The notes beneath the pieces are model-generated. The model did not search any database, had not been told where the DNA came from, and was given only the letters and a program-made list of their open reading frames with translations. Below are positions 1-48,084 of a DNA stretch of 48,084 nucleotides, piece after piece. The translations under genes were made by a program, and so were the position numbers. How positions within the stretch are numbered: the first letter of the stretch is position 1; every line of letters starts with the position of its first letter. This DNA comes from Ktedonobacterales bacterium (GTDB lineage: Bacteria; Chloroflexota; Ktedonobacteria; Ktedonobacterales; JADMIN01): assembly GCA_035642255.1 (NCBI GenBank), contig DASQSS010000381.1, forward strand, positions 1-48,084, written 5' to 3'.

Positions 1-202
1 GCGACCACCCGGAACGTGCGCAACTGTTGCAGATTCATAACCGCGCCTTATGCTAACGATAACGAACTACTACGTTGATTATACTTGATTTGGGGTATGC
101 TGTCACCCGTATATGTTAGGTACGCAGGCGCGTTGGCTCACTGTCGCGCGGACGCGCCTCCCACGATGATGTGCGGCGCCATCATGGCGCGGAGGAGACA
201 CC

Positions 203-1531
203 ATGACGATTGACAGCAACGGCCACAATGGCCACGCCAGTCACGCCGATCAGCCTCGCTCACAGCAAACCGCCGCGGCTCTGGCGGAGCGCTGGGAGCA
301 CGACGCCCGCTGGCAGGGCATCACACGTCCATATAGCGCAGACGATGTACTGCGCCTGCGTGGCTCGGTGGTTGTCGAGCACACACTGGCGCGACTGGGC
401 GCCGAGCGTCTCTGGGATCTGCTCCACTCGGAGCCGTATATCCCAGCGCTGGGCGCGCTGACAGGCAACCAGGCGGTGCAGCAGGTCAAGGCGGGCCTGC
501 AGGCGATCTATCTGAGTGGTTGGCAGGTCGCCGCCGACGCGAACCTCGCCGGGCAGATGTATCCGGATCAGAGTCTCTATCCGGCCAACAGCGTGCCAGC
601 CGTCGTCAAGCGCATCAATCAGGCGCTGCAGCGCGCCGATCAGATCGATCACTCGGAGGGCGGCAGCGACACGTACTGGTTCGCGCCGATCGTGGCCGAC
701 GCTGAGGCTGGCTTTGGCGGACCGCTGAACGTCTTCGAGCTGATGAAGGCGATGATCGAGGCGGGCGCCGCTGGCGTCCACTTCGAGGATCAGCTCGCCT
801 CGGAGAAGAAGTGCGGCCACATGGGCGGCAAGGTGCTTGTGCCAACCTCCACCGCGATTCGCCATCTCGTCGCCGCGCGCCTGGCCGCTGACGTCTCCGA
901 CGTGCCGACGCTGCTCGTCGCGCGCACCGACGCCAATGGCGCCAACCTGCTGACCTCCGACATCGACGAGCGCGACCACGCCTTCCTGACGGGCGAGCGC
1001 ACCGTCGAGGGCTTCTATCGTGTCAACGCTGGCATCGATCAGGCTATCGCGCGCGGCCTGGCCTACGCGCCATACGCCGATCTGATCTGGTGCGAGACAT
1101 CCGAGCCAAACATCGAGGAGGCCGAGCGATTCGCCAAGGCGATCCACGCGAAGTTCCCTGGCAAGCTGCTCGCCTACAACTGCTCGCCGTCGTTCAACTG
1201 GAAGAAGAAGCTCGACGAGGAGACTATCGCGCACTTCCAGCAGCGCATCGGCGAGATGGGCTACAAGTTCCAGTTCGTCACGCTGGCGGGCTTCCACGCG
1301 ATCAACTACAGCATGTTTGATCTGGCGCGTGGCTATCGCGAGCGCGGCATGGCGGCCTACTCGGAGTTCCAGCAGGGCGAATTCGCGGCCGAGTCCCACG
1401 GCTACACGGCGACGCGCCACCAGCGCGAGGTCGGCACGGGCTACTTCGACGAGGTCGCGCAGGTCATTTCGGGCGGTGAGTCCTCAACGACGGCGCTGGC
1501 TGGCTCGACCGAAGCGGCCCAGTTCCACTAG
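203..1531 (+). CDS. aceA: Isocitrate lyase
   Basis: 442-aa ORF with the ICL active-site signature KKCGHMGGK and typical flanking blocks ([17 protein letters not shown]). GGAGGAG Shine-Dalgarno at 191-197, 5 nt before the ATG. Confidence 0.95.
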
Positions 1532-1694
1532 GACACGGCGAGAGTACCGCTCACCTGTATTCGGCAAGCGCTCGCTTGCGCGCCCGTCTGCGCGTGGGCG
1601 GGCGCTTGTCGTATGCTGTGCGCGAAGCGCGTCGCTGGGTCGTTCCCAGCGTGGCATGGAGCGGCATCGACTTGAGCAAGGCCGGAGGAGCGCA

Positions 1695-3302
<1,608 letters not shown>

Positions 3303-3352
3303 CGAGCGCCAACCGCATCCGGCCCATCCGTCTCGGCGCTCGCCAGTGTCGG

Positions 3353-3380
3353 TGGCGGGTGGGCCTGTCCGCGTAACCTC
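3353..3380. repeat. Left copy of perfect 28-bp direct repeat TGGCGGGTGGGCCTGTCCGCGTAACCTC
   Basis: Identical 28-mer at 4259-4286. Weaker similarity extends ~15 nt further upstream (CGCTCGCCA...). Confidence 0.9.
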
Positions 3381-3420
3381 GCATGCTCATACATGCGTCG
3401 GTCAGTCATTTTAGATGTTA

Positions 3421-3429
3421 TGGTAGAAT
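3421..3429 (+). promoter_or_regulatory. Candidate extended -10 promoter (TGgTAGAAT) of the TA cassette
   Basis: TGGTAGAAT lies in an unusually AT-rich patch (3381-3440), ~70 nt upstream of the antitoxin ATG. No good -35. Confidence 0.35.
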
Positions 3430-3497
3430 CCTCCACAGCGTCGAAGCAGGTCAGTGACGCTTACGATGCTATTGATGACGCGGAGAGACTTTCTGCC

Positions 3498-3788
3498 ATG
3501 ACACACACCATCACGTTGAGTGACGATCAATTTGCCAGACTCGAAGCGGTTGCGCGCCTGTACCATCGACCAGTAGACCAGGTGATCGCTGATCTCCTCG
3601 CGAGATTCGCAGTGTCAACCGCTCCGCTGACGGCAGAGGAGCATGAGCGGCGCTGGTCTGACTTCATGCATGCTGTCGGAAGCATTCAGCATGGCGCGCC
3701 TTTGAGCAATGAAGCCATAGACGAGCTTATTGGAGATGAGGCGGGGGAGACGCATGCAGCCAGCAGCGGGGATGCCGACGCCTGCTAG
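3498..3788 (+). CDS. Ribbon-helix-helix-like antitoxin (putative VapB-type)
   Basis: Small ORF directly upstream of, and overlapping, a PIN-domain gene. The N-terminus MTHTITLSDDQFARLEAVARLY... looks CopG/RHH-like. ATG 3498 is preceded by GGAGAG. The 3393 start in the ORF track is less likely. Confidence 0.6.
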   Translation: MTHTITLSDDQFARLEAVARLYHRPVDQVIADLLARFAVSTAPLTAEEHERRWSDFMHAVGSIQHGAPLSNEAIDELIGDEAGETHAASSGDADAC

Positions 3789-4206
3789 AAGCGTATTTAT
3801 TGACACGCAGGGATGGGTGGAGATGTTCCACGCCGCTGCGCTTCACCACTCCCAGGCTGTGGCGTTTCTGCGCGACGCTCATGCGCATCGCTGGACGTTA
3901 TTTACATCCAACATGGTCCTCTCTGAGCTTACGCCACTTCTGCGCTCCCGCCATTTTCGGTTGCCGCAGCCGCAGATTCTCGATGTCATTACTCGCATCC
4001 GTGCTCTGCCAGACCTGATCACGATTCATGTTGACGCGCTGCTTGATGAACAGGCCTGGAGTCTGCTCTACGCCAACCCGCAGCAACCGTGGTCACATGT
4101 GGACGCGACCAGTATGGTCGTCATGCGCCAGATTGGGCTCACGGAGATTCTCACCGCAGATCACCACTTTGCGCAAGCCGGTTTCACCATCTTGCTTCAG
4201 CCATGA
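3772..4206 (+). CDS. PIN-domain ribonuclease toxin (VapC-like)
   Basis: VFIDTQGW..., SELTPLL, DATSMVVM and LTADHHF supply the four spaced acidic residues of PIN domains. Its start overlaps the antitoxin stop. The start is uncertain (3754 or 3772). Confidence 0.75.
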   Translation: MPTPARSVFIDTQGWVEMFHAAALHHSQAVAFLRDAHAHRWTLFTSNMVLSELTPLLRSRHFRLPQPQILDVITRIRALPDLITIHVDALLDEQAWSLLYANPQQPWSHVDATSMVVMRQIGLTEILTADHHFAQAGFTILLQP

Positions 4207-4258
4207 TCTCAAGCCACCATCGCTCACTCTTCTGCCCCCTGACGCTCGCCACCGACGC

Positions 4259-4286
4259 TGGCGGGTGGGCCTGTCCGCGTAACCTC
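4259..4286. repeat. Right copy of perfect 28-bp direct repeat flanking the TA cassette
   Basis: Exact match to 3353-3380. The two copies bracket only the RHH/PIN gene pair. Confidence 0.9.
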
Positions 4287-4350
4287 CATAGCCTCAGCGG
4301 CGTACACTCCCGTGATATAGGCGAGCCAAGCGCGTGAAGGGTGCGAGACG

Positions 4351-5145
4351 ATGGCGATACCCAAACCTGCCCATCTGGGGCCAGCCTATGCCGCGCAGTT
4401 TCAGGATGCGGCGGTCGTCGCGGCGTATCCCACGCGCCCACCCTATCCGGCGGCGGTGTTCGATCTGCTCACGTCCCTGGTGGTCGGGCCGCGCGTCGCC
4501 CTTGACGCTGGCTGCGGCACGGGAGATGTGGCGCGGCGGCTGGCTCCGCGCATAGAGCGGATGGACGCCGTGGACATCTCGGCGGCGATGGTAGCGGCGG
4601 GCCAGCGACTGCCAGGTGGAGACGCGGCGAACCTGCGCTGGCAGGTTGCCGCGCTGGAGGATGCGCCGCTTGCGGGTCCGTATGGCCTTGTGGTGGCAGG
4701 TGAGAGCTTGCACTGGATGGACTGGGAGCGTGTCCTGCCCCGGCTACACGCGGCGCTGGCCCCTGGCGCGATGCTCGCCATCGTCGAGCGCGCTGAGGAG
4801 CCGTCGCCGTGGTCAGCCGCACTACTCCGGCTCATCGTGCGCTACTCGACGAATCACGATTTTCGGCCATATGATCTCGTGGCCGAGCTGGCGCGACGCG
4901 ATCTCTTCACGCTGGCGGGCGCGACGCGCGTGGAGCCTGAGCCATTTACCCAGCGCCTCGCCGCGTATGTTGAGTCCATCCACTCACGTAACGGCTTTTC
5001 ACGTGATCGCATGCGCCCTGAGGATGCCGCCGCCTTCGACGCCGCCGCCACCAACCTCATCGCGCCCCATGCGCCCAGCGGCCAGGTGACGCTACACATC
5101 GGCGCGGAGCTTCGGTGGGGCAGCCCTCGCGCGCAGGCGCAGTGA
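4351..5145 (+). CDS. Class I SAM-dependent methyltransferase
   Basis: Motif I VALDAGCGTGDVARRLAP followed by an acidic residue (AVDIS), at typical Rossmann-fold methyltransferase length. Confidence 0.8.
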   Translation: MAIPKPAHLGPAYAAQFQDAAVVAAYPTRPPYPAAVFDLLTSLVVGPRVALDAGCGTGDVARRLAPRIERMDAVDISAAMVAAGQRLPGGDAANLRWQVAALEDAPLAGPYGLVVAGESLHWMDWERVLPRLHAALAPGAMLAIVERAEEPSPWSAALLRLIVRYSTNHDFRPYDLVAELARRDLFTLAGATRVEPEPFTQRLAAYVESIHSRNGFSRDRMRPEDAAAFDAAATNLIAPHAPSGQVTLHIGAELRWGSPRAQAQ

Positions 5146-5208
5146 GCGCGGGCGTATTCATCTGGGAGCGGACGTGTGACGCAAGCGGAGGCGACGAGCG
5201 CACGGTAT

Positions 5209-5235
5209 GCGCTACCTCAGGTGAGCGGGTAGCGC
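5209..5235. terminator. Hairpin between convergent genes (GCGCTACC-N11-GGTAGCGC)
   Basis: 8-bp perfect stem between the methyltransferase stop (5145) and the stop of the 719-aa gene (5241). No clear U-tract. Confidence 0.35.
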
Positions 5236-5240
5236 GCCAC

Positions 5241-7400
5241 TCAGGAGGCCAACTCTTCGCGGAGGTTGTGGAGTTGATCCGCCGGGATCATGTTGAAGCG
5301 GATCAGCAGCGACGCCAGATCGTTGTCCTGGCCGTTCGCCGCCATTTCCTGCTTCACGCGACCTAGCGAGGCGATCTGCTGCGGGCTGACCAGTCCGCGA
5401 CTCACTAGCAGCGCGGCGAGCAACTGGTCAGCGCTGAGGAACTTGAACATGACCGCGAGCTCACCGAGCTTGCGCGGCATGTTGGCGCCCGAAAGCATCT
5501 GCTGGATGCCGCGCAGCGTTTCGAGCTTGCTGGGCGTGAGCAGCGCGCCCTCCACCAGCACGCTACCGAGCGCCGTCTCTGTCGGAGTAGATGGCTGTCC
5601 GAGCGAATGCTTTGGGATGGTGGAGAAGGGGGTAGCGACTGCGGCGGTCGAGCGCTCATAGACCTCGGGAGCGCCTGGCTCCAGCGGCTCTGACGCCGAG
5701 AAATCCGGCGCGGGCATGGTCGGCTGTCGATCGAGGGCGTCGATGCCGCGTGGCGCATCCCAGGGGCGTTCCTGAGTGCTGCTGTACTGTGGCTCGGAGG
5801 TCGGGCGACGTGGCTCCGAGGTTGCGGCTGACCAGGCGTCCACATGCAGACGGAAAGCGTCCTCGGACAGCGCGCCTGTCTGTGTCTCGCTCTCGCCATC
5901 GGGTGGCGCCCAGGCGTCCTGGAAGGCCGGCTCGCTGCGCGCTGGTTGGGAGACGTGCGAGCTAAAAGCGCCAAGAGCGCCTATCGGGGTGGGCGGTGGT
6001 CCGAACATCTGGCGCGCGCCGGGGTCGGAGCCGAAGCTCATCGGGCCGTCGTCTGGTGTGCGCCATCCGGTGAACCCAGGCGCATCCGCGAGGTATCCGC
6101 CGGAGCCAGCGCCCCACGAGCTTGGACCGTTTGGATGCGACACTCCCGGGATGGATGGCCCTACGTGCGCGGAGCCAGCGGCTGGGCCCATGCCAAGACC
6201 TGATTCACGACCTGACGCGAATGGGTTGGCTGACTGACCAATGCCCTGCGCGAAAGACGAGACTGGAGCGGAAGGAGACGCTGGTACGAAAGGCGCGCCA
6301 CCGTCTCCCGCGAATGGATTGGAGCCATACGGCTGCGCGAAGGGCGATGTCACGACCTCAGGAGAGAACGGATTGGCGCTGGTTGGCTGGGCGAATGGGC
6401 TACTCTGTGCGCCGCTCGGCAGCGGCATGGAGTATCCATAGGGCGGTGAGTGGGGCGTTATACCGCCCTGAAAGCCGCCTTGAAAGCCGCCCAGGGGAGA
6501 GCCGCTCTGGGGAAAGCCACCTTGAATGCTACCTTGCCCGTACATGCTCTCAGAGAATGGCGTTGTCTCCATCGCCGCGCCAGACTGCCCCGGCGCGCCA
6601 AACCCGTACATTGACGGCGCTGAGGGCGAGGGGGCGAACCCTTGCGGCGCGAACCCGCCAGGGGGAACGCTATAGCCGCTTATGCCAGCCGCTGGCTGGC
6701 CGAGCGGGGACCCAGGCAGCGGTGTCATGCCAAAGGCGCCGCCCGCATATCCCGGACCGAAGCCCTGGCCATAGCCTTGGCCATAGCCTTGGCCATAGCC
6801 CTGGCCAGGGCCATACTCTGGCGCGAAGCCCGGGCGCTGACTGGGCGCGCCATACGCGCCGAAGCCCGGCTGTGCGCTGAAGGGCGGCGGATTCAGCCCG
6901 AGCGCGGCGCCGAGCGGTTGAATGCCGCCATCGGGCGCATAGCTGACAGAGCCGGAGGGCGCTGGGCCATTCAAGGGGACTCGCTGGCGCACGGTATCCA
7001 CCACGCGCTGGAACTCATGCGCGCCGTGGATCTCGACATCGGCGATGGCGCGAGCGGAGGGCTCGAAATCAAGCTCGAGGTCGTTTGCTGGCGTCATGTA
7101 ACGGAAGGTCAGCACCTGCATCGCCCGGCCACGGCGCTGCGCATCGAGCGCCACCCAGAATTCACGCCGTCCCGCGGTCGCCGCGCCGAGGTCCACCAGC
7201 ACCAGTGTGACCAGATTCTTACCCAGGATGTCGAATAGCTCGACGGGAGTTCGGGCGCTGCGCACGTCATAGCCAGCCATACGAAGCTGTGACAGCAACG
7301 GGACCGCGATGGAATCGTCGCGCTCGAAGAGGGTAATCAAGGGCGCCGAAGCGCGCGCATCCTGCTCCACTGGTATCCCTCGCATGTAGGCTTGTGCCAT
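5241..7400 (-). CDS. Receiver(REC)-like domain / ~430-aa low-complexity G-P-S-Q-Y-F linker / C-terminal GspE-N (T2SSE_N/MshEN)-like repeats
   Basis: The N-terminus (ITLFERDDSIAV...LVLVDLGA) resembles CheY-like receivers. The centre carries GYGQGYGQGYGQG, NPF and PFAQP repeats. The C-terminus carries LGSVLVEGALLTPSKLETL and KLGELAVMFKFLSADQLLAALL, reminiscent of T2SSE N-terminal domains. Confidence 0.7.
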   Translation of the reverse strand: MAQAYMRGIPVEQDARASAPLITLFERDDSIAVPLLSQLRMAGYDVRSARTPVELFDILGKNLVTLVLVDLGAATAGRREFWVALDAQRRGRAMQVLTFRYMTPANDLELDFEPSARAIADVEIHGAHEFQRVVDTVRQRVPLNGPAPSGSVSYAPDGGIQPLGAALGLNPPPFSAQPGFGAYGAPSQRPGFAPEYGPGQGYGQGYGQGYGQGFGPGYAGGAFGMTPLPGSPLGQPAAGISGYSVPPGGFAPQGFAPSPSAPSMYGFGAPGQSGAAMETTPFSESMYGQGSIQGGFPQSGSPLGGFQGGFQGGITPHSPPYGYSMPLPSGAQSSPFAQPTSANPFSPEVVTSPFAQPYGSNPFAGDGGAPFVPASPSAPVSSFAQGIGQSANPFASGRESGLGMGPAAGSAHVGPSIPGVSHPNGPSSWGAGSGGYLADAPGFTGWRTPDDGPMSFGSDPGARQMFGPPPTPIGALGAFSSHVSQPARSEPAFQDAWAPPDGESETQTGALSEDAFRLHVDAWSAATSEPRRPTSEPQYSSTQERPWDAPRGIDALDRQPTMPAPDFSASEPLEPGAPEVYERSTAAVATPFSTIPKHSLGQPSTPTETALGSVLVEGALLTPSKLETLRGIQQMLSGANMPRKLGELAVMFKFLSADQLLAALLVSRGLVSPQQIASLGRVKQEMAANGQDNDLASLLIRFNMIPADQLHNLREELAS
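6766..6801 (-). repeat. In-frame 12-bp tandem repeat x3 (TGGCCATAGCCY) encoding GYGQGYGQGYGQ
   Basis: Three consecutive 12-nt units read directly from the sequence, inside the low-complexity linker. Confidence 0.9.
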
Positions 7401-7497
7401 ATGCTCCCTGAAGGCTCCCGACGCTTTTCAACACAGGCCGAATGGCCCCTTACGTTGCTAAACGTTTGTCCTGACAGGCGGCTTTGACTGCCTTCGT

Positions 7498-7525
7498 AGT
7501 ATACCATAAGGTACCATACGAGCAA
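7498..7525 (-). promoter_or_regulatory. Candidate sigma70-type promoter for the 719-aa gene
   Basis: On the minus strand: TTGCTC (7525-7520), 16-nt spacer, TGgTATACT (7506-7498). It lies ~90 nt upstream of the start at 7400. Confidence 0.4.
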
Positions 7526-7625
7526 AGACGCTCTACGCCGAAAATACCAGCCTCGGCGCTCTGCGTCGCCGCTTACGCATGGCCGCTGATTTTTACAGAG
7601 CGCGGTGAGCACGCTGTGGCGTCAC

Positions 7626-8348
7626 TCACGCATGGTACTTTCGCTCCCCTGCGCGGATCGCCATCGGCAGGTGGTTCTCGCGTGGCGCGAGGGGACAGAC
7701 CCAGCGCGCGTCATAGGCGCAGGAGGGGTTGTAGGCGTAGTTGAAGTCAAGCAGGATGCGCCCGCCCGCGTAGCCCGTCACCCCGTCAGCGACGCCATCC
7801 AGCGCGATCAGCTCGCTTCCCTTGACCGTGTCGAAGAGGTAGCGCCCGCCGCCATAGCTCTCGCTGGGGCAGGTCGCATCGCGGAACGCCAGAAAGAGTC
7901 CGCCGCCATAGACGTCAATCCAGTAGAGTGTGAGCGTGGCGGGCGTCTCGCCGAGGGTGAAGCTGACGCGGGCGGCTGGCTGGAAGCGCATCGTGTGCGG
8001 ACCACTGGCCTCGATCTGCGGCTCCTCCTGCTCGTCCGTCGCGTCGGAAGCCTCCTGGGCAAGTGGCGTCAATGCCGCCTCCACGCGCAGCTCTGGCGCG
8101 TAGGGAAAGTAGCGCAACCCGTTGAACGCGGCGCGCTCCTTGGCGGCGAGCGCCGACTGTGGATGCTGGGCGAAGAGCGTGTCTTTCCCAGCCCGGAAGC
8201 GGCGCAGCGTCTCCGCCTCGTCGACCCCCTGCCGATAGGCGTGTTCGCGCTCACGATAGAGGTTCATGACCCGGCGACGGTAGTCGTAGAGGTCCAGCCA
8301 GGTGGGCTGTCCTTGCGCGGATGTCGCTGCGGATGCCATCTCAGCCAT
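7626..8348 (-). CDS. DUF1684 family protein
   Basis: The C-terminal block FNYAYNPSCAYDARWVCPLAPRENHLPMAIRAGE and GGGRYL match my recollection of DUF1684. Confidence 0.8.
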   Translation of the reverse strand: MAEMASAATSAQGQPTWLDLYDYRRRVMNLYREREHAYRQGVDEAETLRRFRAGKDTLFAQHPQSALAAKERAAFNGLRYFPYAPELRVEAALTPLAQEASDATDEQEEPQIEASGPHTMRFQPAARVSFTLGETPATLTLYWIDVYGGGLFLAFRDATCPSESYGGGRYLFDTVKGSELIALDGVADGVTGYAGGRILLDFNYAYNPSCAYDARWVCPLAPRENHLPMAIRAGERKYHA

Positions 8349-8414
8349 AGCGCTCCTCTGTTCATCATATGGTGTCGACCGCCTCGACCATCTCGACTAC
8401 TGGCGCGCCGCATT

Positions 8415-9071
8415 CTACTCGACGGTGATGCCCATTGCGCGGACGAGAGCCAGCGCCTGCGCCTGGTCAATCGTCGCGCCGCGTAGCTCCTGTGGCCCGA
8501 CGCGCATACCGTCCAACTGGCAGGTGCGCAGGTCCACGCCCGCGAGTGTCGCGCCCGTGAAGTCGGCGTTGCTCAGGTCGCAGCGAATGAACGCCGCGCC
8601 AGTCAGATCGGTCATGCGAAAATCGCTGCCCGTGAGGGGGCAGTCCTCGAAGCGCACGCCGCGCATGGTCGCGCTGTAGAACTGCGCCAGATCGAGCTTG
8701 CAGTCCCGGAAGACGGTGTCGGCGAATGCGGCTTCCAGCGTGATAAATCCCGTCATGCGACAGCCGATGAACTCAGCCCTATGACATGCGAGATTGGGCC
8801 AGACCGCGTTGGCGAGATTGCAGCCCGTGAACCGCGCGTCCTCCGCGCGGAGATGGTCGCACTGGAGTCCTGTGGCAATGACTTTCGTGAAGATGACCGT
8901 ATCGAAATGTGGCCGCGCGATGACCCGCCCCGTGAGATCGATGCCCTGGTACTCCAGGCCCGCGCAGGTCTCGCCATCGGCTGGCTCATCGGCTGGCGAT
9001 TCGGCGAGGGGCAGGTCCTTCGGCAGCCGTGGCGCCTTGATCCCGGATTTCGGCTTGCGTGTTTCCGCCAT
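8415..9071 (-). CDS. Pentapeptide repeat protein
   Basis: Runs of A(D/N)LxF-type pentapeptides (FEDCPLTGSDFRMTDLTGAAFIRCDLSNADFTGATLAGVDLRTCQL). Confidence 0.85.
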   Translation of the reverse strand: MAETRKPKSGIKAPRLPKDLPLAESPADEPADGETCAGLEYQGIDLTGRVIARPHFDTVIFTKVIATGLQCDHLRAEDARFTGCNLANAVWPNLACHRAEFIGCRMTGFITLEAAFADTVFRDCKLDLAQFYSATMRGVRFEDCPLTGSDFRMTDLTGAAFIRCDLSNADFTGATLAGVDLRTCQLDGMRVGPQELRGATIDQAQALALVRAMGITVE

Positions 9072-9121
9072 GGTTCATCACCCTCCACTGGCGCGAGGTC
9101 TCAGCGTGCCAGCGAGCGCGC

Positions 9122-9835
9122 TCACACGGCGCCGCGCTGAAGCTCATGCAGATCGCGAATGCCCTTCTCGGCAAGGGCCAGCAGCTCATCGAGACGCGCG
9201 CGGCTAAACGGCTTGCCCTCGGCGGTTCCCTGCACCTCGATGAACTCGCCCTGGTCAGTCATCACGACGTTCGCATCCACCTCGGCGTGTGAATCTTCGC
9301 CATAGTTCAGGTCGAGCAGCGCCTGCCCCTTGACCACGCCGACGCTGATCGCGGCCACGCCCAGCTTGACCGGGTCCACCTTCAGCTTGCCTTCGGCCTT
9401 GAGTCGTTTCGTCGCCCGCTGCAGGGCGATCCACGCGCCCGTGATCGATGCCGTACGCGTGCCGCCATCGGCCTGGAGCACGTCGCAATCGAGCGTGATG
9501 GTGCGTTCACCCAGCGCGCGCAGATCGAGCGCGGCGCGCAGTGAGCGACCAATCAGTCGCTGAATCTCGTGCGTGCGCCCGCCGATCTTGCCGGCGACGC
9601 TCTCGCGCTTGGAGCGGGTATTGCCCGCGCGCGGCAGCATCGCATACTCTGAGGTCACCCAGCCCTGGCCGCGTCCCTCCAGAAAGGGTGGCACGCCGTC
9701 CTCGATGCTGGCGACGCACAGCACGCGCGTATCGCCAAACTCGATCAGCGCGGACCCCTCCGCATGCTTGATGTAGTCAACCGTGATGGTGATGGGACGC
9801 AACTGGTCGTTGGCGCGTCCGTCCGCGCGTGGCAT
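9122..9835 (-). CDS. rph: Ribonuclease PH
   Basis: [18 protein letters not shown]..., [11 protein letters not shown] and the C-terminal EVQGTAE blocks. The ORF-track start at 9949 is an upstream extension. ATG at 9835 was verified on the reverse complement. Confidence 0.93.
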
Positions 9836-9961
9836 GGCTTCCTCTTTCTTCTCTCGTCTGGCGCATGTGCGCGCCGTCTTCTGCCCTATAAGGGTAGCAG
9901 AAATGAGGGCATGTGCGCGCGGCTCGCCGTCCCGATGGTTCCCGCGCATGTCAGAGCCGCT

Positions 9962-11503
9962 CTACGGGATGGCGTCGCCGCTGTCGGCCAGCAGGTGAAC
10001 GCGCCCGTCGGGGGTGACTTCGACGGTCCAGCTATGCTGGCGCAGGAAGAGCTGATTCCAGGTGATCGTGAATGTCATCGTGTAGTCGCCCGCCGTCGCG
10101 CCCGCTTTCACGTCGCTGATGCTGGCCGTCCCGGCGTAGGGGCCTTTCCAGCCGAGGTCGGAGTAGTGGATGGAGTACTGGCGCTCGACTGCGCCCGCGC
10201 CCAGTGGGAAGGTTTGCGCGGCGACGAATGGCGGAATCTGATTGGTGTTCGGCAGCAGTTTCGCCATCGCCGCGCGGGCCATCACCGCGGCGGTCAGCGC
10301 GTTGGGCGCGGCGTGACTGGTGGGACGCGCCAGACTGACGATCAGAATGGTATTATCATCGCCGGGCATATAGACCAGCCCCGCGCTGGCGTCTATCGGT
10401 AGCATCCACGGCATGGAATCGCTGGAATTGACCGTGGCCGCTCGGATGAGTGGCAGCGCCGCGTAGGGCTGCACGCTGTTGGCGGCGCGCGCCTCGATGC
10501 CAGCCCTGGTCATCAACACGAGCGCGCTGGTCGCGCTGTCAACGCCGAAATGGCTCGCGCTTCCCAGCGCGGCGCTCTGGATAGTCTGCTCTGCGCTCAC
10601 CTGCTCACCCGCGCCATCCGCTGGCAGCGTGGTGAGATCGAGTTGCGCTCCGCCCAGATAGAGGGTATGAGCCGCTGAGTCCAGTGGACCAAGGCTACCC
10701 CCGCGCCCGGGCAGTCGCCAGCTTCCCAGCGGCGTCAGGTCGCTGGCGTTGAAGGCGTAGAGGATAGGATTCATGGCGTTGCCGTTATAGACGTAGGCAC
10801 GGCCCGCGCTTTCGTCGACCCGTATGTCCGACCCAAGCGTCCCGCCTGCTGACGGTGGCGGCAGAGGCGCGCTGGCTACCTGTTGACCGGTGGCCGCGTC
10901 GAAGGCGTTGATCGCGACATCAGTGTCGCTGACCGTATAGATCATGCCTGTGCGCCCATCCAGCGCCACCGACTGGAGGTGACTATCGAATGAGCTGCTG
11001 TACTTGCCCGCCTGCTTGCCTGTCGCATCGCTGTAGATGGTGACAGAGCCGCCGCTGATGAGATACGTGGCGCCGTGTGTCGTATCGGTCAGCGCATGCG
11101 CTGTGTCGGTTGGCGTAAAGAGGCTCTGGCCGCGCAATGCGCCTGTCGCGCTATCGTAGAAGGCAAAGCCAGCGAGCGCTGTTTGGTTGCCGCCGCATTG
11201 GGAAGTCGGCGCGCACAGTGTCGGCGCGATCTGCGCGACCAGCGTATGCGTGTGGGTGTCGAGCGCGAGGCTAGAGATCGCGCCCGGCGCGTGGATGATC
11301 GCCTCGACGGCCAGCGTCGGCAGCGCGGGCGCGGGGACGACCTGGCTGGCTAGCCGCGCTTGCGCCGCCAGCCGATGCCCGATCAGCGTGGCGGCGATGA
11401 CCGCGAGCGTGATGATGATGGACCCGGCGGCCCACGGCCAGACTCTGCGCCTGGGCGATGGCGTGGCGGACACGCGGTCAGAGGGTGGGGCGCCAGTCAG
11501 CAT
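9962..11503 (-). CDS. Membrane-anchored extracytoplasmic protein, probable beta-propeller repeats
   Basis: N-terminal TM helix (AAGSIIITLAVIAATLIGHRL) followed by repeated beta-rich segments (e.g. TGMIYTVSDTDVAINAFDAATGQ). No specific family recognised. Confidence 0.6.
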   Translation of the reverse strand: MLTGAPPSDRVSATPSPRRRVWPWAAGSIIITLAVIAATLIGHRLAAQARLASQVVPAPALPTLAVEAIIHAPGAISSLALDTHTHTLVAQIAPTLCAPTSQCGGNQTALAGFAFYDSATGALRGQSLFTPTDTAHALTDTTHGATYLISGGSVTIYSDATGKQAGKYSSSFDSHLQSVALDGRTGMIYTVSDTDVAINAFDAATGQQVASAPLPPPSAGGTLGSDIRVDESAGRAYVYNGNAMNPILYAFNASDLTPLGSWRLPGRGGSLGPLDSAAHTLYLGGAQLDLTTLPADGAGEQVSAEQTIQSAALGSASHFGVDSATSALVLMTRAGIEARAANSVQPYAALPLIRAATVNSSDSMPWMLPIDASAGLVYMPGDDNTILIVSLARPTSHAAPNALTAAVMARAAMAKLLPNTNQIPPFVAAQTFPLGAGAVERQYSIHYSDLGWKGPYAGTASISDVKAGATAGDYTMTFTITWNQLFLRQHSWTVEVTPDGRVHLLADSGDAIP

Positions 11504-11563
11504 GATGTCTCGTCAACTCCTGTGAACGTTCGTCATATCCGCTCGGCGGCTGACGGCGCCAGC

Positions 11564-12280
11564 TCACTCCGCTGGCTGATCGAATGGAACGGTTGCGCCA
11601 ACGGCAGCCGCGGCGGCTATGGGCCTGGGCCGGAAGACGCGCACAATCGCAACGCTGATGCGCCAGGCCATCAGCACGATAATGAGCGCGATGACGATGG
11701 CGATGACTAGCAGCACGATGCCCACGACTGGCCCCGCAAGCACCGCAACCGCCTTCGCGAGCACCACCAGCAGAATCGAGCCAAAGGTCAGCAGGTCTTC
11801 CAGCGTGGAGATGACGGGGTTGCCGATGCCCGCCGTCGTCGCTGTGGTCGCGACACGCGTCGTGGATTTCGTCGCATGCACGCCAAATGCGAGCACCGCG
11901 CCCGCCGCCGCCGCGACCCAGACGTTGGTGTCGCTGAGCGTGTTGCTGGTACCCGCGACGATGACCGCGCCCACGACCGGGCGTATCACGGTGTGGATGA
12001 TATCGTTGACGTGGTCGAGACCCGGGAACTTATCGATGATGATCTCGATGACGGTGAGCACACCCAACAGGATCAGCACGGGGGTGGACCCCAGCACAGC
12101 GAAATTGCCATGCAGCTCGAGCAAAGGATGCCCCGAGATGCTGATGTCGCTGACGATGCCGATGGCGAAGAGTGTCGCCACCGCGCGCAATCCTGCGGTT
12201 GAACTCAAGCCGAGCGCCGCGATCAGCGCCAGGATCGACTGGTCGCTGAACGGATTGGTGATGGTATCGAGCGGTGTCAT
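11564..12280 (-). CDS. Polytopic membrane protein (DUF4126-like)
   Basis: Hydrophobic Gly/Ala-rich helices. The likely start is MTPLDTITNPF at 12280, since the upstream 77 codons of the ORF track are Arg/Ser junk. The family assignment is tentative. Confidence 0.55.
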   Translation of the reverse strand: MTPLDTITNPFSDQSILALIAALGLSSTAGLRAVATLFAIGIVSDISISGHPLLELHGNFAVLGSTPVLILLGVLTVIEIIIDKFPGLDHVNDIIHTVIRPVVGAVIVAGTSNTLSDTNVWVAAAAGAVLAFGVHATKSTTRVATTATTAGIGNPVISTLEDLLTFGSILLVVLAKAVAVLAGPVVGIVLLVIAIVIALIIVLMAWRISVAIVRVFRPRPIAAAAAVGATVPFDQPAE

Positions 12281-12410
12281 GGACGCGCCCTCCCAGTCCA
12301 CGCGGGTTCGCCGATCACGCCGTGATGCGGCCCCAGACGTCGCCACTGACGCCTGCCTCGTTGTCTGGCCGTAGTGTATCACGCCCGACAACGGGCGCCT
12401 GTGGCGTGGT

Positions 12411-13955
12411 TCACGCCGGATGCTCCTCCAACTCACCGATGCGATGGAGCTTGACGAAGTTGGTGCGCGTCGGGCCAGTCGAGGGCATGCCGCCCATGAT
12501 GACCACCTCATCGCCTAGTTGCGCCAGACCACTCTCGCGCAGCGCGAGGTCGGCGGAGGCGATGCGCTGCTCGATGGTGCCTTTGAGCTCGTTGTAGCGC
12601 GGCATGACACCCCACCACAGCGCCAGCCGCCGATAGACAGTCTGGAAGGGCGAGAACGCGACGATCGGTACGCTGGGGCGCTCCTTCGAGATCAACTGCG
12701 CCGAGACGCCCGTGCGGGTGAAGACGACGATGAGCCGCGCGCCCGCCTCATGCGCAAGGGTGTTGGCGGCGCTCGCCACCGCCTGCGCCTTGTCGCCGCG
12801 TCGCCCGTCAGGGGAGGGGCGCTCGCAGGCCGATTCCGCCTGCACAGCGATGCGCGCCATCACGCGCACCGTCTCGATGGGATATTGTCCAGTGGCTGTC
12901 TCAGCGCTGAGCATGACGGCGTCAGTCCCATCGAGGATGGCGTTAGCGACGTCGCTGGCCTCGGCGCGGGTGGGGCGTGGATGCGTAATCATCGATTCGA
13001 GCATTTGCGTCGCGGTGATGACGGGCAGGCGGAGCGCGTTAGCGCGGGCGATGATCTTCTTCTGGATGAGCGGCACCTGCTCTAGCGGCATCTCCACCCC
13101 CAGGTCGCCACGCGCCACCATTACGCCATCAGACGCCATCAGAATCGAGTCGAGGTTGGCGATGGCTTCGGGCTTCTCCAGCTTGGCGATCAGCGGGATC
13201 GTCTGGTCGGCGACATAGACAGCCGGATGCAGACCCGTCGGCGCTTTGGGGCGGACCCGGTCAGGATTGGCCGCGATTTCTTCGGCGATGAGCGCTTTCG
13301 CCGCGCGCACATCCTCTGAACGGCGCACGAAGCTGAGCGCGATGAAGTCCACGCCGTGGCGCACGCCGAAGCGCACGTCGGCGCGGTCCTTGTCAGTGAG
13401 GGCGGGCGCGCTGACGGCGACTCCGGGCAAGTTGATGCCCTGATGCTCGGAGAGCGGGCCACCATGCTTGACCTCGGTTGTCACATCCTGTCCGCTCACC
13501 TCGATCACGCGCAGCTCGATGGCCCCGTCCGCCAGCAAGATGCGGTCGCCTGGCTTGACGTCCTGCGGCAGCGCGGCGTAGGTGGTGGAGACGGCGCTGG
13601 CGTCACCTACGATGTCGCGGGTGGTGATCGTGAAGGTCTGGCCGTCGCGCAGGGTGATCATCTGATGGTCAGCGAGCGCGCCGACACGAATCTTGGGCCC
13701 TTGCAGGTCCTGTAGCACGGCGATGGGATGGCCGATGCGCTCCTCGACGCGGCGCACGCGCGCGATGGTCTCGGCATGCTCGTCCTGCGTGCCATGCGAG
13801 AAGTTGATGCGCGCGACATTCATTCCCGCGCGGGCAAGCTCCTCGATGCGCTCCTCGCTCCAGCTAGCGGGACCAAGTGTGCAGACAATGCGGGTGCGGC
13901 GGTATGCTGGGGCTGCTCCTCCCTCAGTGGAGGTGGTGATGACGTAGTGCTCCAT
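12411..13955 (-). CDS. pyk: Pyruvate kinase
   Basis: RTRIVCTLGPAS, ARINFSHG and MVARGDLGVE blocks, with a C-terminal allosteric-type domain. Confidence 0.95.
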   Translation of the reverse strand: MEHYVITTSTEGGAAPAYRRTRIVCTLGPASWSEERIEELARAGMNVARINFSHGTQDEHAETIARVRRVEERIGHPIAVLQDLQGPKIRVGALADHQMITLRDGQTFTITTRDIVGDASAVSTTYAALPQDVKPGDRILLADGAIELRVIEVSGQDVTTEVKHGGPLSEHQGINLPGVAVSAPALTDKDRADVRFGVRHGVDFIALSFVRRSEDVRAAKALIAEEIAANPDRVRPKAPTGLHPAVYVADQTIPLIAKLEKPEAIANLDSILMASDGVMVARGDLGVEMPLEQVPLIQKKIIARANALRLPVITATQMLESMITHPRPTRAEASDVANAILDGTDAVMLSAETATGQYPIETVRVMARIAVQAESACERPSPDGRRGDKAQAVASAANTLAHEAGARLIVVFTRTGVSAQLISKERPSVPIVAFSPFQTVYRRLALWWGVMPRYNELKGTIEQRIASADLALRESGLAQLGDEVVIMGGMPSTGPTRTNFVKLHRIGELEEHPA

Positions 13956-14015
13956 CTGGTTGTCTCAACTCTCTTGTGAGGAAGCTGAGGCCAATCGTCT
14001 CAAAGCCGCTGAGCG

Positions 14016-14630
14016 CTATGGCTTCTGCTCCGCGAGGCTCGCCGTGAAGGCGCGCCATGCGTCCGTCACCTGCGCGCGCAGGTGATCGAGCGAGCCGTCG
14101 TTGTGAATGACGGCGGTAGCCAGCGGCAGCTTCGCATCGATGGGAGGCTGAGCGGCGAGACGGGCGCGGGCGTCCTCTTCACTGAGGCCGCGCTGTTCGA
14201 TCAGGCGTCGCATCTGAATCTCGGGTGGGCAGGTGACGATCCAGAGGCCGTGGCAGAAGGGCGCGTAGCCCGATTCGATGAGCTTGATGGCGTCGAGCGC
14301 GCCGATATCATCTGGCCCTAGCGCGCGGATCTTGCTCAAGATCGCCTCGCGCACAGCGGGATGGACAATCGCTTCGAGCTGGCGTAGGCGCTCGGGTGAG
14401 TTGAAGACGATCGTTCCCAGCGCGCGGCGATCGACACCGCCAGCGTGGTCGAGCACACCTGGGCCAAACGCCTCGGCGAGCGCGGCTGGCAGCTGCTGTC
14501 CGGGCAGGTAGAGCTCGTGGACGACGTTATCCGCGTCGATATAGGTCGAGAGGCCCAGCTCCAGCAGGATTAGCCCAACGGTGGTTTTGCCGCTGGCGAT
14601 ATTGCCTGTCAGCCCAAGAATATACGGCAT
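14016..14630 (-). CDS. coaE: Dephospho-CoA kinase
   Basis: MPYILGLTGNIASGKTTV P-loop at the N-terminus, about 204 aa. ATG 14630 is preceded by a GGAGGGA-type SD. The ORF-track start at 14702 is an extension. Confidence 0.9.
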   Translation of the reverse strand: MPYILGLTGNIASGKTTVGLILLELGLSTYIDADNVVHELYLPGQQLPAALAEAFGPGVLDHAGGVDRRALGTIVFNSPERLRQLEAIVHPAVREAILSKIRALGPDDIGALDAIKLIESGYAPFCHGLWIVTCPPEIQMRRLIEQRGLSEEDARARLAAQPPIDAKLPLATAVIHNDGSLDHLRAQVTDAWRAFTASLAEQKP

Positions 14631-14680
14631 GGCCTGTCTCCCTCCTCGCTGGCGGCGTCTCCGCTGGCGCTTGCGGCGGT

Positions 14681-16636
14681 CTAGCTCGCCAGCTCCTGCC
14701 ATTCGAGATACAGCTCGTCGAGCTGAGCTTTCTCATGTTCGTAGGCGGCGCCCAGCTCGGCGACCCGCGCGACATCGGCCTCGCCGCTCGCGCTGGCGAG
14801 ATCCGCCTCCAAAGCCTGCAGACGCGCCTCGCGCTCGGTGATCTCGCGCTCCACCTGCTCCACTGAGCGCACGGCTGGCTCCGCGCCACGCTTGCCGCGT
14901 CTGCCGCCACGCGCTGTCGCGGCGCCACGCGGCGCTTCGGCGGTCGTTGCGGCCTGGGCGAGTTGGGCGAGTTGGACGGCTTCGCGGGCCTGCGCCTGCT
15001 GCGTGGCGGCGTCGAGCTGTGCGCGGCGTGTGCGGTAGCGGCTGTAGTTGCCCTCGTAGATGGTCACGGCGCCACCATCCAGCGCCCAGATGGTCGTCGC
15101 CAGCGCATCCACGAAGTAGCGGTCATGCGAGACGAAGATCAGCGTGCCATCGTAATCGCGCAGGATGCCTTCGAGGGCTTCGCGCGCGGGCAGGTCGAGG
15201 TGGTTGGTCGGCTCATCGAGGACGAGCACATTGGCGCCCTGCAGCGTTAGCTTGGCCAGCGCCACACGGCTGCGCTCGCCGCCACTGAGCTGCCCAACGA
15301 GCTTGAACACATCATCGCCGCTGAAGAGGAAGCGGCCCAGATAGCCGCGCGCGCCCTCCTCACTCAGATGGCTCACCTGGCGTATCTCATCGAGCAGGGT
15401 CGCGTTCAGATTGAGGTTCTCGTGGGTTTGCGCGTAGTAGCCGACCTGCACGTTGCGCCCCAGCGCGACACGTCCCTCCAACGGCTGCATCTGCCCGACG
15501 ATCGTGCGCAGCAGCGTCGTCTTGCCGCCGCCATTGGGACCAATCATGCCGATGCGAGCGCCACGCTCGACGAGCGTATCAGGGACCTCGACGCGCAGCG
15601 CAGCGCCGTCCGCGCCGCCCACGTAGCCAGTAACCAGCTTCTCCGTGGTCAGGACGATCTGCCCTGGCTCGATTGCGGCGCCGAGGTGGAACTTCAGCTT
15701 GTCTTCGGTCGGAGGGCGCTCGATGCGCTCCAGCCGGTCGAGCAGCTTCTGGCGCCCGCGCGCCTCTTTGGCCCGCTGTCCAGCCTTGTAGCGGCGGATG
15801 AACTCCTCGGTATGCGCGATATGCTCCTGCTGCGCCTCGAAGTCTTTGCGCCAGCGCTCCAGCCGCTCAGCGCGCAGCACGATGTACTTGGAGTAGGGGC
15901 CGGGGTAGAGCTCGGCGCGCTGGTGGGCGATCTCGATCGTGCGTGTGGACACGCGGTCGAGGAAGTAGCGGTCGTGCGAGACGACGATGACGGCGCCGCG
16001 CCAGCCGCTCAGATAGGTTTCGAGCCACTCCAGCGCGGCCAGATCGAGGTGATTGGTCGGCTCGTCAAGCAGCAGCAGGTCAGGTTCCAGCAGCAGCAGG
16101 CGGCCCAGCGCGGCTCGTGTCTGTTGGCCGCCACTGAGCTGGCGCGCGGGCGCCTCTTGCTGCTCGCGGGTGAAGCCGAGGCCATCGAGCACCTGGCGCA
16201 CGCGCGGCTCGATGGTGTAGCCGCCCGCGTGCTCGAAGCGCGCCTGCACCTCGGCATAGCGCTCCAGCAGGGCGTTGTAGTTGTCAGGGTCAGCGAGCGT
16301 CGCGGGATCGCTCATGCGTGCGGCGAGGTCGGCGAGTTCGCGCTCCCAGGCATGCACATGGGTGAAGACGGCGCGCATCTCGTCCGCCAGGCTGCGTTCT
16401 GGGTGAAAGTCGGCCACCTGCGACAGATAGCCGATGGCGACGCCCTGGGCCAGCGCGATATTGCCCGCGTCAGGCTCCAATCGTCCCGCGAGCAGGTTGA
16501 GGAGGGTGGATTTTCCGGCGCCGTTCGGCCCAACCAGGCCGATGCGGTCGCGCCCGTCCACGCGGAAAGAGACGCCGCTGAAGATCAGCTCGGCGCCATA
16601 GGACTTGGTGAGATCGGTAATAACTGCGACTGACAT
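14681..16636 (-). CDS. ABC-F family ATPase (two ABC domains plus C-terminal coiled coil)
   Basis: Two Walker A motifs (GPNGAGKST, GPNGGGKTT) and two signature motifs (LSGGQQ, LSGGER). No TM domain. Arg/Glu-rich linker and tail. Confidence 0.93.
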   Translation of the reverse strand: MSVAVITDLTKSYGAELIFSGVSFRVDGRDRIGLVGPNGAGKSTLLNLLAGRLEPDAGNIALAQGVAIGYLSQVADFHPERSLADEMRAVFTHVHAWERELADLAARMSDPATLADPDNYNALLERYAEVQARFEHAGGYTIEPRVRQVLDGLGFTREQQEAPARQLSGGQQTRAALGRLLLLEPDLLLLDEPTNHLDLAALEWLETYLSGWRGAVIVVSHDRYFLDRVSTRTIEIAHQRAELYPGPYSKYIVLRAERLERWRKDFEAQQEHIAHTEEFIRRYKAGQRAKEARGRQKLLDRLERIERPPTEDKLKFHLGAAIEPGQIVLTTEKLVTGYVGGADGAALRVEVPDTLVERGARIGMIGPNGGGKTTLLRTIVGQMQPLEGRVALGRNVQVGYYAQTHENLNLNATLLDEIRQVSHLSEEGARGYLGRFLFSGDDVFKLVGQLSGGERSRVALAKLTLQGANVLVLDEPTNHLDLPAREALEGILRDYDGTLIFVSHDRYFVDALATTIWALDGGAVTIYEGNYSRYRTRRAQLDAATQQAQAREAVQLAQLAQAATTAEAPRGAATARGGRRGKRGAEPAVRSVEQVEREITEREARLQALEADLASASGEADVARVAELGAAYEHEKAQLDELYLEWQELAS

Positions 16637-16708
16637 ATACCATCAGTGTAGCCGAACGGATCAGCCGCCGCAAGCGAGCAGGGACGAGAGGCTCTTTCTT
16701 CAGCGGCC

Positions 16709-16731
16709 AAAAACGCCAACGGACGCTGGCG
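16709..16731 (-). terminator. Rho-independent terminator after the zinc-ribbon gene
   Basis: The minus-strand RNA reads CGCCAG-CGUCCG-UUGGCG followed by UUUUU, starting 8 nt after the stop codon. Confidence 0.6.
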
Positions 16732-16738
16732 CTTCACT

Positions 16739-16951
16739 TCAGAAGCAGCAGCTATCCTTGAATCCGCAGTTCGGGCAGATCGTCGCCTTGCCACCCTTGA
16801 GATCAGGCATGGCTGAGCCACAGACAGGACAGAACATCTCATTCACGCCTAGCTCGCACTGTGTCGTCTGGAACGTCTGGCTCGCGATATTCTCATTATG
16901 TTCATCATGCTCGCTCGTCGCGCTCGTTGCGCTGCTGGGCTGGCTCGACAT
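16739..16951 (-). CDS. Small zinc-ribbon protein
   Basis: CPVCG-x15-CPNCG pattern after an acidic/Ser-rich N-terminus. GGGGAGA SD upstream. Its own terminator lies downstream. Confidence 0.55.
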   Translation of the reverse strand: MSSQPSSATSATSEHDEHNENIASQTFQTTQCELGVNEMFCPVCGSAMPDLKGGKATICPNCGFKDSCCF

Positions 16952-17065
16952 GGTTTTCTCCCCTGTGCGCTTACCTCAACTCTCCTTGCTATTGTACCTC
17001 GCTCGACTGTCGCGGCGACGCATGTCAGGTTGTCTGGCGCCTGTTGGCGAAGCGTGATATGGGCG

Positions 17066-17074
17066 TGGTATAAT
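17066..17074 (+). promoter_or_regulatory. Candidate extended -10 promoter (TGgTATAAT) of nadBCA
   Basis: Perfect TATAAT with a TG at the extended -10 position. It is the only strong -10 in the 256-nt divergent spacer. It lies ~135 nt upstream of the nadB start. Confidence 0.5.
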
Positions 17075-17091
17075 CTGCTTCACGACGAGTT

Positions 17092-17108
17092 AGTGTACAT
17101 TGTACACT
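17092..17108. promoter_or_regulatory. 17-bp perfect palindrome AGTGTACA-T-TGTACACT, candidate operator
   Basis: 8-bp arms read directly from the sequence. It begins 18 nt downstream of the TATAAT. Confidence 0.45.
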
Positions 17109-17207
17109 TAACAGCGTGTCGGCGCGGGCGCGCTCGCTCATGTCCGACGTGTGCCGCAGACGAGTTGGGCGATGAGGCCCGCTCACTGGCGCGAAAGGAG
17201 CCGGGAC

Positions 17208-18914
17208 TTGACCGGACCAACAGGGCAAACGCCGCCACAGGCGCGGCCCGAGGCGCGAGATTTCGACCTGGTCATTATCGGCGGAGGCGTCGCTGGCCTC
17301 TCCGTCCTGCTTACGCTGCCCGCGAGCCTGCGGGTCGCCCTGCTGACGAAAGCCGCGCTTGGCGAGAGCAACACCCGCTACGCGCAGGGTGGCCTGGCCG
17401 CGCCTGTTGGGCTGGATGACGACCCCGAGCTACAACTGCGCGATACCTTGACAGCAGGCGCTGGCCTCGTGGACGAAGGCGCGGCGCGCGTTATGCTGAC
17501 GGAGGCGCGCGAGGCCGTCGCCTGGCTCGTCGCTCAGGGCGCCGAGTTCGATGAGCGCGAGCGCGCTGCGGATGCCCAAACAGGAGACGGCGCTGACCCA
17601 CTGCGCGCGTTGGCGACGCGCTACGATCTGGGACTCGAAGCCGCGCACAGTCGCCATCGTGTGCTGCACGCACATGGCGACGCGACCGGAGCGGAGATCG
17701 AGCGGGCGCTGGTTGCCGCCGCGCGTCGCCGCCCACATACAGAGGTCATCGAGCATGCGCTGGCGCTCGATCTGGTGATCGAGAGCGGCGCCTGTGTGGG
17801 CGTCGATGCGCTGATGGGCGGGCAGGTCACACGGCTGCGCGCGGCGCGCGGCGTCGTCATGGCGAATGGCGGCGCTGGACGTCTCTGGCTGCGCACGTCC
17901 AATCCACCTGGGGCGACTGCGGATGGCGTGGCGCTGGCATGGCGCGCGGGCGCGGCGCTGGCTGACCTGGAGTTTTGCCAGTTCCATCCCACTACGCTGG
18001 CTGTGAATGGCCCTGACGGCGAGCCGTTTTTGGTCTCAGAGGCCGTACGCGGTGAGGGCGCCTGGCTGCGCAACGCGCGCGGTGAGCGCTTCATGCCGCG
18101 CTACCATCCAGACGCCGAGCTGGCCCCGCGCGATGTCGTGGCGCGGGCCATCCTGAGCGAGATGCTCGCCGAGGATGCTCCCGCCGCCTACCTCGACCTG
18201 CGCCGCCTGCCCGCTGAGGAGACGCGCGCGCGCTTCCCCAGCATTACCGCGGCGTGCCAGGCGCGCGGACTCGACCTTGCCACTGATCTGATTCCCGTCG
18301 CTCCAGCCGCGCACTACTATATGGGCGGTGTCGTGACGGATACGTGGGGCCGCACCACCATTCCTGGCCTCTTCGCCGTCGGCGAGGTCTCCTGCACTGG
18401 CGTGCATGGAGCGAATCGCCTCGCCAGCAACTCGCTGCTCGAAGGACTGGTCTTCGGTAGGCGTGCGGCGCGGCTGATTGGCGGCGTGACCGACGCGGCG
18501 AGTGACTGGCCGACCACCCCTGCGCTGACCGGGCCATGGGTTGAGCTGGGCGAGGTCATCATGCCGCACAGCGAGCCGGACGCGCCCGTCGCTGACGTTG
18601 TTCGCGCGAAGATCCAGCGCGTGATGTGGGAGCGCGTCTCACTGCGACGCGACGCCGAGGGGCTGACCATCGCGCTGGAGCGTCTGCGCGCTCTGTCCGC
18701 TGGCGGACCCTATGATGCCGAGACGGCGAATATGCTGCTGACCGCGCAGGGCATCGCGTTGGCCGCGTTGAGCAGGGCGGAGAGCCGCGGCGGCCACTTC
18801 CGCACCGACTACCCGGAGCGCGATCTGAGCCGCGATGGGCGACATACGATGCTCTGGCCGACGCGCGCCCCGCGAGCGGCCCGGCAGGAGGTGGCCCATG
18901 CCATCCATATCTGA
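17208..18914 (+). CDS. nadB: L-aspartate oxidase
   Basis: FDLVIIGGGVAGLS FAD fold, RYAQGG, HYYMGGV. The probable TTG start at 17208 is in frame and has AAGGAG (17195-17200) 7 nt upstream. The ORF-track ATG at 17151 lacks an SD. Confidence 0.92.
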   Translation: MTGPTGQTPPQARPEARDFDLVIIGGGVAGLSVLLTLPASLRVALLTKAALGESNTRYAQGGLAAPVGLDDDPELQLRDTLTAGAGLVDEGAARVMLTEAREAVAWLVAQGAEFDERERAADAQTGDGADPLRALATRYDLGLEAAHSRHRVLHAHGDATGAEIERALVAAARRRPHTEVIEHALALDLVIESGACVGVDALMGGQVTRLRAARGVVMANGGAGRLWLRTSNPPGATADGVALAWRAGAALADLEFCQFHPTTLAVNGPDGEPFLVSEAVRGEGAWLRNARGERFMPRYHPDAELAPRDVVARAILSEMLAEDAPAAYLDLRRLPAEETRARFPSITAACQARGLDLATDLIPVAPAAHYYMGGVVTDTWGRTTIPGLFAVGEVSCTGVHGANRLASNSLLEGLVFGRRAARLIGGVTDAASDWPTTPALTGPWVELGEVIMPHSEPDAPVADVVRAKIQRVMWERVSLRRDAEGLTIALERLRALSAGGPYDAETANMLLTAQGIALAALSRAESRGGHFRTDYPERDLSRDGRHTMLWPTRAPRAARQEVAHAIHI

Positions 18915-19809
18915 CCAGCCCGATACGATCGAGCGGCGACGCGCCGATGGCTTCGCCTACGATCCCATTTTCGACGTGGAGCTAGCGCGCAGAGCGCTGG
19001 CCGAGGATGTTGGGCGCGGCGATCTGACCAGCGACGCCACCATCCCCGCCGGAGCGCGCGCGCATGGGCGTATCATCGCCAAGGCCGATGGCGTGGTGGC
19101 GGGGTTGCCGATGGCCGCCCTCGTCCTGCGCCTGCTCGACCTCAACACGCATGTCGTGCTGACCGCGCATGATGGCGATCATGTTCGTCCGGGGCAGCGG
19201 CTGGCCGTTGTGGAGGGGAACGCTCGCGCGCTGCTGACGGCCGAACGGACGGCGCTCAACTTCCTTGGGCGCCTTTCAGGCATCGCTACGTTGACCGCGC
19301 GCTGTGTCGCCGCCACGGTCGGGACGTCGGCGCGCATCGTCGATACCCGCAAGACGACGCCGGGTCTGCGCGCGCTGGAGAAGTACGCCGTGCGAATGGG
19401 CGGAGCGGTGAATCATCGCTCTGGCCTGGATGACGGCATTCTGATCAAAGACAACCATATCGCGGCGGTCGGCAGTGTTGGTGTCGCGGTGACGCTGGCG
19501 CGCGCGCACGCCTCGCATCTCATCAAAGTCGAGGTGGAATGCGAGAACGAGGCCCAGGTGCTCGAGGCGCTCGAAGCCGGAGCCGACGCTATCCTGCTGG
19601 ACAACATGCCAGAGGATGCGATGCGGGCGGCGGTGGCGCTGATCCGCGAGCGCAACCCGCGTGTGGTGATCGAGGCGTCGGGCAATATCGGACCTGACCC
19701 GCAACGACTCGCGACGGTCGCCGCCACTGGCGTTGACCTGATCTCACTCGGCGCGCTGACCCACTCCGCGCCCGTCTTCGATGTCTCGTTAGAGTTCGAC
19801 GCGGACTAA
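18898..19809 (+). CDS. nadC: Nicotinate-nucleotide (quinolinate) pyrophosphorylase
   Basis: DLTSD, DTRKTTPGLR and ILLDNM blocks. The ATG at 18898 overlaps the nadB stop by 17 nt. Confidence 0.92.
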   Translation: MPSISDQPDTIERRRADGFAYDPIFDVELARRALAEDVGRGDLTSDATIPAGARAHGRIIAKADGVVAGLPMAALVLRLLDLNTHVVLTAHDGDHVRPGQRLAVVEGNARALLTAERTALNFLGRLSGIATLTARCVAATVGTSARIVDTRKTTPGLRALEKYAVRMGGAVNHRSGLDDGILIKDNHIAAVGSVGVAVTLARAHASHLIKVEVECENEAQVLEALEAGADAILLDNMPEDAMRAAVALIRERNPRVVIEASGNIGPDPQRLATVAATGVDLISLGALTHSAPVFDVSLEFDAD

Positions 19810-19871
19810 TCCGCGCCCCCATAGACAGTGCCAGCCGCGCGGGTCAGGCCCGCGCCGAGGAGCGCGATCCC

Positions 19872-21182
19872 ATGGCAATCAATACACGACTTCAGCTACC
19901 TATCGTCGAGAACACCGCACAGGCGCAGCCCGAGGGCGCCGTCTGCGAGGAAAGCTCCGATGCTCAGGCGCTCCCCTCCTTGGTGGAATGGCGCGCGAGC
20001 GCGGCCGGAGCGTTGGCGACCCCTCAGCCGCGCCATGCTGGAGCGGAGCGGGCCGACCAGATTCCGCGCGAGTATGCGCTGATGAGCCAGGCCGAGCTAG
20101 ATGAGCGCATTGCGCGCGCGCGGGCGACACTGGGCGCGCGGCTGGTGATTCTCGGCCATCACTACCAGCGCGACGAGATCATCAAATACGCCGATGCGCG
20201 CGGCGACTCCTTCAAGCTGGCGCAGTTCGCGGCGACGAAGAAAGAAGCCGACTACATCGTCTTTTGCGGTGTGCATTTCATGGCGGAGAGCGCCGACATC
20301 CTCAGCGAAGAGCGCCAGCGTGTCGTGCTGCCCAATCCTGCCGCTGGCTGCTCGATGGCCGACATGGCCAACATCGCCGAGGTCGAGGAATTGTGGGAGA
20401 TTCTCGATGACCTCTATCGCGATGAGGTGAGCGATGCGAGCGACGTGGGCGAGGGGGCGCCGCAGCCAGTCATTCCGATCACCTACATGAACTCCGCCGC
20501 CAATCTCAAAGCGTTCTGCGGGCGCAACGGCGGCATCGTCTGCACGTCATCGAACGCGCAGCAGGTGATGGAGTGGGCGTTTGCGCGCGGGCGGCGTGTG
20601 CTCTTCTTCCCGGATGAGCATCTGGGCCGCAATACCGCGCTGAAGATGGGCATCGCTCCAGAGCGCATCGTCGTCTGGAATCAGCGCAAGGATTTCGGCG
20701 ACATCGCAGACGAGCAGACGCTGATCGACGCGCAGGTGATTCTCTGGAAGGGCTGGTGCTCGACACATCAACGCTTCTCCGCTGAGCAGATCGCCGAGGC
20801 GCGCGAGCGCTTCCCAGGCGTGCGGGTCGTGGTGCATCCGGAGTGCAACCACGAGACGGTGATGGCCGCCGATCTCAACGGCTCGACAGAGTACATTATC
20901 AAGGTCGTCGAGGAGTCGCCAGCGGGCGCCGTCTGGGCCATTGGCACAGAGATCAATCTCGTGAAGCGCCTCGCGCGGGAGCATCCTGACAAGACGATCT
21001 TCTGCCTCGACCCAATCGTCTGCCCCTGCTCCACGATGTACCGCATCCATCCGGCCTATCTCGCCTGGGTGCTGGAGGAGCTGGTGGAGGGGCGCATCGT
21101 GAACCAGGTCAGTGTAGACGGCGAGACCGCTCGCTGGGCCAAGGTCGCGCTGGAGCGCATGCTCGCGACCAAAGGGAAGTAG
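19872..21182 (+). CDS. nadA: Quinolinate synthase (long N-terminal form)
   Basis: LGHHYQRDE, GDSFKLAQ and cysteine-ligand regions (AAGCSMA, KGWCSTH, CPCSTM). GAGGAG SD upstream. Confidence 0.92.
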   Translation: MAINTRLQLPIVENTAQAQPEGAVCEESSDAQALPSLVEWRASAAGALATPQPRHAGAERADQIPREYALMSQAELDERIARARATLGARLVILGHHYQRDEIIKYADARGDSFKLAQFAATKKEADYIVFCGVHFMAESADILSEERQRVVLPNPAAGCSMADMANIAEVEELWEILDDLYRDEVSDASDVGEGAPQPVIPITYMNSAANLKAFCGRNGGIVCTSSNAQQVMEWAFARGRRVLFFPDEHLGRNTALKMGIAPERIVVWNQRKDFGDIADEQTLIDAQVILWKGWCSTHQRFSAEQIAEARERFPGVRVVVHPECNHETVMAADLNGSTEYIIKVVEESPAGAVWAIGTEINLVKRLAREHPDKTIFCLDPIVCPCSTMYRIHPAYLAWVLEELVEGRIVNQVSVDGETARWAKVALERMLATKGK

Positions 21183-21652
21183 CGTCGCGGGGCGTCGCGA
21201 CCGCGGAAGGCGGATGGTGGGCGTGGTGTACGTCTGCCATCCGCCTCTGCGCATGTGGTGGCTCTTTCCCGCTATACGCGATTGCGCATCATAGCTTCGC
21301 TCACTTCGCTCATTTCGCTCACTATGTGTATCTCCATAGCGCAGCAGGCGGCATGGCGGCGTCCACACCATATGCCGTGGGCGCCTGCCCCATCAATTCA
21401 GCTCCGCTTGCTATTCGCTTGCTGTTAGAAGCCCACGCGAAGCCCATCGCTCATCTGATGTCGGCGTGATACAGCGCCTCCCAGGTCAGACCGTGTATGT
21501 GATGTGGACGATAGTACAGCTTGCTCCCAGCGAGTACACTGGCGACACCGAGCGCCAGTTTCGACGCTCGCCACATGCGTTAGGTGAGTCGCGATCCGTC
21601 CGAGCTGCGGACCGGGTCGCGGTGGCGCCTACAGGGCCTAGAGGGGGCGAGA

Positions 21653-22999
21653 ATGGCATCGTCTGAGGAGCGCGGGTGGTACCCGCGTCGTTGGTGGAAT
21701 TGGTGGGCCACGGTGACAAGCGCGGTCAGCGTCGCACTGTTGATGAGTGGGTGCGCGCCGGGCGGTGGCAGCGTGCTGACGCTCTCGACGCCAACGCCTA
21801 CCCCAACCATGTGCACGAGCCACGCCGAGACGACGGCGCAGGCGCGCACAGTGTCCCAACAACTCTACGGGCAGATCGGCAGCCGCGCGGACGGGGCGCT
21901 GAGTGACCTTCGCTATCCACTGGGTCTGCCCAACGAAGACTTCGTCGCGAGCCTTGGCAATCCTCCACATCCCGGCTACAGTGTGTTCTCGCCAAACGGC
22001 AAGTATCTAGCGACCGATGTGCTTCTAGAAGGTCCGAATATCGTCAGCGCCTATCCATATGTCATCAATACGGCGACACATCTGGCCACGCGGCTTCCAG
22101 TACCGGCCTCGGTCAATGTAGACGGCGCGTACTACAACGAGTGGCTCCGCGAGCGCAGCCTGGCCTGGGTGGATGACCACACGCTGCTGTTCTTCGCGGG
22201 CGCAAATACCAACACCACCGTCACTCAGGGTTCACGCGGTACACGCGTCTTCATCTACAACATGGCGACAGGCTCAGCCAGCCTGCTTTCCGGCGTAACC
22301 GCTGCCGCTGGCGGCATCGTGCGCTGTGGCATCCTGTACTACCAGGAAGTGACGCCGCTCGCGCCATACGGCCCCGTCGGCTGGCTGAAAGGCAAGGCGC
22401 TGCTGCATCGCTATGATCTGCGGACGCGCACAGAGATCGGCGCACCAATCGGGCTGGGCGAGACGTTCGGCTTTGGCGGGTGGGAGAGCCATTTCGACGG
22501 CCCCGGCTGGGATGTTTCAGCGGATGGCCATCTGCTGGTCTATCAGCAAACACGGGTCATCGCCGCGAGTGATCGATTGGTGATGACGTCGCAGTTCATG
22601 CGCGCGAACCCAGATGGCAGCGGCGGTGCCCGTATTCTCATGGCCGCGTCGCCCAGCGTCACCATGCTGATCTCGATTTCGCCCGCCAACAAGCTGGTCG
22701 CCGCCACCGATGGCGATGTGGACGCGCTCAGGGATCCCGAGGCGACCGGGCTGATTTCAGACTCGATGACAGTGGTCGGCAGTACTACGGCAGGTAGCTC
22801 CGTCGAGTACTTCTCGATCATCGGAACCGTGCTGCCCGCCTGGACAGTCGGCGATCGTTTCCTCGCCTCTCGGGCCGATTCATCCGCCATAAACGGCATT
22901 GGCGCGACGATCTACAGCTACCGCTTCGATGGCGCGAGCACAAGCGCGCCCACCAGCGTCGCGACAGATGCGACGTACCCCGCCACGCTCATCGTGTGA
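21653..22999 (+). CDS. Lipoprotein with TolB/PD40-like beta-propeller repeats
   Basis: Signal peptide with lipobox LLMSGC, then FSPNGKYLATDV and WDVSADGHLLVYQQ repeats. ATG 21653 follows GAGGGGG. Confidence 0.65.
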   Translation: MASSEERGWYPRRWWNWWATVTSAVSVALLMSGCAPGGGSVLTLSTPTPTPTMCTSHAETTAQARTVSQQLYGQIGSRADGALSDLRYPLGLPNEDFVASLGNPPHPGYSVFSPNGKYLATDVLLEGPNIVSAYPYVINTATHLATRLPVPASVNVDGAYYNEWLRERSLAWVDDHTLLFFAGANTNTTVTQGSRGTRVFIYNMATGSASLLSGVTAAAGGIVRCGILYYQEVTPLAPYGPVGWLKGKALLHRYDLRTRTEIGAPIGLGETFGFGGWESHFDGPGWDVSADGHLLVYQQTRVIAASDRLVMTSQFMRANPDGSGGARILMAASPSVTMLISISPANKLVAATDGDVDALRDPEATGLISDSMTVVGSTTAGSSVEYFSIIGTVLPAWTVGDRFLASRADSSAINGIGATIYSYRFDGASTSAPTSVATDATYPATLIV

Positions 23000-23049
23000 A
23001 CCTGCCTGCCTGGCCTATCCAATATCGTCCTCGTCGCCGCCAGGGCTGG

Positions 23050-23132
23050 TGGCATGGACTAGACTAATGCTCGATAACGCTGGACTCGACAGGCGCTAAC
23101 GTCCATGCCAACACGCCTTCGAGTCCAGCGTT
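23050..23132. repeat. Interleaved perfect inverted repeats (10-bp pair A/A' and 14-bp pair B/B')
   Basis: A TGGCATGGAC 23050-23059 pairs with A' 23101-23110. B AACGCTGGACTCGA 23076-23089 pairs with B' 23119-23132. Order is A-B-A'-B'. Confidence 0.8.
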
Positions 23133-23205
23133 CCATAATTCCATAGTGCGGACATAGCATGCCAACCCGTGATGCCTGTCCGGTTGAGGCGTTCACCATG
23201 CGTTA

Positions 23206-23255
23206 GCCCCCATCCTGCCCCCTCTTTTTCTGGGAGAGGTAGGCAGGGTGAGGGC
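23206..23255. repeat. GC-rich REP-like imperfect palindromic element (copy 1)
   Basis: GCCCCCATCCTGCCCCCTC / TTTTTCTG / GGAGAGGTAGGCAGGGTGAGGGC. Its right arm ends in GGGTGAGGGCGC, as in the element at 29617-29670. It lies between convergent genes. Confidence 0.6.
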
Positions 23256-23292
23256 GCATCAATGTCCACGGCGCGTCATGCCGCGCGGTCAC

Positions 23293-24099
23293 TCACGGCG
23301 TCACTGGAATCGCGGGCGCATGGTAGAAACTTGGACTCGTCTCTGTCTCTGCGCCGAGTGGCAAGAGGAGTGTCGGCGCCGGCGACTGTCGCACGATCTG
23401 TGTCGCGACGGCCCCCGCGAAGAAACGCTCGTTGCGCGCTCGGCTGTGCGTCGTCATAACGATGGCGCCGATGCGCTGCCGCTTCGCGAGGCGCACGAGC
23501 GCGGTTCCCGGCTCACCCAGCAGAATCTTCGTCGTGACCGGAGCGGTTGTCCGCTCAGCGGTTTCGCTCTGGAGATGGCGCAGGTAGCTGACGATCTCGT
23601 GGACACGCGCCAGGCGAGTCCGCCGGATGGTGGATGCCAGCGCGCCAAGCAGCTTTGAGGACAGCGCCATCGGGACGACGTGCGTCAACACCACCTCACC
23701 ACCGAACACCTCGGCCAGCGAACAGGCCAAAGGAATCGCTCGCTCAGCATGCTTGTGGCCATCCAGCGGCACGACAACCGTTGGGTGGCGCGCCGTCAGC
23801 AGGGTCGCGGGCGCCAGGTTCGCTGGCCAGAAGAGCAGTGGTGTATGCAGGCGCAGCAGCGCCCACGACGTCGTGTGTGGATACCACACGATCTCTGTCA
23901 GGTCGCGCCGCTGCGGAGTCAACAGAATGAGATCCGCCTGGCGCGACCCGGCCTCTGACGCCGCTGATGGCATCGGCGACTCGACCAGCTCCGCCGAGAC
24001 GAATGTTCCCTGAAAACGCTGGGCTAGCGCGGAGCCAACCGTGAGCGCTAGCTTCGCATCCATATCTGGAGAACGTGGCGTAACGATCGTGTGAAACAT
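23293..24099 (-). CDS. Universal stress protein, tandem USP domains (USP-1)
   Basis: Two USP halves. The C-terminal ATP-binding-type block is VMTTHSRARNERFFAGAVATQIVRQSPAPTLLLP. ATG 24099 is preceded by GGAGGCAGG. Confidence 0.85.
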   Translation of the reverse strand: MFHTIVTPRSPDMDAKLALTVGSALAQRFQGTFVSAELVESPMPSAASEAGSRQADLILLTPQRRDLTEIVWYPHTTSWALLRLHTPLLFWPANLAPATLLTARHPTVVVPLDGHKHAERAIPLACSLAEVFGGEVVLTHVVPMALSSKLLGALASTIRRTRLARVHEIVSYLRHLQSETAERTTAPVTTKILLGEPGTALVRLAKRQRIGAIVMTTHSRARNERFFAGAVATQIVRQSPAPTLLLPLGAETETSPSFYHAPAIPVTP

Positions 24100-24197
24100 A
24101 GCCTGCCTCCATTCAGGCGCCGCCATCAGCCATGCTGTGCGCTGGGGTATCCAGTGGAGTCATGACCTGACGTAACGCCCCTTCAGTGTCGGCGCCA

Positions 24198-24221
24198 GGT
24201 CATCACAGCGCCATCACGAAG
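24198..24221 (-). promoter_or_regulatory. Composite box CTTCGTGATG-N4-TGTGATGAC upstream of USP-1
   Basis: The minus-strand sequence is CTTCGTGATGGCGCTGTGATGACC, which matches hsp20-upstream 36899-36922 at 19 of 24 positions. It lies ~100 nt upstream of the USP-1 ATG. Confidence 0.55.
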
Positions 24222-24241
24222 CGAGGTGGCGCTCTCACGCC

Positions 24242-24250
24242 GTCATCACA
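24242..24250 (-). promoter_or_regulatory. Second GTCATCACA (TGTGATGAC) box in the USP-1/gsp spacer
   Basis: Exact 10-mer CGTCATCACA at 24241-24250. On the minus strand it is preceded by TTGACGGCGTAC. Confidence 0.45.
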
Positions 24251-24296
24251 GTACGCCGTCAAGATACCGGTCTGGAGGCGCCTACAGTCTATGCCC

Positions 24297-24305
24297 GTCA
24301 TCACA
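24297..24305 (-). promoter_or_regulatory. Third GTCATCACA (TGTGATGAC) box in the USP-1/gsp spacer
   Basis: Exact 10-mer CGTCATCACA at 24296-24305. The minus-strand ATGTGATGACG 11-mer is identical to the hsp20 copy. Confidence 0.45.
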
Positions 24306-24498
24306 TACATGGGTAGGTCAATATAGACATAATGTGAGATTTTTGTGACATGCGAGACAGCGCTCGTGCGAGACGTGTGATATCCTCGTTGGATGATGTC
24401 GCATGTGCGGCTGAGAGTGGTTGCAGGCGCCCTTTGTGGACGTTTACCAGGTCGCACAAGATATCATCCGGGAATCCGGATGAGTCGGAGGGGTGAAC

Positions 24499-25071
24499 AT
24501 GAAGACCATTGTTGGCATGTTCGAGAACACGCGCGATGTCGATGCGGTCCTGGCCGAACTCGAGAAGCACGGCTTCAACAAGAACGATGTGAGCGTGGTC
24601 GCTCGCCGTGAGGTGCTCAAGGAAAGCGGTCTCGACATCACGACGGGCGCTGAGGTGGGCGCCATTACGGGAGCGACAACGGGTGGCGTCGCTGGCTTGT
24701 TGATTGGCCTGGGCGCGCTGACGATTCCTGGCATCGGACCGATCGTTGCGGCAGGCGAGTTCCTGACGTGGGTTGGCGCGACGGTGCTGGGCCTGGCTGC
24801 TGGAGCCATCGGTGGTGGCCTGCTCGGTGGTCTGGTGGCGCTGGGTCTGCCAGAGCATGAGGCGAAGGTGTATGTCGAGGGCATCAAGCGCGGCAACCTG
24901 ATCGTCGCAGTGCGCGCGACTGACGAGCGCCTTGCCGAAGCGGAGCAAATCTTCCGCGCTGGGAATGCTGTTGACATCAACACGCGTCGCCAGGAGTGGG
25001 AAGAGGACATCGTTCCAGTGGGCGCGATGAGCCCCACGGAAGAGGCTGGCTATCCCACCACAGAGGCGTAA
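24499..25071 (+). CDS. YflT/general-stress-protein-17M-like protein with central glycine-zipper membrane segment
   Basis: MKTIVGMFENTRDVDAVLAELEKHGF... resembles the YflT N-terminal domain. The centre is GAITGATTGGVAGLLIGLGALTIPGIGPIVAAG. A second alpha/beta module follows (EAKVYVEGIKRGNLIVAV). Confidence 0.65.
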   Translation: MKTIVGMFENTRDVDAVLAELEKHGFNKNDVSVVARREVLKESGLDITTGAEVGAITGATTGGVAGLLIGLGALTIPGIGPIVAAGEFLTWVGATVLGLAAGAIGGGLLGGLVALGLPEHEAKVYVEGIKRGNLIVAVRATDERLAEAEQIFRAGNAVDINTRRQEWEEDIVPVGAMSPTEEAGYPTTEA

Positions 25072-25132
25072 GGTTACGCACGTAACCTGCTCCCTCACCT
25101 TGCTCCCTCGCACAGTGAGAGCGCGGTGACGT

Positions 25133-25171
25133 GGCCCCCGATTCTGGGCGAAAACCCTCGAATCGGGGGCC
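25133..25171 (+). terminator. Hairpin terminator after the YflT-like gene
   Basis: 12-bp perfect stem GGCCCCCGATTC / GAATCGGGGGCC with a 15-nt loop, followed by ATTGTCATT. Confidence 0.5.
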
Positions 25172-25436
25172 ATTGTCATTCTCCCCAACCCAACTCCTAT
25201 GGCTCACGGCGCGATGCGAACAGCTCCCGACTACGAGCGCGCCGCGTGATTGAGAGTGATTGAGACAAGTATGTGAGATGTGCGGCTCGAATTGAGATGA
25301 GAATGTTCATTGGCGGGGATAGGTTCAGAGCGACGGCGCGAGCGTCAGCCTCGCGGAGTAGGCTCTAACGCTCAGGTCAGCCGTCAGCCCGCTGGCGCAT
25401 CACTGACAAGCCAGCCGGTAAGAAGGAGCGTTTCTC

Positions 25437-25877
25437 ATGACGCAGCCCGCACCCGTGCAAACGGTCGATCGTATGTCGCTGATCGTCTTTTCTGGAACCG
25501 TGGACAAGTTGCTAGCCGCCTCCATCCTCGCGACTGGCGCCGCCGCGATGGGACTGGAAGTCGAAATCTTCCTCACGACGTGGGGTATCTTGTCGTTCCG
25601 CAAAGACGACTATCTGACCAACACGCGCCTCAGCAAGGACTTCGAAGAATATGGCCCTGCCATGATGGAAGCCATGCAGGCGAAAAAGGCTACCTCATGG
25701 ATGGAGAACCTGCGCGGCGCCAAAGAAATCGGCGACGTGAAGGTGTTCGCGTGCAGCATGACGATGGAACTGTTCGGCATCAAGCAAAGCGACCTGGACC
25801 CAATCGTGGACGAAGTCACTGGCGTCGCGACGTTTGTCGAACGGGCTAAGGACGCCAAAGTCACACTGTTCATCTGA
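25437..25877 (+). CDS. DsrE/DsrF-like sulfur-relay family protein
   Basis: LIVFSGTVDKLLAASILATGAAAMGLEVEIFLTTWG and VFACSMTMELFG fit the DsrE-like (COG2210-type) pattern. AAGGAG SD upstream. Confidence 0.75.
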   Translation: MTQPAPVQTVDRMSLIVFSGTVDKLLAASILATGAAAMGLEVEIFLTTWGILSFRKDDYLTNTRLSKDFEEYGPAMMEAMQAKKATSWMENLRGAKEIGDVKVFACSMTMELFGIKQSDLDPIVDEVTGVATFVERAKDAKVTLFI

Positions 25878-26001
25878 TTCTCGTTGTCTCGGACCCTTGG
25901 TTTGATGAGCCCGAGATAGAAGGGCGCCGCCGCACCTGCGGCAAGACAGAACACGCTCAGCCGGCGCCGCCCTTTCCAGCATAGGATGGAGGTTTCCCAT
26001 C

Positions 26002-26250
26002 ATGACAGCGCCACAGGATCTCAAAGTCAGCATGGATATCGACGCACGCGGCAGCTTCTGCCCTGGCCCGCTCATGGAGCTGATTCGCGGTATCAAGTCC
26101 CTCAAAGTGGGCGACGTGCTCGCGGTGCGGTCGGGTGATCCCGGCTCGAACAAGGACATCCCCGCGTGGATCCAGAAGGCTGGGCACGAATTCATCGGCG
26201 CTTTCCCCGAAGCTGACTGCACACGCTTCGTTGTGCGCAAGATGCGTTAA
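26002..26250 (+). CDS. TusA/SirA-like sulfurtransferase
   Basis: 82 aa with the diagnostic DARGSFCPGPLM (CPxP) motif. Confidence 0.85.
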   Translation: MTAPQDLKVSMDIDARGSFCPGPLMELIRGIKSLKVGDVLAVRSGDPGSNKDIPAWIQKAGHEFIGAFPEADCTRFVVRKMR

Positions 26251-26264
26251 GAGGGAGCCAAACG

Positions 26265-27467
26265 ATGGCACGGCGTATCGTCATTATCGGTGGCGGGGTT
26301 GGCGGGACGATCCTCGCTAACGTGCTCGCTCGCCGACTCTCGCCCGAAGAAGCTGATGTAACCCTGATTGACAGCACAGGTGTCCATGTCTATATGCCCG
26401 CCTGGCTGTATGTGCCATTCAGCGATGAGCCAGTGAGTCGGAGCCAGTTCGAGCGCCCCGAAGACACCCTGCTGAATCACCGCGTGCACCTGGTCGTCGG
26501 TGAGGTCACGAAGATCGACCCCGCCAATCGTACGCTGGAAGTGAGTCACGGGACCAGCCGCCCGACCATCAAAGGCACGGGCGGGGCCACCAGCGCGATG
26601 TACATGTACGATGAGCTTGTGCTGGCGACGGGCGCCCGGCTGGCTCCGCAAGACCTGACCGGTCTGAGCGAGGCGGCTGGCGCCTATAACGAGTTCTACA
26701 GCGCGCAGGGGGCGTACAACCTGCGCGAGGCGCTCCAGTCGTTCGAGGGTGGGCGCATCGTGGTCGCCGTCGGCGGCATTCCCTACCGATGTCCGCCTGC
26801 GCCGCTGGAGTTCACATTCCTGCTCGATGAGTGGCTGCGACGCCACCACTTGCGCGACAAGACCGAGATCGAGTACCTCTTCCCGCTGCCACGCGTGTTC
26901 CCCATTGAGACCGTGGCTGATGTCGCCGCGCCGCTGCTCGAACAGCAGGGGGTAAAGACGCGGCTGTTCTTCAATGCCGATGAGGTGGATGGCGAGCACA
27001 AGGTCATCAAGTCGCTGGAGGGCGAAGAGGTTCCCTACGATCTGTTGGCTCTCATTCCCCCACATCGCGGCTCGCAGGTGGTCGAGGCGAGCGGGCTGGG
27101 CGATCCACAGGGGTGGGTGGTGACCAACCGCACGACACTGGAAGTAACCAATCACGAGCACATCTATGCGCTCGGCGACGCGACCAATCTGCCCGTTTCA
27201 AAGAGCGGGTCTGCGGCGCACTTCGAGGCAAAGGCGCTGGCTACGCGGCTCGTGGCGCTGGTGCGGGGCGAGCAGCCAGATTCCGAGCATGCCGAGTATG
27301 ATGGTGAGGTGATGTGTTTCCTGGAGACAGGAAACAACCGCGCGACGCAGCTGGTCTTCAACTACGAGAACCCGCCGCATCCGCCGAAGCCAAGCCTCTA
27401 CTATCATATGGAGAAGCAGCTCTTCAATCACGCCTACTGGTACATCGTCCCGCAAGGGATCGTGTAG
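26265..27467 (+). CDS. FAD-dependent sulfide:quinone oxidoreductase-like flavoprotein
   Basis: RIVIIGGGVGGT dinucleotide fold. Conserved-Cys contexts PYRCPPAPLEF and EVMCFLETG resemble the two redox cysteines of SQR-type enzymes. Confidence 0.8.
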   Translation: MARRIVIIGGGVGGTILANVLARRLSPEEADVTLIDSTGVHVYMPAWLYVPFSDEPVSRSQFERPEDTLLNHRVHLVVGEVTKIDPANRTLEVSHGTSRPTIKGTGGATSAMYMYDELVLATGARLAPQDLTGLSEAAGAYNEFYSAQGAYNLREALQSFEGGRIVVAVGGIPYRCPPAPLEFTFLLDEWLRRHHLRDKTEIEYLFPLPRVFPIETVADVAAPLLEQQGVKTRLFFNADEVDGEHKVIKSLEGEEVPYDLLALIPPHRGSQVVEASGLGDPQGWVVTNRTTLEVTNHEHIYALGDATNLPVSKSGSAAHFEAKALATRLVALVRGEQPDSEHAEYDGEVMCFLETGNNRATQLVFNYENPPHPPKPSLYYHMEKQLFNHAYWYIVPQGIV

Positions 27468-27477
27468 GCGCTCATGA

Positions 27478-27525
27478 CCATCTCAGCATGGCTGGCGCGA
27501 GCGCGCCGGGGTCGTGCTGAGATGG
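27478..27525 (+). terminator. Hairpin terminator after the SQR-like gene
   Basis: 11-bp perfect stem CCATCTCAGCA / TGCTGAGATGG enclosing a second GGCGCG/CGCGCC helix, followed by CTTCGTGCGTTGTATTCTT. It begins 11 nt after the stop. Confidence 0.55.
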
Positions 27526-27592
27526 CTTCGTGCGTTGTATTCTTAGTGCGTCAGGCCAGAGCCACCAGGACGATCTGGTCAACACATGTGGA

Positions 27593-27630
27593 CGATTCAG
27601 CGGCGCACCCCCGCCAGCGCCGCTGAATCG
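27593..27630 (+). other. 14-bp perfect hairpin in the SQR/cytochrome b spacer
   Basis: CGATTCAGCGGCGC / loop ACCCCCGCCA / GCGCCGCTGAATCG. No U-tract. ~170 nt upstream of the 41-aa ORF. Confidence 0.6.
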
Positions 27631-27801
27631 CTCGTTCATCCGATCCGGCGTTCCGGCGTTTGTGACTCAAGACACGTTTACCCCCAGGCGCAGGGCGCCG
27701 CCACATGACGAACTTATTCCGCCACGCGCTACCCACTGCTACCACACGCTATGTCGTACGCGCTCACCTTGACACGGGAGCGATCCGAGAGGAGAAACAA
27801 C

Positions 27802-27927
27802 GTGTCTCAGTACGTACAGTTTGGCGCTATTCTCATCACCGTCCCTAACCTGATTGTCATCGGCACGATGATCGTTGTGTTCGCGCTTGGCCTATGGCTG
27901 AAGCTTCCGAGCCATACGAACGAATAG
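27802..27927 (+). CDS. 41-aa single-TM peptide (below the ORF-track length cutoff)
   Basis: GTG at 27802 is preceded by GAGAGGAGAAAC. It encodes VSQYVQFGAILITVPNLIVIGTMIVVFALGLWLKLPSHTNE. Its stop (27925-27927) is embedded in the TAGGAG SD of the cytochrome b gene. Confidence 0.4.
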   Translation: MSQYVQFGAILITVPNLIVIGTMIVVFALGLWLKLPSHTNE

Positions 27928-27936
27928 GAGATCATC

Positions 27937-29574
27937 ATGTCCAACTGGACGTTGACGGTGCGCCGCCAGGTTGACAAGCACTTCCCAAACGACCAGCTCT
28001 TGCCAGATCAGCAACCCGCATTTGTGCGCTCGTCCCTCTATCTGCTGGGCGCGGCGACCCTCGTCAGCTTCATTGTCGTCATTCTCAGCGGCGTCGTATT
28101 GGCGCTGTTCGGGCCACAGTGGTGGCATCAGTCCGCTGTAGGGCATTTCTTCAACAGCGTACACTTCTGGAGTGTTCAGGCGTTCTTCTTCTCCATGGCC
28201 CTCCACCTGTGGACGACGTTCTTCATGGGCGCCTGGCGCGATGGGCGCGCAAAGACCTGGATGATCGGAGTGCTGGCGTTCATCGTGAGCATTCTCACCG
28301 CGTTTACCGGCTATCTCTCGCAGACCAACTTTGACTCGCAGTGGATCGCGGTCTCGGCCAAAGACCTGATGAATTCCATGGGCGTCGGGGGGTTCTTCAA
28401 CCCGCTCAACTTCGGCCAGATGTACACCTATCACATCTTTGTGTTTCCGGCGCTCGTCGCCGCTATCATCGTTCTCCACGTCCTGCTGGTACGGCTGCGC
28501 GGCGTGGTGCGTCCTTACCCGGCTCGCGGCGAGCAGCGTGAAGCCTATCACAAGGGCATGACCCAGACGGAATACTTCCGCGGCGTGCGGATGGCGCCCT
28601 ATGACCTCATCCGCGAGGTCACGATCATTGGCGCTGTGATCCTTGTGCTGGTGGTGGTGTTCGCTGGCGTGTACTCATCTGGCGATGAGCGGCCACTGAC
28701 CCTGCAGAGTGTGGCGCAGAGCGATCCCGTTGGCTTCACCACCGTGAGCCTCTCTGAGCTGGACGGCAGCAGCGCGATCGCTGGCTACGGTCAGCCCTAT
28801 AACACCGCGACCGGCGCGACCCAGGCGCTGGGGCCAATCTCATTCCAGCAGCTGGGCGGCGTGACGATTCCGGTCGATACCGCGCAGGTGTATGTGTATG
28901 GGCCGCTGGCGACCATACACAATGAGTCCGTGCTGGCAGCGGTCGATACGTACAAAGCGGCGTCGGCTGATCAGCAGTCCAAATGGACCACCAGCTATTC
29001 CGACGCGCTAGCGAAAAACACCAACGAAGCGTTGGATGCGAACGGCGCCCTTGTCCTGCCAGCGGGCGATTACGGCCCACTGCCGACGATGTTCAACACA
29101 CTGCTTGTCAACGCGCGCAGCGGCTCGCTCGATGGCATTTTGCTGGCAAGCGGCACATTCTATCAGACGGACTACACCAAGTCGCTGCTCTTCCTGAATG
29201 AGAGCGCCCTGCCCGACAAAGCGAGCGCGGAGCATCTCGCGGGCGATCAGTGGGGCATGATGAATGAGCCGGGAGCCTATCCGGGGCAGGCGTGGCTTTG
29301 GCTCTACACACTGTGGTATCAGGTACCGGCGGGGCCGTTCAATGGGCCAAACGCTGACGTCGCGGTCGCGGTTGTGATGTTCATTCTCACCGCGCTGTTG
29401 TTCCTGGTACCGTTCATACCTGGCCTCGAAAGCCTGCCACGCTATCTGCGGCTCTACCGCGTCATCTGGCGCGATCACTATCGAGAAATGGAGCGTGGCC
29501 AGTCGCCTTCGGGTAGCGGAGTGCGCGCCGCTGGCGGGCCTATGGCGCGGCGCATGACGGGGCGCACACAGTAG
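27937..29574 (+). CDS. Cytochrome b6-like N-terminal domain fused to a large C-terminal extracytoplasmic region
   Basis: Four N-terminal helices with His pairs spaced H-x13-H (VHFWSVQAFFFSMALH) and H-x14-H (HIFVFPALVAAIIVLH). A fifth TM follows, then ~230 soluble residues and a last TM. Confidence 0.8.
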   Translation: MSNWTLTVRRQVDKHFPNDQLLPDQQPAFVRSSLYLLGAATLVSFIVVILSGVVLALFGPQWWHQSAVGHFFNSVHFWSVQAFFFSMALHLWTTFFMGAWRDGRAKTWMIGVLAFIVSILTAFTGYLSQTNFDSQWIAVSAKDLMNSMGVGGFFNPLNFGQMYTYHIFVFPALVAAIIVLHVLLVRLRGVVRPYPARGEQREAYHKGMTQTEYFRGVRMAPYDLIREVTIIGAVILVLVVVFAGVYSSGDERPLTLQSVAQSDPVGFTTVSLSELDGSSAIAGYGQPYNTATGATQALGPISFQQLGGVTIPVDTAQVYVYGPLATIHNESVLAAVDTYKAASADQQSKWTTSYSDALAKNTNEALDANGALVLPAGDYGPLPTMFNTLLVNARSGSLDGILLASGTFYQTDYTKSLLFLNESALPDKASAEHLAGDQWGMMNEPGAYPGQAWLWLYTLWYQVPAGPFNGPNADVAVAVVMFILTALLFLVPFIPGLESLPRYLRLYRVIWRDHYREMERGQSPSGSGVRAAGGPMARRMTGRTQ

Positions 29575-29616
29575 TCGCCAGCGTGTCTGGCGTTCACGGA
29601 GTCCAAGACGTGACGT

Positions 29617-29670
29617 GCCCTCGCCTTCTGTTCCCCTCATTTCATATGAGAGGGGTCAGGGGGTGAGGGC
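29617..29670. repeat. GC-rich REP-like imperfect palindromic element (copy 2)
   Basis: GCCCTCGCCTTCTGTTCCCCTCA / TTTCATA / TGAGAGGGGTCAGGGGGTGAGGGC. It shares the GGGTGAGGGCGC end with copy 1 and is followed by an 11-mer whose inverse recurs at 29817-29827. Confidence 0.6.
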
Positions 29671-29840
29671 GCGTCGCCATATGCGCTGGAGTGATCTGTT
29701 TTCGTGTCTCTCTGTGTTCCAGCGGCTTCCGCGTCGCTCACAGTGGCGTCACAAAGCGCGCGTCGTATGTCAACCTCCGCTCTCAGGGCAGGGCGCGGAT
29801 GCGTGACCGGTGTGCGGCGCATATGGCCCTCGCGCCTCGG

Positions 29841-29859
29841 CTGTGACGCGCCTGTGACG
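29841..29859 (+). promoter_or_regulatory. Direct repeat CTGTGACG x2 (11-bp period) upstream of USP-2
   Basis: CTGTGACG at 29841-29848 and 29852-29859. TGTGATCGTGA follows at 29890-29900. ~140 nt upstream of the USP-2 ATG. Confidence 0.35.
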
Positions 29860-29998
29860 TCGACGAGAGACTGCCAGGGGGAACTGTGCTGTGATCGTGA
29901 GCCACTGCCCATACAGTGATCAGTGGTGGAGTGGAATATAGCGCGACGCAACACCCTCGCGCTCCCTGGCATGTCTGGTCGCGGACAGGAGGAAATCG

Positions 29999-30922
29999 AT
30001 GTTCACACGAGTGCTGGCGCCCATTGACACGCATCCTGATGCGATTGTCTCGGTGGCATTGGCCGAGCAGATTGCGCGTCATACACACGCCGAGCTATTC
30101 CTCATGCGTGTCGTCCCGGATGCGACGTCGAAAGGCGACGTCGTCGCCCACAGGGAAAGTCTCGAGCGTTTGGCTGCGGACATCACCGTGCGTGGGGGAC
30201 TGGAACCGCATATCGAAGTGGTTACCGGTCGTCCTGACGCCCGCATCCTCGAAACCGCTGAGCGGGAGGATGTCGATCTAATTGTCCTCGCGCCGCATGC
30301 TCGCGCTGGACTCGACGCGCTTCGTCACCGCAGCGTCACGACCCGGCTGATCTCGCATACGGCGGTTCCCCTCCTCGTCGCGCCTGAGCACAACATCGGC
30401 TCCTGGCCCGCTGGGCTCCTCTCCGCGGCGACCTCGCTGGTGATCGTGCCCGTGGACGGCACAGCGCTCTCCGAGCAAGCTATTGGCATTGGCGAACGCA
30501 TCGCCGAGACATGGGAGCGCCCGCTGCTGCTGTTGCGGGTCATCGAGCCATTCAGCTTGTATGGCGCTGGACCGACGACGACGCTCCTGGAGCGGCAGCT
30601 CAGCGAGGAAGACGCTCAGCAGGCGCATAGCGTGCTGAGTAATCTGCGGGCGCGTGTGGCGCGGCAGACGAATGTCGCGGTGGAGGCGATGGTCAAGCAG
30701 GGCGCCGCGGATCGCGTCATCGCGCAAGCCGCCGATAGCTATCCGGGCAGCCTGATCGTGATGAGCACGCATGGACGCAAGGCGACCGAGCGTGCGGTGC
30801 TGGGGAGTGTCGCGCTGAATGTGTTGCGGCGCAGCCACGAGCCGACACTGATTCTGCCGCCTATGGCTGTCATGCGGCGGGCGATGGCGCATGCGGGCGC
30901 CACAGCCGAGTTGGAGTGGTAA
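29999..30922 (+). CDS. Universal stress protein, tandem USP domains (USP-2)
   Basis: Two USP halves (MFTRVLAPIDTHPD...; VIVPVDGTALSEQA...; MSTHGRKATERAVLGSVALNVLRR). GGAGGAAA SD upstream. Confidence 0.85.
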   Translation: MFTRVLAPIDTHPDAIVSVALAEQIARHTHAELFLMRVVPDATSKGDVVAHRESLERLAADITVRGGLEPHIEVVTGRPDARILETAEREDVDLIVLAPHARAGLDALRHRSVTTRLISHTAVPLLVAPEHNIGSWPAGLLSAATSLVIVPVDGTALSEQAIGIGERIAETWERPLLLLRVIEPFSLYGAGPTTTLLERQLSEEDAQQAHSVLSNLRARVARQTNVAVEAMVKQGAADRVIAQAADSYPGSLIVMSTHGRKATERAVLGSVALNVLRRSHEPTLILPPMAVMRRAMAHAGATAELEW

Positions 30923-30982
30923 GGCGCCAAACGGCAGGCGTAGTGTCGCGCGTGCACCGCGTTGTTGAAAGGATATGAGCGC

Positions 30983-33007
30983 ATGGTCACGTCTCCGATT
31001 GAACGGACGCCAAGAACGACGCCCGCAGAGGAGAGACCGCCCAGCGCGGGCGCGGAATCGCGCGCGACGACGCTCTGGCGTTTGGCGCGTCGCTATCCCA
31101 TTCCACTGGTCGCGGCGGGACTGCTGCTGATCAGCGGCATGCTCGCGCTGGCGGCTCCGGCGAACCTCTGGCGCTGGCCTCTGCTGCTGATTATCGTAGT
31201 TGGAGGCGCGCCGCTGCTGATCGAGACGGCGCGCCAACTTGTCCACCGTGAATTCGGCGTGGATCTGCTCGCCGCGATGGCCATCGTCGGTTCCCTGCTT
31301 CTCGGGGAGTATCTGGCGGGCGCGGTCATCGTGCTGATGCTCTCGGGCGGTGAGGCGCTCGAAGCATTCGCGCTGAGCCGCGCGCGCCGCTCGCTCTCCG
31401 CGTTGGCGGAGCGGGCGCCCCGTGTCGCGCACCTCTTCGTCAATGGTGAGCTGGTGACGGTCGCGGCTGACACAGTGGAGGTCGGCGCGCAGGTCATTGC
31501 CAAGCCAGGCGAGGTCATTCCCGTGGATGGCGTCGTGGCCGAGGGAAGCTCCAGTGTGAGCGAGGCTGACCTGACAGGTGAACCGGTCCCATTGCGCAAG
31601 GAGCCAGGGTCGCTCGTCCTCTCAGGCAGCCTCAATCTCGATAGCCCGTTGCGCATCAACGCAACCAAGCGCAGCGCCGAGAGCCAATACGCGCAGATCG
31701 TGCGGCTGGTTGAAGAGGCGCAAGCCAGCAAGGCGCCCATCCACCGCCTGGCTGATAGATATGCGGTGTGGTTCACTGCCATCGCGGTGGTCGTGGCCGC
31801 CGTCGCGTGGATCCGTACCGGGCAGCCAGTAGATGCGCTCGCTGTGCTGGTCGTCGCGACCCCCTGCCCGTTGATTCTGGCGACCCCGATCGCCATCATG
31901 TCTGGCATTGACCGCGCCGCGCGCGACGGCCTCATTACCAAGAGCGGCGCGACCATTGAAGATCTTGGCGGGGTCGATGTGGTCGTCTTTGATAAGACTG
32001 GAACCCTGACCCTGGGCATGCCAAAGCTGACCGAGGTGGCGGCGGTCTCTGTGGCGAGTGAAGGCGCCGCCACGATAGCGAGTAGAGCGACGCCTGATCA
32101 GGATACGCTGATCGCGCTGGCCGCTTCGGTCGAGCAATATTCGCCACACATTCTGGCGCGGGCTGTGGTTGACGCCGCGCACGAACGAGGCGCCCAATTG
32201 CGCGCTGTTACCGATATGCGCGAGATTCCCGGCCAGGGCATTGAGGGTAATGTCGCCTATGCCGACCACGGCGTTGACCAGATCAAGGTCGCGGTTGGCA
32301 ATCGCGCCTACCTGGGCAGCCTCGGCATTGACCTGCCCTCTGCCGTCACCGATGAACGGGCGCGCCGTACCGAGCAAGGGCAAATTGTGAGCTTCCTCGC
32401 GCTCGACGGTCAGTTCATGGGTCTGCTCGTCTTCGCTGATGTGCCACGCCCGGAGCTGGCGCAGCTCACGCCAGAGTTGAAGGCGGCAGGCATCAAGCAA
32501 ACGGTGCTCCTGACAGGCGACGGCGTGACCGTCGCGGAGCAAATTGGCAAGCTGGCGCACGTTGATCGTGTGGTGGCGCACTGCCTGCCAGAGAACAAAG
32601 TGGCCGTCGTGCGTGAGCTGCAGGAGAGCGGGAGCCATGTGCTTATGGTGGGTGATGGCGTCAACGACGCGCCTGCGCTGGCGACGGCGTCTGTGGGCAT
32701 CGCCATTGGTTCGCAAGGGCTGACAGCCGCCTCATCCGCCGCCGACGCGGTGCTACTCTCGCCGAACATCCTGCGCATCGCCTCGTCGGTGCGGCTGGGG
32801 CGTCAGGTAATGCGGGTCGCGCGCCAGGGCATCGGGATCGGCATTGGGTTGAGCATCATCGCGATGATTTTCGCCGCTTTAGGATATATTCCACCGACAG
32901 AGGGCGCGCTGCTGCAAGAGGTTATCGACGTGATCGTCATCCTCAACGCGCTGCGGGCGGGGCGACAGGGATTGAGGGAGGAGCGACATGGCGACCAAAC
33001 CCGCTAA
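30983..33007 (+). CDS. P1B-type heavy-metal P-type ATPase with TPCP transmembrane motif, no N-terminal metal-binding domain
   Basis: DKTGTLT, LLTGDG, GDGVNDAPAL. The TM metal site reads ATPCPLILATP (TPCP). The short N-terminus has no CxxC. The start is uncertain (ATG 30983 or TTG 30962). Confidence 0.9.
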   Translation: MVTSPIERTPRTTPAEERPPSAGAESRATTLWRLARRYPIPLVAAGLLLISGMLALAAPANLWRWPLLLIIVVGGAPLLIETARQLVHREFGVDLLAAMAIVGSLLLGEYLAGAVIVLMLSGGEALEAFALSRARRSLSALAERAPRVAHLFVNGELVTVAADTVEVGAQVIAKPGEVIPVDGVVAEGSSSVSEADLTGEPVPLRKEPGSLVLSGSLNLDSPLRINATKRSAESQYAQIVRLVEEAQASKAPIHRLADRYAVWFTAIAVVVAAVAWIRTGQPVDALAVLVVATPCPLILATPIAIMSGIDRAARDGLITKSGATIEDLGGVDVVVFDKTGTLTLGMPKLTEVAAVSVASEGAATIASRATPDQDTLIALAASVEQYSPHILARAVVDAAHERGAQLRAVTDMREIPGQGIEGNVAYADHGVDQIKVAVGNRAYLGSLGIDLPSAVTDERARRTEQGQIVSFLALDGQFMGLLVFADVPRPELAQLTPELKAAGIKQTVLLTGDGVTVAEQIGKLAHVDRVVAHCLPENKVAVVRELQESGSHVLMVGDGVNDAPALATASVGIAIGSQGLTAASSAADAVLLSPNILRIASSVRLGRQVMRVARQGIGIGIGLSIIAMIFAALGYIPPTEGALLQEVIDVIVILNALRAGRQGLREERHGDQTR

Positions 33008-34124
33008 TGACCAGAAGCGCTATCTGGTGAACCTGCGCGAGGAACGCGATTCCTCGGCGCTCTATCGTGGCCTGGCGGAGATCGAGAAGGACCCACGCCT
33101 GGCGGACGTCTATCGGCGCATGTCCGAGGTTGAGAGCCGCCACGCCGCCACCTGGGGCGCCCTGCTGCGCGACGCGGGGCAATCCGCGCCGCCGGATGCG
33201 CCGACCTTGCGTGTGCGGACGCTGCTCTGGATGGCGCGACGCTTCGGCGCGGGCATGGTCTTGCCGATGATCGCCTCATCTGAGCGCGGCGCCAGCCACA
33301 GCTACGATGCGCAGCCTGAAGCGCGAGCCGCTGGCATGCCCGCCGATGAGCGCTCACACGAGCGCGTCTTTGGCATGCTGCTGCAAACGACGAAGGGCGG
33401 AGTCGCTGGCTCTGTGCTTGCGCAGCTCGAAGGGCGTCACCGTGGCACGTCGGGCGGCAATGCCTTGCGCGCAGCGGTGCTCGGCTCCAGCGACGGGCTG
33501 ACCTCCAATCTGAGCCTCGTGATGGGTGTCGCGGGCGCATCGCTCCAGCCGCACCAAATCCTGCTCACTGGACTTGCAGGACTGCTGGCTGGCGCGCTCT
33601 CGATGGCGATTGGCGAATGGCTCTCCGTGCAGAGCGCTCGCGAGCTGTATGGCAGCCAGATCAATGTCGAGCGCCAGGAGTTGGAGGCGAGGCCGGAGGA
33701 AGAGCGCGAGGAGCTCTCGCTGATCTATCAGGCCAAGGGACTAGACGCCGCCGCCGCGAATGATCTGGCCGCGCGCATCGTCTCGGACCCGACGACCGCG
33801 CTCGATACCCTCGCGCGCGAGGAGCTGGGTATTGATCCAAAGGAACTGGGCGGCTCAGCGTGGGAAGCGGCTATCGCATCGTTCATGCTGTTCGCGGTTG
33901 GCGCGATCATTCCAGTCATTCCGTTCATTTTTCTGGCAGGCCTGACCGCTGTCGCGGTCAGTATTGGGCTGAGCATTCTGGGGCTGTTCACCATTGGCGC
34001 GGGCATCACGCTGACCACGGGCTCGCCGCTGTGGAAGGCGAGTGGCCGTCAGATCATCATGGGAATCGCCGCCGCGCTGATTACGTTCGGCCTGGGTCGC
34101 CTGGTTGGTGGTGCGCTCGGTTGA
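32988..34124 (+). CDS. Erythrin/ferritin-like domain fused to VIT1/CCC1 transporter (MbfA-like iron exporter)
   Basis: The N-terminal four-helix region has two ExxH motifs (EVESRH, DERSHE). The C-terminus is a polytopic VIT1-like domain (LGSSDGLTSNLSLVMG...). The ATG overlaps the ATPase 3' end by 20 nt, with a GGGAGGAG SD. Confidence 0.85.
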   Translation: MATKPANDQKRYLVNLREERDSSALYRGLAEIEKDPRLADVYRRMSEVESRHAATWGALLRDAGQSAPPDAPTLRVRTLLWMARRFGAGMVLPMIASSERGASHSYDAQPEARAAGMPADERSHERVFGMLLQTTKGGVAGSVLAQLEGRHRGTSGGNALRAAVLGSSDGLTSNLSLVMGVAGASLQPHQILLTGLAGLLAGALSMAIGEWLSVQSARELYGSQINVERQELEARPEEEREELSLIYQAKGLDAAAANDLAARIVSDPTTALDTLAREELGIDPKELGGSAWEAAIASFMLFAVGAIIPVIPFIFLAGLTAVAVSIGLSILGLFTIGAGITLTTGSPLWKASGRQIIMGIAAALITFGLGRLVGGALG

Positions 34125-34419
34125 GTCGCGCCCGACTAAATCGCTCCCGGCAGAATTGAGGCTGGTGGGTGAGAGGACATCGAGAAACCTGGTTGATGCG
34201 CTGTGACACGTCTGTGAGCGGCGCGGCATAGGCTCTGAGTATGAGGCGATGCCCCCACCTGAGGGCGGAGCGCACAGAGAGTGATAACCATGGCACAGCG
34301 CTGGCACGGTCGCGCTCCGGCTCGAAACGTCGGACGATGATACTCCAGGCAGCGTCGCTTGAGAGCGAATCAATCATCACTCATCGGGCGCCCCGCCCTC
34401 AGGCTATTCAAGAACCATG

Positions 34420-34432
34420 CATGCAATGCATG
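34420..34432. promoter_or_regulatory. Palindrome CATGCA-A-TGCATG within an ATGCAT-rich cluster
   Basis: Read directly from the sequence. The cluster CATGCATGCAATGCATGTGTGCATG spans 34416-34440, ~55 nt upstream of the ATG at 34492. Confidence 0.35.
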
Positions 34433-34491
34433 TGTGCATGTTCACGGATGGAGCCCGCGACCGAACATGCGGGCACAGAAGGAGCGACGAC

Positions 34492-34776
34492 ATGACAACG
34501 CTGTTCACGTCTGGCAATCCGCTAAGGGATAACACGTTGACGACCGCCACCGCTACAAAGGTCACCACGCCAGCGGCGGAGGCGCCGATCGATACGAGCG
34601 CGTTGGCCGATGACGCTTATCTCGCCGAGCGGCTAGACGCCGAGCGGCTGGATCGGCAGGCGCGGCGGATCGCTACCATTGTCGCGTCGGCGCTGCTCGT
34701 CGCCGCCTTCGCAACGGGCGCTGCGACAATTCTGGTGCGGCGCTACGCGAAACAGCGCGGCGAGGCCGCCCTATAG
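34492..34776 (+). CDS. Hypothetical tail-anchored membrane protein (94 aa)
   Basis: ATG 34492 lies 7 nt after AAGGAG. C-terminal TM IATIVASALLVAAFATGAATILV. No family recognised. Confidence 0.4.
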   Translation: MTTLFTSGNPLRDNTLTTATATKVTTPAAEAPIDTSALADDAYLAERLDAERLDRQARRIATIVASALLVAAFATGAATILVRRYAKQRGEAAL

Positions 34777-34829
34777 GGCCGCAGGGCGACATGCTCGCGG
34801 CTCCGCTACCATCGCGGAGGGAGGGCGCC

Positions 34830-35738
34830 ATGTTCGAGCGTATGCTTGCCGCAGTTGATGAGTCAGCGCGCGCGGAGCAGGTCATGCGCATGGGCCGCGC
34901 TCTGGCGCAGGATTCAGGTGGCGCGCTGATCGTGCTGCGGGTGCGTCCGGACCCGCCAGTGCTCGACCGCGTGACCAACGGCGACGTGGCGCTGGCGGAG
35001 CAGACGGGCGCCCTGCGCGCAGCGGGCATCGCGGCCCACTATCTCGTGCACGCTGGCAGCCCCGAGCGGCAAATCATCGAGACGGCGCGTCAGCAGCGAT
35101 CCACGCTGATCATCATCGCGGCGCGCGAGAATGGTCCGCATCTGGCGCCACGCCGACGCATGACGGACCGGCTGGCTGCTCGAGCGCCCGCGCCACTGCT
35201 GGTCATTCCAGAGGACAACTCCCAGGCGTCAGTGGCGTCAACGGACGTGGACGGGACTGAGTTCTTCGGCCCCGATGGAGCGCCCGTCCTAGTCGCACTG
35301 GATGGCTCACCCCTGGCGGAGCGTGCGCTGCCCTACGCGGCGGAGCTTGCGGCGCGACTTGGGCGCCCGCTGGCGCTGCTGCGCGTCGCCTCGCCACTGC
35401 GCTCGCAAGAACAACTCGCCGAGGCCTGGTCGTATGTGGAGAGCGCGCGGCGGCGTGTGCGTGAGCGAATCTCGCGTGATCTATCGATTGACGCGCAGGT
35501 GGTCGTCGGCGCGCCGATCGACGAACTGCTCTGGGCGGTCGAGGGGCGGAGAGCGTGCGCTATCGTTCTGACGGCGCGGGGTCAGCACGAGGGGCGTCCG
35601 CAGCGCGCTAGCGCCATCACGCTTGACGTAGTGCGCAAGCTGCGGATTCCCGCGCTTATCATTCCCTCGCCTGTGCTCGCATCTGATCCTCAGGTGGAAT
35701 TGCAGCCAGCTAAAGGCCTTGGCGATAGGGCGCCATAG
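34830..35738 (+). CDS. Universal stress protein, tandem USP domains (USP-3)
   Basis: MFERMLAAVDES... and VLVALDGSPLAERALPYAAELA... halves. ATG 34830 follows GGAGGGAGGG. Confidence 0.85.
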   Translation: MFERMLAAVDESARAEQVMRMGRALAQDSGGALIVLRVRPDPPVLDRVTNGDVALAEQTGALRAAGIAAHYLVHAGSPERQIIETARQQRSTLIIIAARENGPHLAPRRRMTDRLAARAPAPLLVIPEDNSQASVASTDVDGTEFFGPDGAPVLVALDGSPLAERALPYAAELAARLGRPLALLRVASPLRSQEQLAEAWSYVESARRRVRERISRDLSIDAQVVVGAPIDELLWAVEGRRACAIVLTARGQHEGRPQRASAITLDVVRKLRIPALIIPSPVLASDPQVELQPAKGLGDRAP

Positions 35739-35805
35739 CGTCGTATGCTTCTGGCATGAGGCGCCAGGGGATGGCGCGGGTGCTGTGAGAAACGGAGCGG
35801 AAGCC

Positions 35806-36690
35806 ATGGCACAGGCGGATGGTCACGTCATACTGACGCCACTCGACGGCTCAGAGATGTCGGAGTTCGCGGTTCCTTATACCGCTGAGGTTGCGAGGGC
35901 ACTGGGCGCGACGGTTCTGATAGCGCGCATCGTCGAGCGCACGCGTTGGAGCGCCGCAAGCTCCGGCTACATGATGTCGCCAGGCGCCTATACGGAGCTG
36001 CTGGAGCTTGATGAGCGCGACGCGCAGGCGCAGACCCATCGCGTGGTCGAGCGACTGACGGCGCAGGGTGTGGCAGCGCGCGGCCTCGTGGAGGACGCCG
36101 ACCTGCCCGCCGATCTCATCGACATCGAGAGGCGAGAGCATGTCTCACTGGTAGTCATGGCGACTCACGCGCGCAGTGGGCTCGCGCGGGTGACACTGGG
36201 CAGCGTCGCTGATCAGCTTGTGCGTCATGGCCGCTGCCCAACCTTGCTGGTACGGGCGCATGGCGCCTTGCCAGAGCGGCCAGCGCTTGCCCGCGCGCTC
36301 ATCCCGCTGGACGGCTCGGCAGTGAGCGAGCTGGCGTTGGCGGAACTGGCGAACGTGGCGGGTACGCTGGTGAAGCAGGTCACGCTGCTGCGAGTCATCG
36401 GCCCGGAGGAGCGCAGCGGAGCCTCCGCCGAGGGACATCGCGCGTTGGAGGCGGCGCGTGAGCGGGTCGAGCGCGCGTCTGAGTCGCTGCGTGGGCAGGT
36501 CAAGACGCTCGTGATGTGGGGACAGGTCGCGCAGCAGGTCCTCGACGAATCGGCGCGCCACGATCTCATCATCATGGCGACCCACGGCGCGGGTGGCGCG
36601 ACCCGCTGGGCATTTGGCAGCGTCGCGGATCAAGTTCTCAGTGAAGCGCAGGCGCCGCTGCTGCTCACGCGGCCTCATCACAAACCATAA
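35806..36690 (+). CDS. Universal stress protein, tandem USP domains (USP-4)
   Basis: VILTPLDGSEMSEFAVPY..., MATHARSGLARVTLGSVADQLVRH, and a second half ending MATHGAGGATRWAFGSVADQVL. Confidence 0.85.
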   Translation: MAQADGHVILTPLDGSEMSEFAVPYTAEVARALGATVLIARIVERTRWSAASSGYMMSPGAYTELLELDERDAQAQTHRVVERLTAQGVAARGLVEDADLPADLIDIERREHVSLVVMATHARSGLARVTLGSVADQLVRHGRCPTLLVRAHGALPERPALARALIPLDGSAVSELALAELANVAGTLVKQVTLLRVIGPEERSGASAEGHRALEAARERVERASESLRGQVKTLVMWGQVAQQVLDESARHDLIIMATHGAGGATRWAFGSVADQVLSEAQAPLLLTRPHHKP

Positions 36691-36898
36691 GGCGACACGC
36701 ATAGCTGTGTAGGCCGCCACGGTCAGCGGAAGGGCGACGAAAGTTTTACGCCATTTCACTGAGCGTGGCGGCTCGTTCTGTGACCCATCTCTCAATACGC
36801 GCCCGAGCCATGTGAAACGATGAAGACACAAGGAAGACACGAGCGGATGCAGGTCGCGCCTCTCACGGGATGACGCAAAGCGTGACATTGACGCCTGG

Positions 36899-36922
36899 CT
36901 TCGTGATGCGCATGTGATGACG
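36899..36922 (+). promoter_or_regulatory. Composite box CTTCGTGATG-N4-TGTGATGACG upstream of hsp20
   Basis: CTTCGTGATGCGCATGTGATGACG. Two GTGATG direct repeats 11 bp apart. It ends 118 nt upstream of the hsp20 ATG, in the same orientation relative to the gene as the USP-1 copy. Confidence 0.55.
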
Positions 36923-37039
36923 AGCGCATATGTTGTGTGTGAACGCCATGGAAGGCTCCGCGCATCGGAGCGCGGCCAGAACCAGCATGGCGTCGCATCC
37001 CGGTAACAGGATGCGGTCACGGAAAGGAAGGACACGTCT

Positions 37040-37498
37040 ATGGCAAAGGAACCGCGTGAGTTGACCTCGTGGGAACCGTTCGGCATGGTGACGCCGCTCC
37101 GTGAGGCGATGAACCGCCTGTTCGAAGACAGCTTCATCAGCCCTGCGCGCTTCGAGCCAATGTTTGGGCGCGGGCTCCCGCTCGACGTCTTCGAGGCCGA
37201 TAATGAGTTCATCATTGACGCCTCGCTGCCGGGCGTGAAACCCGAAGACCTGAAGGTGAGCGCGACCGACGACAGCCTGACCATCCGCGCAACAATGAAA
37301 CACGAGACGCACGACGAGCAAAAGGGCTCCTATGTGCGGCGTGAGCGTCAGGACGGCGAGGTCGTTCGCTCGATAGCGTTCGCCACTCCGATTGATCCGT
37401 CGAAGGTCAACGCCCACTACGAGCATGGCGTCTTGCGCGTTACGGCGCCGAAAGCCGAGGCCGCTAGACCACGACAGATTGATGTCACCGTGCACTAA
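37040..37498 (+). CDS. Small heat-shock protein, Hsp20/alpha-crystallin family
   Basis: Alpha-crystallin domain (LDVFEADNEFIIDASLPGVKPEDLKV...HGVLRVTAPK). AAGGAAGGA SD upstream. Confidence 0.93.
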   Translation: MAKEPRELTSWEPFGMVTPLREAMNRLFEDSFISPARFEPMFGRGLPLDVFEADNEFIIDASLPGVKPEDLKVSATDDSLTIRATMKHETHDEQKGSYVRRERQDGEVVRSIAFATPIDPSKVNAHYEHGVLRVTAPKAEAARPRQIDVTVH

Positions 37499-37532
37499 GC
37501 TCCATCACACTGAACAAGGCTGATGAGGCCGC

Positions 37533-37548
37533 ATCGTGACATCACGAT
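37533..37548. promoter_or_regulatory. 16-bp perfect palindrome ATCGTGA-CA-TCACGAT
   Basis: 7-bp arms read directly from the sequence. It lies between the hsp20 stop and its terminator hairpin, ~110 nt upstream of USP-5. Confidence 0.4.
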
Positions 37549-37549
37549 C

Positions 37550-37583
37550 ACGCGGGTGAGTGGCACGGTTCGCTCACCCGCGT
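37550..37583 (+). terminator. Hairpin terminator after hsp20
   Basis: 11-bp perfect stem ACGCGGGTGAG / CTCACCCGCGT with a 12-nt loop, 52 nt after the stop. No strong U-tract. Confidence 0.45.
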
Positions 37584-37586
37584 CTA

Positions 37587-37613
37587 ATAGATGTTGATAG
37601 ATGCTCATAGATG
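37587..37613 (+). promoter_or_regulatory. Three helically phased direct repeats ATAGATG (exact 10-bp period)
   Basis: ATAGATG at 37587, 37597 and 37607, immediately after the hsp20 terminator and 42 nt before the USP-5 ATG. Confidence 0.5.
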
Positions 37614-37654
37614 CGAAGGACAACGGCAACGACGCGCCAGAGAGGGGTGTCGAC

Positions 37655-38905
37655 ATGTCACAACAACAACAAACGCCTGAACCAGAGCGCGCGCGGACTG
37701 ATGCGGAGCCGTCGATGACGTCGCCTTCACTCTCCGAATTTGAAGCGCGTCAGGCGCATGAAGAGGCTCTGAAGCGCGCCAATCGTCCCGTGGCAGGCGA
37801 GGTGATGGCGGGAGCGCACGGGCGGGTCGAGGAGGAGACCCGGCGTTTGAGCGAGCGCATGACGCGCGAAGAGCAGGAGCGCCGTAAAGCGTTGGCGCTC
37901 GCCGATAAGCCAACTGCCGCATCCGCCCCCACCGCTGGCCCGGTGTCCGCGTCTGCGCGCCTCTTGCCGACGCCTGAGCGTATCCATTCGACGCTCGTTG
38001 CGCTAGATGGCTCGCCCTTCGCGGAGCGGGCGCTGCCCTATGCGGCGGCGCTGGCGCGCCTTACAGGTAGCGAGCTCATGCTTGGAACGTGCCTGCGCCG
38101 CGACGGGGCGCCAGTCGTCGAAGCCATCACGGCGCAGGCGACGGCGGGCGAGGCGCGCGACGGCGAGTCAGCCCAATTCTGGCGATCGCTCGTCAGCGCA
38201 CGCGCCCAATTGCTGGCGGATGGCGTGACGACGCGTGCGAGCGTTGTCTATGCTCCAGACGCCGCCGATGGGCTAGTCGCTCTGCAAACGACGATTGGAG
38301 CGGAGGCGCTGGCCGTGGCGACGCACGCGCGCACAGGAATCGAGCGGGCGGCGCTGGGCAGTGTCGCGGATGAGGTGGCGCGTCGCGGGCGTGGGCTTAC
38401 CCTGGTCGTCCCGCCATTCGCGCCAGAGGCCCCTCTGGATGGTGTCACGTTCGCGCGGGCATTGGTCCCGCTGGATGGCTCGGCGCTGTCTGAGCAGACC
38501 CTGCGCGCCATCCAGCCGCTCTTGCGGCGCGACACGACGGATGATACGTCTGGGCGGCGACATTTGAGTGAGCTGACGCTCTTCTTCGTCGCCGAAGACC
38601 ATGCGCAGATCAGAGACGCGGAATATTACCTCGATGATCTGCGCGAGGCGTTGCTGCGCGAGGCGACCGCGCCAACAACGATCACCACGCGGGTGATCCT
38701 TGGCTCAGCGCCCGGCGCCATCGTCGCTGAGGCCGCCGGGAACTCCGCGACGGATCCTACCCCAGACGGGCGTCACGACCTGATCATCATGGCGACCCAC
38801 GGGCGCAGTGGCCTCGGACGCTGGTTCTATGGCAGCGTGGCGATGTATGTCCTCGCGCATAGCGACGTTCCGGTGCTACTCGTACGCGCCAGCCAGACGC
38901 CATAG
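37655..38905 (+). CDS. Universal stress protein, tandem USP domains with ~110-aa charged N-terminal extension (USP-5)
   Basis: LVALDGSPFAERALPYAAALA..., VATHARTGIERAALGSVADEV, MATHGRSGLGRWFYGSVAMYVL. The N-terminus is Glu/Arg/Ala-rich. Confidence 0.8.
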   Translation: MSQQQQTPEPERARTDAEPSMTSPSLSEFEARQAHEEALKRANRPVAGEVMAGAHGRVEEETRRLSERMTREEQERRKALALADKPTAASAPTAGPVSASARLLPTPERIHSTLVALDGSPFAERALPYAAALARLTGSELMLGTCLRRDGAPVVEAITAQATAGEARDGESAQFWRSLVSARAQLLADGVTTRASVVYAPDAADGLVALQTTIGAEALAVATHARTGIERAALGSVADEVARRGRGLTLVVPPFAPEAPLDGVTFARALVPLDGSALSEQTLRAIQPLLRRDTTDDTSGRRHLSELTLFFVAEDHAQIRDAEYYLDDLREALLREATAPTTITTRVILGSAPGAIVAEAAGNSATDPTPDGRHDLIIMATHGRSGLGRWFYGSVAMYVLAHSDVPVLLVRASQTP

Positions 38906-38961
38906 CGCGCCGCAGCCAGTACGGCGCTCGGGCGCGGTGTAGCCGCTGACCCGGTTCAACT

Positions 38962-39009
38962 GCGGATTCGCCCTCTGATCCACCATCTGGCGTCAGAGGG
39001 CGAATCCGC
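38962..39009 (+). terminator. 17-bp perfect hairpin after USP-5
   Basis: GCGGATTCGCCCTCTGA / 14-nt loop / TCAGAGGGCGAATCCGC, 57 nt after the stop. No U-tract. Confidence 0.45.
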
Positions 39010-39237
39010 GTCTGCCGCCTGACGTGACGCCTCCTCCCGGTATCCCCTCGCATCCACTCACTATGCCACTTCTCCACAATGCCCCGCGCAAGATGACACG
39101 GTTCGTACACAGGGCGCTTGACGCGGGTAGCGCGCTCCAGCGACAATGCGGCAATGAAGCTGCGCGGCGGTTCGCGCGCCTGCAACTGCCGTGAACGCAC
39201 ACCTGTGATTCGTTGTCTAGCTGATGGGAGGCGAAGC

Positions 39238-40269
39238 ATGCGCGACCGCGGAGGCAGCGCAGATCGCATGACCACGTCCCCGGGAGGTTCCTCTGGCTCG
39301 TCTGGCTCTCAACTCATCCGCATGCTGACTCTGGTGGGGCTTTCGGCGCTGCTGGTGGCGGCGCTCGTCGTGGTGGATCTGTTGGAGCTGAGCGCGCACA
39401 ATCCTGTGGAGGCTCTCAGCCCGCACTATTACATGGCGTTGGGCAATTCGCTCTCATTCGGCTATCAGCCGAACTTCGACTTCAGCTCTGGCTTCGCTGA
39501 CGTCATCGTCAACGATATGCGCAAGGCGAATCTCACTGGCCCAACGCAGCAGCCCGTGACCGAACTGGTCAATTACGCGTGCGCGGGCGAGACCACGGCG
39601 TCGATGATTGACGGAACCTGCGCGGCGCGGTTCGCGCACCACGGTTCCTATACGGGTCCACAGCTGCAGGCGGCGATCTCCTTCCTCAAGGATCAGCGTC
39701 ATCGCGGCCGTGTCAGCCCGATTACGCTGGAAGTGGGTGTCAATGACGTCGAAAACGACTTCAATCCCGCCACCTGCACAGCCAACGCGAGCGCTGACGC
39801 CGATCTTGCCGCGATGGACGCCAACCTGACGGGAGTCATTCTTCCTGGCCTGGTTGACGCGCTAGGAACCCCGGTAGGCAAAAGTGCGGGTGACCTGCAT
39901 CTGCTGAATTACTACAATCCCTACGCGCAGGTGTGTCCTAACTCCCCGACGTTTCTCCATCTGCTCAATGATCATCTGGCAGCCGACGGGGCGAAGTTCC
40001 GCATCCCCGTGGTGGACGTCTATAGCGCGTTCGGTGGCGACAGCGCGACCGCCAGCCATATCTGCGACTACACGTGGTATTGCGACCCGCGCTTCCATGA
40101 CATCCATCCGACGAATCTGGGCTATCAGGTCATTGCGCATGCGGTCGAAACCGCGCTGGGTCTGCCCGGCTCGTCGCTGGCGCTCGGCTCGGCTCCCGCC
40201 CTATCCGCGATGGGATTCGCGCGCGAAGCGGCATTCTGGCGTGGCCCGACTGCAGCGCGCCAGGCATGA
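39238..40269 (+). CDS. SGNH/GDSL-family hydrolase with N-terminal membrane anchor
   Basis: Block I ALGNSLSFGY, block II CAGETT, block III LEVGVNDV, block V DIHPTNLGY. TM LTLVGLSALLVAALVVV. ATG 39238 lies 6 nt after GGGAGG. Confidence 0.75.
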   Translation: MRDRGGSADRMTTSPGGSSGSSGSQLIRMLTLVGLSALLVAALVVVDLLELSAHNPVEALSPHYYMALGNSLSFGYQPNFDFSSGFADVIVNDMRKANLTGPTQQPVTELVNYACAGETTASMIDGTCAARFAHHGSYTGPQLQAAISFLKDQRHRGRVSPITLEVGVNDVENDFNPATCTANASADADLAAMDANLTGVILPGLVDALGTPVGKSAGDLHLLNYYNPYAQVCPNSPTFLHLLNDHLAADGAKFRIPVVDVYSAFGGDSATASHICDYTWYCDPRFHDIHPTNLGYQVIAHAVETALGLPGSSLALGSAPALSAMGFAREAAFWRGPTAARQA

Positions 40270-40348
40270 GGAAGCGCATCGACATGTGTTCGCCTGATCG
40301 AGGCGCTGGCTACGGGTTACGAGATTCACCTATCTGCTGGAGGGCAAC

Positions 40349-40756
40349 ATGGTCAATACCGCTCTACAACGGACTGATTACGTTCGGCTGATCGCACTGG
40401 GCATTCTGGTTATCCTCGAAGGTCTGGCAGTCGTGAGCACAGTGCTCAACATTGTGTTTCTGCCACTCGGCACGATCTATCCGAATGTGGATTCTGTCAC
40501 GATCCTTGTGCTGCCCGTCATCATCGGCCTCGTCGCGCACAGGGTGGAGGCTGCCATCACGCTCACCGTCCTGCCCTTCTTCATCCTGGCGCTGGTCTAC
40601 ACGTCGGTGTATGCGCCAGTATGGAATATAGACCTCTTCCAGTTGGGTACGCTGGCTGGGCGTGTCGCGGGCGCCACATTCCTGCTGGGTGGGCTCGGGA
40701 CATTCGGGTGGATGGTGCGGCGGGCAATCATGCGCGCCTCACAAAAGGGGGTGTGA
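40349..40756 (+). CDS. Hypothetical 4-TM membrane protein
   Basis: Four hydrophobic helices. GGAGGG SD upstream. No family recognised. Confidence 0.5.
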   Translation: MVNTALQRTDYVRLIALGILVILEGLAVVSTVLNIVFLPLGTIYPNVDSVTILVLPVIIGLVAHRVEAAITLTVLPFFILALVYTSVYAPVWNIDLFQLGTLAGRVAGATFLLGGLGTFGWMVRRAIMRASQKGV

Positions 40757-40841
40757 GGGAACATGTAGTGCGAAAGTGGAGCGCTAGCGTGGAGCGCTGC
40801 GCAGGCGACCGAAAAGAAGGAAACAGAGGAAACTGAGGCGC

Positions 40842-41102
40842 CTAAAAAGGTGGCTGTGCAAGCGCGCGCTGGAATGGTCTGGCGCTGCAGCGGGCGCAGA
40901 GCGTGTAGGTCTCGGTGTGCGTAGGCAAGCGTGGCGAAGCGCCCAATGAGAGATGGGTTCGAGTCGGCTCATCGCGACGTTGGATCGTGAGCGTCCGGAC
41001 ATGGGTGGGGCAGAAGGGACGCCCACAGCCCTCACAGGCTACAGTCGCTGGCTGGCCACAGTCTTTGACATGACATAGCGCTTCATCCGGTTGCGCCGCC
41101 AT
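40842..41102 (-). CDS. Small Cys/His-rich zinc-finger protein (86 aa)
   Basis: Only the C-terminal third of track ORF 40842..41501 looks protein-like (CHVKDCGQPATVACEGCGRPFCPTH...CARC). ATG 41102 is preceded by AAGGAAGG. The upstream part of that ORF crosses a terminator and the RBP gene. Confidence 0.45.
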   Translation of the reverse strand: MAAQPDEALCHVKDCGQPATVACEGCGRPFCPTHVRTLTIQRRDEPTRTHLSLGASPRLPTHTETYTLCARCSARPFQRALAQPPF

Positions 41103-41194
41103 TGTAGACCTTCCTTTACCCAACAGGCGCCACCGCGCGCCTTGCCGCTTCCGCGCGCGTGCGACGCGAGACTTCGATGACCCGCGAAAAGGCA

Positions 41195-41226
41195 GAAAGG
41201 TCAGGACGCGCGCGTCCTGACCTTTC
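41195..41226 (-). terminator. Rho-independent terminator after the RRM protein gene
   Basis: Perfect 32-nt palindrome GAAAGGTCAGGACGCG/CGCGTCCTGACCTTTC. On the minus strand it is followed by UGCCUUUUCG. Confidence 0.65.
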
Positions 41227-41280
41227 ACTACTTCGGCGCCACCCGCACGCGAGTGATGCGCCTGATGTCGGCGGGGCCGA

Positions 41281-41637
41281 CTACCACTGACCACCGCGCG
41301 AGTAGTCGTCGCGGCGACCGCCGCCACCGTAGCCGCCACCAGAAGAGCGGCCACCACCACCGTAGCCGCCACCAGAGCGGCCGCCAGCGGGGCGCTCTGC
41401 GGCTTCGTCGAGTCGCAGCGCGCGATTGCCGAGCATCGTGCCGTTGAGGCCAGCAATCGCGTTGCGCGCCTCATCTTCGGTCGACATCTCGACGAACCCA
41501 AAGCCCTTGCTCTGACCGGTGTTGCGATCAGTAATTACACGAGCGTCAACAACAGTGCCATACGCAGCAAACATCTGATGCAGCTGCGCGTCGTCGGTAG
41601 CATAGGGCAGATTCCCTACGTAAATGCGAGTGCCCAC
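41281..41637 (-). CDS. RRM-type RNA-binding protein with Gly/Arg-rich tail
   Basis: RNP2 IYVGNL and RNP1 KGFGFVEM, with a GGYGGGGRSSGGGYGGGGR tail. The probable GTG start at 41637 lies 5 nt after GAAGGAG. Confidence 0.9.
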   Translation of the reverse strand: MGTRIYVGNLPYATDDAQLHQMFAAYGTVVDARVITDRNTGQSKGFGFVEMSTEDEARNAIAGLNGTMLGNRALRLDEAAERPAGGRSGGGYGGGGRSSGGGYGGGGRRDDYSRGGQW

Positions 41638-41737
41638 AAAGGCTCCTTCAAACACACGGTATGGAGCGTCTGAGTAGGCGCGACATACCTTCCGAACAGT
41701 AACCAGTCAACCAATGCGCCACTCGCCTCGTAACAGG

Positions 41738-41788
41738 GGAATCAGCGGGAACCACTTGATCAATTCGTCCTGATTCCAATGGGTTCCC
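41738..41788 (-). other. Interleaved helices in the leader of the RRM protein gene
   Basis: GGAATCAG 41738-45 pairs with CTGATTCC 41770-77. GGGAACC 41747-53 pairs with GGTTCCC 41782-88. A further hairpin GTGGGTA/TACCCAC spans 41797-41820. Confidence 0.5.
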
Positions 41789-42221
41789 TGCAAGAGGTGG
41801 GTACGAGATCAACTACCCACATACTATATCACATAACGCCGTAGAAGCGTCGGGGGCGGGTCCACAATCTTCTGTACTTTGAATGCAGCGTAGAATGCAG
41901 CGAATGCCGCTTGGGAGGAAGGCGACGCCTCTCTGGTAGACTGGGAGTCATCACGACCACCATCACGCTGGAGAGGGCAGCTATGACCCACTACCAGGGT
42001 AGCTTGGACACCAGGAGGCTGCAATTGTTGTGCAGCGATCGTCAATTGGCCGGGTTCGAAAGCAAGCGTTATCGCTGTGTTTTGCCGCCAACACCGGGCG
42101 ATGTTCGACTTTCAGCAAGTCGGCTTCACCACATCTGCGGATGCGGAAGAACCAAACTCCGAACGCTACCTGGAGCAAGATGACACGTCGGCAGGGGCAT
42201 CTGGCCGTAAGAGGAGCAGAG

Positions 42222-42905
42222 ATGGCTAATGAACTTCGGGTGACGCTTGAAATCGGACCGAAAGGCAAGAAGGTGGCGGCAGTGGCGCCGGATTGGCCTG
42301 GTCTCGAGCGCGGCGGCAAGACCGGGGAGGCCGCGATTGAAAGGCTGCAATCTTACCTTCCACGCTATGCGCAGGTGGCGAAGCTGGCTGGGATGGAGGC
42401 GGAGTTTGCAGCCATCACCACAGTTGACGCGGTTGAGCGCTATCCGGGCACAGGCTCAACCGACTTCTGGGGCATCTCGTTCGCGTTTTCGGGCATCGAT
42501 CGACAGGACCTATCGCGCGAAGACTTGGAGCGTGAACTGACCCTGATGCAGGCATGCTGGGCGTTTTTCGATGGCGTGCGTTTGCGCGTGTCGGCTGAGA
42601 TGCGGAAGGGGCCGCGAGGGGGAGGGCGTGATCGCGATCACATCGTCGGTCATGCGATTCGCACCGAGCAGGACTGGGCAGGGAAGGTCGGGGCGCTCAC
42701 TCCCCAAACTCGCCAAGACGCCCTGCTGATCGACGAGGGGCTGCAAACGCACCGCGACGCCTATCGCAACGCCATTCGCGCGTACCATTCGGAGGGCAAG
42801 ATGGCCCGCACCTGGCCGCTCCGGTATCTGATTCGGCACACCGCATATCACACGCTGGATCACGCCTGGGAAATGGAAGACAAAGACCTGACCGTCGGCG
42901 TCTGA
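42222..42905 (+). CDS. HicB-like N-terminal fold fused to DinB-like C-terminal helical domain (hypothetical)
   Basis: LRVTLEIGPKGKKVAAVAPDWPGLERGGKTGEAAIERL resembles the HicB/UPF0150 pattern. The C-terminus YLIRHTAYHTLDHAWEME is DinB-like. ATG 42222 lies 5 nt after GAGGAG. Confidence 0.55.
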   Translation: MANELRVTLEIGPKGKKVAAVAPDWPGLERGGKTGEAAIERLQSYLPRYAQVAKLAGMEAEFAAITTVDAVERYPGTGSTDFWGISFAFSGIDRQDLSREDLERELTLMQACWAFFDGVRLRVSAEMRKGPRGGGRDRDHIVGHAIRTEQDWAGKVGALTPQTRQDALLIDEGLQTHRDAYRNAIRAYHSEGKMARTWPLRYLIRHTAYHTLDHAWEMEDKDLTVGV

Positions 42906-43265
42906 TAGGGCGGCATGTTCGATGTGGTTCTCGTCTTCCAGGGATCGCGTGTCTACCAGAGAGCAAAGTACAGAACCTTCTGGATGTGGTCGGCGTCGCG
43001 GGCGCCGGGGCGGCAAACGCGCGATGTCATAACGTCATGATGTCATCTGGGCGCCGTCCAGTGGACGTTCCGGCCAACGCCAGGCAATTCAGTGCGAGAA
43101 TTGGGCCTAGATGTGGTACGCTAAGATATATGGCTGTACAGTACGGCGAGCGATGCGCGCGGGCGTGCGCGTCACGCGACGTCGACGATGGCAGCGAAAG
43201 AAAGGAGAAGCGGGTACGGCGGAGCGTCTTTGTCTAGATCGTCCGCCCGACCGCGCCAGCGAAGC

Positions 43266-43472
43266 GTGAGTCAAATTGTGATCCGAGAGGGCGACTCATT
43301 TGAAGTCGCGTTGAAGCGATTCGCCCGTAAAGTCCAGCAGGATGGCATCCTCTCTGAGGCGCGTCGCCGCCAGCGCTACGAGCCGCCGAGCATGCGCCGC
43401 AAGCGCCAGGCCGAGGCGCGCGCGCGCAAGGCGCGCAAGCGCCAGGCGAAGATGGCGGCGCGCGGCTACTAG
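43266..43472 (+). CDS. rpsU: 30S ribosomal protein S21
   Basis: VSQIVIREGDSFEVALKRFARKV... aligns residue-for-residue with the N-terminus of known S21 proteins ([21 protein letters not shown]). GTG start. The ORF-track ATG at 43188 would add 26 non-conserved residues. Confidence 0.85.
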   Translation: MSQIVIREGDSFEVALKRFARKVQQDGILSEARRRQRYEPPSMRRKRQAEARARKARKRQAKMAARGY

Positions 43473-43556
43473 CCGCCGCTACACCTCAGCGCGCCGGGGC
43501 GCCGCGACGGCTACCCCCAACCGCTGCGGCGCGCCCATAAGCTTATATGCAGCAAG

Positions 43557-43594
43557 ACAGCAGGAACGAGACACCGTGTCTCGGCTCCTGCTGT
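43557..43594 (+). terminator. Hairpin terminator after rpsU
   Basis: ACAGCAGGA(A)CGAGACAC / GTGTCTCG(GC)TCCTGCTGT, about 17 bp with one bulge, followed by TGTGCT. 85 nt after the stop. Confidence 0.55.
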
Positions 43595-43649
43595 TGTGCT
43601 ATCCGCGACACCGCATCGTCGTCGCGCATGCCGCCGCGCCGCACATGGA

Positions 43650-44549
43650 TTAGCCGCCGAGCAGCCGCCAGCGGGCATCGATTCCAGGTGGTCGGCCCAC
43701 GACGCCCTCTAAGGCGAGTGGAGAGCGCTCTGGCGCCACGGCGTCCGCGGCGCTTTCCGCCACCCGCTCCGCGCGCCCTTCGCGCTCCAGCTTGAGCAGT
43801 CCGGCCAGCGTCGAATACGCCGCTACGGGCCACATCTCCGGCGCGACATCCGTATAGATGCGCGCCACCAGGTCGCTCACGCGCTGCCCTTGCGGGCTGT
43901 CGCCATCGTTGAGCGCGGTGAGGAGTTGACGCTCACGCTGCTCGCGGTGGGCGATGTAGCCTTCCAGCAGCGCCCGCGTATCCTCACGCGCTGGGCCATG
44001 CCCGGGCGCCAGCAGCCGCGTATCGTGTGGATCGAGCGTGAGCAGACGTCGCAGCGAGGCGAGGTAGTCGTTCAGGTCGCCCTCGGGCGGCGCGATGACC
44101 ACCGTTCCGGCGCCCGCCACCAGATCACCCGCGAAGATCGTTCCGGCTCCCTCCAGCAGAAAACACAGGTGATCGTAGCGATGCCCCGGAGTGAAGAGCG
44201 CCCGCAACTGCCGGTCACCCAGATGCACCAGCGCATTGTCGGCCAGGGTAGCGTCGGCGACGGGCGTTCCTTCGCGGCTATAGGCCCAGACCGGCGCGCC
44301 CGTCAGCGCGCGCAGCCGCGCCGCTCCCGCGACATGATCGGGATGCCCATGCGTCACCAGCAGCGCCCGCGCGCCACCATGCTCGCGCGCCGCCGCAGCA
44401 ACCGCCGCCAGATGCGACTCGATCTCTGGCCCGGGGTCGATCACCACGCAGCCCTCCGAGCCTGCCACGATATAGGTGTTCGTTCCTTGCAGCGTCATCG
44501 GCGACGGATTCGGCGCCAGAATGACCGAGACTCCCTCTGGAAGCGACAT
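43650..44549 (-). CDS. MBL-fold metallo-hydrolase
   Basis: THGHPDH motif plus downstream His/Asp ligand blocks. ATG 44549 is preceded by AAGGAGG. Confidence 0.85.
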   Translation of the reverse strand: MSLPEGVSVILAPNPSPMTLQGTNTYIVAGSEGCVVIDPGPEIESHLAAVAAAAREHGGARALLVTHGHPDHVAGAARLRALTGAPVWAYSREGTPVADATLADNALVHLGDRQLRALFTPGHRYDHLCFLLEGAGTIFAGDLVAGAGTVVIAPPEGDLNDYLASLRRLLTLDPHDTRLLAPGHGPAREDTRALLEGYIAHREQRERQLLTALNDGDSPQGQRVSDLVARIYTDVAPEMWPVAAYSTLAGLLKLEREGRAERVAESAADAVAPERSPLALEGVVGRPPGIDARWRLLGG

Positions 44550-44756
44550 CGCAGCCTCCTTAGCGCCACTCACACGCCGCGCTATGTACAGTCATTTCGG
44601 CGTGCTCAGCCTCTGAGTGGCCTCACCTCAGTATCTCGGCGGGCGCCTGCCGCTGTCAATGGAACTCGCCGCCGAGTAGCAGACCACGATGTCTGAACGG
44701 GGCGCCGCATTATCCTGAGCGGAGAGGGAACAGTGGCTGTGTGTTATCATCAGCGG

Positions 44757-45257
44757 ATGAATACTTCCAGAGATGAACGACTGGCGCACGCCGTCACGCT
44801 ACGCGAGCATGGCCACCTTGAGCAGGCGCTCCCACTGTTGCTGAAGCTGCGGGCGGAGTTCCCTGATGACGCGCAGATTGCTGTGCAGACCGCGTGGGTC
44901 CACGATAGCCTGGGGCTGGAGGAGGAAGCGGTCCCGCACTACGAAGCGGCGATCGCGAGCGACCTCCCGGATGAGCAGTTGCGCGGCGCGCTGCTCGGTC
45001 TGGGTAGCACCTACCGCACGCTGGGCCGCGACGCAGACTCCGACCGCATCCTGCGGCAGGGCATCGAGCGCTTCCCAGACTTCAAGGCGTTTCGGGTGTT
45101 CCATGCGCTGCTGACCTACAATCTCGGCCAGCCGCGCGCGGCCATCGAGCAGTTGATCTCTGTGCTTGTGGAGACGACATCAGACCCCAGCATCCAGCGG
45201 TACCGCAGGGCGCTCTCCTCATATGCCGAGGACCTGGATCGCAGCTGGCTCGCCTGA
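44757..45257 (+). CDS. Tetratricopeptide-repeat protein
   Basis: Repeated 34-residue helical pattern (A..L...G..E.A...Y..A). Confidence 0.7.
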   Translation: MNTSRDERLAHAVTLREHGHLEQALPLLLKLRAEFPDDAQIAVQTAWVHDSLGLEEEAVPHYEAAIASDLPDEQLRGALLGLGSTYRTLGRDADSDRILRQGIERFPDFKAFRVFHALLTYNLGQPRAAIEQLISVLVETTSDPSIQRYRRALSSYAEDLDRSWLA

Positions 45258-45270
45258 GGCTCACAATTCG

Positions 45271-46221
45271 TTAGTCACAGAGCGCCGCCAGGTCGGCGCG
45301 CAAAACGTCCACCTGATGCTGTGTAAAGCGATTTGGCGGACGTTTCCGTTGGCTGTGGCTGAGCGCACGCGTGTTGATGAACAGGCTAGCAAAGCGAATG
45401 CTTCGCTCGGCGTCGGCGGCAAGCGGGATCACATCCGCATAGCCATGGAGCAGTGGCGGCAGGAGCGTCGCCGCGAGGTATTCGCCATCGCGCATGTGGA
45501 AGTGGGCGAGGTCATACCAGCGACTCCCGCCGCGCATCTCGCCGAAGTCGATGACGCCCGTATATGCGCCATCGCGCTGATAGACTGCCGTGGCGTCGAA
45601 GTCGCCATGTGCGAGCCAGCTCTCTCCGTCATCCAGCCACGTCGCGTGTACGGCGAGCGCCTGTTCGAGTCGCGCGACATCCTTGGGGCGCAGCGTAGCC
45701 GTGTCCGTGAGGAACGCCAGATCGGCTGTCCACGCCTCCAGCATGAATGCTCGATTGGTAGATAGGGGCGCCCGCAGCCTCTGGAGGCCCGGCGCGCGAG
45801 CTATCCAGCCAAAGCCATCGACCTGAACACTGTTGATGCGGGCAAGGTCCCGGCCAGTCTCGACCATAATCGCATCGAGCGCTCGCGTATCGAGATGCGA
45901 CGATTGGCTAAGCGGCGCGCCTGGAATCTCCGTCACAATCGTGACTGAGCGCTGGAGCGGTTCATAGAGCGGCTCATAGAAGACGACTTCGGGAGCATTG
46001 ACGCCAAGCGCGCGCATCCGCTCATGCGCGACAACCTCAGGACCGAAGCTCGCTCCCGCCTCTGGAAGGATGCGAAGATAGAAGGTCTTGTCCTGCGCAA
46101 GAACGCGGTAGACTTTGGTAGAGACGCCCTCGGTGACCCGCTCTACCTGAGTCACGTTGGACGCGAAGACACGTCGCAGAAGCGGCGCAAGGAGGTCACG
46201 CTCCGAGGGTTGGCCCGCCAT
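45271..46221 (-). CDS. Aminoglycoside-phosphotransferase (APH)/choline-kinase-family kinase
   Basis: N-lobe (STKVYRV...FYLRI), catalytic LAHGDFDATAV and metal-binding VIDFGE blocks. Confidence 0.8.
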   Translation of the reverse strand: MAGQPSERDLLAPLLRRVFASNVTQVERVTEGVSTKVYRVLAQDKTFYLRILPEAGASFGPEVVAHERMRALGVNAPEVVFYEPLYEPLQRSVTIVTEIPGAPLSQSSHLDTRALDAIMVETGRDLARINSVQVDGFGWIARAPGLQRLRAPLSTNRAFMLEAWTADLAFLTDTATLRPKDVARLEQALAVHATWLDDGESWLAHGDFDATAVYQRDGAYTGVIDFGEMRGGSRWYDLAHFHMRDGEYLAATLLPPLLHGYADVIPLAADAERSIRFASLFINTRALSHSQRKRPPNRFTQHQVDVLRADLAALCD

Positions 46222-46233
46222 GGCAAAGCTCCA

Positions 46234-47022
46234 CTACTCCCACGGTAGCAGGATGACATCCTCGTCGTCGCGGCGCTCGACACGAGGCATGATGGTGCGC
46301 GGAACCTTGCCGGCGAAACGCGCCCGCGCTTCGTCCATCGTGGCGAGTCCGCTCAGTTCACGGAGCTGATGGATGGTAGCGAAAACCAGCGGAAACTCGC
46401 CCCGCTCGTAGCCCGCCAGCGCATCTTCCGGCAAGACCCACGCGCTGTGCGTCACTTCCAGGTTGTCATGGGCTGGCTCCTGCCCATCAGGCGCCTCAAC
46501 CAGAAAGAAGTGCGTGTCGAAGCGCTTGGGCCAGGCTTCTGGCGTGATCCAGTGCGCCCAGTGCAGCAGGATATCGGTCGCCAACGTGATGCTCTCGCGC
46601 TGCGCCACCTCCAGCAGCGTGGTCGTTCTGCCGTTCAGTCCGTCACGAAAGGCGGCGAGGCGCGCCAGATCGGCCGTCGCCACCCGCAGTGGCTCACCAT
46701 CTCTGCGCGCCACCAGCGCCCCAGCCTCCTCGAACAGCTCGCGGATCGCCGCCACGCGGAAGCCTGAGCCGAGCGTTGTCGGCCCTTCGTCCACCGCCAC
46801 GCAGACACCGGGCGCCCGCTCAGCGGCGCGGTCCGCGTCACTCACCGAGCCGCCGGGAAAGACGTAGACATCAGGTACGAACTCGCTTCGCACATGGCGC
46901 CGCACCATGAAAACTTCGATGCCGCCAGCCGCACGCTCACGCGCCATCACCGTTGCGGAAGCGGGCCGCGGCGTCACAGGCGCCAACGACGAGATACGAT
47001 CAGCGTCTGAGCGTGAGGACAT
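46234..47022 (-). CDS. NUDIX hydrolase
   Basis: Nudix-box elements FPGGSV...AAIRELFEEAGAL. ATG 47022 lies 6 nt after AAGGAG. Confidence 0.8.
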   Translation of the reverse strand: MSSRSDADRISSLAPVTPRPASATVMARERAAGGIEVFMVRRHVRSEFVPDVYVFPGGSVSDADRAAERAPGVCVAVDEGPTTLGSGFRVAAIRELFEEAGALVARRDGEPLRVATADLARLAAFRDGLNGRTTTLLEVAQRESITLATDILLHWAHWITPEAWPKRFDTHFFLVEAPDGQEPAHDNLEVTHSAWVLPEDALAGYERGEFPLVFATIHQLRELSGLATMDEARARFAGKVPRTIMPRVERRDDEDVILLPWE

Positions 47023-47103
47023 TGCGAACTCCTTCGTGCGACCGAAACGACCGAAGCCAGCGTATCACATCGCGCCTGGCGCGTCTCACCGGACCTCGCA
47101 TGG

Positions 47104-48084
47104 TCAGACCGCCTCTGCCGCCTCTGCCGCCACGGGCGCGTCGGGCGCGTCGGGCGCGTCGGGCGCGTCGGGCCGTCCCACAGGCGACCCACTCCGTAAC
47201 TGCCTCCACAGCGCATCGTCACTATCGCTGGACACGAAGCTCGTGATCAGCCATGTCCACTCCGCGAGCAATTCTTGCGCATCCGGACGCGGACTCGCCA
47301 GGGCAAAGCGCAACACATGCAGCAGTGCGCGCACGCTATGAAACCGCGCCTCCGGCCAGGTGGCGCATCCCTCACGCGCATAGGCGCGCCAGAAAGCCCG
47401 CGCGGCGCTCACCCCGGGACGCGCATTCCCGGTGTCGAACCACGCCATCGCCAGCAGCTGCGCCAGACATGTGCCTACGTCGAACCCCAGCGGACGCCAT
47501 GCGAAGGTTTCGAAGTCGAGCACAGTTGTCGTGAGACGCGAATCCAGAAGCACCTGGCCAGGGTGAAAATCGCCATGCGAAGGCGCCCGCTTCTCTTCCG
47601 GTGGATGGTCGAGCGCCGCGGCCTGATCGAGGGCAGCGGACAGGCCCTGGTGGCGTGGGAAAGACAGCCGGAGATCCTCGATCAGGCTGTCAAATGGCTC
47701 GTCCATCTCTATTGGTGGCGGAAAGTCTTCCTCAACAGCAATCGTGGTGGATTGCAGACGCGCGAGCCAGCGGGCAGCCGCTCGGGCAGCTGAGGTAGCG
47801 CGTGCGGCCGATGTCTGCGGATTCGCCAGCAGCGCCCGCAATGTCGTTCCCAGGACTTCCGGCTGAGCCATCACGCCTTCATCGAGGAGAGCGCCAAGTA
47901 GTCGCGGCGCCCGGTAGCGCGACGGAGCGCACATGCCCGCCCGCGCCAGCGTCTCCAGCGCTTCGATCTCGGTTCCGTTCCGAACGTGCGGCCCCGCCTT
48001 GACCACAAGCCGAAGCGTGACCGGGCGGGACGCGCCCACCTCACGATAGGTCAGCTGGCAGAAGACGACCTTGGAGCTCCAACG
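47104..48084 (-). CDS. APH-family kinase, 5' end runs off the window
   Basis: PSHGDFHPGQVLL and VLDFETF blocks. The frame stays open to the window edge (…RWSSKVVFCQLTYREVGAS…), so the N-terminus is probably truncated here. The C-terminal tail is (DAP)4 and (AEA)2 repeats. Confidence 0.7.
   Translation of the reverse strand, partial: RWSSKVVFCQLTYREVGASRPVTLRLVVKAGPHVRNGTEIEALETLARAGMCAPSRYRAPRLLGALLDEGVMAQPEVLGTTLRALLANPQTSAARATSAARAAARWLARLQSTTIAVEEDFPPPIEMDEPFDSLIEDLRLSFPRHQGLSAALDQAAALDHPPEEKRAPSHGDFHPGQVLLDSRLTTTVLDFETFAWRPLGFDVGTCLAQLLAMAWFDTGNARPGVSAARAFWRAYAREGCATWPEARFHSVRALLHVLRFALASPRPDAQELLAEWTWLITSFVSSDSDDALWRQLRSGSPVGRPDAPDAPDAPDAPVAAEAAEAV
47134..47169 (-). repeat. In-frame 9-bp tandem repeat x4 (GGGCGCGTC) encoding (DAP)4
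   Basis: Four perfect units and a degenerate fifth, preceded by GCCTCTGCC x2 (47111-47128). Both lie in the last ~25 codons of the APH-family gene. Confidence 0.9.

Follow-up and report, generated by a model that had tools for sequence, protein, structure and literature searches.

The locus is a 17-kb cluster of stress genes in a soil Chloroflexota (Ktedonobacterales) host, situated within a 48,084-nt stretch of DNA that was analysed as a whole (the window; Table 1). Every convincing gene between 24.5 and 40.8 kb is on the plus strand, while USP1 at the left end is on the minus strand and diverges from the YflT-like gene, as an earlier note on this DNA had described. Pfam searches confirmed the gene content given there: five universal stress protein (USP) genes, Hsp20, a YflT-like protein, DsrE/TusA/SQR, a cytochrome b-like protein, a P1B ATPase and a VIT1 exporter. 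The five USP genes stand, but not all encode two domains: the N-terminal half of USP1 is degenerate, leaving a single Pfam-detectable domain at the C-terminus. The USP paralogues are old, with 24-33% identity over their main alignments. Among the other products, the YflT-like protein has a hydrophobic core with a glycine zipper, and the P1B ATPase lacks an HMA domain and carries the motif TPCP within its transmembrane part. The VIT1 gene overlaps the ATPase gene by 20 nt, and the N-terminus of its product gives a weak, sub-threshold rubrerythrin-like match. The 41-aa ORF and cytochrome b-like gene also occur as a pair in L001, and in relatives a 212-aa lipoprotein-like gene occupies the position of USP5. 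A mobile island was considered and rejected: the cluster has no tRNA, integrase or transposase, and its synteny with housekeeping neighbours is conserved in relatives. As the earlier note had stated for the cluster itself, no regulator is encoded: the ORFs scanned across the 48-kb window yielded no domain of a transcription factor, sigma factor or kinase.

Table 1. Genes and predicted regulatory features of the cluster, in window coordinates.
Feature	Position	Strand	Evidence and details
USP1	23293-24126	-	Pfam PF00582, E 1.8e-20, single stretch, residues 116-255
USP1 promoter (predicted)	24186-24250	-	1-mismatch patterns; PWM 23.4 bits; distal pair 24235-24250, proximal pair 24203-24218, weak -10 CGACAC 24186-24191
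YflT-like gene promoter (predicted)	24333-24397	+	Exact pattern match; PWM 31.7 bits; distal TGTGAGATTTTTGTGA 24333-24348, proximal pair 24365-24380, -10 GATGAT 24392-24397
YflT-like general stress protein	24493-25071	+	Pfam PF11181, 34.3 bits vs cutoff 26.2
Strong putative terminator hairpin after YflT-like gene	~25126-25179		z = -7.0
DsrE-TusA-SQR promoter (predicted)	25261-25325	+	1 mismatch; PWM 17.8 bits; distal 25261-25276, proximal 25293-25308 degenerate, -10 TAGGTT 25320-25325
Sulfide/sulfur module DsrE-TusA-SQR	25437-27467	+	Pfam
DsrE_2	25437-25877	+	Pfam
TusA	26002-26250	+	Pfam
SQR-like flavoprotein	26265-27467	+	Pfam; NCBIfam type III SQR 327 bits, below cutoff
Two hairpins after SQR-like gene	27473-27532 and 27593-27630		Folds
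41-aa membrane ORF	27802-27927	+	Conserved in L001
Cytochrome b-like protein, 545 aa	27937-29574	+	Pfam Cytochrom_B_N_2
Putative terminator hairpin after cytochrome b-like gene	29578-29689		z = -8.1
Orphan box TGTGACGCCACTGTGA	29721-29753	-	Exact match; PWM 31.4 bits; alignment with L001; -10 decayed (GCCGCT)
USP2-ATPase-VIT1 promoter (predicted)	29842-29917	+	Exact match; PWM 27.5 and 14.9 bits; distal half-sites 29842-29868, proximal TGTGCTGTGATCGTGA 29885-29900, -10 TACAGT 29912-29917
Putative operon USP2-ATPase-VIT1	29999-34124	+	
USP2	29999-30922	+	Pfam
P1B ATPase	30962-33007	+	Pfam; NCBIfam TIGR01525, 520.8 bits, above cutoff
VIT1 exporter	32988-34124	+	Pfam
sm94-USP3-USP4 promoter (predicted)	34170-34234	+	Exact match; PWM 39.1 bits, top score of window; weak distal ~34170-34185, proximal TGTGACACGTCTGTGA 34202-34217, -10 TAGGCT 34229-34234
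Conserved 5' leader of sm94-USP3-USP4, ~250 nt	34241-34491	+	Alignment with relatives
Putative operon sm94-USP3-USP4	34492-36690	+	Gene order kept in L002, L003, L007, L008
sm94, 94-aa membrane-anchored protein	34492-34776	+	Conserved in relatives
USP3	34791/34830-35738	+	Pfam
USP4	35719/35806-36690	+	Pfam
Putative terminator hairpin after USP4	36712-36773		z = -3.6
Hsp20 promoter (predicted)	36870-36934	+	1 mismatch; PWM 24.7 bits; distal ~36870-36885, proximal CGTGATGCGCATGTGA 36902-36917, -10 TATGTT 36929-36934
Hsp20	37040-37498	+	Pfam
Hairpin between Hsp20 and USP5	37550-37583		Fold
USP5, N-terminal extension ~110 aa	37601/37655-38905	+	Pfam
Hairpin after USP5	38962-39009		Fold
GDSL lipase	39118-40269	+	Pfam
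135-aa membrane protein	40349-40756	+	

The island spacers are indeed unusually long, at 292-424 nt compared with ~13-226 nt between co-directional genes elsewhere in the window, and two small ORFs (the 41-aa ORF and sm94) sit inside nominal spacers. For hairpins 3' of stop codons the z-scores range from -2.9 to -8.1, and each long spacer may consist of a terminator hairpin, then an activator-box promoter, then a 5' UTR. The conserved leader of sm94-USP3-USP4 holds a 27-nt near-invariant block (34343-34369) that occurs once per genome and in the closest relatives only. The leader has no Rfam match; a multi-stem fold is predicted for it, and RNAalifold reports 15 pairs with double-sided changes from only five sequences.

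A motif shared among the spacers, which the earlier note had proposed looking for, is present as the direct repeat TGTGA-N6-TGTGA. The window contains four exact copies (0.07 expected) and eight with at most one mismatch (1.93 expected), every one of them in island spacers. A PWM trained on relatives' sites only and then scanned on the window gave eight matches above 12 bits in the island, where 0.24 were expected, and none in the other 30 kb. A TAnnnT resembling a -10 hexamer follows the box at a distance of 11 nt, so that the box occupies the -35 position, like a pho box, usually with a second, weaker pair 32 bp farther upstream. The same geometry is seen in relatives: 39 hand-picked sites have A at +28 (32/39) and T at +32 (31/39), and among 217 unselected, independent matches TANNNT starts 11 nt after the box in 26% and 12 nt after it in 15%, compared with ~1% at most other offsets (range 0-6%). 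Partner half-sites lie 31-32 bp from the box in both sets. Six island promoters and one orphan box carry this phylogenetically conserved, statistically improbable activator box, in agreement with the earlier idea of a common regulon.

Orthologous spacers of other Ktedonobacterales carry the same box, its position and orientation kept despite diverged flanks. Exact matches occur at 11.4 per 100 kb in Ktedonobacterales loci versus 0.37 per 100 kb in 1.08 Mb from other phyla. Sites scoring above 20 bits number 83 in the 527 kb of 80 loci anchored only on orthologues of the response regulator (RR) discussed below, and the 1.08 Mb of controls has none. Counted over 130 sites, the genes that come first downstream include those for USPs (28), GltD-like oxidoreductases (14), DoxX-like proteins (12), the ATPase (9), multicopper oxidase (8) and the kinase (HK)-RR operon itself (7); phosphoketolase/acetate kinase, alanine dehydrogenase, ADH and OtsA genes also belong to the box-bearing set in relatives.

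Each unit would start at an activator-dependent promoter with (c)TGTGA(c)-N5/6-(c)TGTGA, and the predicted units are USP1, YflT-like, DsrE-TusA-SQR, USP2-ATPase-VIT1, sm94-USP3-USP4, and Hsp20, possibly with USP5. The sm94-USP3-USP4 box is kept in L002, L003, L007 and L008; boxes also precede the YflT orthologue in L003 and OsmC-TusA-SQR in L123 and L125. At the position of the orphan box, relatives have a box driving SHOCT-ackA-xfp, genes that are absent here, and the orphan box is predicted to be the remnant of a lost xfp-ackA unit. No box lies upstream of the cytochrome b-like unit (best PWM -1.7) or USP5 (maximum 0.9). The earlier note had extended the island to 40.8 kb; the GDSL lipase and 135-aa membrane protein at that end are syntenic in L002, L003 and L007 but have no stress domain or box (PWM maxima -6.8 and -15.9), and therefore probably lie outside the regulon.

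The earlier note had also supposed a regulator other than DosR. The DosR box is indeed absent, its matches numbering 13 in the window against 28 expected, with none in the spacers, and the box found here has the 5+6+5 direct-repeat form of the OmpR family. In relatives, copies of it lie upstream of, and are grouped about, an operon that encodes an OmpR-family (KdpE-like) RR and a kinase and that appears to be autoregulated through them; in L011 and L015 the two genes lie within the homologous cluster, with boxes upstream. None of the contigs from the closest relatives (L001-L004, L007-L010) was found to carry the RR. In GCA_035763125.1 the RR/HK genes and the box-bearing ATPase/USP cluster lie on separate contigs, a precedent for a regulator encoded apart from the cluster, and we infer that the regulator of this regulon is likewise encoded elsewhere in the source genome. 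The RR recognition helix is unlike those of KdpE, PhoP and MtrA, so specificity is unreadable from sequence, and it is co-localisation and site architecture that point to the RR as the reader of the box.

Two kinases may feed this regulator. The co-operonic one is cytoplasmic, and its long forms have a PAS domain with three invariant cysteines (C-x10-C-x2-C). In relatives a second kinase gene, divergent from the RR/HK operon, encodes a membrane kinase of DUF4118-GAF-PAS-HisKA type, the GAF of which matches only DosT/DevS GAF-A of M. tuberculosis in the PDB (E 3e-9, 1.5e-7). GHPxxRSFLGxP is kept without change in 18/18 orthologues, and the histidine of this motif aligns with DosS His149/DosT His147, the proximal haem ligand (PMC4082495). 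This GAF may bind haem, but Leu stands in place of the distal Tyr171 of DosS and there is an insertion of ~40 aa, both of which count against it.

Taken as a whole, the 17-kb cluster is very probably one co-regulated unit, judged from its sequence and that of its relatives. We think it reasonably probable that a stress regulon conserved among Ktedonobacterales has its principal set of chromosomal targets in this region. The regulon is most likely order-wide, and in its genes and its sensor kinase it would resemble the DosR dormancy regulon with its oxygen sensor. The activator would be the KdpE-like OmpR-family RR from another part of the genome; probably phosphorylated by both the co-operonic cytoplasmic and the divergent membrane kinase, this RR would bind the box and activate transcription. 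The signal would be oxygen limitation or redox/gas stress (O2, NO, CO, H2S) rather than metal, and the output would serve persistence through USPs, a chaperone, export of Fe(II)/metal and sulfide oxidation, to which relatives would add fermentative and NAD-regenerating enzymes. Of the first reading, the regulon and the non-DosR regulator are supported, whereas its hypoxia/dormancy signal stays conditional and faces a live metal rival.

That rival, unlikely but the strongest of those considered, keeps the same box and two-component system but makes homeostasis of metal (Fe(II)/Ni/Cu) their primary role: metal would be sensed by the kinase, for example via the PAS cysteines, and the P1B ATPase, VIT1 and multicopper oxidase would be turned on in response, with USPs and other genes accessory. 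These three are frequent targets and would fit a metal signal equally well; the ATPase is box-preceded in nearly every Ktedonobacterales locus, and both it and the multicopper oxidase recur as first genes after sites. In Gemmatimonadota loci an HK-RR pair lies immediately upstream of homologous ATPases, and P1B-5 ATPases have been linked to Ni/Fe transport (PMC9388753). However, the association with the ATPase is partly built in because those loci were anchored on that gene, and RR-anchored loci target mostly USPs and oxidoreductases. The co-operonic kinase has no CusS/CopS-type periplasmic sensor loop, the second kinase has its DosS/DosT-type GAF, and the fermentative, NAD-regenerating genes xfp, ackA, ald and adh misfit a pure metal response.

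Less probable again is that the box is read by another factor, for instance some other regulator (OmpR-family or orphan) or a sigma factor of its own, with the RR/HK genes as targets rather than master. Co-localisation does not separate a regulator from a regulated gene, two RR paralogues occur in one MAG (L015, L171), and L171 has an ECF sigma gene 8 kb from the RR. Yet no other DNA-binding protein recurs beside the sites in the loci examined, and positive autoregulation is the norm for RR operons. Dimers of a winged-helix RR would be expected to occupy tandem direct repeats of this kind, with 11-bp phasing and another pair three helical turns farther up. For a sigma factor the spacing to the -10 would be 11 nt or 21 nt, which matches no known -35/-10 arrangement.

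Chance or historical juxtaposition without common control, with TGTGA as compositional noise, is very improbable and already disfavoured: the window's intergenic DNA is less GC-rich than its coding DNA and TGTGA alone is 7 times denser in spacers, possibly a composition effect, but the phased 16-mer exceeds expectation 57 times, the window's other intergenic regions reach at most 4.2 bits, and neither the conserved placement amid diverged flanks, the fixed distance to the -10 hexamer nor the site-free control DNA fits noise.

The closest parallel in content is DosS/DosT-DosR (DevRS) of M. tuberculosis: both systems have several USPs, an alpha-crystallin sHSP and a P-type ATPase, and both have, here apparently, two sensor kinases acting on one regulator and an autoregulated regulator operon. 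DosS and DosT carry HisKA_3, whereas the second kinase here has HisKA, is membrane-anchored via DUF4118, and has an apparent PAS where DosS/T have GAF-B; its GAF, homologous to GAF-A, keeps the proximal histidine but not the distal Tyr. DosR is NarL/LuxR-type and its Dev box palindromic, in contrast to an OmpR/KdpE-like regulator (Trans_reg_C) and a direct repeat here, and the sulfide module, VIT1 exporter and multicopper oxidase are targets unlike those of the DosR regulon. Tandem binding sites are common to both (PMC3177182 for the Dos/Dev regulon).

The site architecture is that of OmpR-family boxes, which share the 5+6+5 direct repeat, two half-sites and 11-bp period. The pho-box promoters of E. 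coli PhoB are direct-repeat boxes of this family, and in them, as here, 10-11 nt separate the box from the -10, the box replaces the -35 and extra pairs lie upstream. Read on the opposite strand, the half-site GCTGTGA gives the TCACAGC of the M. tuberculosis PhoP box TCACAGC-n4-TCACAGC (PMC4832192), and the half-site fits the GTnAC of the Streptomyces GlnR box, GTnAC-n6-GTnAC (PMC10704036). The targets here are stress and redox genes, unlike pho/nitrogen regulons; no phosphate or nitrogen genes lie nearby, and pst and phoU were not found.

The RR scores below the NCBIfam equivalog cutoffs for PhoB, MtrA and KdpE (201 versus 325 for KdpE). E. coli KdpE is the closest PDB match of its DNA-binding domain (E 2e-24), and one kinase matches the DUF4118-GAF-HisKA arrangement of the KdpD C-terminal half, but the recognition helix differs from that of KdpE and the box is GC-rich whereas the kdp operator is AT-rich. 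No kdpFABC genes are present, and the kinase was not reported to have the N-terminal domain of KdpD. Some annotation pipelines call the RR 'KdpE'.

In Bacillus, control of the general stress regulon is by an alternative sigma promoter (sigma-B) rather than the two-component activator box predicted here, and no RsbV/W/sigma-B genes were seen. The two overlap in YflT, OsmC-type, USP-type and PP2C proteins, and the sigma-B regulon, like this one, comprises dispersed units with one common promoter type.

The new observation of this analysis is an operator shared by the spacers of the 17-kb stress-gene island (23293-40756), a direct repeat of the form TGTGA-N6-TGTGA. TGTGA words occur at 7.4 per kb in the island spacers versus 1.06 per kb elsewhere, and the full repeat is present in the window four times exactly (0.07 expected) and eight times with at most one mismatch (1.93 expected), with every match falling in an island spacer. 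The box is kept at the orthologous spacers of relatives. Loci of more distant Ktedonobacterales, collected through the ATPase, also carry it, at 11.4 exact matches per 100 kb; the corresponding figure for 69 loci of other phyla that have homologous ATPases is 0.37. Its direct-repeat half-sites are spaced at a period of about 11 bp, as in operators of the OmpR/PhoB family. At a locus from a complete Ktedonobacterales genome (L012, CP126532.1; ~7925-7996), a 13-nt unit, GGCGAGGTGAGAT, recurs in about four tandem copies upstream of one box and runs into the TGTGA half-sites; this array may be an expanded half-site array.

Pfam scans of long ORFs provided the island gene order (table below) and bore out the stress-gene content described in the earlier note, as well as its statement that the island holds no regulator gene: DNA-binding, sigma and kinase domains were absent from every ORF scanned across the whole 48-kb window. 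Its description of five two-domain universal stress proteins (USP1-USP5, left to right) held for four, each with two stretches of the tandem-type USP family PF00582, but failed for USP1, which has one stretch plus a degenerate N-terminal half. The USP paralogues share only 24-33% identity in their main alignments.

Genes of the stress island, with window positions
Feature	Position	Strand	Basis
USP1	23293-24126	-	Pfam
YflT-like	24493-25071		Pfam
DsrE_2	25437-25877		Pfam
TusA	26002-26250		Pfam
SQR-like flavoprotein	26265-27467		Pfam
41-aa membrane ORF	27802-27927		
Cytochrome b-like protein	27937-29574		Pfam
Tandem USP2	29999-30922		Pfam
P1B ATPase	30962-33007		Pfam
VIT1, weak rubrerythrin-like match at N-terminus	32988-34124		Pfam
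94-aa membrane-anchored ORF (sm94)	34492-34776		
Tandem USP3	34791-35738		Pfam
Tandem USP4	35806-36690		Pfam
Hsp20	37040-37498		Pfam
USP5	37601-38905		Pfam
GDSL lipase + 135-aa membrane protein	reaching 40756		Pfam

P1B-5 ATPases combine a P1B core with a TPCP-type transmembrane motif, have no N-terminal HMA domain and in some members carry a C-terminal hemerythrin domain. The island ATPase scores above the NCBIfam cutoff for TIGR01525 (520.8 bits), and the domain scan found neither an HMA nor a hemerythrin domain. Its TPCP motif, at residue 300 in the membrane region, is presumably the P1B-5 signature, making this ATPase a P1B-5 candidate. The P1B-5 subgroup has been tied to Ni/Fe transport (PMC9388753).

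The surroundings of the box suggest that it belongs to promoters. Across 39 aligned sites from relatives, TAnnnT begins exactly 11 nt past the second half-site (A in 32/39, T in 31/39) and a weaker half-site pair lies 32 bp upstream; these sites were picked by eye, and conservation of the -10 element and partner pair was not imposed by the search. The analysis was repeated on 217 distinct, unselected 16-mer matches from an independent locus set, where TANNNT begins 11 nt after the box in 26% of cases and 12 nt after it in 15%, together 41% versus ~1% at most other offsets (0-6%), and partner half-sites peak at 31-32 bp. Given this distance to the -10, the box occupies the -35 position of a predicted promoter that has a -10 but no -35. 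Pho-box promoters have the same layout, their box standing in for the -35 about 10-11 nt upstream of the -10 hexamer.

A weight matrix (PWM) built from relatives only gave eight hits above 12 bits in the window, versus 0.24 expected from simulation; all eight fall within the island, leaving the other 30 kb without a hit. These hits define predicted promoters for USP1, YflT-like, DsrE-TusA-SQR, USP2-ATPase-VIT1, sm94-USP3-USP4 and Hsp20, and no box was found upstream of cytochrome b, USP5 or the GDSL lipase. Strong hairpins (z -2.9 to -8.1) are found after the stop codons of six genes, namely YflT, SQR, cytochrome b, USP4, Hsp20 and USP5. Very probably a single type of activator-dependent promoter serves the units. 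The spacers, previously remarked on as unusually long and rich in hairpins, owe their length to the stacking in each of a terminator, a predicted activator-dependent promoter and a 5' UTR of ~50-250 nt. Rfam gave no match in the window at the gathering threshold, so these spacers correspond to no known riboswitch or sRNA. A consensus sigma-70/terminator scan (three promoters versus 3.4 expected) is uninformative in such high-GC DNA.

The predicted 5' leader of sm94-USP3-USP4 (34241-34491, ~250 nt) is strongly conserved in the closest relatives, to which searches elsewhere found it confined, and holds a 27-nt near-invariant block, CTCCAGnnAGnnTCGCTTGAGAGCGAA, at 34343-34369. A multi-stem fold is predicted, with some compensatory changes among five sequences, too few to claim structure; the leader matches no Rfam family and encodes no conserved leader peptide. 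Possibly it acts as a cis-regulatory RNA specific to this lineage.

Relatives provide a candidate regulator for the boxes. L011, a relative's locus with an ATPase 65% identical to that of the window, contains a homologous cluster with an operon encoding a PAS histidine kinase (HK) and an OmpR-family response regulator (RR; Response_reg plus Trans_reg_C). Boxes lie immediately upstream of this operon, which is divergent from a gene for a second kinase with DUF4118-GAF-PAS-HisKA architecture, and the same kinase and RR adjoin the ATPase at two further loci (L015, L016). An independent test covered 80 metagenomic loci (527 kb) chosen solely by their RR orthologues (72-78% identity): with thresholds of 12 and 20 bits, these gave 152 and 83 PWM hits, against nine and zero in the control loci (1.08 Mb). 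When the first gene after each of 130 sites above 20 bits was tallied, it encoded a USP in 28, a GltD-like Fe-S flavoprotein in 14, a DoxX-like membrane protein in 12, the P1B ATPase in nine, a multicopper oxidase in eight, a Zn-ADH in four and an SDR in three; YflT, OsmC, acetyl-CoA transferase and PP2C each followed two sites, and OtsA and alanine dehydrogenase one each. The HK-RR operon itself followed seven. Based on this co-localization and apparent autoregulation, the KdpE-like RR is a likely activator of the boxes. In one assembly (GCA_035763125.1), the RR and HK genes lie on contig L168, preceded by boxes, and the box-bearing ATPase/USP cluster lies on a separate contig (L014); the RR and HK genes of the window's genome would similarly lie away from the cluster.

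Two side observations concern the distribution of these genes. GCA_036383155.1 contains two regulator paralogues (L015 5328-6029 and L171 10001-10723), one adjoining the ATPase and the other in an HK-RR-USP-USP-multicopper oxidase cluster, so that either the paralogy is genuine or the bin is mixed. At L005 2806-7905, from a more distantly related member of the Ktedonobacterales, the USP/ATPase pair adjoins a [NiFe]-hydrogenase operon with a gene for a cNMP-binding protein, and no TGTGA box was found at this locus.

The relatives' kinases offer some indication of the signal. The GAF domain of the divergently encoded kinase, which is absent from the window (L011 6135-8894; orthologues in L090, L100, L168, L170 and others), has as its only PDB matches M. 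tuberculosis DosT and DevS/DosS GAF-A (E 3e-9, 1.5e-7). The motif G-x-P-x-G-H-P-x-x-R-S-F-L-G-x-P is invariant in 18/18 distinct orthologues, and its histidine aligns with DosS His149 and DosT His147, a numbering confirmed by the spacing to Tyr171 and Tyr169 in the M. tuberculosis sequences. These histidines are the proximal haem ligands (PMC4082495). Since the distal tyrosine is replaced by leucine and there is an insertion of ~40 residues, putative haem binding and ligand selectivity call for caution. The co-operonic PAS kinase is apparently cytoplasmic, and its sensor half has no sequence relative in the PDB. In long forms of this kinase (L011 3941-5761 and six orthologues: L015, L016, L116, L135, L164, L170), the PAS domain has three invariant cysteines, C-x10-C-x2-C-P-L-P, which might serve as a redox site, an Fe-S site or a metal site; among the other RR-adjacent kinases, many are short forms of 290-314 aa without this domain.

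Together with the regulon content, these kinase features are consistent with a response to oxygen limitation or to redox/gas stress: many USPs, a small heat shock protein (sHSP), Fe/Ni and Fe/Mn exporters, sulfide oxidation and OsmC, to which relatives add phosphoketolase/acetate kinase, alanine dehydrogenase, ADH and trehalose-phosphate synthase. We tentatively take the signal to be oxygen, redox or gas rather than metal, a preference that stops somewhat short of probable. Alternatively, the primary signal may be metal, consistent with the ATPase, VIT1 and multicopper oxidase being frequent targets and with the Gemmatimonadota ATPase homologues that adjoin an HK-RR pair. At these Gemmatimonadota loci (L030, L032, L036, L037, L041, L043, L045, L051 and others), an HK and an OmpR-type regulator ~39% identical to the Ktedonobacterales RR immediately precede the ATPase, so the association between ATPase and two-component system may be older and metal-related.

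The closest functional analogue of the candidate regulon is DosS/DosT-DosR, which has similar content, two kinases, apparent autoregulation, a homologous sensor GAF domain and, likewise, tandem sites (PMC3177182). Unlike that system, the relatives' kinase has HisKA and is membrane-anchored. The earlier note had proposed a DosR-like regulon under a different regulator, having found no DosR-type box in the spacers. Its proposal gains support on both predicted co-regulation, through the shared box, and the non-DosR nature of the regulator; a concrete operator, together with candidate genes for regulator and sensor, now strengthens it. The Dev box, tested as a palindrome with core GGGAC-N4-GTCCC, gave 13 matches with at most two mismatches versus 28 expected, none in island spacers; with an OmpR-family (Trans_reg_C) rather than NarL/LuxR-family regulator, this argues against membership in the DosR/DevR regulon itself. 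Induction by hypoxia, NO or CO is a hallmark of the DosR regulon; no literature linking Ktedonobacter to DosR was found.

The 5+6+5 direct repeat is typical of OmpR-family operators, such as the GlnR box GTnAC-n6-GTnAC (PMC10704036) and the M. tuberculosis PhoP site TCACAGC-n4-TCACAGC (PMC4832192); in the island's box the extended half-site reads GCTGTGA, the reverse complement of TCACAGC. The best whole-length PDB matches of the RR are RegX3, KdpE, RpaA, MtrA and PhoP, and its DNA-binding domain is closest to that of KdpE. Database annotations go no further than 'response regulator transcription factor' or, for some entries, 'KdpE', and it scores below every NCBIfam equivalog cutoff. A KdpDE system is contradicted by the absence of kdpFABC from the loci, a KdpE model score of 201 against a cutoff of 325 and the lack of a KdpD N-terminal domain in the kinase, whose Pfam matches are only DUF4118, GAF, PAS and HisKA. 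A Pho regulon is likewise rejected: no equivalog score is reached, and the flanks of the RR loci contain genes for stress and amino-acid biosynthesis but neither pst nor phoU. A CRP-type palindrome showed no enrichment. Judged by its sequence, the RR is a generic OmpR-family member.

The predicted regulon is of a two-component-controlled stress or persistence type. A broader picture, which we regard as possible though less likely than not, is an order-wide Ktedonobacteria persistence regulon that is a mosaic of mycobacterial DosRST: a membrane kinase with a DosS/DosT-type haem GAF domain and a cysteine-rich PAS kinase would signal via HisKA to the KdpE-like OmpR regulator, which would activate the pho-box-like TGTGA-N6-TGTGA promoters, with the window's island as the largest target cluster. 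In this picture the island's sulfide module hints that H2S may be sensed besides O2; DosS itself binds H2S (PMC9062744). Ktedonobacteria, a group of aerobic soil Chloroflexota that grow as mycelia and form spores, are abundant in soils and at extreme sites, but their gene regulation is essentially unstudied; we found no literature on a stress regulon, TGTGA box or two-component system of this kind in them. From a gene list the analysis arrives at a regulatory model that can be tested, with its operator and promoter geometry defined and candidate genes named for regulator and sensor. It thereby gives access to regulation in a phylum-level group that is unstudied, and the PWM is a direct means to annotate the regulon across many Ktedonobacterales MAGs. 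Should the GAF kinase bind haem, then a gas sensor of the DosS/DosT type would have been rewired to another regulator family in another phylum and would still control similar output (USPs, sHSP, P-type ATPase, fermentative enzymes); such rewiring, if true, bears on how obligate aerobes generally enter hypoxic persistence.

Relatives were found with the ATPase as anchor, an earlier scan with USP2 having given no close relative, and their genes were mapped by Pfam and tblastn; two crude GC3-based gene callers were discarded because they picked antisense ORFs. The closest ATPase homologues (76-81% identical) come from Ktedonobacterales MAGs (Chloroflexota), where the order is YflT, DsrE, TusA, SQR, (cytochrome b), (USP2), ATPase, VIT1, small ORF, USP, USP, GDSL lipase, 135-aa protein, RRM protein, S21 and MBL. 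Gene order is thus retained as far as the RRM/S21/MBL housekeeping neighbours, and the cluster is a stable chromosomal feature. A mobile genomic island is further contradicted by the absence of mobility domains and of any tRNA or tmRNA in the window, and by GC contents of 0.59-0.68 in the island versus 0.60-0.69 in its flanks.

Relatives differ in having a 212-aa lipoprotein-like gene in place of the window's Hsp20 and USP5, and in having three further minus-strand genes between cytochrome b and USP2/ATPase, those for phosphoketolase and acetate kinase and a small SHOCT-like gene. These SHOCT-ackA-xfp genes are absent from window positions 29575-29998 (compared with L001 4410-9003, a relative's locus), where their minus-strand box is kept at 29738-29753 with a decayed -10 (box and -10 together 29721-29753). 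This box, itself among the PWM hits, aligns with the box promoter of the relatives' SHOCT-ackA-xfp genes and is probably a deletion scar in the window's lineage.

Outside the island, glyoxylate shunt genes (isocitrate lyase, malate synthase) occupy the left end of the window (203-3302), with no box in the 200 nt present upstream. Their ORFs as listed overlap (203-1531, 1317-3302), so the true start of malate synthase is probably later than listed. Four sizeable ORFs have no Pfam match: 5241-7400(-), 9962-11503(-), 21584-22999(+) and 42030-42905(+), of 719, 513, 471 and 291 aa; the 471-aa ORF, which also has no NCBIfam match, directly adjoins the island's left side. Beyond the right side, a gene for an RRM-type RNA-binding protein with a glycine-rich tail (41281-41655, minus strand) lies beside rpsU (S21), an arrangement kept in relatives. 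A 33-nt tandem repeat (41314-41379) falls within the part encoding this tail, and the best canonical terminator of the region (41195-41226) follows the gene.

Follow-up and report, generated by a model that had tools for sequence, protein, structure and literature searches.

GTGATG boxes upstream of stress genes in a Ktedonobacterales genome are part of conserved (T)GTGA repeat arrays at the predicted -35 location

Repeat arrays in stress-gene spacers

The window, i.e. the whole 48,084-nucleotide stretch of Ktedonobacterales DNA analysed here, carries genes for universal stress proteins (USPs) and other stress proteins, and a preliminary description had pointed to a box built on GTGATG that is shared by the hsp20 and USP1 upstream spacers. 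The genes concerned, with predicted targets marked, are the following.

23293-24100, minus strand: USP1, universal stress protein gene, target (Pfam Usp, E = 1.8e-20)
24499-25071, plus strand: YflT-like general stress protein gene, target (Pfam YflT)
34417-36690, plus strand: orf34417-USP-USP operon, target (Pfam Usp at 34791-35738 and 35719-36690; synteny conserved)
37040-37498, plus strand: hsp20, small heat-shock protein gene, target (Pfam HSP20, E = 3e-19)
37601-38905: USP5, 3' of hsp20 and possibly co-transcribed with it (Pfam Usp)

The repeats and the -10-like hexamers associated with them are located as follows.

24185-24190, minus strand: weak -10-like GACACT, 10 nt past the USP1 array
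24198-24221, minus strand: 24-nt USP1 box, reading CTTCGTGATGGCGCTGTGATGACC
24201-24249, minus strand: four-hexamer USP1 array (GTGATG 24249-24244, GTGAGA 24238-24233, GTGATG 24217-24212, GTGATG 24206-24201), to which the 24-nt box (24198-24221) and the 24241-24250 copy belong
24296-24305, minus strand: solitary exact copy of TGTGATGACG, with TAGACT (24291-24286) after 7 nt
24334-24382, plus strand: another array of four hexamers, directed toward the YflT-like gene (GTGAGA 24334, GTGACA 24345, GTGCGA 24366, GTGATA 24377)
24392-24397, plus strand: -10-like GATGAT, 9 nt past the YflT array
29736-29752, minus strand: pair GTGACG-ccact-GTGAGC in the USP2 spacer, facing away from USP2
29843-29859, plus strand: pair GTGACG-cgcct-GTGACG upstream of USP2 (USP / P-type ATPase / VIT1 genes)
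29867-29872, plus strand: -10-like GAGACT, 7 nt downstream of the USP2 pair
34203-34219, plus strand: pair GTGACA-cgtct-GTGAGC upstream of orf34417-USP-USP (hexamers 34203-34208 and 34214-34219)
34229-34234, plus strand: -10-like TAGGCT, 9 nt past that pair
36882-36887, plus strand: distal hsp20 hexamer GTGACA, second of the four array positions, 21 nt upstream of the first proximal hexamer
36899-36922, plus strand: 24-nt hsp20 box, reading CTTCGTGATGCGCATGTGATGACG, the promoter-proximal hexamer pair
36903-36908 and 36914-36919, plus strand: proximal hsp20 hexamers GTGATG and GTGATG
36929-36934, plus strand: -10-like TATGTT (TAnnnT), 9 nt past the last hsp20 hexamer

The observation was confirmed and proved stronger than first described. 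All sequences quoted in the preliminary description were present where it had placed them, and the hsp20 and USP1 24-mers are indeed identical at 19 of 24 positions, each with two GTGATG copies 11 bp apart (36903/36914 for hsp20 and 24217-24212/24206-24201 for USP1). The conserved unit had been taken to be a 10-mer with a GAC tail, which was wrong: what is conserved are hexamers with a GTGA core. The functional unit is a (T)GTGAnn hexamer, directly repeated in an 11-bp register (one helical turn), and the usual array comprises four such hexamers at offsets 0/11/32/43, all co-oriented toward the gene and followed about 9 nt (range 7-10) past the last repeat by a -10-like TAnnnT hexamer. Arrays or pairs of this kind were found in the promoters of USP1, the YflT-like gene, the orf34417-USP-USP operon, hsp20 and, in weaker form, USP2. 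The fit is weak for the hexamers GACACT (USP1), GATGAT (YflT) and GAGACT (USP2), and some offsets vary between 7 and 10 nt; no -10-like hexamer was found after the pair at 29736-29752.

The array facing the YflT-like gene stands back-to-back with that of USP1 and had been missed earlier. The segment 24391-24407, previously listed as a weak relative of the box, contains no box and spans the -10-like GATGAT after the array at 24334-24382, while the weak relative placed at 34191-34210 turned out to be a real conserved site whose hexamers lie at 34203-34208 and 34214-34219. The sequence CGTCATCACA, located at 24241-24250 and 24296-24305, had been reported as further copies; the first lies inside the USP1 array and the second, a solitary exact copy, is lineage-specific and missing at the corresponding place in two relatives (L262 and L263). 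This second copy may represent an additional half-site or a promoter further upstream.

The motif TGTGATGAC occurs four times in the window, compared with 0.31 expected, a count reached in 0 of 100 shuffles, and all four copies are confined to the hsp20 and USP1 spacers. The 10-mer with at most one mismatch (8 in the window versus 4.1 expected) is not significant alone. The GTGA-N7-GTGA pair was found 11 times in the window (1.19 expected; shuffle maximum 4), 8 of the 11 being intergenic where intergenic DNA makes up about 16% of the window. Same-strand intergenic GTGA-GTGA distances peak at 11 (8 cases), 21 (3), 32 (6) and 43 (4), the background being 0-2, and arrays with at least three of four GTGA at 0/11/32/43 number 3 in the window versus 0.015 in shuffles. 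When the pair was extended to GTGA-N7-GTGA-N11-TAnnnT, 11 matches were obtained in 130 kb (window plus relatives) versus 0.017 expected. The hsp20 and USP1 spacers share an extended similarity of about 65 bp with one 4-nt indel, as a functionless remnant of local duplication or a chance repeat might leave; this explanation is hardly credible given that the observed counts were never reached in shuffles and that cores but not spacers are conserved across orthologues, different genes and classes; the comparative data already contradict it.

No -35 hexamer was found 16-18 nt from the hsp20 TATGTT, nor was any sigma-70-type -35/-10 promoter found in the hsp20 spacer. If the TAnnnT hexamers are -10 elements, a putative assignment made from sequence, the proximal repeats span about -38 to -22, the normal -35 location, and these promoters have no -35 element there.

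Footprints in relatives and distribution across Chloroflexota

In hsp20 promoters of orthologues with 72-82% protein identity, and likewise in USP1 promoters beside YflT orthologues (83-91% identity), the GTGA cores form invariant columns while the spacers vary, these orthologous promoters not being independent observations. The proximal hsp20 pair is kept at the same distance to the ATG (L249 GTGATG-cgatt-GTGATG, L254 GTGACG-catat-GTGATG, L258 GTGACG-gagcc-GTGAGA), the distal hexamer reads GTGACA, GTGATA and GTGACG in the same three loci, and TACGGT, TATGAT and TACCCT occur at the same -10-like offset in the orthologues. The second hsp20 hexamer has been lost in L252, indicating that individual sites turn over. 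The divergent USP1/YflT arrangement is kept in L262-L266, and all four USP1 hexamers are kept in L262, L263 and L264 with differing spacers. A -10-like hexamer follows at 9 nt in L262 and L263 (ATCACT) and after the four-hexamer array of L268 (CACACT), and on the YflT side the register TTGAYA-ttttt-GTGATR ... GTGATA, 9 nt, CATGAT was read by eye in L262 and L263. The orthologous sites of the orf34417 operon (L252 4270, L254 1787, L258 737) all consist of the pair, 9 nt and TACGCT or TACTGT. USP2 is considered a weaker member given that L262 retains just the proximal hexamer and GAGATT there.

The four-hexamer array was sought in 185,579 species genomes. Among the matches listed, which are samples and not censuses, 45 of 119 loci were from Chloroflexota, 24 of these from Ktedonobacteria, compared with 7/120 and 0/120, respectively, in a control scan. 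A TAnnnT hexamer exactly 9 nt downstream was present in 31/48 Chloroflexota arrays (Ktedonobacteria 19/26, other Chloroflexota 12/22) versus 2/85 arrays in other phyla, again among the matches listed. Across Chloroflexota the arrays precede stress and energy-limitation genes: those lying 3' of them encode Hsp20, USPs, cytochrome bd, NiFe hydrogenase, nitroreductase, alanine dehydrogenase, phosphoketolase/acetate kinase, 2-hydroxyacid dehydrogenase and OmpR-type two-component systems. Together with the USPs, Hsp20, YflT and P-type ATPase of the window, this target set suggests a stress and energy-/oxygen-limitation regulon.

Such targets would also suit a redox regulator, with TGTGA as the half-site of a symmetric dimer, for instance Rex (TTGTGAA-N4-TTCACAA) or a regulator of the CRP/FNR type. 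TGTGA is the CRP half-site, and Rex classically controls genes for cytochrome bd and for 2-hydroxyacid and alanine dehydrogenases. The site bound by Rex is TTGTGAAW4TTCACAA (PMC2883068), and the core found here equals its half-site. This explanation is nevertheless highly improbable, given that the repeats are direct and on a single strand within each array, with no TCAC partner at the required spacing, and that an 11-bp register with copies at 21, 32 and 43 is unlike a single palindromic operator.

Nature of the site and a candidate regulator

The preliminary description read the boxes as the operator or activator site of a regulator encoded outside the window. No transcription-factor domain was found by Pfam in the about 40 window ORFs (about 8 of which matched no family), and this reading, in which protein binding is predicted from sequence, is also supported by the footprints, the fixed orientation and distance to the -10, and the recurrence upstream of related genes across Chloroflexota. 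Among the matches listed, an OmpR-type response regulator gene was present in 15/119 array loci but only 1/120 control loci (Fisher's Exact Test, p = 1.7e-4). An array precedes a histidine kinase-response regulator operon in L308 (Ktedonobacteraceae; regulator of Response_reg plus Trans_reg_C type; TAGAAT 10 nt past the last hexamer) and a GAF-PAS-HK-REC-Trans_reg_C fusion gene in L344 (Dehalococcoidia), and orthologues of the response regulator with 71-80% identity adjoin arrays in L304 and L332. The best candidate for the regulator is the orthologue group of the L308 pair, the operon of which itself carries the array, a signature of autoregulation; the candidate response regulator is absent from the window, and no orthologue was found in the window's organism.

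We estimate a probability of about 70% that the arrays are the activator site of an OmpR/PhoB-type winged-helix response regulator and stand in for a -35 element, as is known from pho-box, SARP and ArcA promoters. Tandem head-to-tail dimers of this regulator, encoded outside the window, would bind the repeats, one on the proximal and a second on the distal pair, and together these would recruit RNA polymerase to a promoter without a -35, or adapt it there, like PhoB at pho boxes and SARPs at their repeats. The GTGATG boxes would then be the promoter-proximal portion of a composite cis-regulatory array.

The arrays could instead be operators for a repressor, OmpR-type or another direct-repeat binder (e.g. 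CtsR-like), that keeps RNA polymerase off the -38 to -22 region until stress causes its release. The sites overlap the core promoter, a position that could equally suit a repressor, control of heat-shock and stress genes by repressors is common, and ArcA, a member of the OmpR family whose sites comprise several repeats, reportedly acted mainly as a repressor in a study of such sites in E. coli. We regard repression as rather unlikely given that the lack of a -35 match at 16-18 nt is a hallmark of activator-dependent promoters, that strict co-orientation and a fixed -10 distance across three classes match the geometry of SARP activators and of the pho box at -35, and that arrays before the regulator's own operon fit positive autoregulation, which is common in two-component systems. 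The hexamers might also be promoter elements read by an alternative (stress) sigma factor, considering that GTGACA and GTGACG match TTGACA at 4-5 of 6 positions and that the spacing to the -10-like hexamer is constant. This is very unlikely: with spacers of 9 and 20 nt to TAnnnT, neither proximal hexamer is suitably placed to serve as a -35, the phased copies, up to four in number and reaching out to about -70, would be superfluous for a sigma factor, and the association with OmpR-type genes given above also speaks against it.

Comparison with known direct-repeat systems

An activator site of OmpR/PhoB type agrees with all known sites of that family being direct repeats bound by a tandem dimer (PMC4832192). 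The E. coli PHO box bound by PhoB consists of two 11-nt units around -35 (PMC4415409; PMC8601176). Like the arrays, it is built of direct units in which about 7 positions are conserved and 4 vary, lies at promoters without a -35, is oriented with transcription and may have extra upstream repeats, and its core CTGTCAT is one base apart from CTGTGAY here. Unlike the arrays, it has TGTCA instead of TGTGA, a second pair contiguous at 22 and not offset by 32, and phosphate-scavenging rather than stress and energy genes as targets.

In SARP promoters, such as the afs box of AfsR, direct repeats are spaced by 11 or 22 bp, and 8 bp separate the 3' repeat from the -10; the afs box is centred near -29.5, overlaps a poor -35 and precedes a weak CACTGT-type -10 ('sigma adaptation') (PMC10936776). 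The proximal pair here, at about -38 to -22, is centred near -30 and, counted as 7-mers, ends 8 nt from TAnnnT. SARPs, however, carry a BTAD domain, control actinomycete antibiotic clusters and are not phosphorylation-dependent response regulators, unlike the classical REC plus Trans_reg_C regulators with histidine kinase that adjoin the arrays.

The solved structures closest to the candidate response regulator are RpaA, RegX3, KdpE, MtrA and PhoP. Given its only about 40% identity to other OmpR-type response regulators in the loci examined, it cannot be called an orthologue of MtrA or PhoP. The Streptomyces MtrA site GTnAcC-n5-GTnAcn (17 bp; 6-bp direct repeats, 5-bp spacer; PMC13189361) is fitted by GTGACG-n5-GTGACG. 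The M. tuberculosis PhoP site TCACAGC-N4-TCACAGC, which has 4 bp between its 7-bp repeats, is occupied by a tandem dimer, the affinity being higher at three to four repeats (PMC4832192); in reverse complement the site reads GCTGTGA-N4-GCTGTGA. Both proteins are from a different phylum, and the 0/11/32/43 layout with a fixed N9 to the -10 is undescribed for either.

E. coli ArcA, a redox-responsive OmpR-family protein with energy-metabolism targets, has a direct-repeat pair core of 11 bp centre to centre, and its sites contain 2-5 repeats, mostly 3-5, spaced by 11 or 22 bp (PMC3798270). Unlike the arrays, ArcA sites are variably positioned relative to promoters. The ArcA repeat is TGTTA, versus TGTGA here. 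The inter-pair gap of 32 is not the commonest PhoB/ArcA arrangement (22 or 33).

The target set also resembles the mycobacterial DosR (DevR) dormancy regulon, a functional analogy and not a family membership, DosR being a NarL/LuxR-type regulator with a 20-bp palindrome as its site, unlike the direct-repeat array here. The DosR regulon includes many USPs, alpha-crystallin/Hsp20, nitroreductases and ferredoxin-type genes, and USPs, Hsp20 and nitroreductase likewise occur among the targets of the arrays.

Hexamer arrays in a stress island

The window, a metagenomic contig of 65% GC, has its closest relatives in the Ktedonobacterales (Chloroflexota), and the genes around the boxes form a stress island with five universal stress protein (USP) genes, hsp20, a YflT-like gene, DsrE, TusA, an SQR-like gene, cytochrome b, a P-type ATPase and a VIT1/rubrerythrin protein (Pfam). 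The preliminary description had reported a composite box common to the hsp20 and USP1 promoters and attributed it to a regulator encoded outside the window. All the sequences it quoted were found in place, and in agreement with that attribution no transcription-factor domain was detected by Pfam among about 40 window ORFs, about 8 of which had no family match at all. The observation holds and is broader than was first thought. Within the window TGTGATGAC is present in 4 copies against 0.31 expected and is confined to the USP1/YflT and hsp20 spacers.

The exact box was searched as GTGATG-N5-GTGATGAC in genomes and as TTCGTGATG-N5-GTGATGAC in metagenomes. Among the matches listed none came from a relative and most, as judged by eye, apparently lay in coding sequence; given that these matches look like chance, the exact GAC-tailed box is specific to this lineage. 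One match (L139, GC 0.53) had the exact USP1 box including its spacer and was taken as chance, with about 0.12 expected among the 120 matches listed.

The repeated unit is a hexamer, (T)GTGAnn, found at the following places in the window.

USP1 array: GTGATG at 24249, GTGAGA at 24238, GTGATG at 24217 and GTGATG at 24206, on the USP1 strand, at offsets 0, 11, 32 and 43
hsp20 array: GTGACA at 36882, GTGATG at 36903 and GTGATG at 36914, the last three positions of the USP1-type layout
YflT array: 24334-24382, four hexamers in the direction opposite to the USP1 array, toward the YflT-like gene
Pair near 34200: GTGACA-cgtct-GTGAGC at 34203-34219

The hexamers within each array are all on the same strand as direct repeats. 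GTGA-N7-GTGA was found 11 times in the window (1.19 expected), and 8 of the 11 cases were intergenic, the intergenic share of the window being about 16%. The same-strand GTGA-GTGA distances in the intergenic DNA of the window gave isolated peaks at 11, 21, 32 and 43 bp, with 8 cases at 11 bp over a background of 0-2, and arrays with at least three of the four hexamers numbered 3 compared with 0.015 in shuffles. Three pairs within coding sequence (22221, 22569 and 30325) have no -10 and are probable chance matches, as is a pair at 25115-25131, just 3' of the YflT-like stop codon and before a terminator-like hairpin, which is not kept in the related locus L262.

Orthologous loci were fetched via hsp20 and YflT homologues. 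Among hsp20 orthologues of 72-82% protein identity, the promoter hexamers stay at a constant distance from the ATG and their 5-nt spacers diverge (cgcat, cgatt, catat, gagcc), and the USP1 promoters of three relatives (L262, L263 and L264) retain each of the four hexamers with diverged spacers, orthologous promoters being non-independent samples. In one relative (L252) the second hexamer of the hsp20 promoter is lost. Two weaker relatives of the box had also been pointed out. The one near 34200 is genuine, with orthologous pairs in L252, L254 and L258, and the one at 24391-24407 is no copy of the box and corresponds to the -10-like GATGAT after the YflT array. A further exact 10-mer copy at 24296-24305 is present but not kept in the relatives. 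That the arrays are a product of chance or a duplication remnant is hardly credible, since footprints and shuffles both contradict it.

Promoter geometry and range across genomes

A -10-like hexamer, TAnnnT, is nearly always located 9 nt past the last hexamer.

TAnnnT hexamers downstream of the GTGA hexamers
hsp20 promoters: TATGTT, TACGGT, TATGAT, TACCCT
orf34417 operon promoters: TAGGCT, TACGCT, TACTGT
SHOCT-ackA-xfp operon in L262: TACGCT
hsp20 in the distant relative L268: TATGCT
DsrE in L268: TATATT

The combination GTGA-N7-GTGA-N11-TAnnnT was found 11 times in 130 kb (0.017 expected). Weaker -10-like hexamers are present in the promoters of USP1 (GACACT), YflT (GATGAT) and USP2 (GAGACT) at offsets of 7-10 nt, and no sigma-70 -35/-10 pair was found in the hsp20 spacer. 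If TAnnnT is the -10 element, the proximal pair would occupy positions from about -38 to -22, with the distal pair at about -70 to -54. Recognition of the hexamers by an alternative sigma factor is very unlikely because their distances to the -10 are 9 and 20 nt and they reach about -70, and this reading was rejected on geometry.

To define the range of the architecture, a four-hexamer array scan of one genome per species (at least 119 loci) was compared with the exact-box genome scan as control (at least 120 loci). Chloroflexota contributed 45 of the 119 array loci listed and 7 of the 120 control loci listed, and Ktedonobacteria 24/119 and 0/120, respectively. The 45 Chloroflexota loci correspond to 48 arrays among the matches listed, and 31 of these had TAnnnT exactly 9 nt downstream compared with 2/85 in other phyla; the corresponding numbers were 19/26 for Ktedonobacteria and 12/22 for other Chloroflexota. 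Similarly, a T directly preceded GTGA in about 65% of cases in Chloroflexota and 28% in other phyla among the matches listed. Based on the scan fractions and the 9-nt TAnnnT counts among the matches listed, the architecture is specific to Chloroflexota, where it extends over at least three classes.

Outside Chloroflexota, GTGA repeats in an 11-bp register were observed directly upstream of OmpR-type response regulator (RR) genes.

L367, 4983-5115 (Falsiroseomonas): a run of overlapping arrays
L271, 1591-1637 (Actinomycetota): repeats upstream of an RR gene
L317, 3893-3939 (Actinomycetota): repeats upstream of an RR gene

These repeats suggest that other phyla, too, have autoregulated systems whose half-sites are related. 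Within the Dehalococcoidia, one chromosome (OY282365.1) carries near-perfect tandem GTGACAnnnnn repeats (L287, 5101-5147; L292, 1713-1759), and in others (L273, L286 and probably L291) the arrays precede small HTH_17 (excisionase-like) genes and are perhaps on mobile elements.

Candidate regulator and proposed regulon

OmpR/PhoB-family regulators recognize direct repeats as tandem dimers, and three or four repeats give higher affinity (PMC4832192). The array hexamers are likewise head-to-tail on one strand. Sites of this family have a period of 10-11 bp, about one helical turn, made up of 6-7 conserved and 4-5 variable positions, and the arrays show the peak at 11 bp and spacers that vary between orthologues. 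Extra repeats of family sites are in phase at multiples of about 11 bp, which the arrays match with the peaks at 21, 32 and 43 and with the conserved 0/11/32/43 layout. At promoters that such regulators activate, the site overlaps or takes the place of the -35, a few bp before the -10; if TAnnnT is the -10, the arrays would have a comparable position, over a missing -35 and at a short fixed distance.

Among sites from known systems, the PHO box has two 11-nt units around -35 (PMC4415409, PMC8601176), the MtrA site reads GTnAcC-n5-GTnAcn (PMC13189361) and ArcA sites are described as having 2-5 repeats (PMC3798270). In SARP sites the repeat spacing is 11 or 22 bp, and 8 bp separate the 3' repeat from the -10 (PMC10936776). 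The arrays resemble them in spacing, with 9 nt from hexamer to TAnnnT (8 nt if counted as a 7-mer) and spacings of 11 and 21. The candidate regulators in L308 and L344 differ from SARPs, which combine an OmpR-type DNA-binding domain with BTAD, in having REC and Trans_reg_C and no BTAD (Pfam). The Rex operator is described as the inverted repeat TTGTGAA-N4-TTCACAA (PMC2883068). A Rex or CRP site would have the word TGTGA in common with the arrays but requires inverted repeats, and the arrays are direct repeats with no inverted TCAC partner; this reading was rejected on geometry as highly improbable. The operator of the RheA/hsp18-type thermosensor is also an inverted repeat, TGTCATC-N5-GATGACA, and the GATGAC copies are co-oriented within each spacer with no inverted pair.

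The arrays are also linked to RR genes. An OmpR-type RR gene was present at 15 of the 119 array loci listed and at 1 of the 120 control loci listed (p = 1.7e-4). In a Ktedonobacteraceae locus (L308) an array precedes an operon of a histidine kinase (HK) and an RR with Response_reg and Trans_reg_C domains (Pfam), with TAGAAT 10 nt past the last hexamer and, as seen by eye, a divergent array in the same spacer toward a multicopper oxidase gene. RR orthologues with 71-80% identity directly adjoin arrays in L304 and L332 (tblastn only), and in a Dehalococcoidia locus (L344) an array is placed ahead of a GAF-PAS-HK-REC-Trans_reg_C fusion, and TAGAAT is found 8 nt past its last hexamer. The solved structures nearest to the L308 RR are RpaA, RegX3, KdpE, MtrA and PhoP. 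The N-terminal 220 residues of the L308 kinase have no Pfam domain, and an orthologue search of genome contigs returned the kinase alone.

Taken together, the array geometry and the genomic links to RR genes argue that the arrays are probably sites for an OmpR-type RR acting as an activator that would substitute for the -35 element (probability about 0.7). A repressor acting through the same sites is unlikely. The L308-type HK-RR system is the leading candidate for the regulator, at somewhat less than even odds.

Genes found 3' of the arrays in relatives encode Hsp20, USPs, P-type ATPase, ADP-forming acetyl-CoA synthetase, alanine dehydrogenase, multicopper oxidases, nitroreductase, the NiFe-hydrogenase small subunit, cytochrome bd subunit I, phosphoketolase, 2-hydroxyacid dehydrogenase, ferredoxin/FAD oxidoreductases and DoxX. 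Judged by gene content, the inducing signal would be stress and energy or oxygen limitation, and the target set recalls the regulons that DosR, Rex, ResD and ArcA control in other phyla. We tentatively propose that the arrays mark an undescribed Chloroflexota-wide regulon (Ktedonobacteria, Dehalococcoidia and Chloroflexia), in which an OmpR-type two-component system, autoregulated through an array, would replace the -35 element by a SARP-like "sigma adaptation" and switch on a dormancy or energy-limitation programme of USPs, Hsp20, cytochrome bd, NiFe hydrogenase, nitroreductase, alanine dehydrogenase and phosphoketolase/acetate kinase. If true, the actinobacterial DosR system would have here a functional counterpart that evolved independently. 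The DosR box is a 20-bp palindrome of the GGGACT...AGTCCC type, and none was noticed in the spacers that were read.

A literature search returned essentially no work on transcriptional regulation in Chloroflexota and no description of a motif or regulon of the array kind. An OmpR-type activator at direct repeats around -35 is a well known kind of mechanism, and the advance would be the regulon and motif rather than the principle. Chloroflexota occur in large numbers in soil, sediment and hot springs, and the architecture (T)GTGAnn x4 at 0/11/32/43-N9-TAnnnT offers a computational handle for predicting stress/persistence regulons in any Chloroflexota genome or MAG. Trace-gas hydrogenases are described as supporting persistence in this phylum (PMC6776052). 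Combined with the L308-type candidate, the architecture gives a testable link to dormancy entry and persistence in a poorly studied phylum.

Other elements near the arrays

The DsrE promoter of the window has GTGATT-gaga-GTGATT with a 10-bp period that is not conserved; the GTGATTgagaGTGATT tandem of this period occurs only in the window. The DsrE-TusA-SQR promoters of four relatives instead share the block GTGAKR-N13-TTGAGATG-N5-TGTTC, and the window promoter was not counted as an array member.

Window, 25240-25300: conserved DsrE block
L262, about 10750-10800: conserved DsrE block
L263 and L264: conserved DsrE block

The block suggests a separate regulator, perhaps sulfide-responsive. In L268 a canonical pair precedes the DsrE gene together with its TATATT. 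The exact 10-mer ATGTGCGGCT is present just past the -10-like hexamers of the YflT-like and DsrE promoters (24403-24412 and 25278-25287; 2 copies, 0.20 expected, with 2 reached in 1 of 100 shuffles), and may be a shared initial-transcribed element or a second regulatory element.

Between the back-to-back USP1 and YflT arrays, a conserved block GACATAAT(A/G)T was observed at 24320-24333 (plus strand) and at the same place in L262, L263 and L264. A sigma-70-like GTCACA-18-TATATT is predicted on the minus strand at 24349-24320, and the region could serve as a basal promoter or as an additional site. Directly 5' of the YflT-like Shine-Dalgarno (SD) sequence, a stable hairpin (window 24464-24483; L262 about 9963-9989; folding z = -2.6 and -3.4) has compensatory changes, with CATCCGG/CCGGATG in the window and CATCTGG/CCAGATG in L262, and may be an mRNA-stabilising leader stem or an RNA thermometer. 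For a comparable stem 5' of the hsp20 SD (36995-37014), folding was not significant (z = -1.6 and -1.2). After the YflT-like gene, and just after the pair at 25115-25131, a long inverted repeat rich in GC, CCCCCGATTC...GAATCGGGGG (25133-25170), is probably the terminator of this gene.

Between the second USP gene and hsp20, relatives have an additional gene without a Pfam match, of about 205 aa (L252, 6989-7618; L254, 4553-5164; L258, 3364-3987), which is absent from the window, where only a 349-nt spacer remains (36691-37039). Among bacteria other than cyanobacteria RRM proteins are uncommon, and a gene for an RRM_1 RNA-binding protein (window 41281-41655, minus strand) has a syntenic position downstream of the island, shared with L127, L252 and L253.

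Follow-up and report, generated by a model that had tools for sequence, protein, structure and literature searches.

In a Ktedonobacterales (Chloroflexota) soil bacterium, the gene for a PCP-class metal pump and the gene for a VIT1 transporter overlap by 20 nt within an island of stress genes. The window analyzed here is the whole 48,084-nt stretch of contig DASQSS010000381.1. Both proteins belong to known families; it is their arrangement, which recurs in other genomes, that is modestly new. We favor, with some reserve, reading the locus as a two-gene metal-efflux module in a stress island, in which both proteins would lower the labile Fe(II) pool. A preliminary description of this DNA had already pointed out the gene pair, and its open reading frames (ORFs), domains, motifs, and overlap are confirmed below, but the interpretation attached to them proved only half right.

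The ATPase gene occupies positions 30983 to 33007 of the plus strand, starts with ATG, and encodes 674 amino acids (aa); a longer ORF from a TTG start at 30962 is possible. The transporter gene spans positions 32988 to 34124 on the same strand (378 aa). A tandem universal stress protein (Usp) gene (29999 to 30922, plus strand; 307 aa) lies 60 nt upstream of the ATPase gene, and its product matches Pfam Usp in two stretches (1.2e-40). The ATPase and VIT1 ORFs have a coding-type GC3 of 0.75 to 0.77, and each protein has thousands of homologues, so we judge both ORFs to be more than chance.

The pump has the actuator and HAD domains of P1B-type ATPases together with the TGE, DKTGT, TGD, and GDGxNDxP motifs (TGE198, DKTGT337, TGD511, and GDGVNDAP557) and a Cys-containing TM4 motif (TPCP293) before DKTGT. 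Its only Pfam matches are E1-E2_ATPase (PF00122; 6.5e-45) and the HAD family Hydrolase (PF00702; 1.3e-27), and the Pfam search found neither an HMA nor a Hemerythrin (PF01814) domain in it. The NCBIfam model for heavy-metal P-type ATPases (TIGR01525) gives 520.9 bits against a cutoff of 346. The metal-site motif in TM4 reads VVATPCPLILATP, with TPCP encoded at positions 31859 to 31870; the phosphorylation motif DKTGT follows at 31991 to 32005 and the TM6 motif QEVID at 32915 to 32929 (all on the plus strand). Since its sole cysteines are C295, within TPCP, and C534, the protein has no CxxC motif, in keeping with the earlier remark that an N-terminal CxxC domain is missing. It also ends right after the last helix (TM6), as first described, with 15 residues beyond ILNALRA (GRQGLREERHGDQTR).

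According to two articles (PMC13460109, PMC4932525), the P1B-5 subgroup is defined by a PCP signature, which the pump carries in its TM4 metal site. A [TS]PCP motif is likewise present in all 120 of its closest homologues and in 121 of the 150 nearest cluster representatives. The closest known systems for the pump include the Acidothermus cellulolyticus P1B-5 ATPase and S. meliloti Nia (SMa1163). Among the pSymA proteins, Nia matches the pump best; it is 44% identical to the pump over 584 aa and shares both TM4 (ATPCPLILA.P) and TM6 (GALLQE.ID..ILNALRA) with it, and neither protein has an N-terminal HMA. In a neighbor-joining tree, which has no support values and in which the intended outgroup rooting had no effect, the window pump falls among PCP pumps, and only one non-PCP outgroup sequence is not set apart from it. 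The pump is P1B-5-like, grouping more closely with Nia than with CPC or SPC pumps, and its initial assignment to the PCP-motif class is upheld. The best PDB sequence match is a P1B-4 protein, sCoaT (7QBZ; 263 bits), and P1B-4 members such as PfeT, FrvA, CtpD, and PmtA are, like the window pump, short P1B pumps without a classical HMA. The TM6 motif of P1B-4 is HEGxT, compared with QE..D in the window pump. P1B-4 is nevertheless a different subgroup, with SPC (PMC13460109) rather than TPCP in TM4; its pumps have been implicated in Fe2+ efflux and in peroxide or iron stress (PMC7762939).

The second gene has the MbfA-type erythrin-VIT1 architecture proposed for it: an N-terminal ferritin-like di-iron (erythrin) domain (about 33009 to 33392, plus strand) and a C-terminal VIT1/CCC1 membrane domain that includes Glu-rich cytoplasmic helices (about 33465 to 34100, plus strand). 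The four erythrin motifs (E19x6Y26, E49xxH52, E99x6Y106, and E121xxH124) do not vary across the 20 close and 21 distant homologues that were aligned. Of the HMM families named in the preliminary description, E1-E2_ATPase matched the pump and VIT1 (PF01988) matched residues 160 to 371 of the 378-aa transporter at 1.3e-67; Rubrerythrin stayed below threshold in the latter (20.1 versus 22.8 bits), and there was no hemerythrin match. A profile of the N-terminal domain did match rubrerythrin, sulerythrin, and encapsulated ferritin in the PDB (E = 2e-4 to 1e-2).

For the membrane part, the closest solved structure is that of Eucalyptus grandis VIT1 (EgVIT1; 6IU3/6IU4), which is also the closest PDB sequence (6iu3; E = 2.1e-22, residues 155 to 373). 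An AF2 model, in which the erythrin domain is of moderate confidence only, reaches a target-normalized TM-score of 0.76 against 6iu4/6iu3. D169 and M206 of the window protein align with the EgVIT1 Asp in GVSDGLT and Met in AISMGLGGY, which we take to be the transport residues D43 and M80, and the alignment extends over the Glu-rich cytoplasmic helices between TM2 and TM3. EgVIT1 is a plant vacuolar Fe2+/H+ antiporter without an erythrin domain, whereas the window protein has one. The VIT1 family is not restricted to iron: its members can transport Mn2+ or other metals as well. MbfA of Bradyrhizobium japonicum and Agrobacterium tumefaciens, compared here through the description of its architecture, has the same erythrin motifs and a VIT1/CCC1 domain. 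In proteobacterial MbfA-type proteins, the erythrin domain stands in place of the Glu-rich helices, by implication of a review (PMC7714665). Ferroxidase activity, iron export (which requires the erythrin domain), and Irr-controlled expression have been described for the alphaproteobacterial proteins (PMC7762939, PMC7714665); the window host belongs to the Chloroflexota, and Irr control is not expected in it.

The VIT1 gene begins inside the ATPase gene, at the place first reported. The junction (32977 to 33007, plus strand) consists of a Shine-Dalgarno sequence, GGAGG (32977 to 32981), a 6-nt spacer, the VIT1 ATG (32988 to 32990), and the ATPase stop codon TAA (33005 to 33007), giving an out-of-frame overlap of exactly 20 nt. 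Five related contigs (L001, L002, L003, L321, and L322) keep the same ATG/stop register at a protein identity of about 76 to 81%; the junction in L006 differs, with a 55-nt spacer carrying its own AGGAGG. A downstream start and its Shine-Dalgarno sequence inside the upstream ORF, conserved among relatives, is the pattern of a translationally coupled operon, and coupling of the ATPase and VIT1 genes is probable on these grounds.

The adjacency is also conserved more widely. In a survey of the kind suggested when the pair was first described, a VIT1 gene was found within 6 kb of the pump at 14 of 80 Ktedonobacteria PCP loci, variously downstream and overlapping, divergent, or upstream; as these loci are phylogenetically related, the counts are of nonindependent events. 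In Amaricoccus (L247), Leucobacter (L254), and a second Ktedonobacterales lineage (L022), a tail-less PCP pump is followed by an erythrin-less VIT1 whose gene overlaps the pump stop by 4 nt, as judged from mechanically called ORFs (in L022, with VIT1 read from a TTG start). Across a sample of 127 unique, diverse P1B loci, VIT1 lay within 6 kb of the pump at 3 of 27 PCP loci and at none of 89 non-PCP P1B loci (P = 0.0115 by a one-sided Fisher test). The pairing occurs in three phyla and with different VIT1 subtypes, and every VIT1-linked pump found is tail-less. Most PCP loci have no VIT1 nearby (66 of 80 in Ktedonobacteria and 24 of 27 elsewhere) and L088, a close relative, retains the island with its VIT1 gene but lacks the pump, so the two proteins are not mutually dependent. 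Because PCP pumps, unlike other P1B pumps, are repeatedly paired with VIT1/CCC1 genes, the pairing points to iron, or an iron-like metal, as the pump substrate. The proposal that two Fe(II) exporters are made together from overlapping genes stands at the genomic level, with the overlap kept and the pairing present in other phyla; Fe(II) export by both proteins is what we infer.

The view that PCP pumps usually carry a C-terminal hemerythrin domain, from which the absence of such a tail in the window pump had drawn its interest, did not hold up. The literature speaks of a hemerythrin-like domain in "some" P1B-5 members (PMC9388753). We found a Nia-like tail in 27 of 110 (25%) full-length [TS]PCP sequences, which represent the 50%-identity clusters nearest the query pump, in none of the 120 closest homologues of the window pump, and at about 7 of the 27 PCP loci in the diverse genome sample. 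With only 27 of 110 representatives carrying it, the tail is not a defining feature of P1B-5, and its absence is the norm among PCP pumps. The two P1B-5 members that have been studied both have hemerythrin tails, and our literature search returned no biochemically characterized tail-less PCP pump. Nia is 774 aa long, with hemerythrin at residues 640 to 766 (PF01814), where the window pump ends shortly after TM6. The part of the neighbor-joining tree that contains the window pump is large, tail-less throughout, and adjoins the CPC outgroup; the hemerythrin-bearing pumps lie elsewhere, with Nia.

The pump-VIT1 pair sits inside a Usp/Hsp20 island in which a direct repeat, TGTGAC-N5-TGTGA, is common to the promoter regions. 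Two exact copies (29738 to 29753, minus strand; 29842 to 29857, plus strand) lie 140 to 260 nt upstream of usp and form a candidate operator. A further exact copy (34202 to 34217, plus strand), 78 nt past the VIT1 stop, marks the start of the next unit, which consists of a small ORF (34417 to 34776) and two tandem-Usp genes. Elsewhere in the window, the box occurs between the divergent Usp and YflT genes and upstream of DsrE and Usp genes, and the Hsp20 upstream region has a weaker match with two mismatches. The window contains five matches with at most one mismatch against 0.54 expected (none of 100 shuffles reached five), and 948 kb of related loci contain 27 exact boxes, where 0.35 would be expected. 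The box immediately precedes the pump in L002, L021, L022, L039, L054, L320, and L321, and either upstream of the pump or in a divergent pump/VIT1 spacer at at least 11 loci; it occupies the same place after VIT1 in L001 (at 6031), L006 (at 9143), and L041 (at 2820).

No terminator-like site was found on the plus strand between positions 29500 and 35000, and a homologous Usp gene precedes the pump in L006 and L320. The usp gene is probably cotranscribed with the ATPase gene and likely heads a usp-ATPase-VIT1 transcription unit; a search for RNA runs containing the locus found none. The window contains no regulator gene, and we know of no described regulons in Ktedonobacteria. Read on the opposite strand, the box shows 7-bp direct repeats of the TCACA(G) type separated by 4 bp, in an 11-bp register. 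Its geometry is that of the Mycobacterium tuberculosis PhoP operator (TCACAGC-N4-TCACAGC), and the half-sites are almost identical, a likeness that we treat as a lead toward an OmpR/PhoB-family response regulator and not as an identification.

If the locus is a metal-efflux module, the pump would export a divalent transition metal at the expense of ATP through a site formed by TPCP in TM4 and QE..D in TM6, and the erythrin-VIT1 protein would act as an MbfA-like secondary transporter with a cytoplasmic di-iron domain. The two genes would be transcribed together, probably with the upstream usp, from the promoter region that holds the candidate operator, and the position of the VIT1 start would couple the synthesis of the two proteins. 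Labile Fe(II) could then be lowered in two ways, by a primary pump and by a gradient-driven route, with both exporters active once the Usp/Hsp20 stress or dormancy program is on. In S. meliloti, nia and mbfA have been described as the major, apparently redundant exits for Fe2+ (bioRxiv 10.1101/2022.09.08.507232), and Nia has been linked to Ni2+/Fe2+ and is upregulated at low O2 (PMC4932525; bioRxiv 10.1101/2022.09.08.507232). Unlike the window pair, nia (on pSymA) does not adjoin mbfA (SMc00359); nia has a usp gene 2.5 kb away, and usp also neighbors the window pump.

The two exporters might instead divide the labor, the pump removing Ni2+, Co2+, or some other thiophilic metal and the erythrin-VIT1 protein Fe2+/Mn2+, with coexpression arising because stress disturbs several metals and not from a common substrate. 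With its cysteine, TPCP makes a softer metal site than that of VIT1, which is all oxygen. Nia reportedly handles Ni2+ as well as Fe2+, the specificity of P1B-5 pumps is called poorly defined (PMC4932525, PMC13460109), and SPC (P1B-4) pumps carry Co2+/Ni2+/Zn2+ besides Fe2+ (PMC7762939, PMC13460109). However, a shared substrate more easily explains a linkage that is specific to PCP pumps and extends over three VIT1 subtypes and three phyla, and the island holds no Ni/Co-specific regulator or chaperone gene. We regard such a division as possible but rather doubtful.

It is also conceivable that the two proteins are physically or functionally coupled, with VIT1 serving as a partner of the pump instead of exporting on its own, and its erythrin or Glu-rich cytoplasmic domain capturing, sensing, or oxidizing iron and then handing the metal to the pump or gating it, so that VIT1 supplies the missing metal-binding domain. 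The pump itself lacks a metal-binding domain at either terminus, overlapping genes favor stoichiometric cosynthesis, and the VIT1-linked pumps are all tail-less. Effluxosomes are assemblies of a pump and an accessory protein. The title of a 2026 review names "effluxosomes" of M. tuberculosis P1B ATPases (PMC13460109). Yet some 75% of the family is tail-less, which makes a uniformly tail-less set a weak pattern (0.75^n, with nonindependent cases); moreover, most tail-less pumps have no VIT1 neighbor, the VIT1 partners found in other phyla have no erythrin domain, and L088 has VIT1 but no pump. Coupling of this kind seems unlikely to us. The same low credence goes to the more far-reaching idea that tail-less PCP pumps and VIT1 form a dedicated, repeatedly arisen iron-efflux module in which the erythrin/Glu-rich domain of VIT1 would be the iron-sensing or iron-delivering subunit and the overlap would fix the proportion of the two proteins.

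Rearrangement could have joined two unrelated membrane-protein genes with no functional link. The island is indeed fluid, as seen from the pump-less L088 and from the phosphoketolase and acetate kinase genes inserted upstream in relatives, and VIT1 is absent at most PCP loci. Chance adjacency nevertheless appears very improbable, given the overlapping stop/start pairings, with VIT1 of different subtypes, in Alphaproteobacteria, Actinobacteria, and two lineages of Ktedonobacterales, the lack of VIT1 neighbors at the 89 non-PCP P1B loci, and the conservation of the 20-nt overlap at a protein identity of about 76 to 81%. Least tenable is the earlier suggestion that a di-iron sensor was swapped from the pump C terminus to the neighboring exporter, which the results do not support: although both domains are four-helix di-iron bundles on putative Fe(II) exporters and the pump is tail-less where its neighbor has such a domain, the hemerythrin ligands (H-HxxxE-HxE/HxxxH-HxxxxD; PMC9388753) and erythrin ligands (Ex6Y/ExxH twice; PMC7714665) and the Pfam families differ, so hemerythrin did not simply move to become erythrin, the whole clade of the window pump is tail-less and separate from the hemerythrin-bearing one, erythrin-VIT1 proteins of the ~375-aa architecture are widespread and stand alone (a P-type ATPase was nearby at 0 of 80 diverse loci and 0 of 3 annotated plasmid loci), L088 has no pump, and no hemerythrin-like remnant or stand-alone hemerythrin ORF was found in the window, with a single marginal match (L077; E = 0.004) in 80 related loci.

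The preferred reading, of a two-gene efflux module, leaves the accepted view of both families unchanged. Few heavy-metal ATPases are as poorly understood as the P1B-5 pumps, and the tail-less form is seen here to be the common one. Gene pairs such as this are simple systems for asking why a primary and a secondary exporter are made together, and the enriched box shared across the Usp/Hsp20 island offers a starting point for studying a stress regulon of Ktedonobacteria.

The pump gene, starting at 30962 (TTG) or 30983 (ATG), ends at 33007 on the plus strand in our ORF list, and the gene for the erythrin-VIT1 transporter (Er-VIT1) runs from 32988 to 34124 on the same strand. As the TAA stop of the ATPase frame lies at 33005-33007, the two genes overlap by 20 nt, with the junction reading GGAGG-agcgac-ATG GCG ACC AAA CCC GCT AAT. 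Both ORFs have coding-type GC3 values (0.75 to 0.77) in a window of 65% GC. The preliminary description of this pair was borne out in every detail (ORFs, domains, motifs, and 20-nt overlap).

By Pfam, the 674-aa pump contains the E1-E2_ATPase and Hydrolase domains and no other, with neither an HMA nor a Hemerythrin domain found, and it passes NCBIfam TIGR01525 (heavy-metal P-type ATPases). Its motifs are TGE198, TPCP293, DKTGT337, TGD511, and GDGVNDAP557, it contains no cysteines other than C295 and C534, and its C terminus lies 15 residues beyond the sequence ILNALRA. The PCP motif in TM4 defines subgroup P1B-5, which is tied to Ni2+ and Fe2+; we use these definitions as given in papers that cite the primary studies (PMC13460109; PMC4932525). 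On S. meliloti pSymA, nia is the gene that matches the pump best, and the two proteins align with 44% identity over 584 aa. The two share ATPCPLILA.P in TM4 and GALLQE.ID..ILNALRA in TM6, but Nia runs on into a hemerythrin domain at 640-766 where the window pump ends.

In Pfam, the 378-aa Er-VIT1 product matches VIT1 strongly (1.3e-67) and Rubrerythrin below threshold. It carries all four motifs that a family review gives for erythrin (Ex6Y, ExxH, Ex6Y, and ExxH; PMC7714665), at E19/Y26, E49/H52, E99/Y106, and E121/H124, and these do not vary across 20 close homologues or across 21 more from other phyla (40 to 51% identity). A profile search of the N-terminal domain against the PDB matched rubrerythrin, sulerythrin, and encapsulated ferritins (E = 2e-4 to 1e-2). 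The membrane part matches EgVIT1 in sequence (E = 2.1e-22) and, in a moderate-confidence AF2 model (pLDDT 72.9, pTM 0.43), also appears to match it in predicted fold (target-normalised TM-score, 0.76). As the Foldseek ferritin matches of the modeled N-domain were weak and the model was only moderate, the erythrin call rests on the motifs and the profile search. Full-length erythrin-VIT1 proteins (∼370 aa) also occur in Rubrobacter, Thermomicrobium, haloarchaea, Burkholderia/Caballeronia, Mycobacterium, and Streptomyces relatives (plasmid matches H41-H99, e.g., L083, L084, and L085), some of the plasmid proteins being annotated as "demethoxyubiquinone hydroxylase family." A review's statement that MbfA proteins are confined to alphaproteobacteria is therefore true just for characterised examples.

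Homology suggests that the pump spends ATP to export a divalent metal and that Er-VIT1 exports iron, helped by the di-iron domain on its cytoplasmic side. For S. meliloti, Nia and MbfA are regarded as the two main routes by which Fe2+ leaves the cell, apparently redundant with each other, and low oxygen induces nia (bioRxiv 10.1101/2022.09.08.507232). The specific genomic linkage between PCP pumps and VIT1 genes favours a common substrate for the window's two proteins, which would most likely be Fe2+. A division of labour by metal is unlikely, though it is the alternative that we take most seriously: the Ni2+ association of P1B-5 would suit it, and the linkage would not.

The adjacency reported for the window is conserved elsewhere. 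In the closest relatives, the Er-VIT1 gene lies immediately downstream of the pump, with an identical 20-nt ATG/stop register in L001-L003, L321, and L322, and a VIT1 gene lies within 6 kb of the pump in 14/80 Ktedonobacteria loci. L006 has a 55-nt spacer in place of the overlap, the two genes are divergently transcribed in L017, L027, and L028, Er-VIT1 precedes the pump, in the same orientation, in L041, L070, and L078, and the pump is followed by a different, plant-like VIT1 without erythrin in L022 and L032. In Amaricoccus (L247) and Leucobacter (L254), the pump gene ends in a 4-nt stop-codon overlap with a VIT1 ORF that lacks erythrin, as it does in L022, provided that the TTG start of the L022 ORF is real. 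In the window, VIT1 would be translated from a Shine-Dalgarno sequence and an ATG that lie within the pump gene's last codons, and the form of the pairing would usually favour coupled translation. That the proteins build a physical module, which such coupling would suit, is nevertheless improbable; the pairing is neither universal nor obligatory. No P-type ATPase lay within 6 kb of Er-VIT1 in 80 diverse Er-VIT1 loci, and the gene stands alone in annotated loci of Rubrobacter, Thermomicrobium, and Haladaptatus. Locus L088 has an Er-VIT1 that is 83% identical and a syntenic island without the pump and, compared with the window, is a natural presence/absence polymorphism. The order in L088 is cytochrome b ... 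VIT1-Usp-Usp-Usp-GDSL, and two small membrane-protein ORFs (4041-6001) occupy the place of the window's usp and ATPase genes.

Outside Ktedonobacteria, our sample comprised 127 unique P1B loci among the matches listed, with 27 PCP and 89 non-PCP loci among them, and VIT1 was nearby in 3 of these 27 PCP loci versus none of the 89 non-PCP loci (P = 0.0115 by a one-sided Fisher test). The pairing is PCP-pump specific and has several origins, with differing VIT1 subtypes. Chance adjacency, which this specificity speaks against, is very improbable.

The preliminary description took a hemerythrin tail to be usual in PCP pumps, which our counts contradict. The tail is present in none of the 120 closest pump homologues, all of which have [TS]PCP. 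[TS]PCP occurs in 121 of the 150 nearest cluster representatives (50% identity), and a Nia-like tail is present in only 27 of the 110 full-length [TS]PCP representatives. The tail is a minority feature of PCP pumps; a review ascribes it to only "some" P1B-5 ATPases (PMC9388753). In a neighbour-joining tree, which is indicative only as it has no support values and the intended outgroup rooting had no effect, tailed pumps group around Nia, and the window pump falls in a large region without any tails, beside the CPC-type outgroup. The simplest reading, likewise indicative, is that the tail-less state is ancestral and common. A search for a split hemerythrin gene found no hemerythrin-like ORF in the window and one marginal match in 80 related loci; in the genome scans with diverse alignments, the matches listed included many non-PCP pumps, and the hemerythrin-bearing sample was ∼7 loci. 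The proposal that a di-iron domain was swapped between pump and exporter, attractive for a tail-less pump beside an erythrin-bearing partner, is hardly credible, since the erythrin domain accompanies VIT1 regardless of any pump, the pump pairs equally well with erythrin-less VIT1 genes, and hemerythrin and erythrin have differing ligand sets and match separate Pfam families.

Among the compared proteins are CPC-motif P1B ATPases of ∼990 to 1,020 aa, with a C-terminal SPFH/Band 7 domain in P0162 and P0238 (Pfam); P0212, P0226, P0233, P0234, P0249, P0260, and P0269 join this group by length and motif only. We know of no description of such a fusion. P0168 (1,098 aa) joins a TPCP pump, a hemerythrin tail, and an HlyD/CusB-type membrane-fusion domain in one ORF and is either a real fusion or the product of a missed stop codon.

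The window at ∼23 to 39 kb is a stress island. Its 15 kb (23293-38905) hold six Usp genes, of which four encode two Usp domains each, along with Hsp20, YflT, and DsrE, in the order Usp (minus strand), YflT, DsrE, sulfide:quinone-reductase (SQR)-like flavoprotein, cytochrome b, tandem Usp, ATPase, Er-VIT1, small ORF, two tandem Usp, Hsp20, and tandem Usp. For both proteins, the closest homologues are in soil Ktedonobacterales MAGs (Chloroflexota), and the island is kept in relatives with variations. Usp genes flank the PCP pump in about half of the 80 Ktedonobacteria loci, a usp gene is likewise found 2.5 kb from S. meliloti nia (L082), and some relatives (L320 and L321) have genes for phosphoketolase and acetate kinase immediately before the pump. 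The small ORF that separates VIT1 from the next Usp genes (34417-34776) encodes 119 aa with one C-terminal hydrophobic helix; a 95-aa gene is called at this position in L321 and L322. The window's isocitrate lyase and malate synthase (glyoxylate shunt; 203-3302), pyruvate kinase (12411-13955), and NAD-synthesis genes (nadC, 18835-19809; nadA, 19872-21182) are ordinary metabolism and context only. Our search for expression evidence returned matches in soil DNA metagenomes only.

The island's intergenic regions have in common a TGTGAC-N5-TGTGA direct repeat (11-bp register). With at most one mismatch, this box occurs five times in the window versus 0.54 expected (0/100 shuffles reached five): in the divergent Usp/YflT spacer (24333-24348), upstream of DsrE (25261-25276), twice upstream of the usp gene preceding the pump (29738-29753 and 29842-29857), and 78 nt past the VIT1 stop (34202-34217). 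Hsp20 is preceded by a weaker copy that has two mismatches (36778-36794). Exact copies number 27 in 948 kb (the window and 80 related loci) versus 0.35 in Markov simulations, a ∼75-fold enrichment, and copies with at most one mismatch directly precede the pump or occupy the divergent pump/VIT1 spacer in L001, L002, L021, L022, L027, L028, L039, L041, L054, L320, and L321. A gap of 60 nt separates usp from the ATPase gene, with no terminator-like site on the plus strand, and usp, the pump, and Er-VIT1 are probably transcribed together from the usp promoter region that carries the boxes.

Viewed in the opposite orientation, this box consists of two 7-bp direct repeats separated by 4 bp, closely resembling the M. 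tuberculosis PhoP site TCACAGC-N4-TCACAGC (PMC4832192). This likeness points to an OmpR/PhoB-family response regulator, making the box, as a lead only, a candidate regulon operator. No regulator gene was found among the window ORFs Pfam-scanned or inspected (a few, at 21-23 and 40-44 kb, by inspection only). We rejected an operator like that of mycobacterial DosR, as the window contains no match to the DosR-type palindrome GGGACNNNNGTCCC. A scan of 29500-35000 gave no promoter-like site and a single terminator-like site, which is on the minus strand, with none on the plus strand; such a scan says little about promoters that, as here, are high-GC and of non-sigma70 consensus.

The pump and Er-VIT1 each add a member to a known family. 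The literature searched handles P1B pumps and MbfA/VIT1 as separate iron-exporter classes and does not mention pump-VIT1 operons, so the recurrent PCP-pump/VIT1 pair and the tail-less P1B-5 majority are modest additions, of use to specialists rather than surprising. We infer the substrates, co-transcription, coupling, regulator, and inducing signal, and we hold with moderate confidence the explanation that the pump and Er-VIT1 are made together, share a substrate that is most likely Fe2+, and lower labile iron under stress. For the organism, the Usp/Hsp20 island suggests that this lowering of labile iron would belong to the stress or dormancy state that the island signals.
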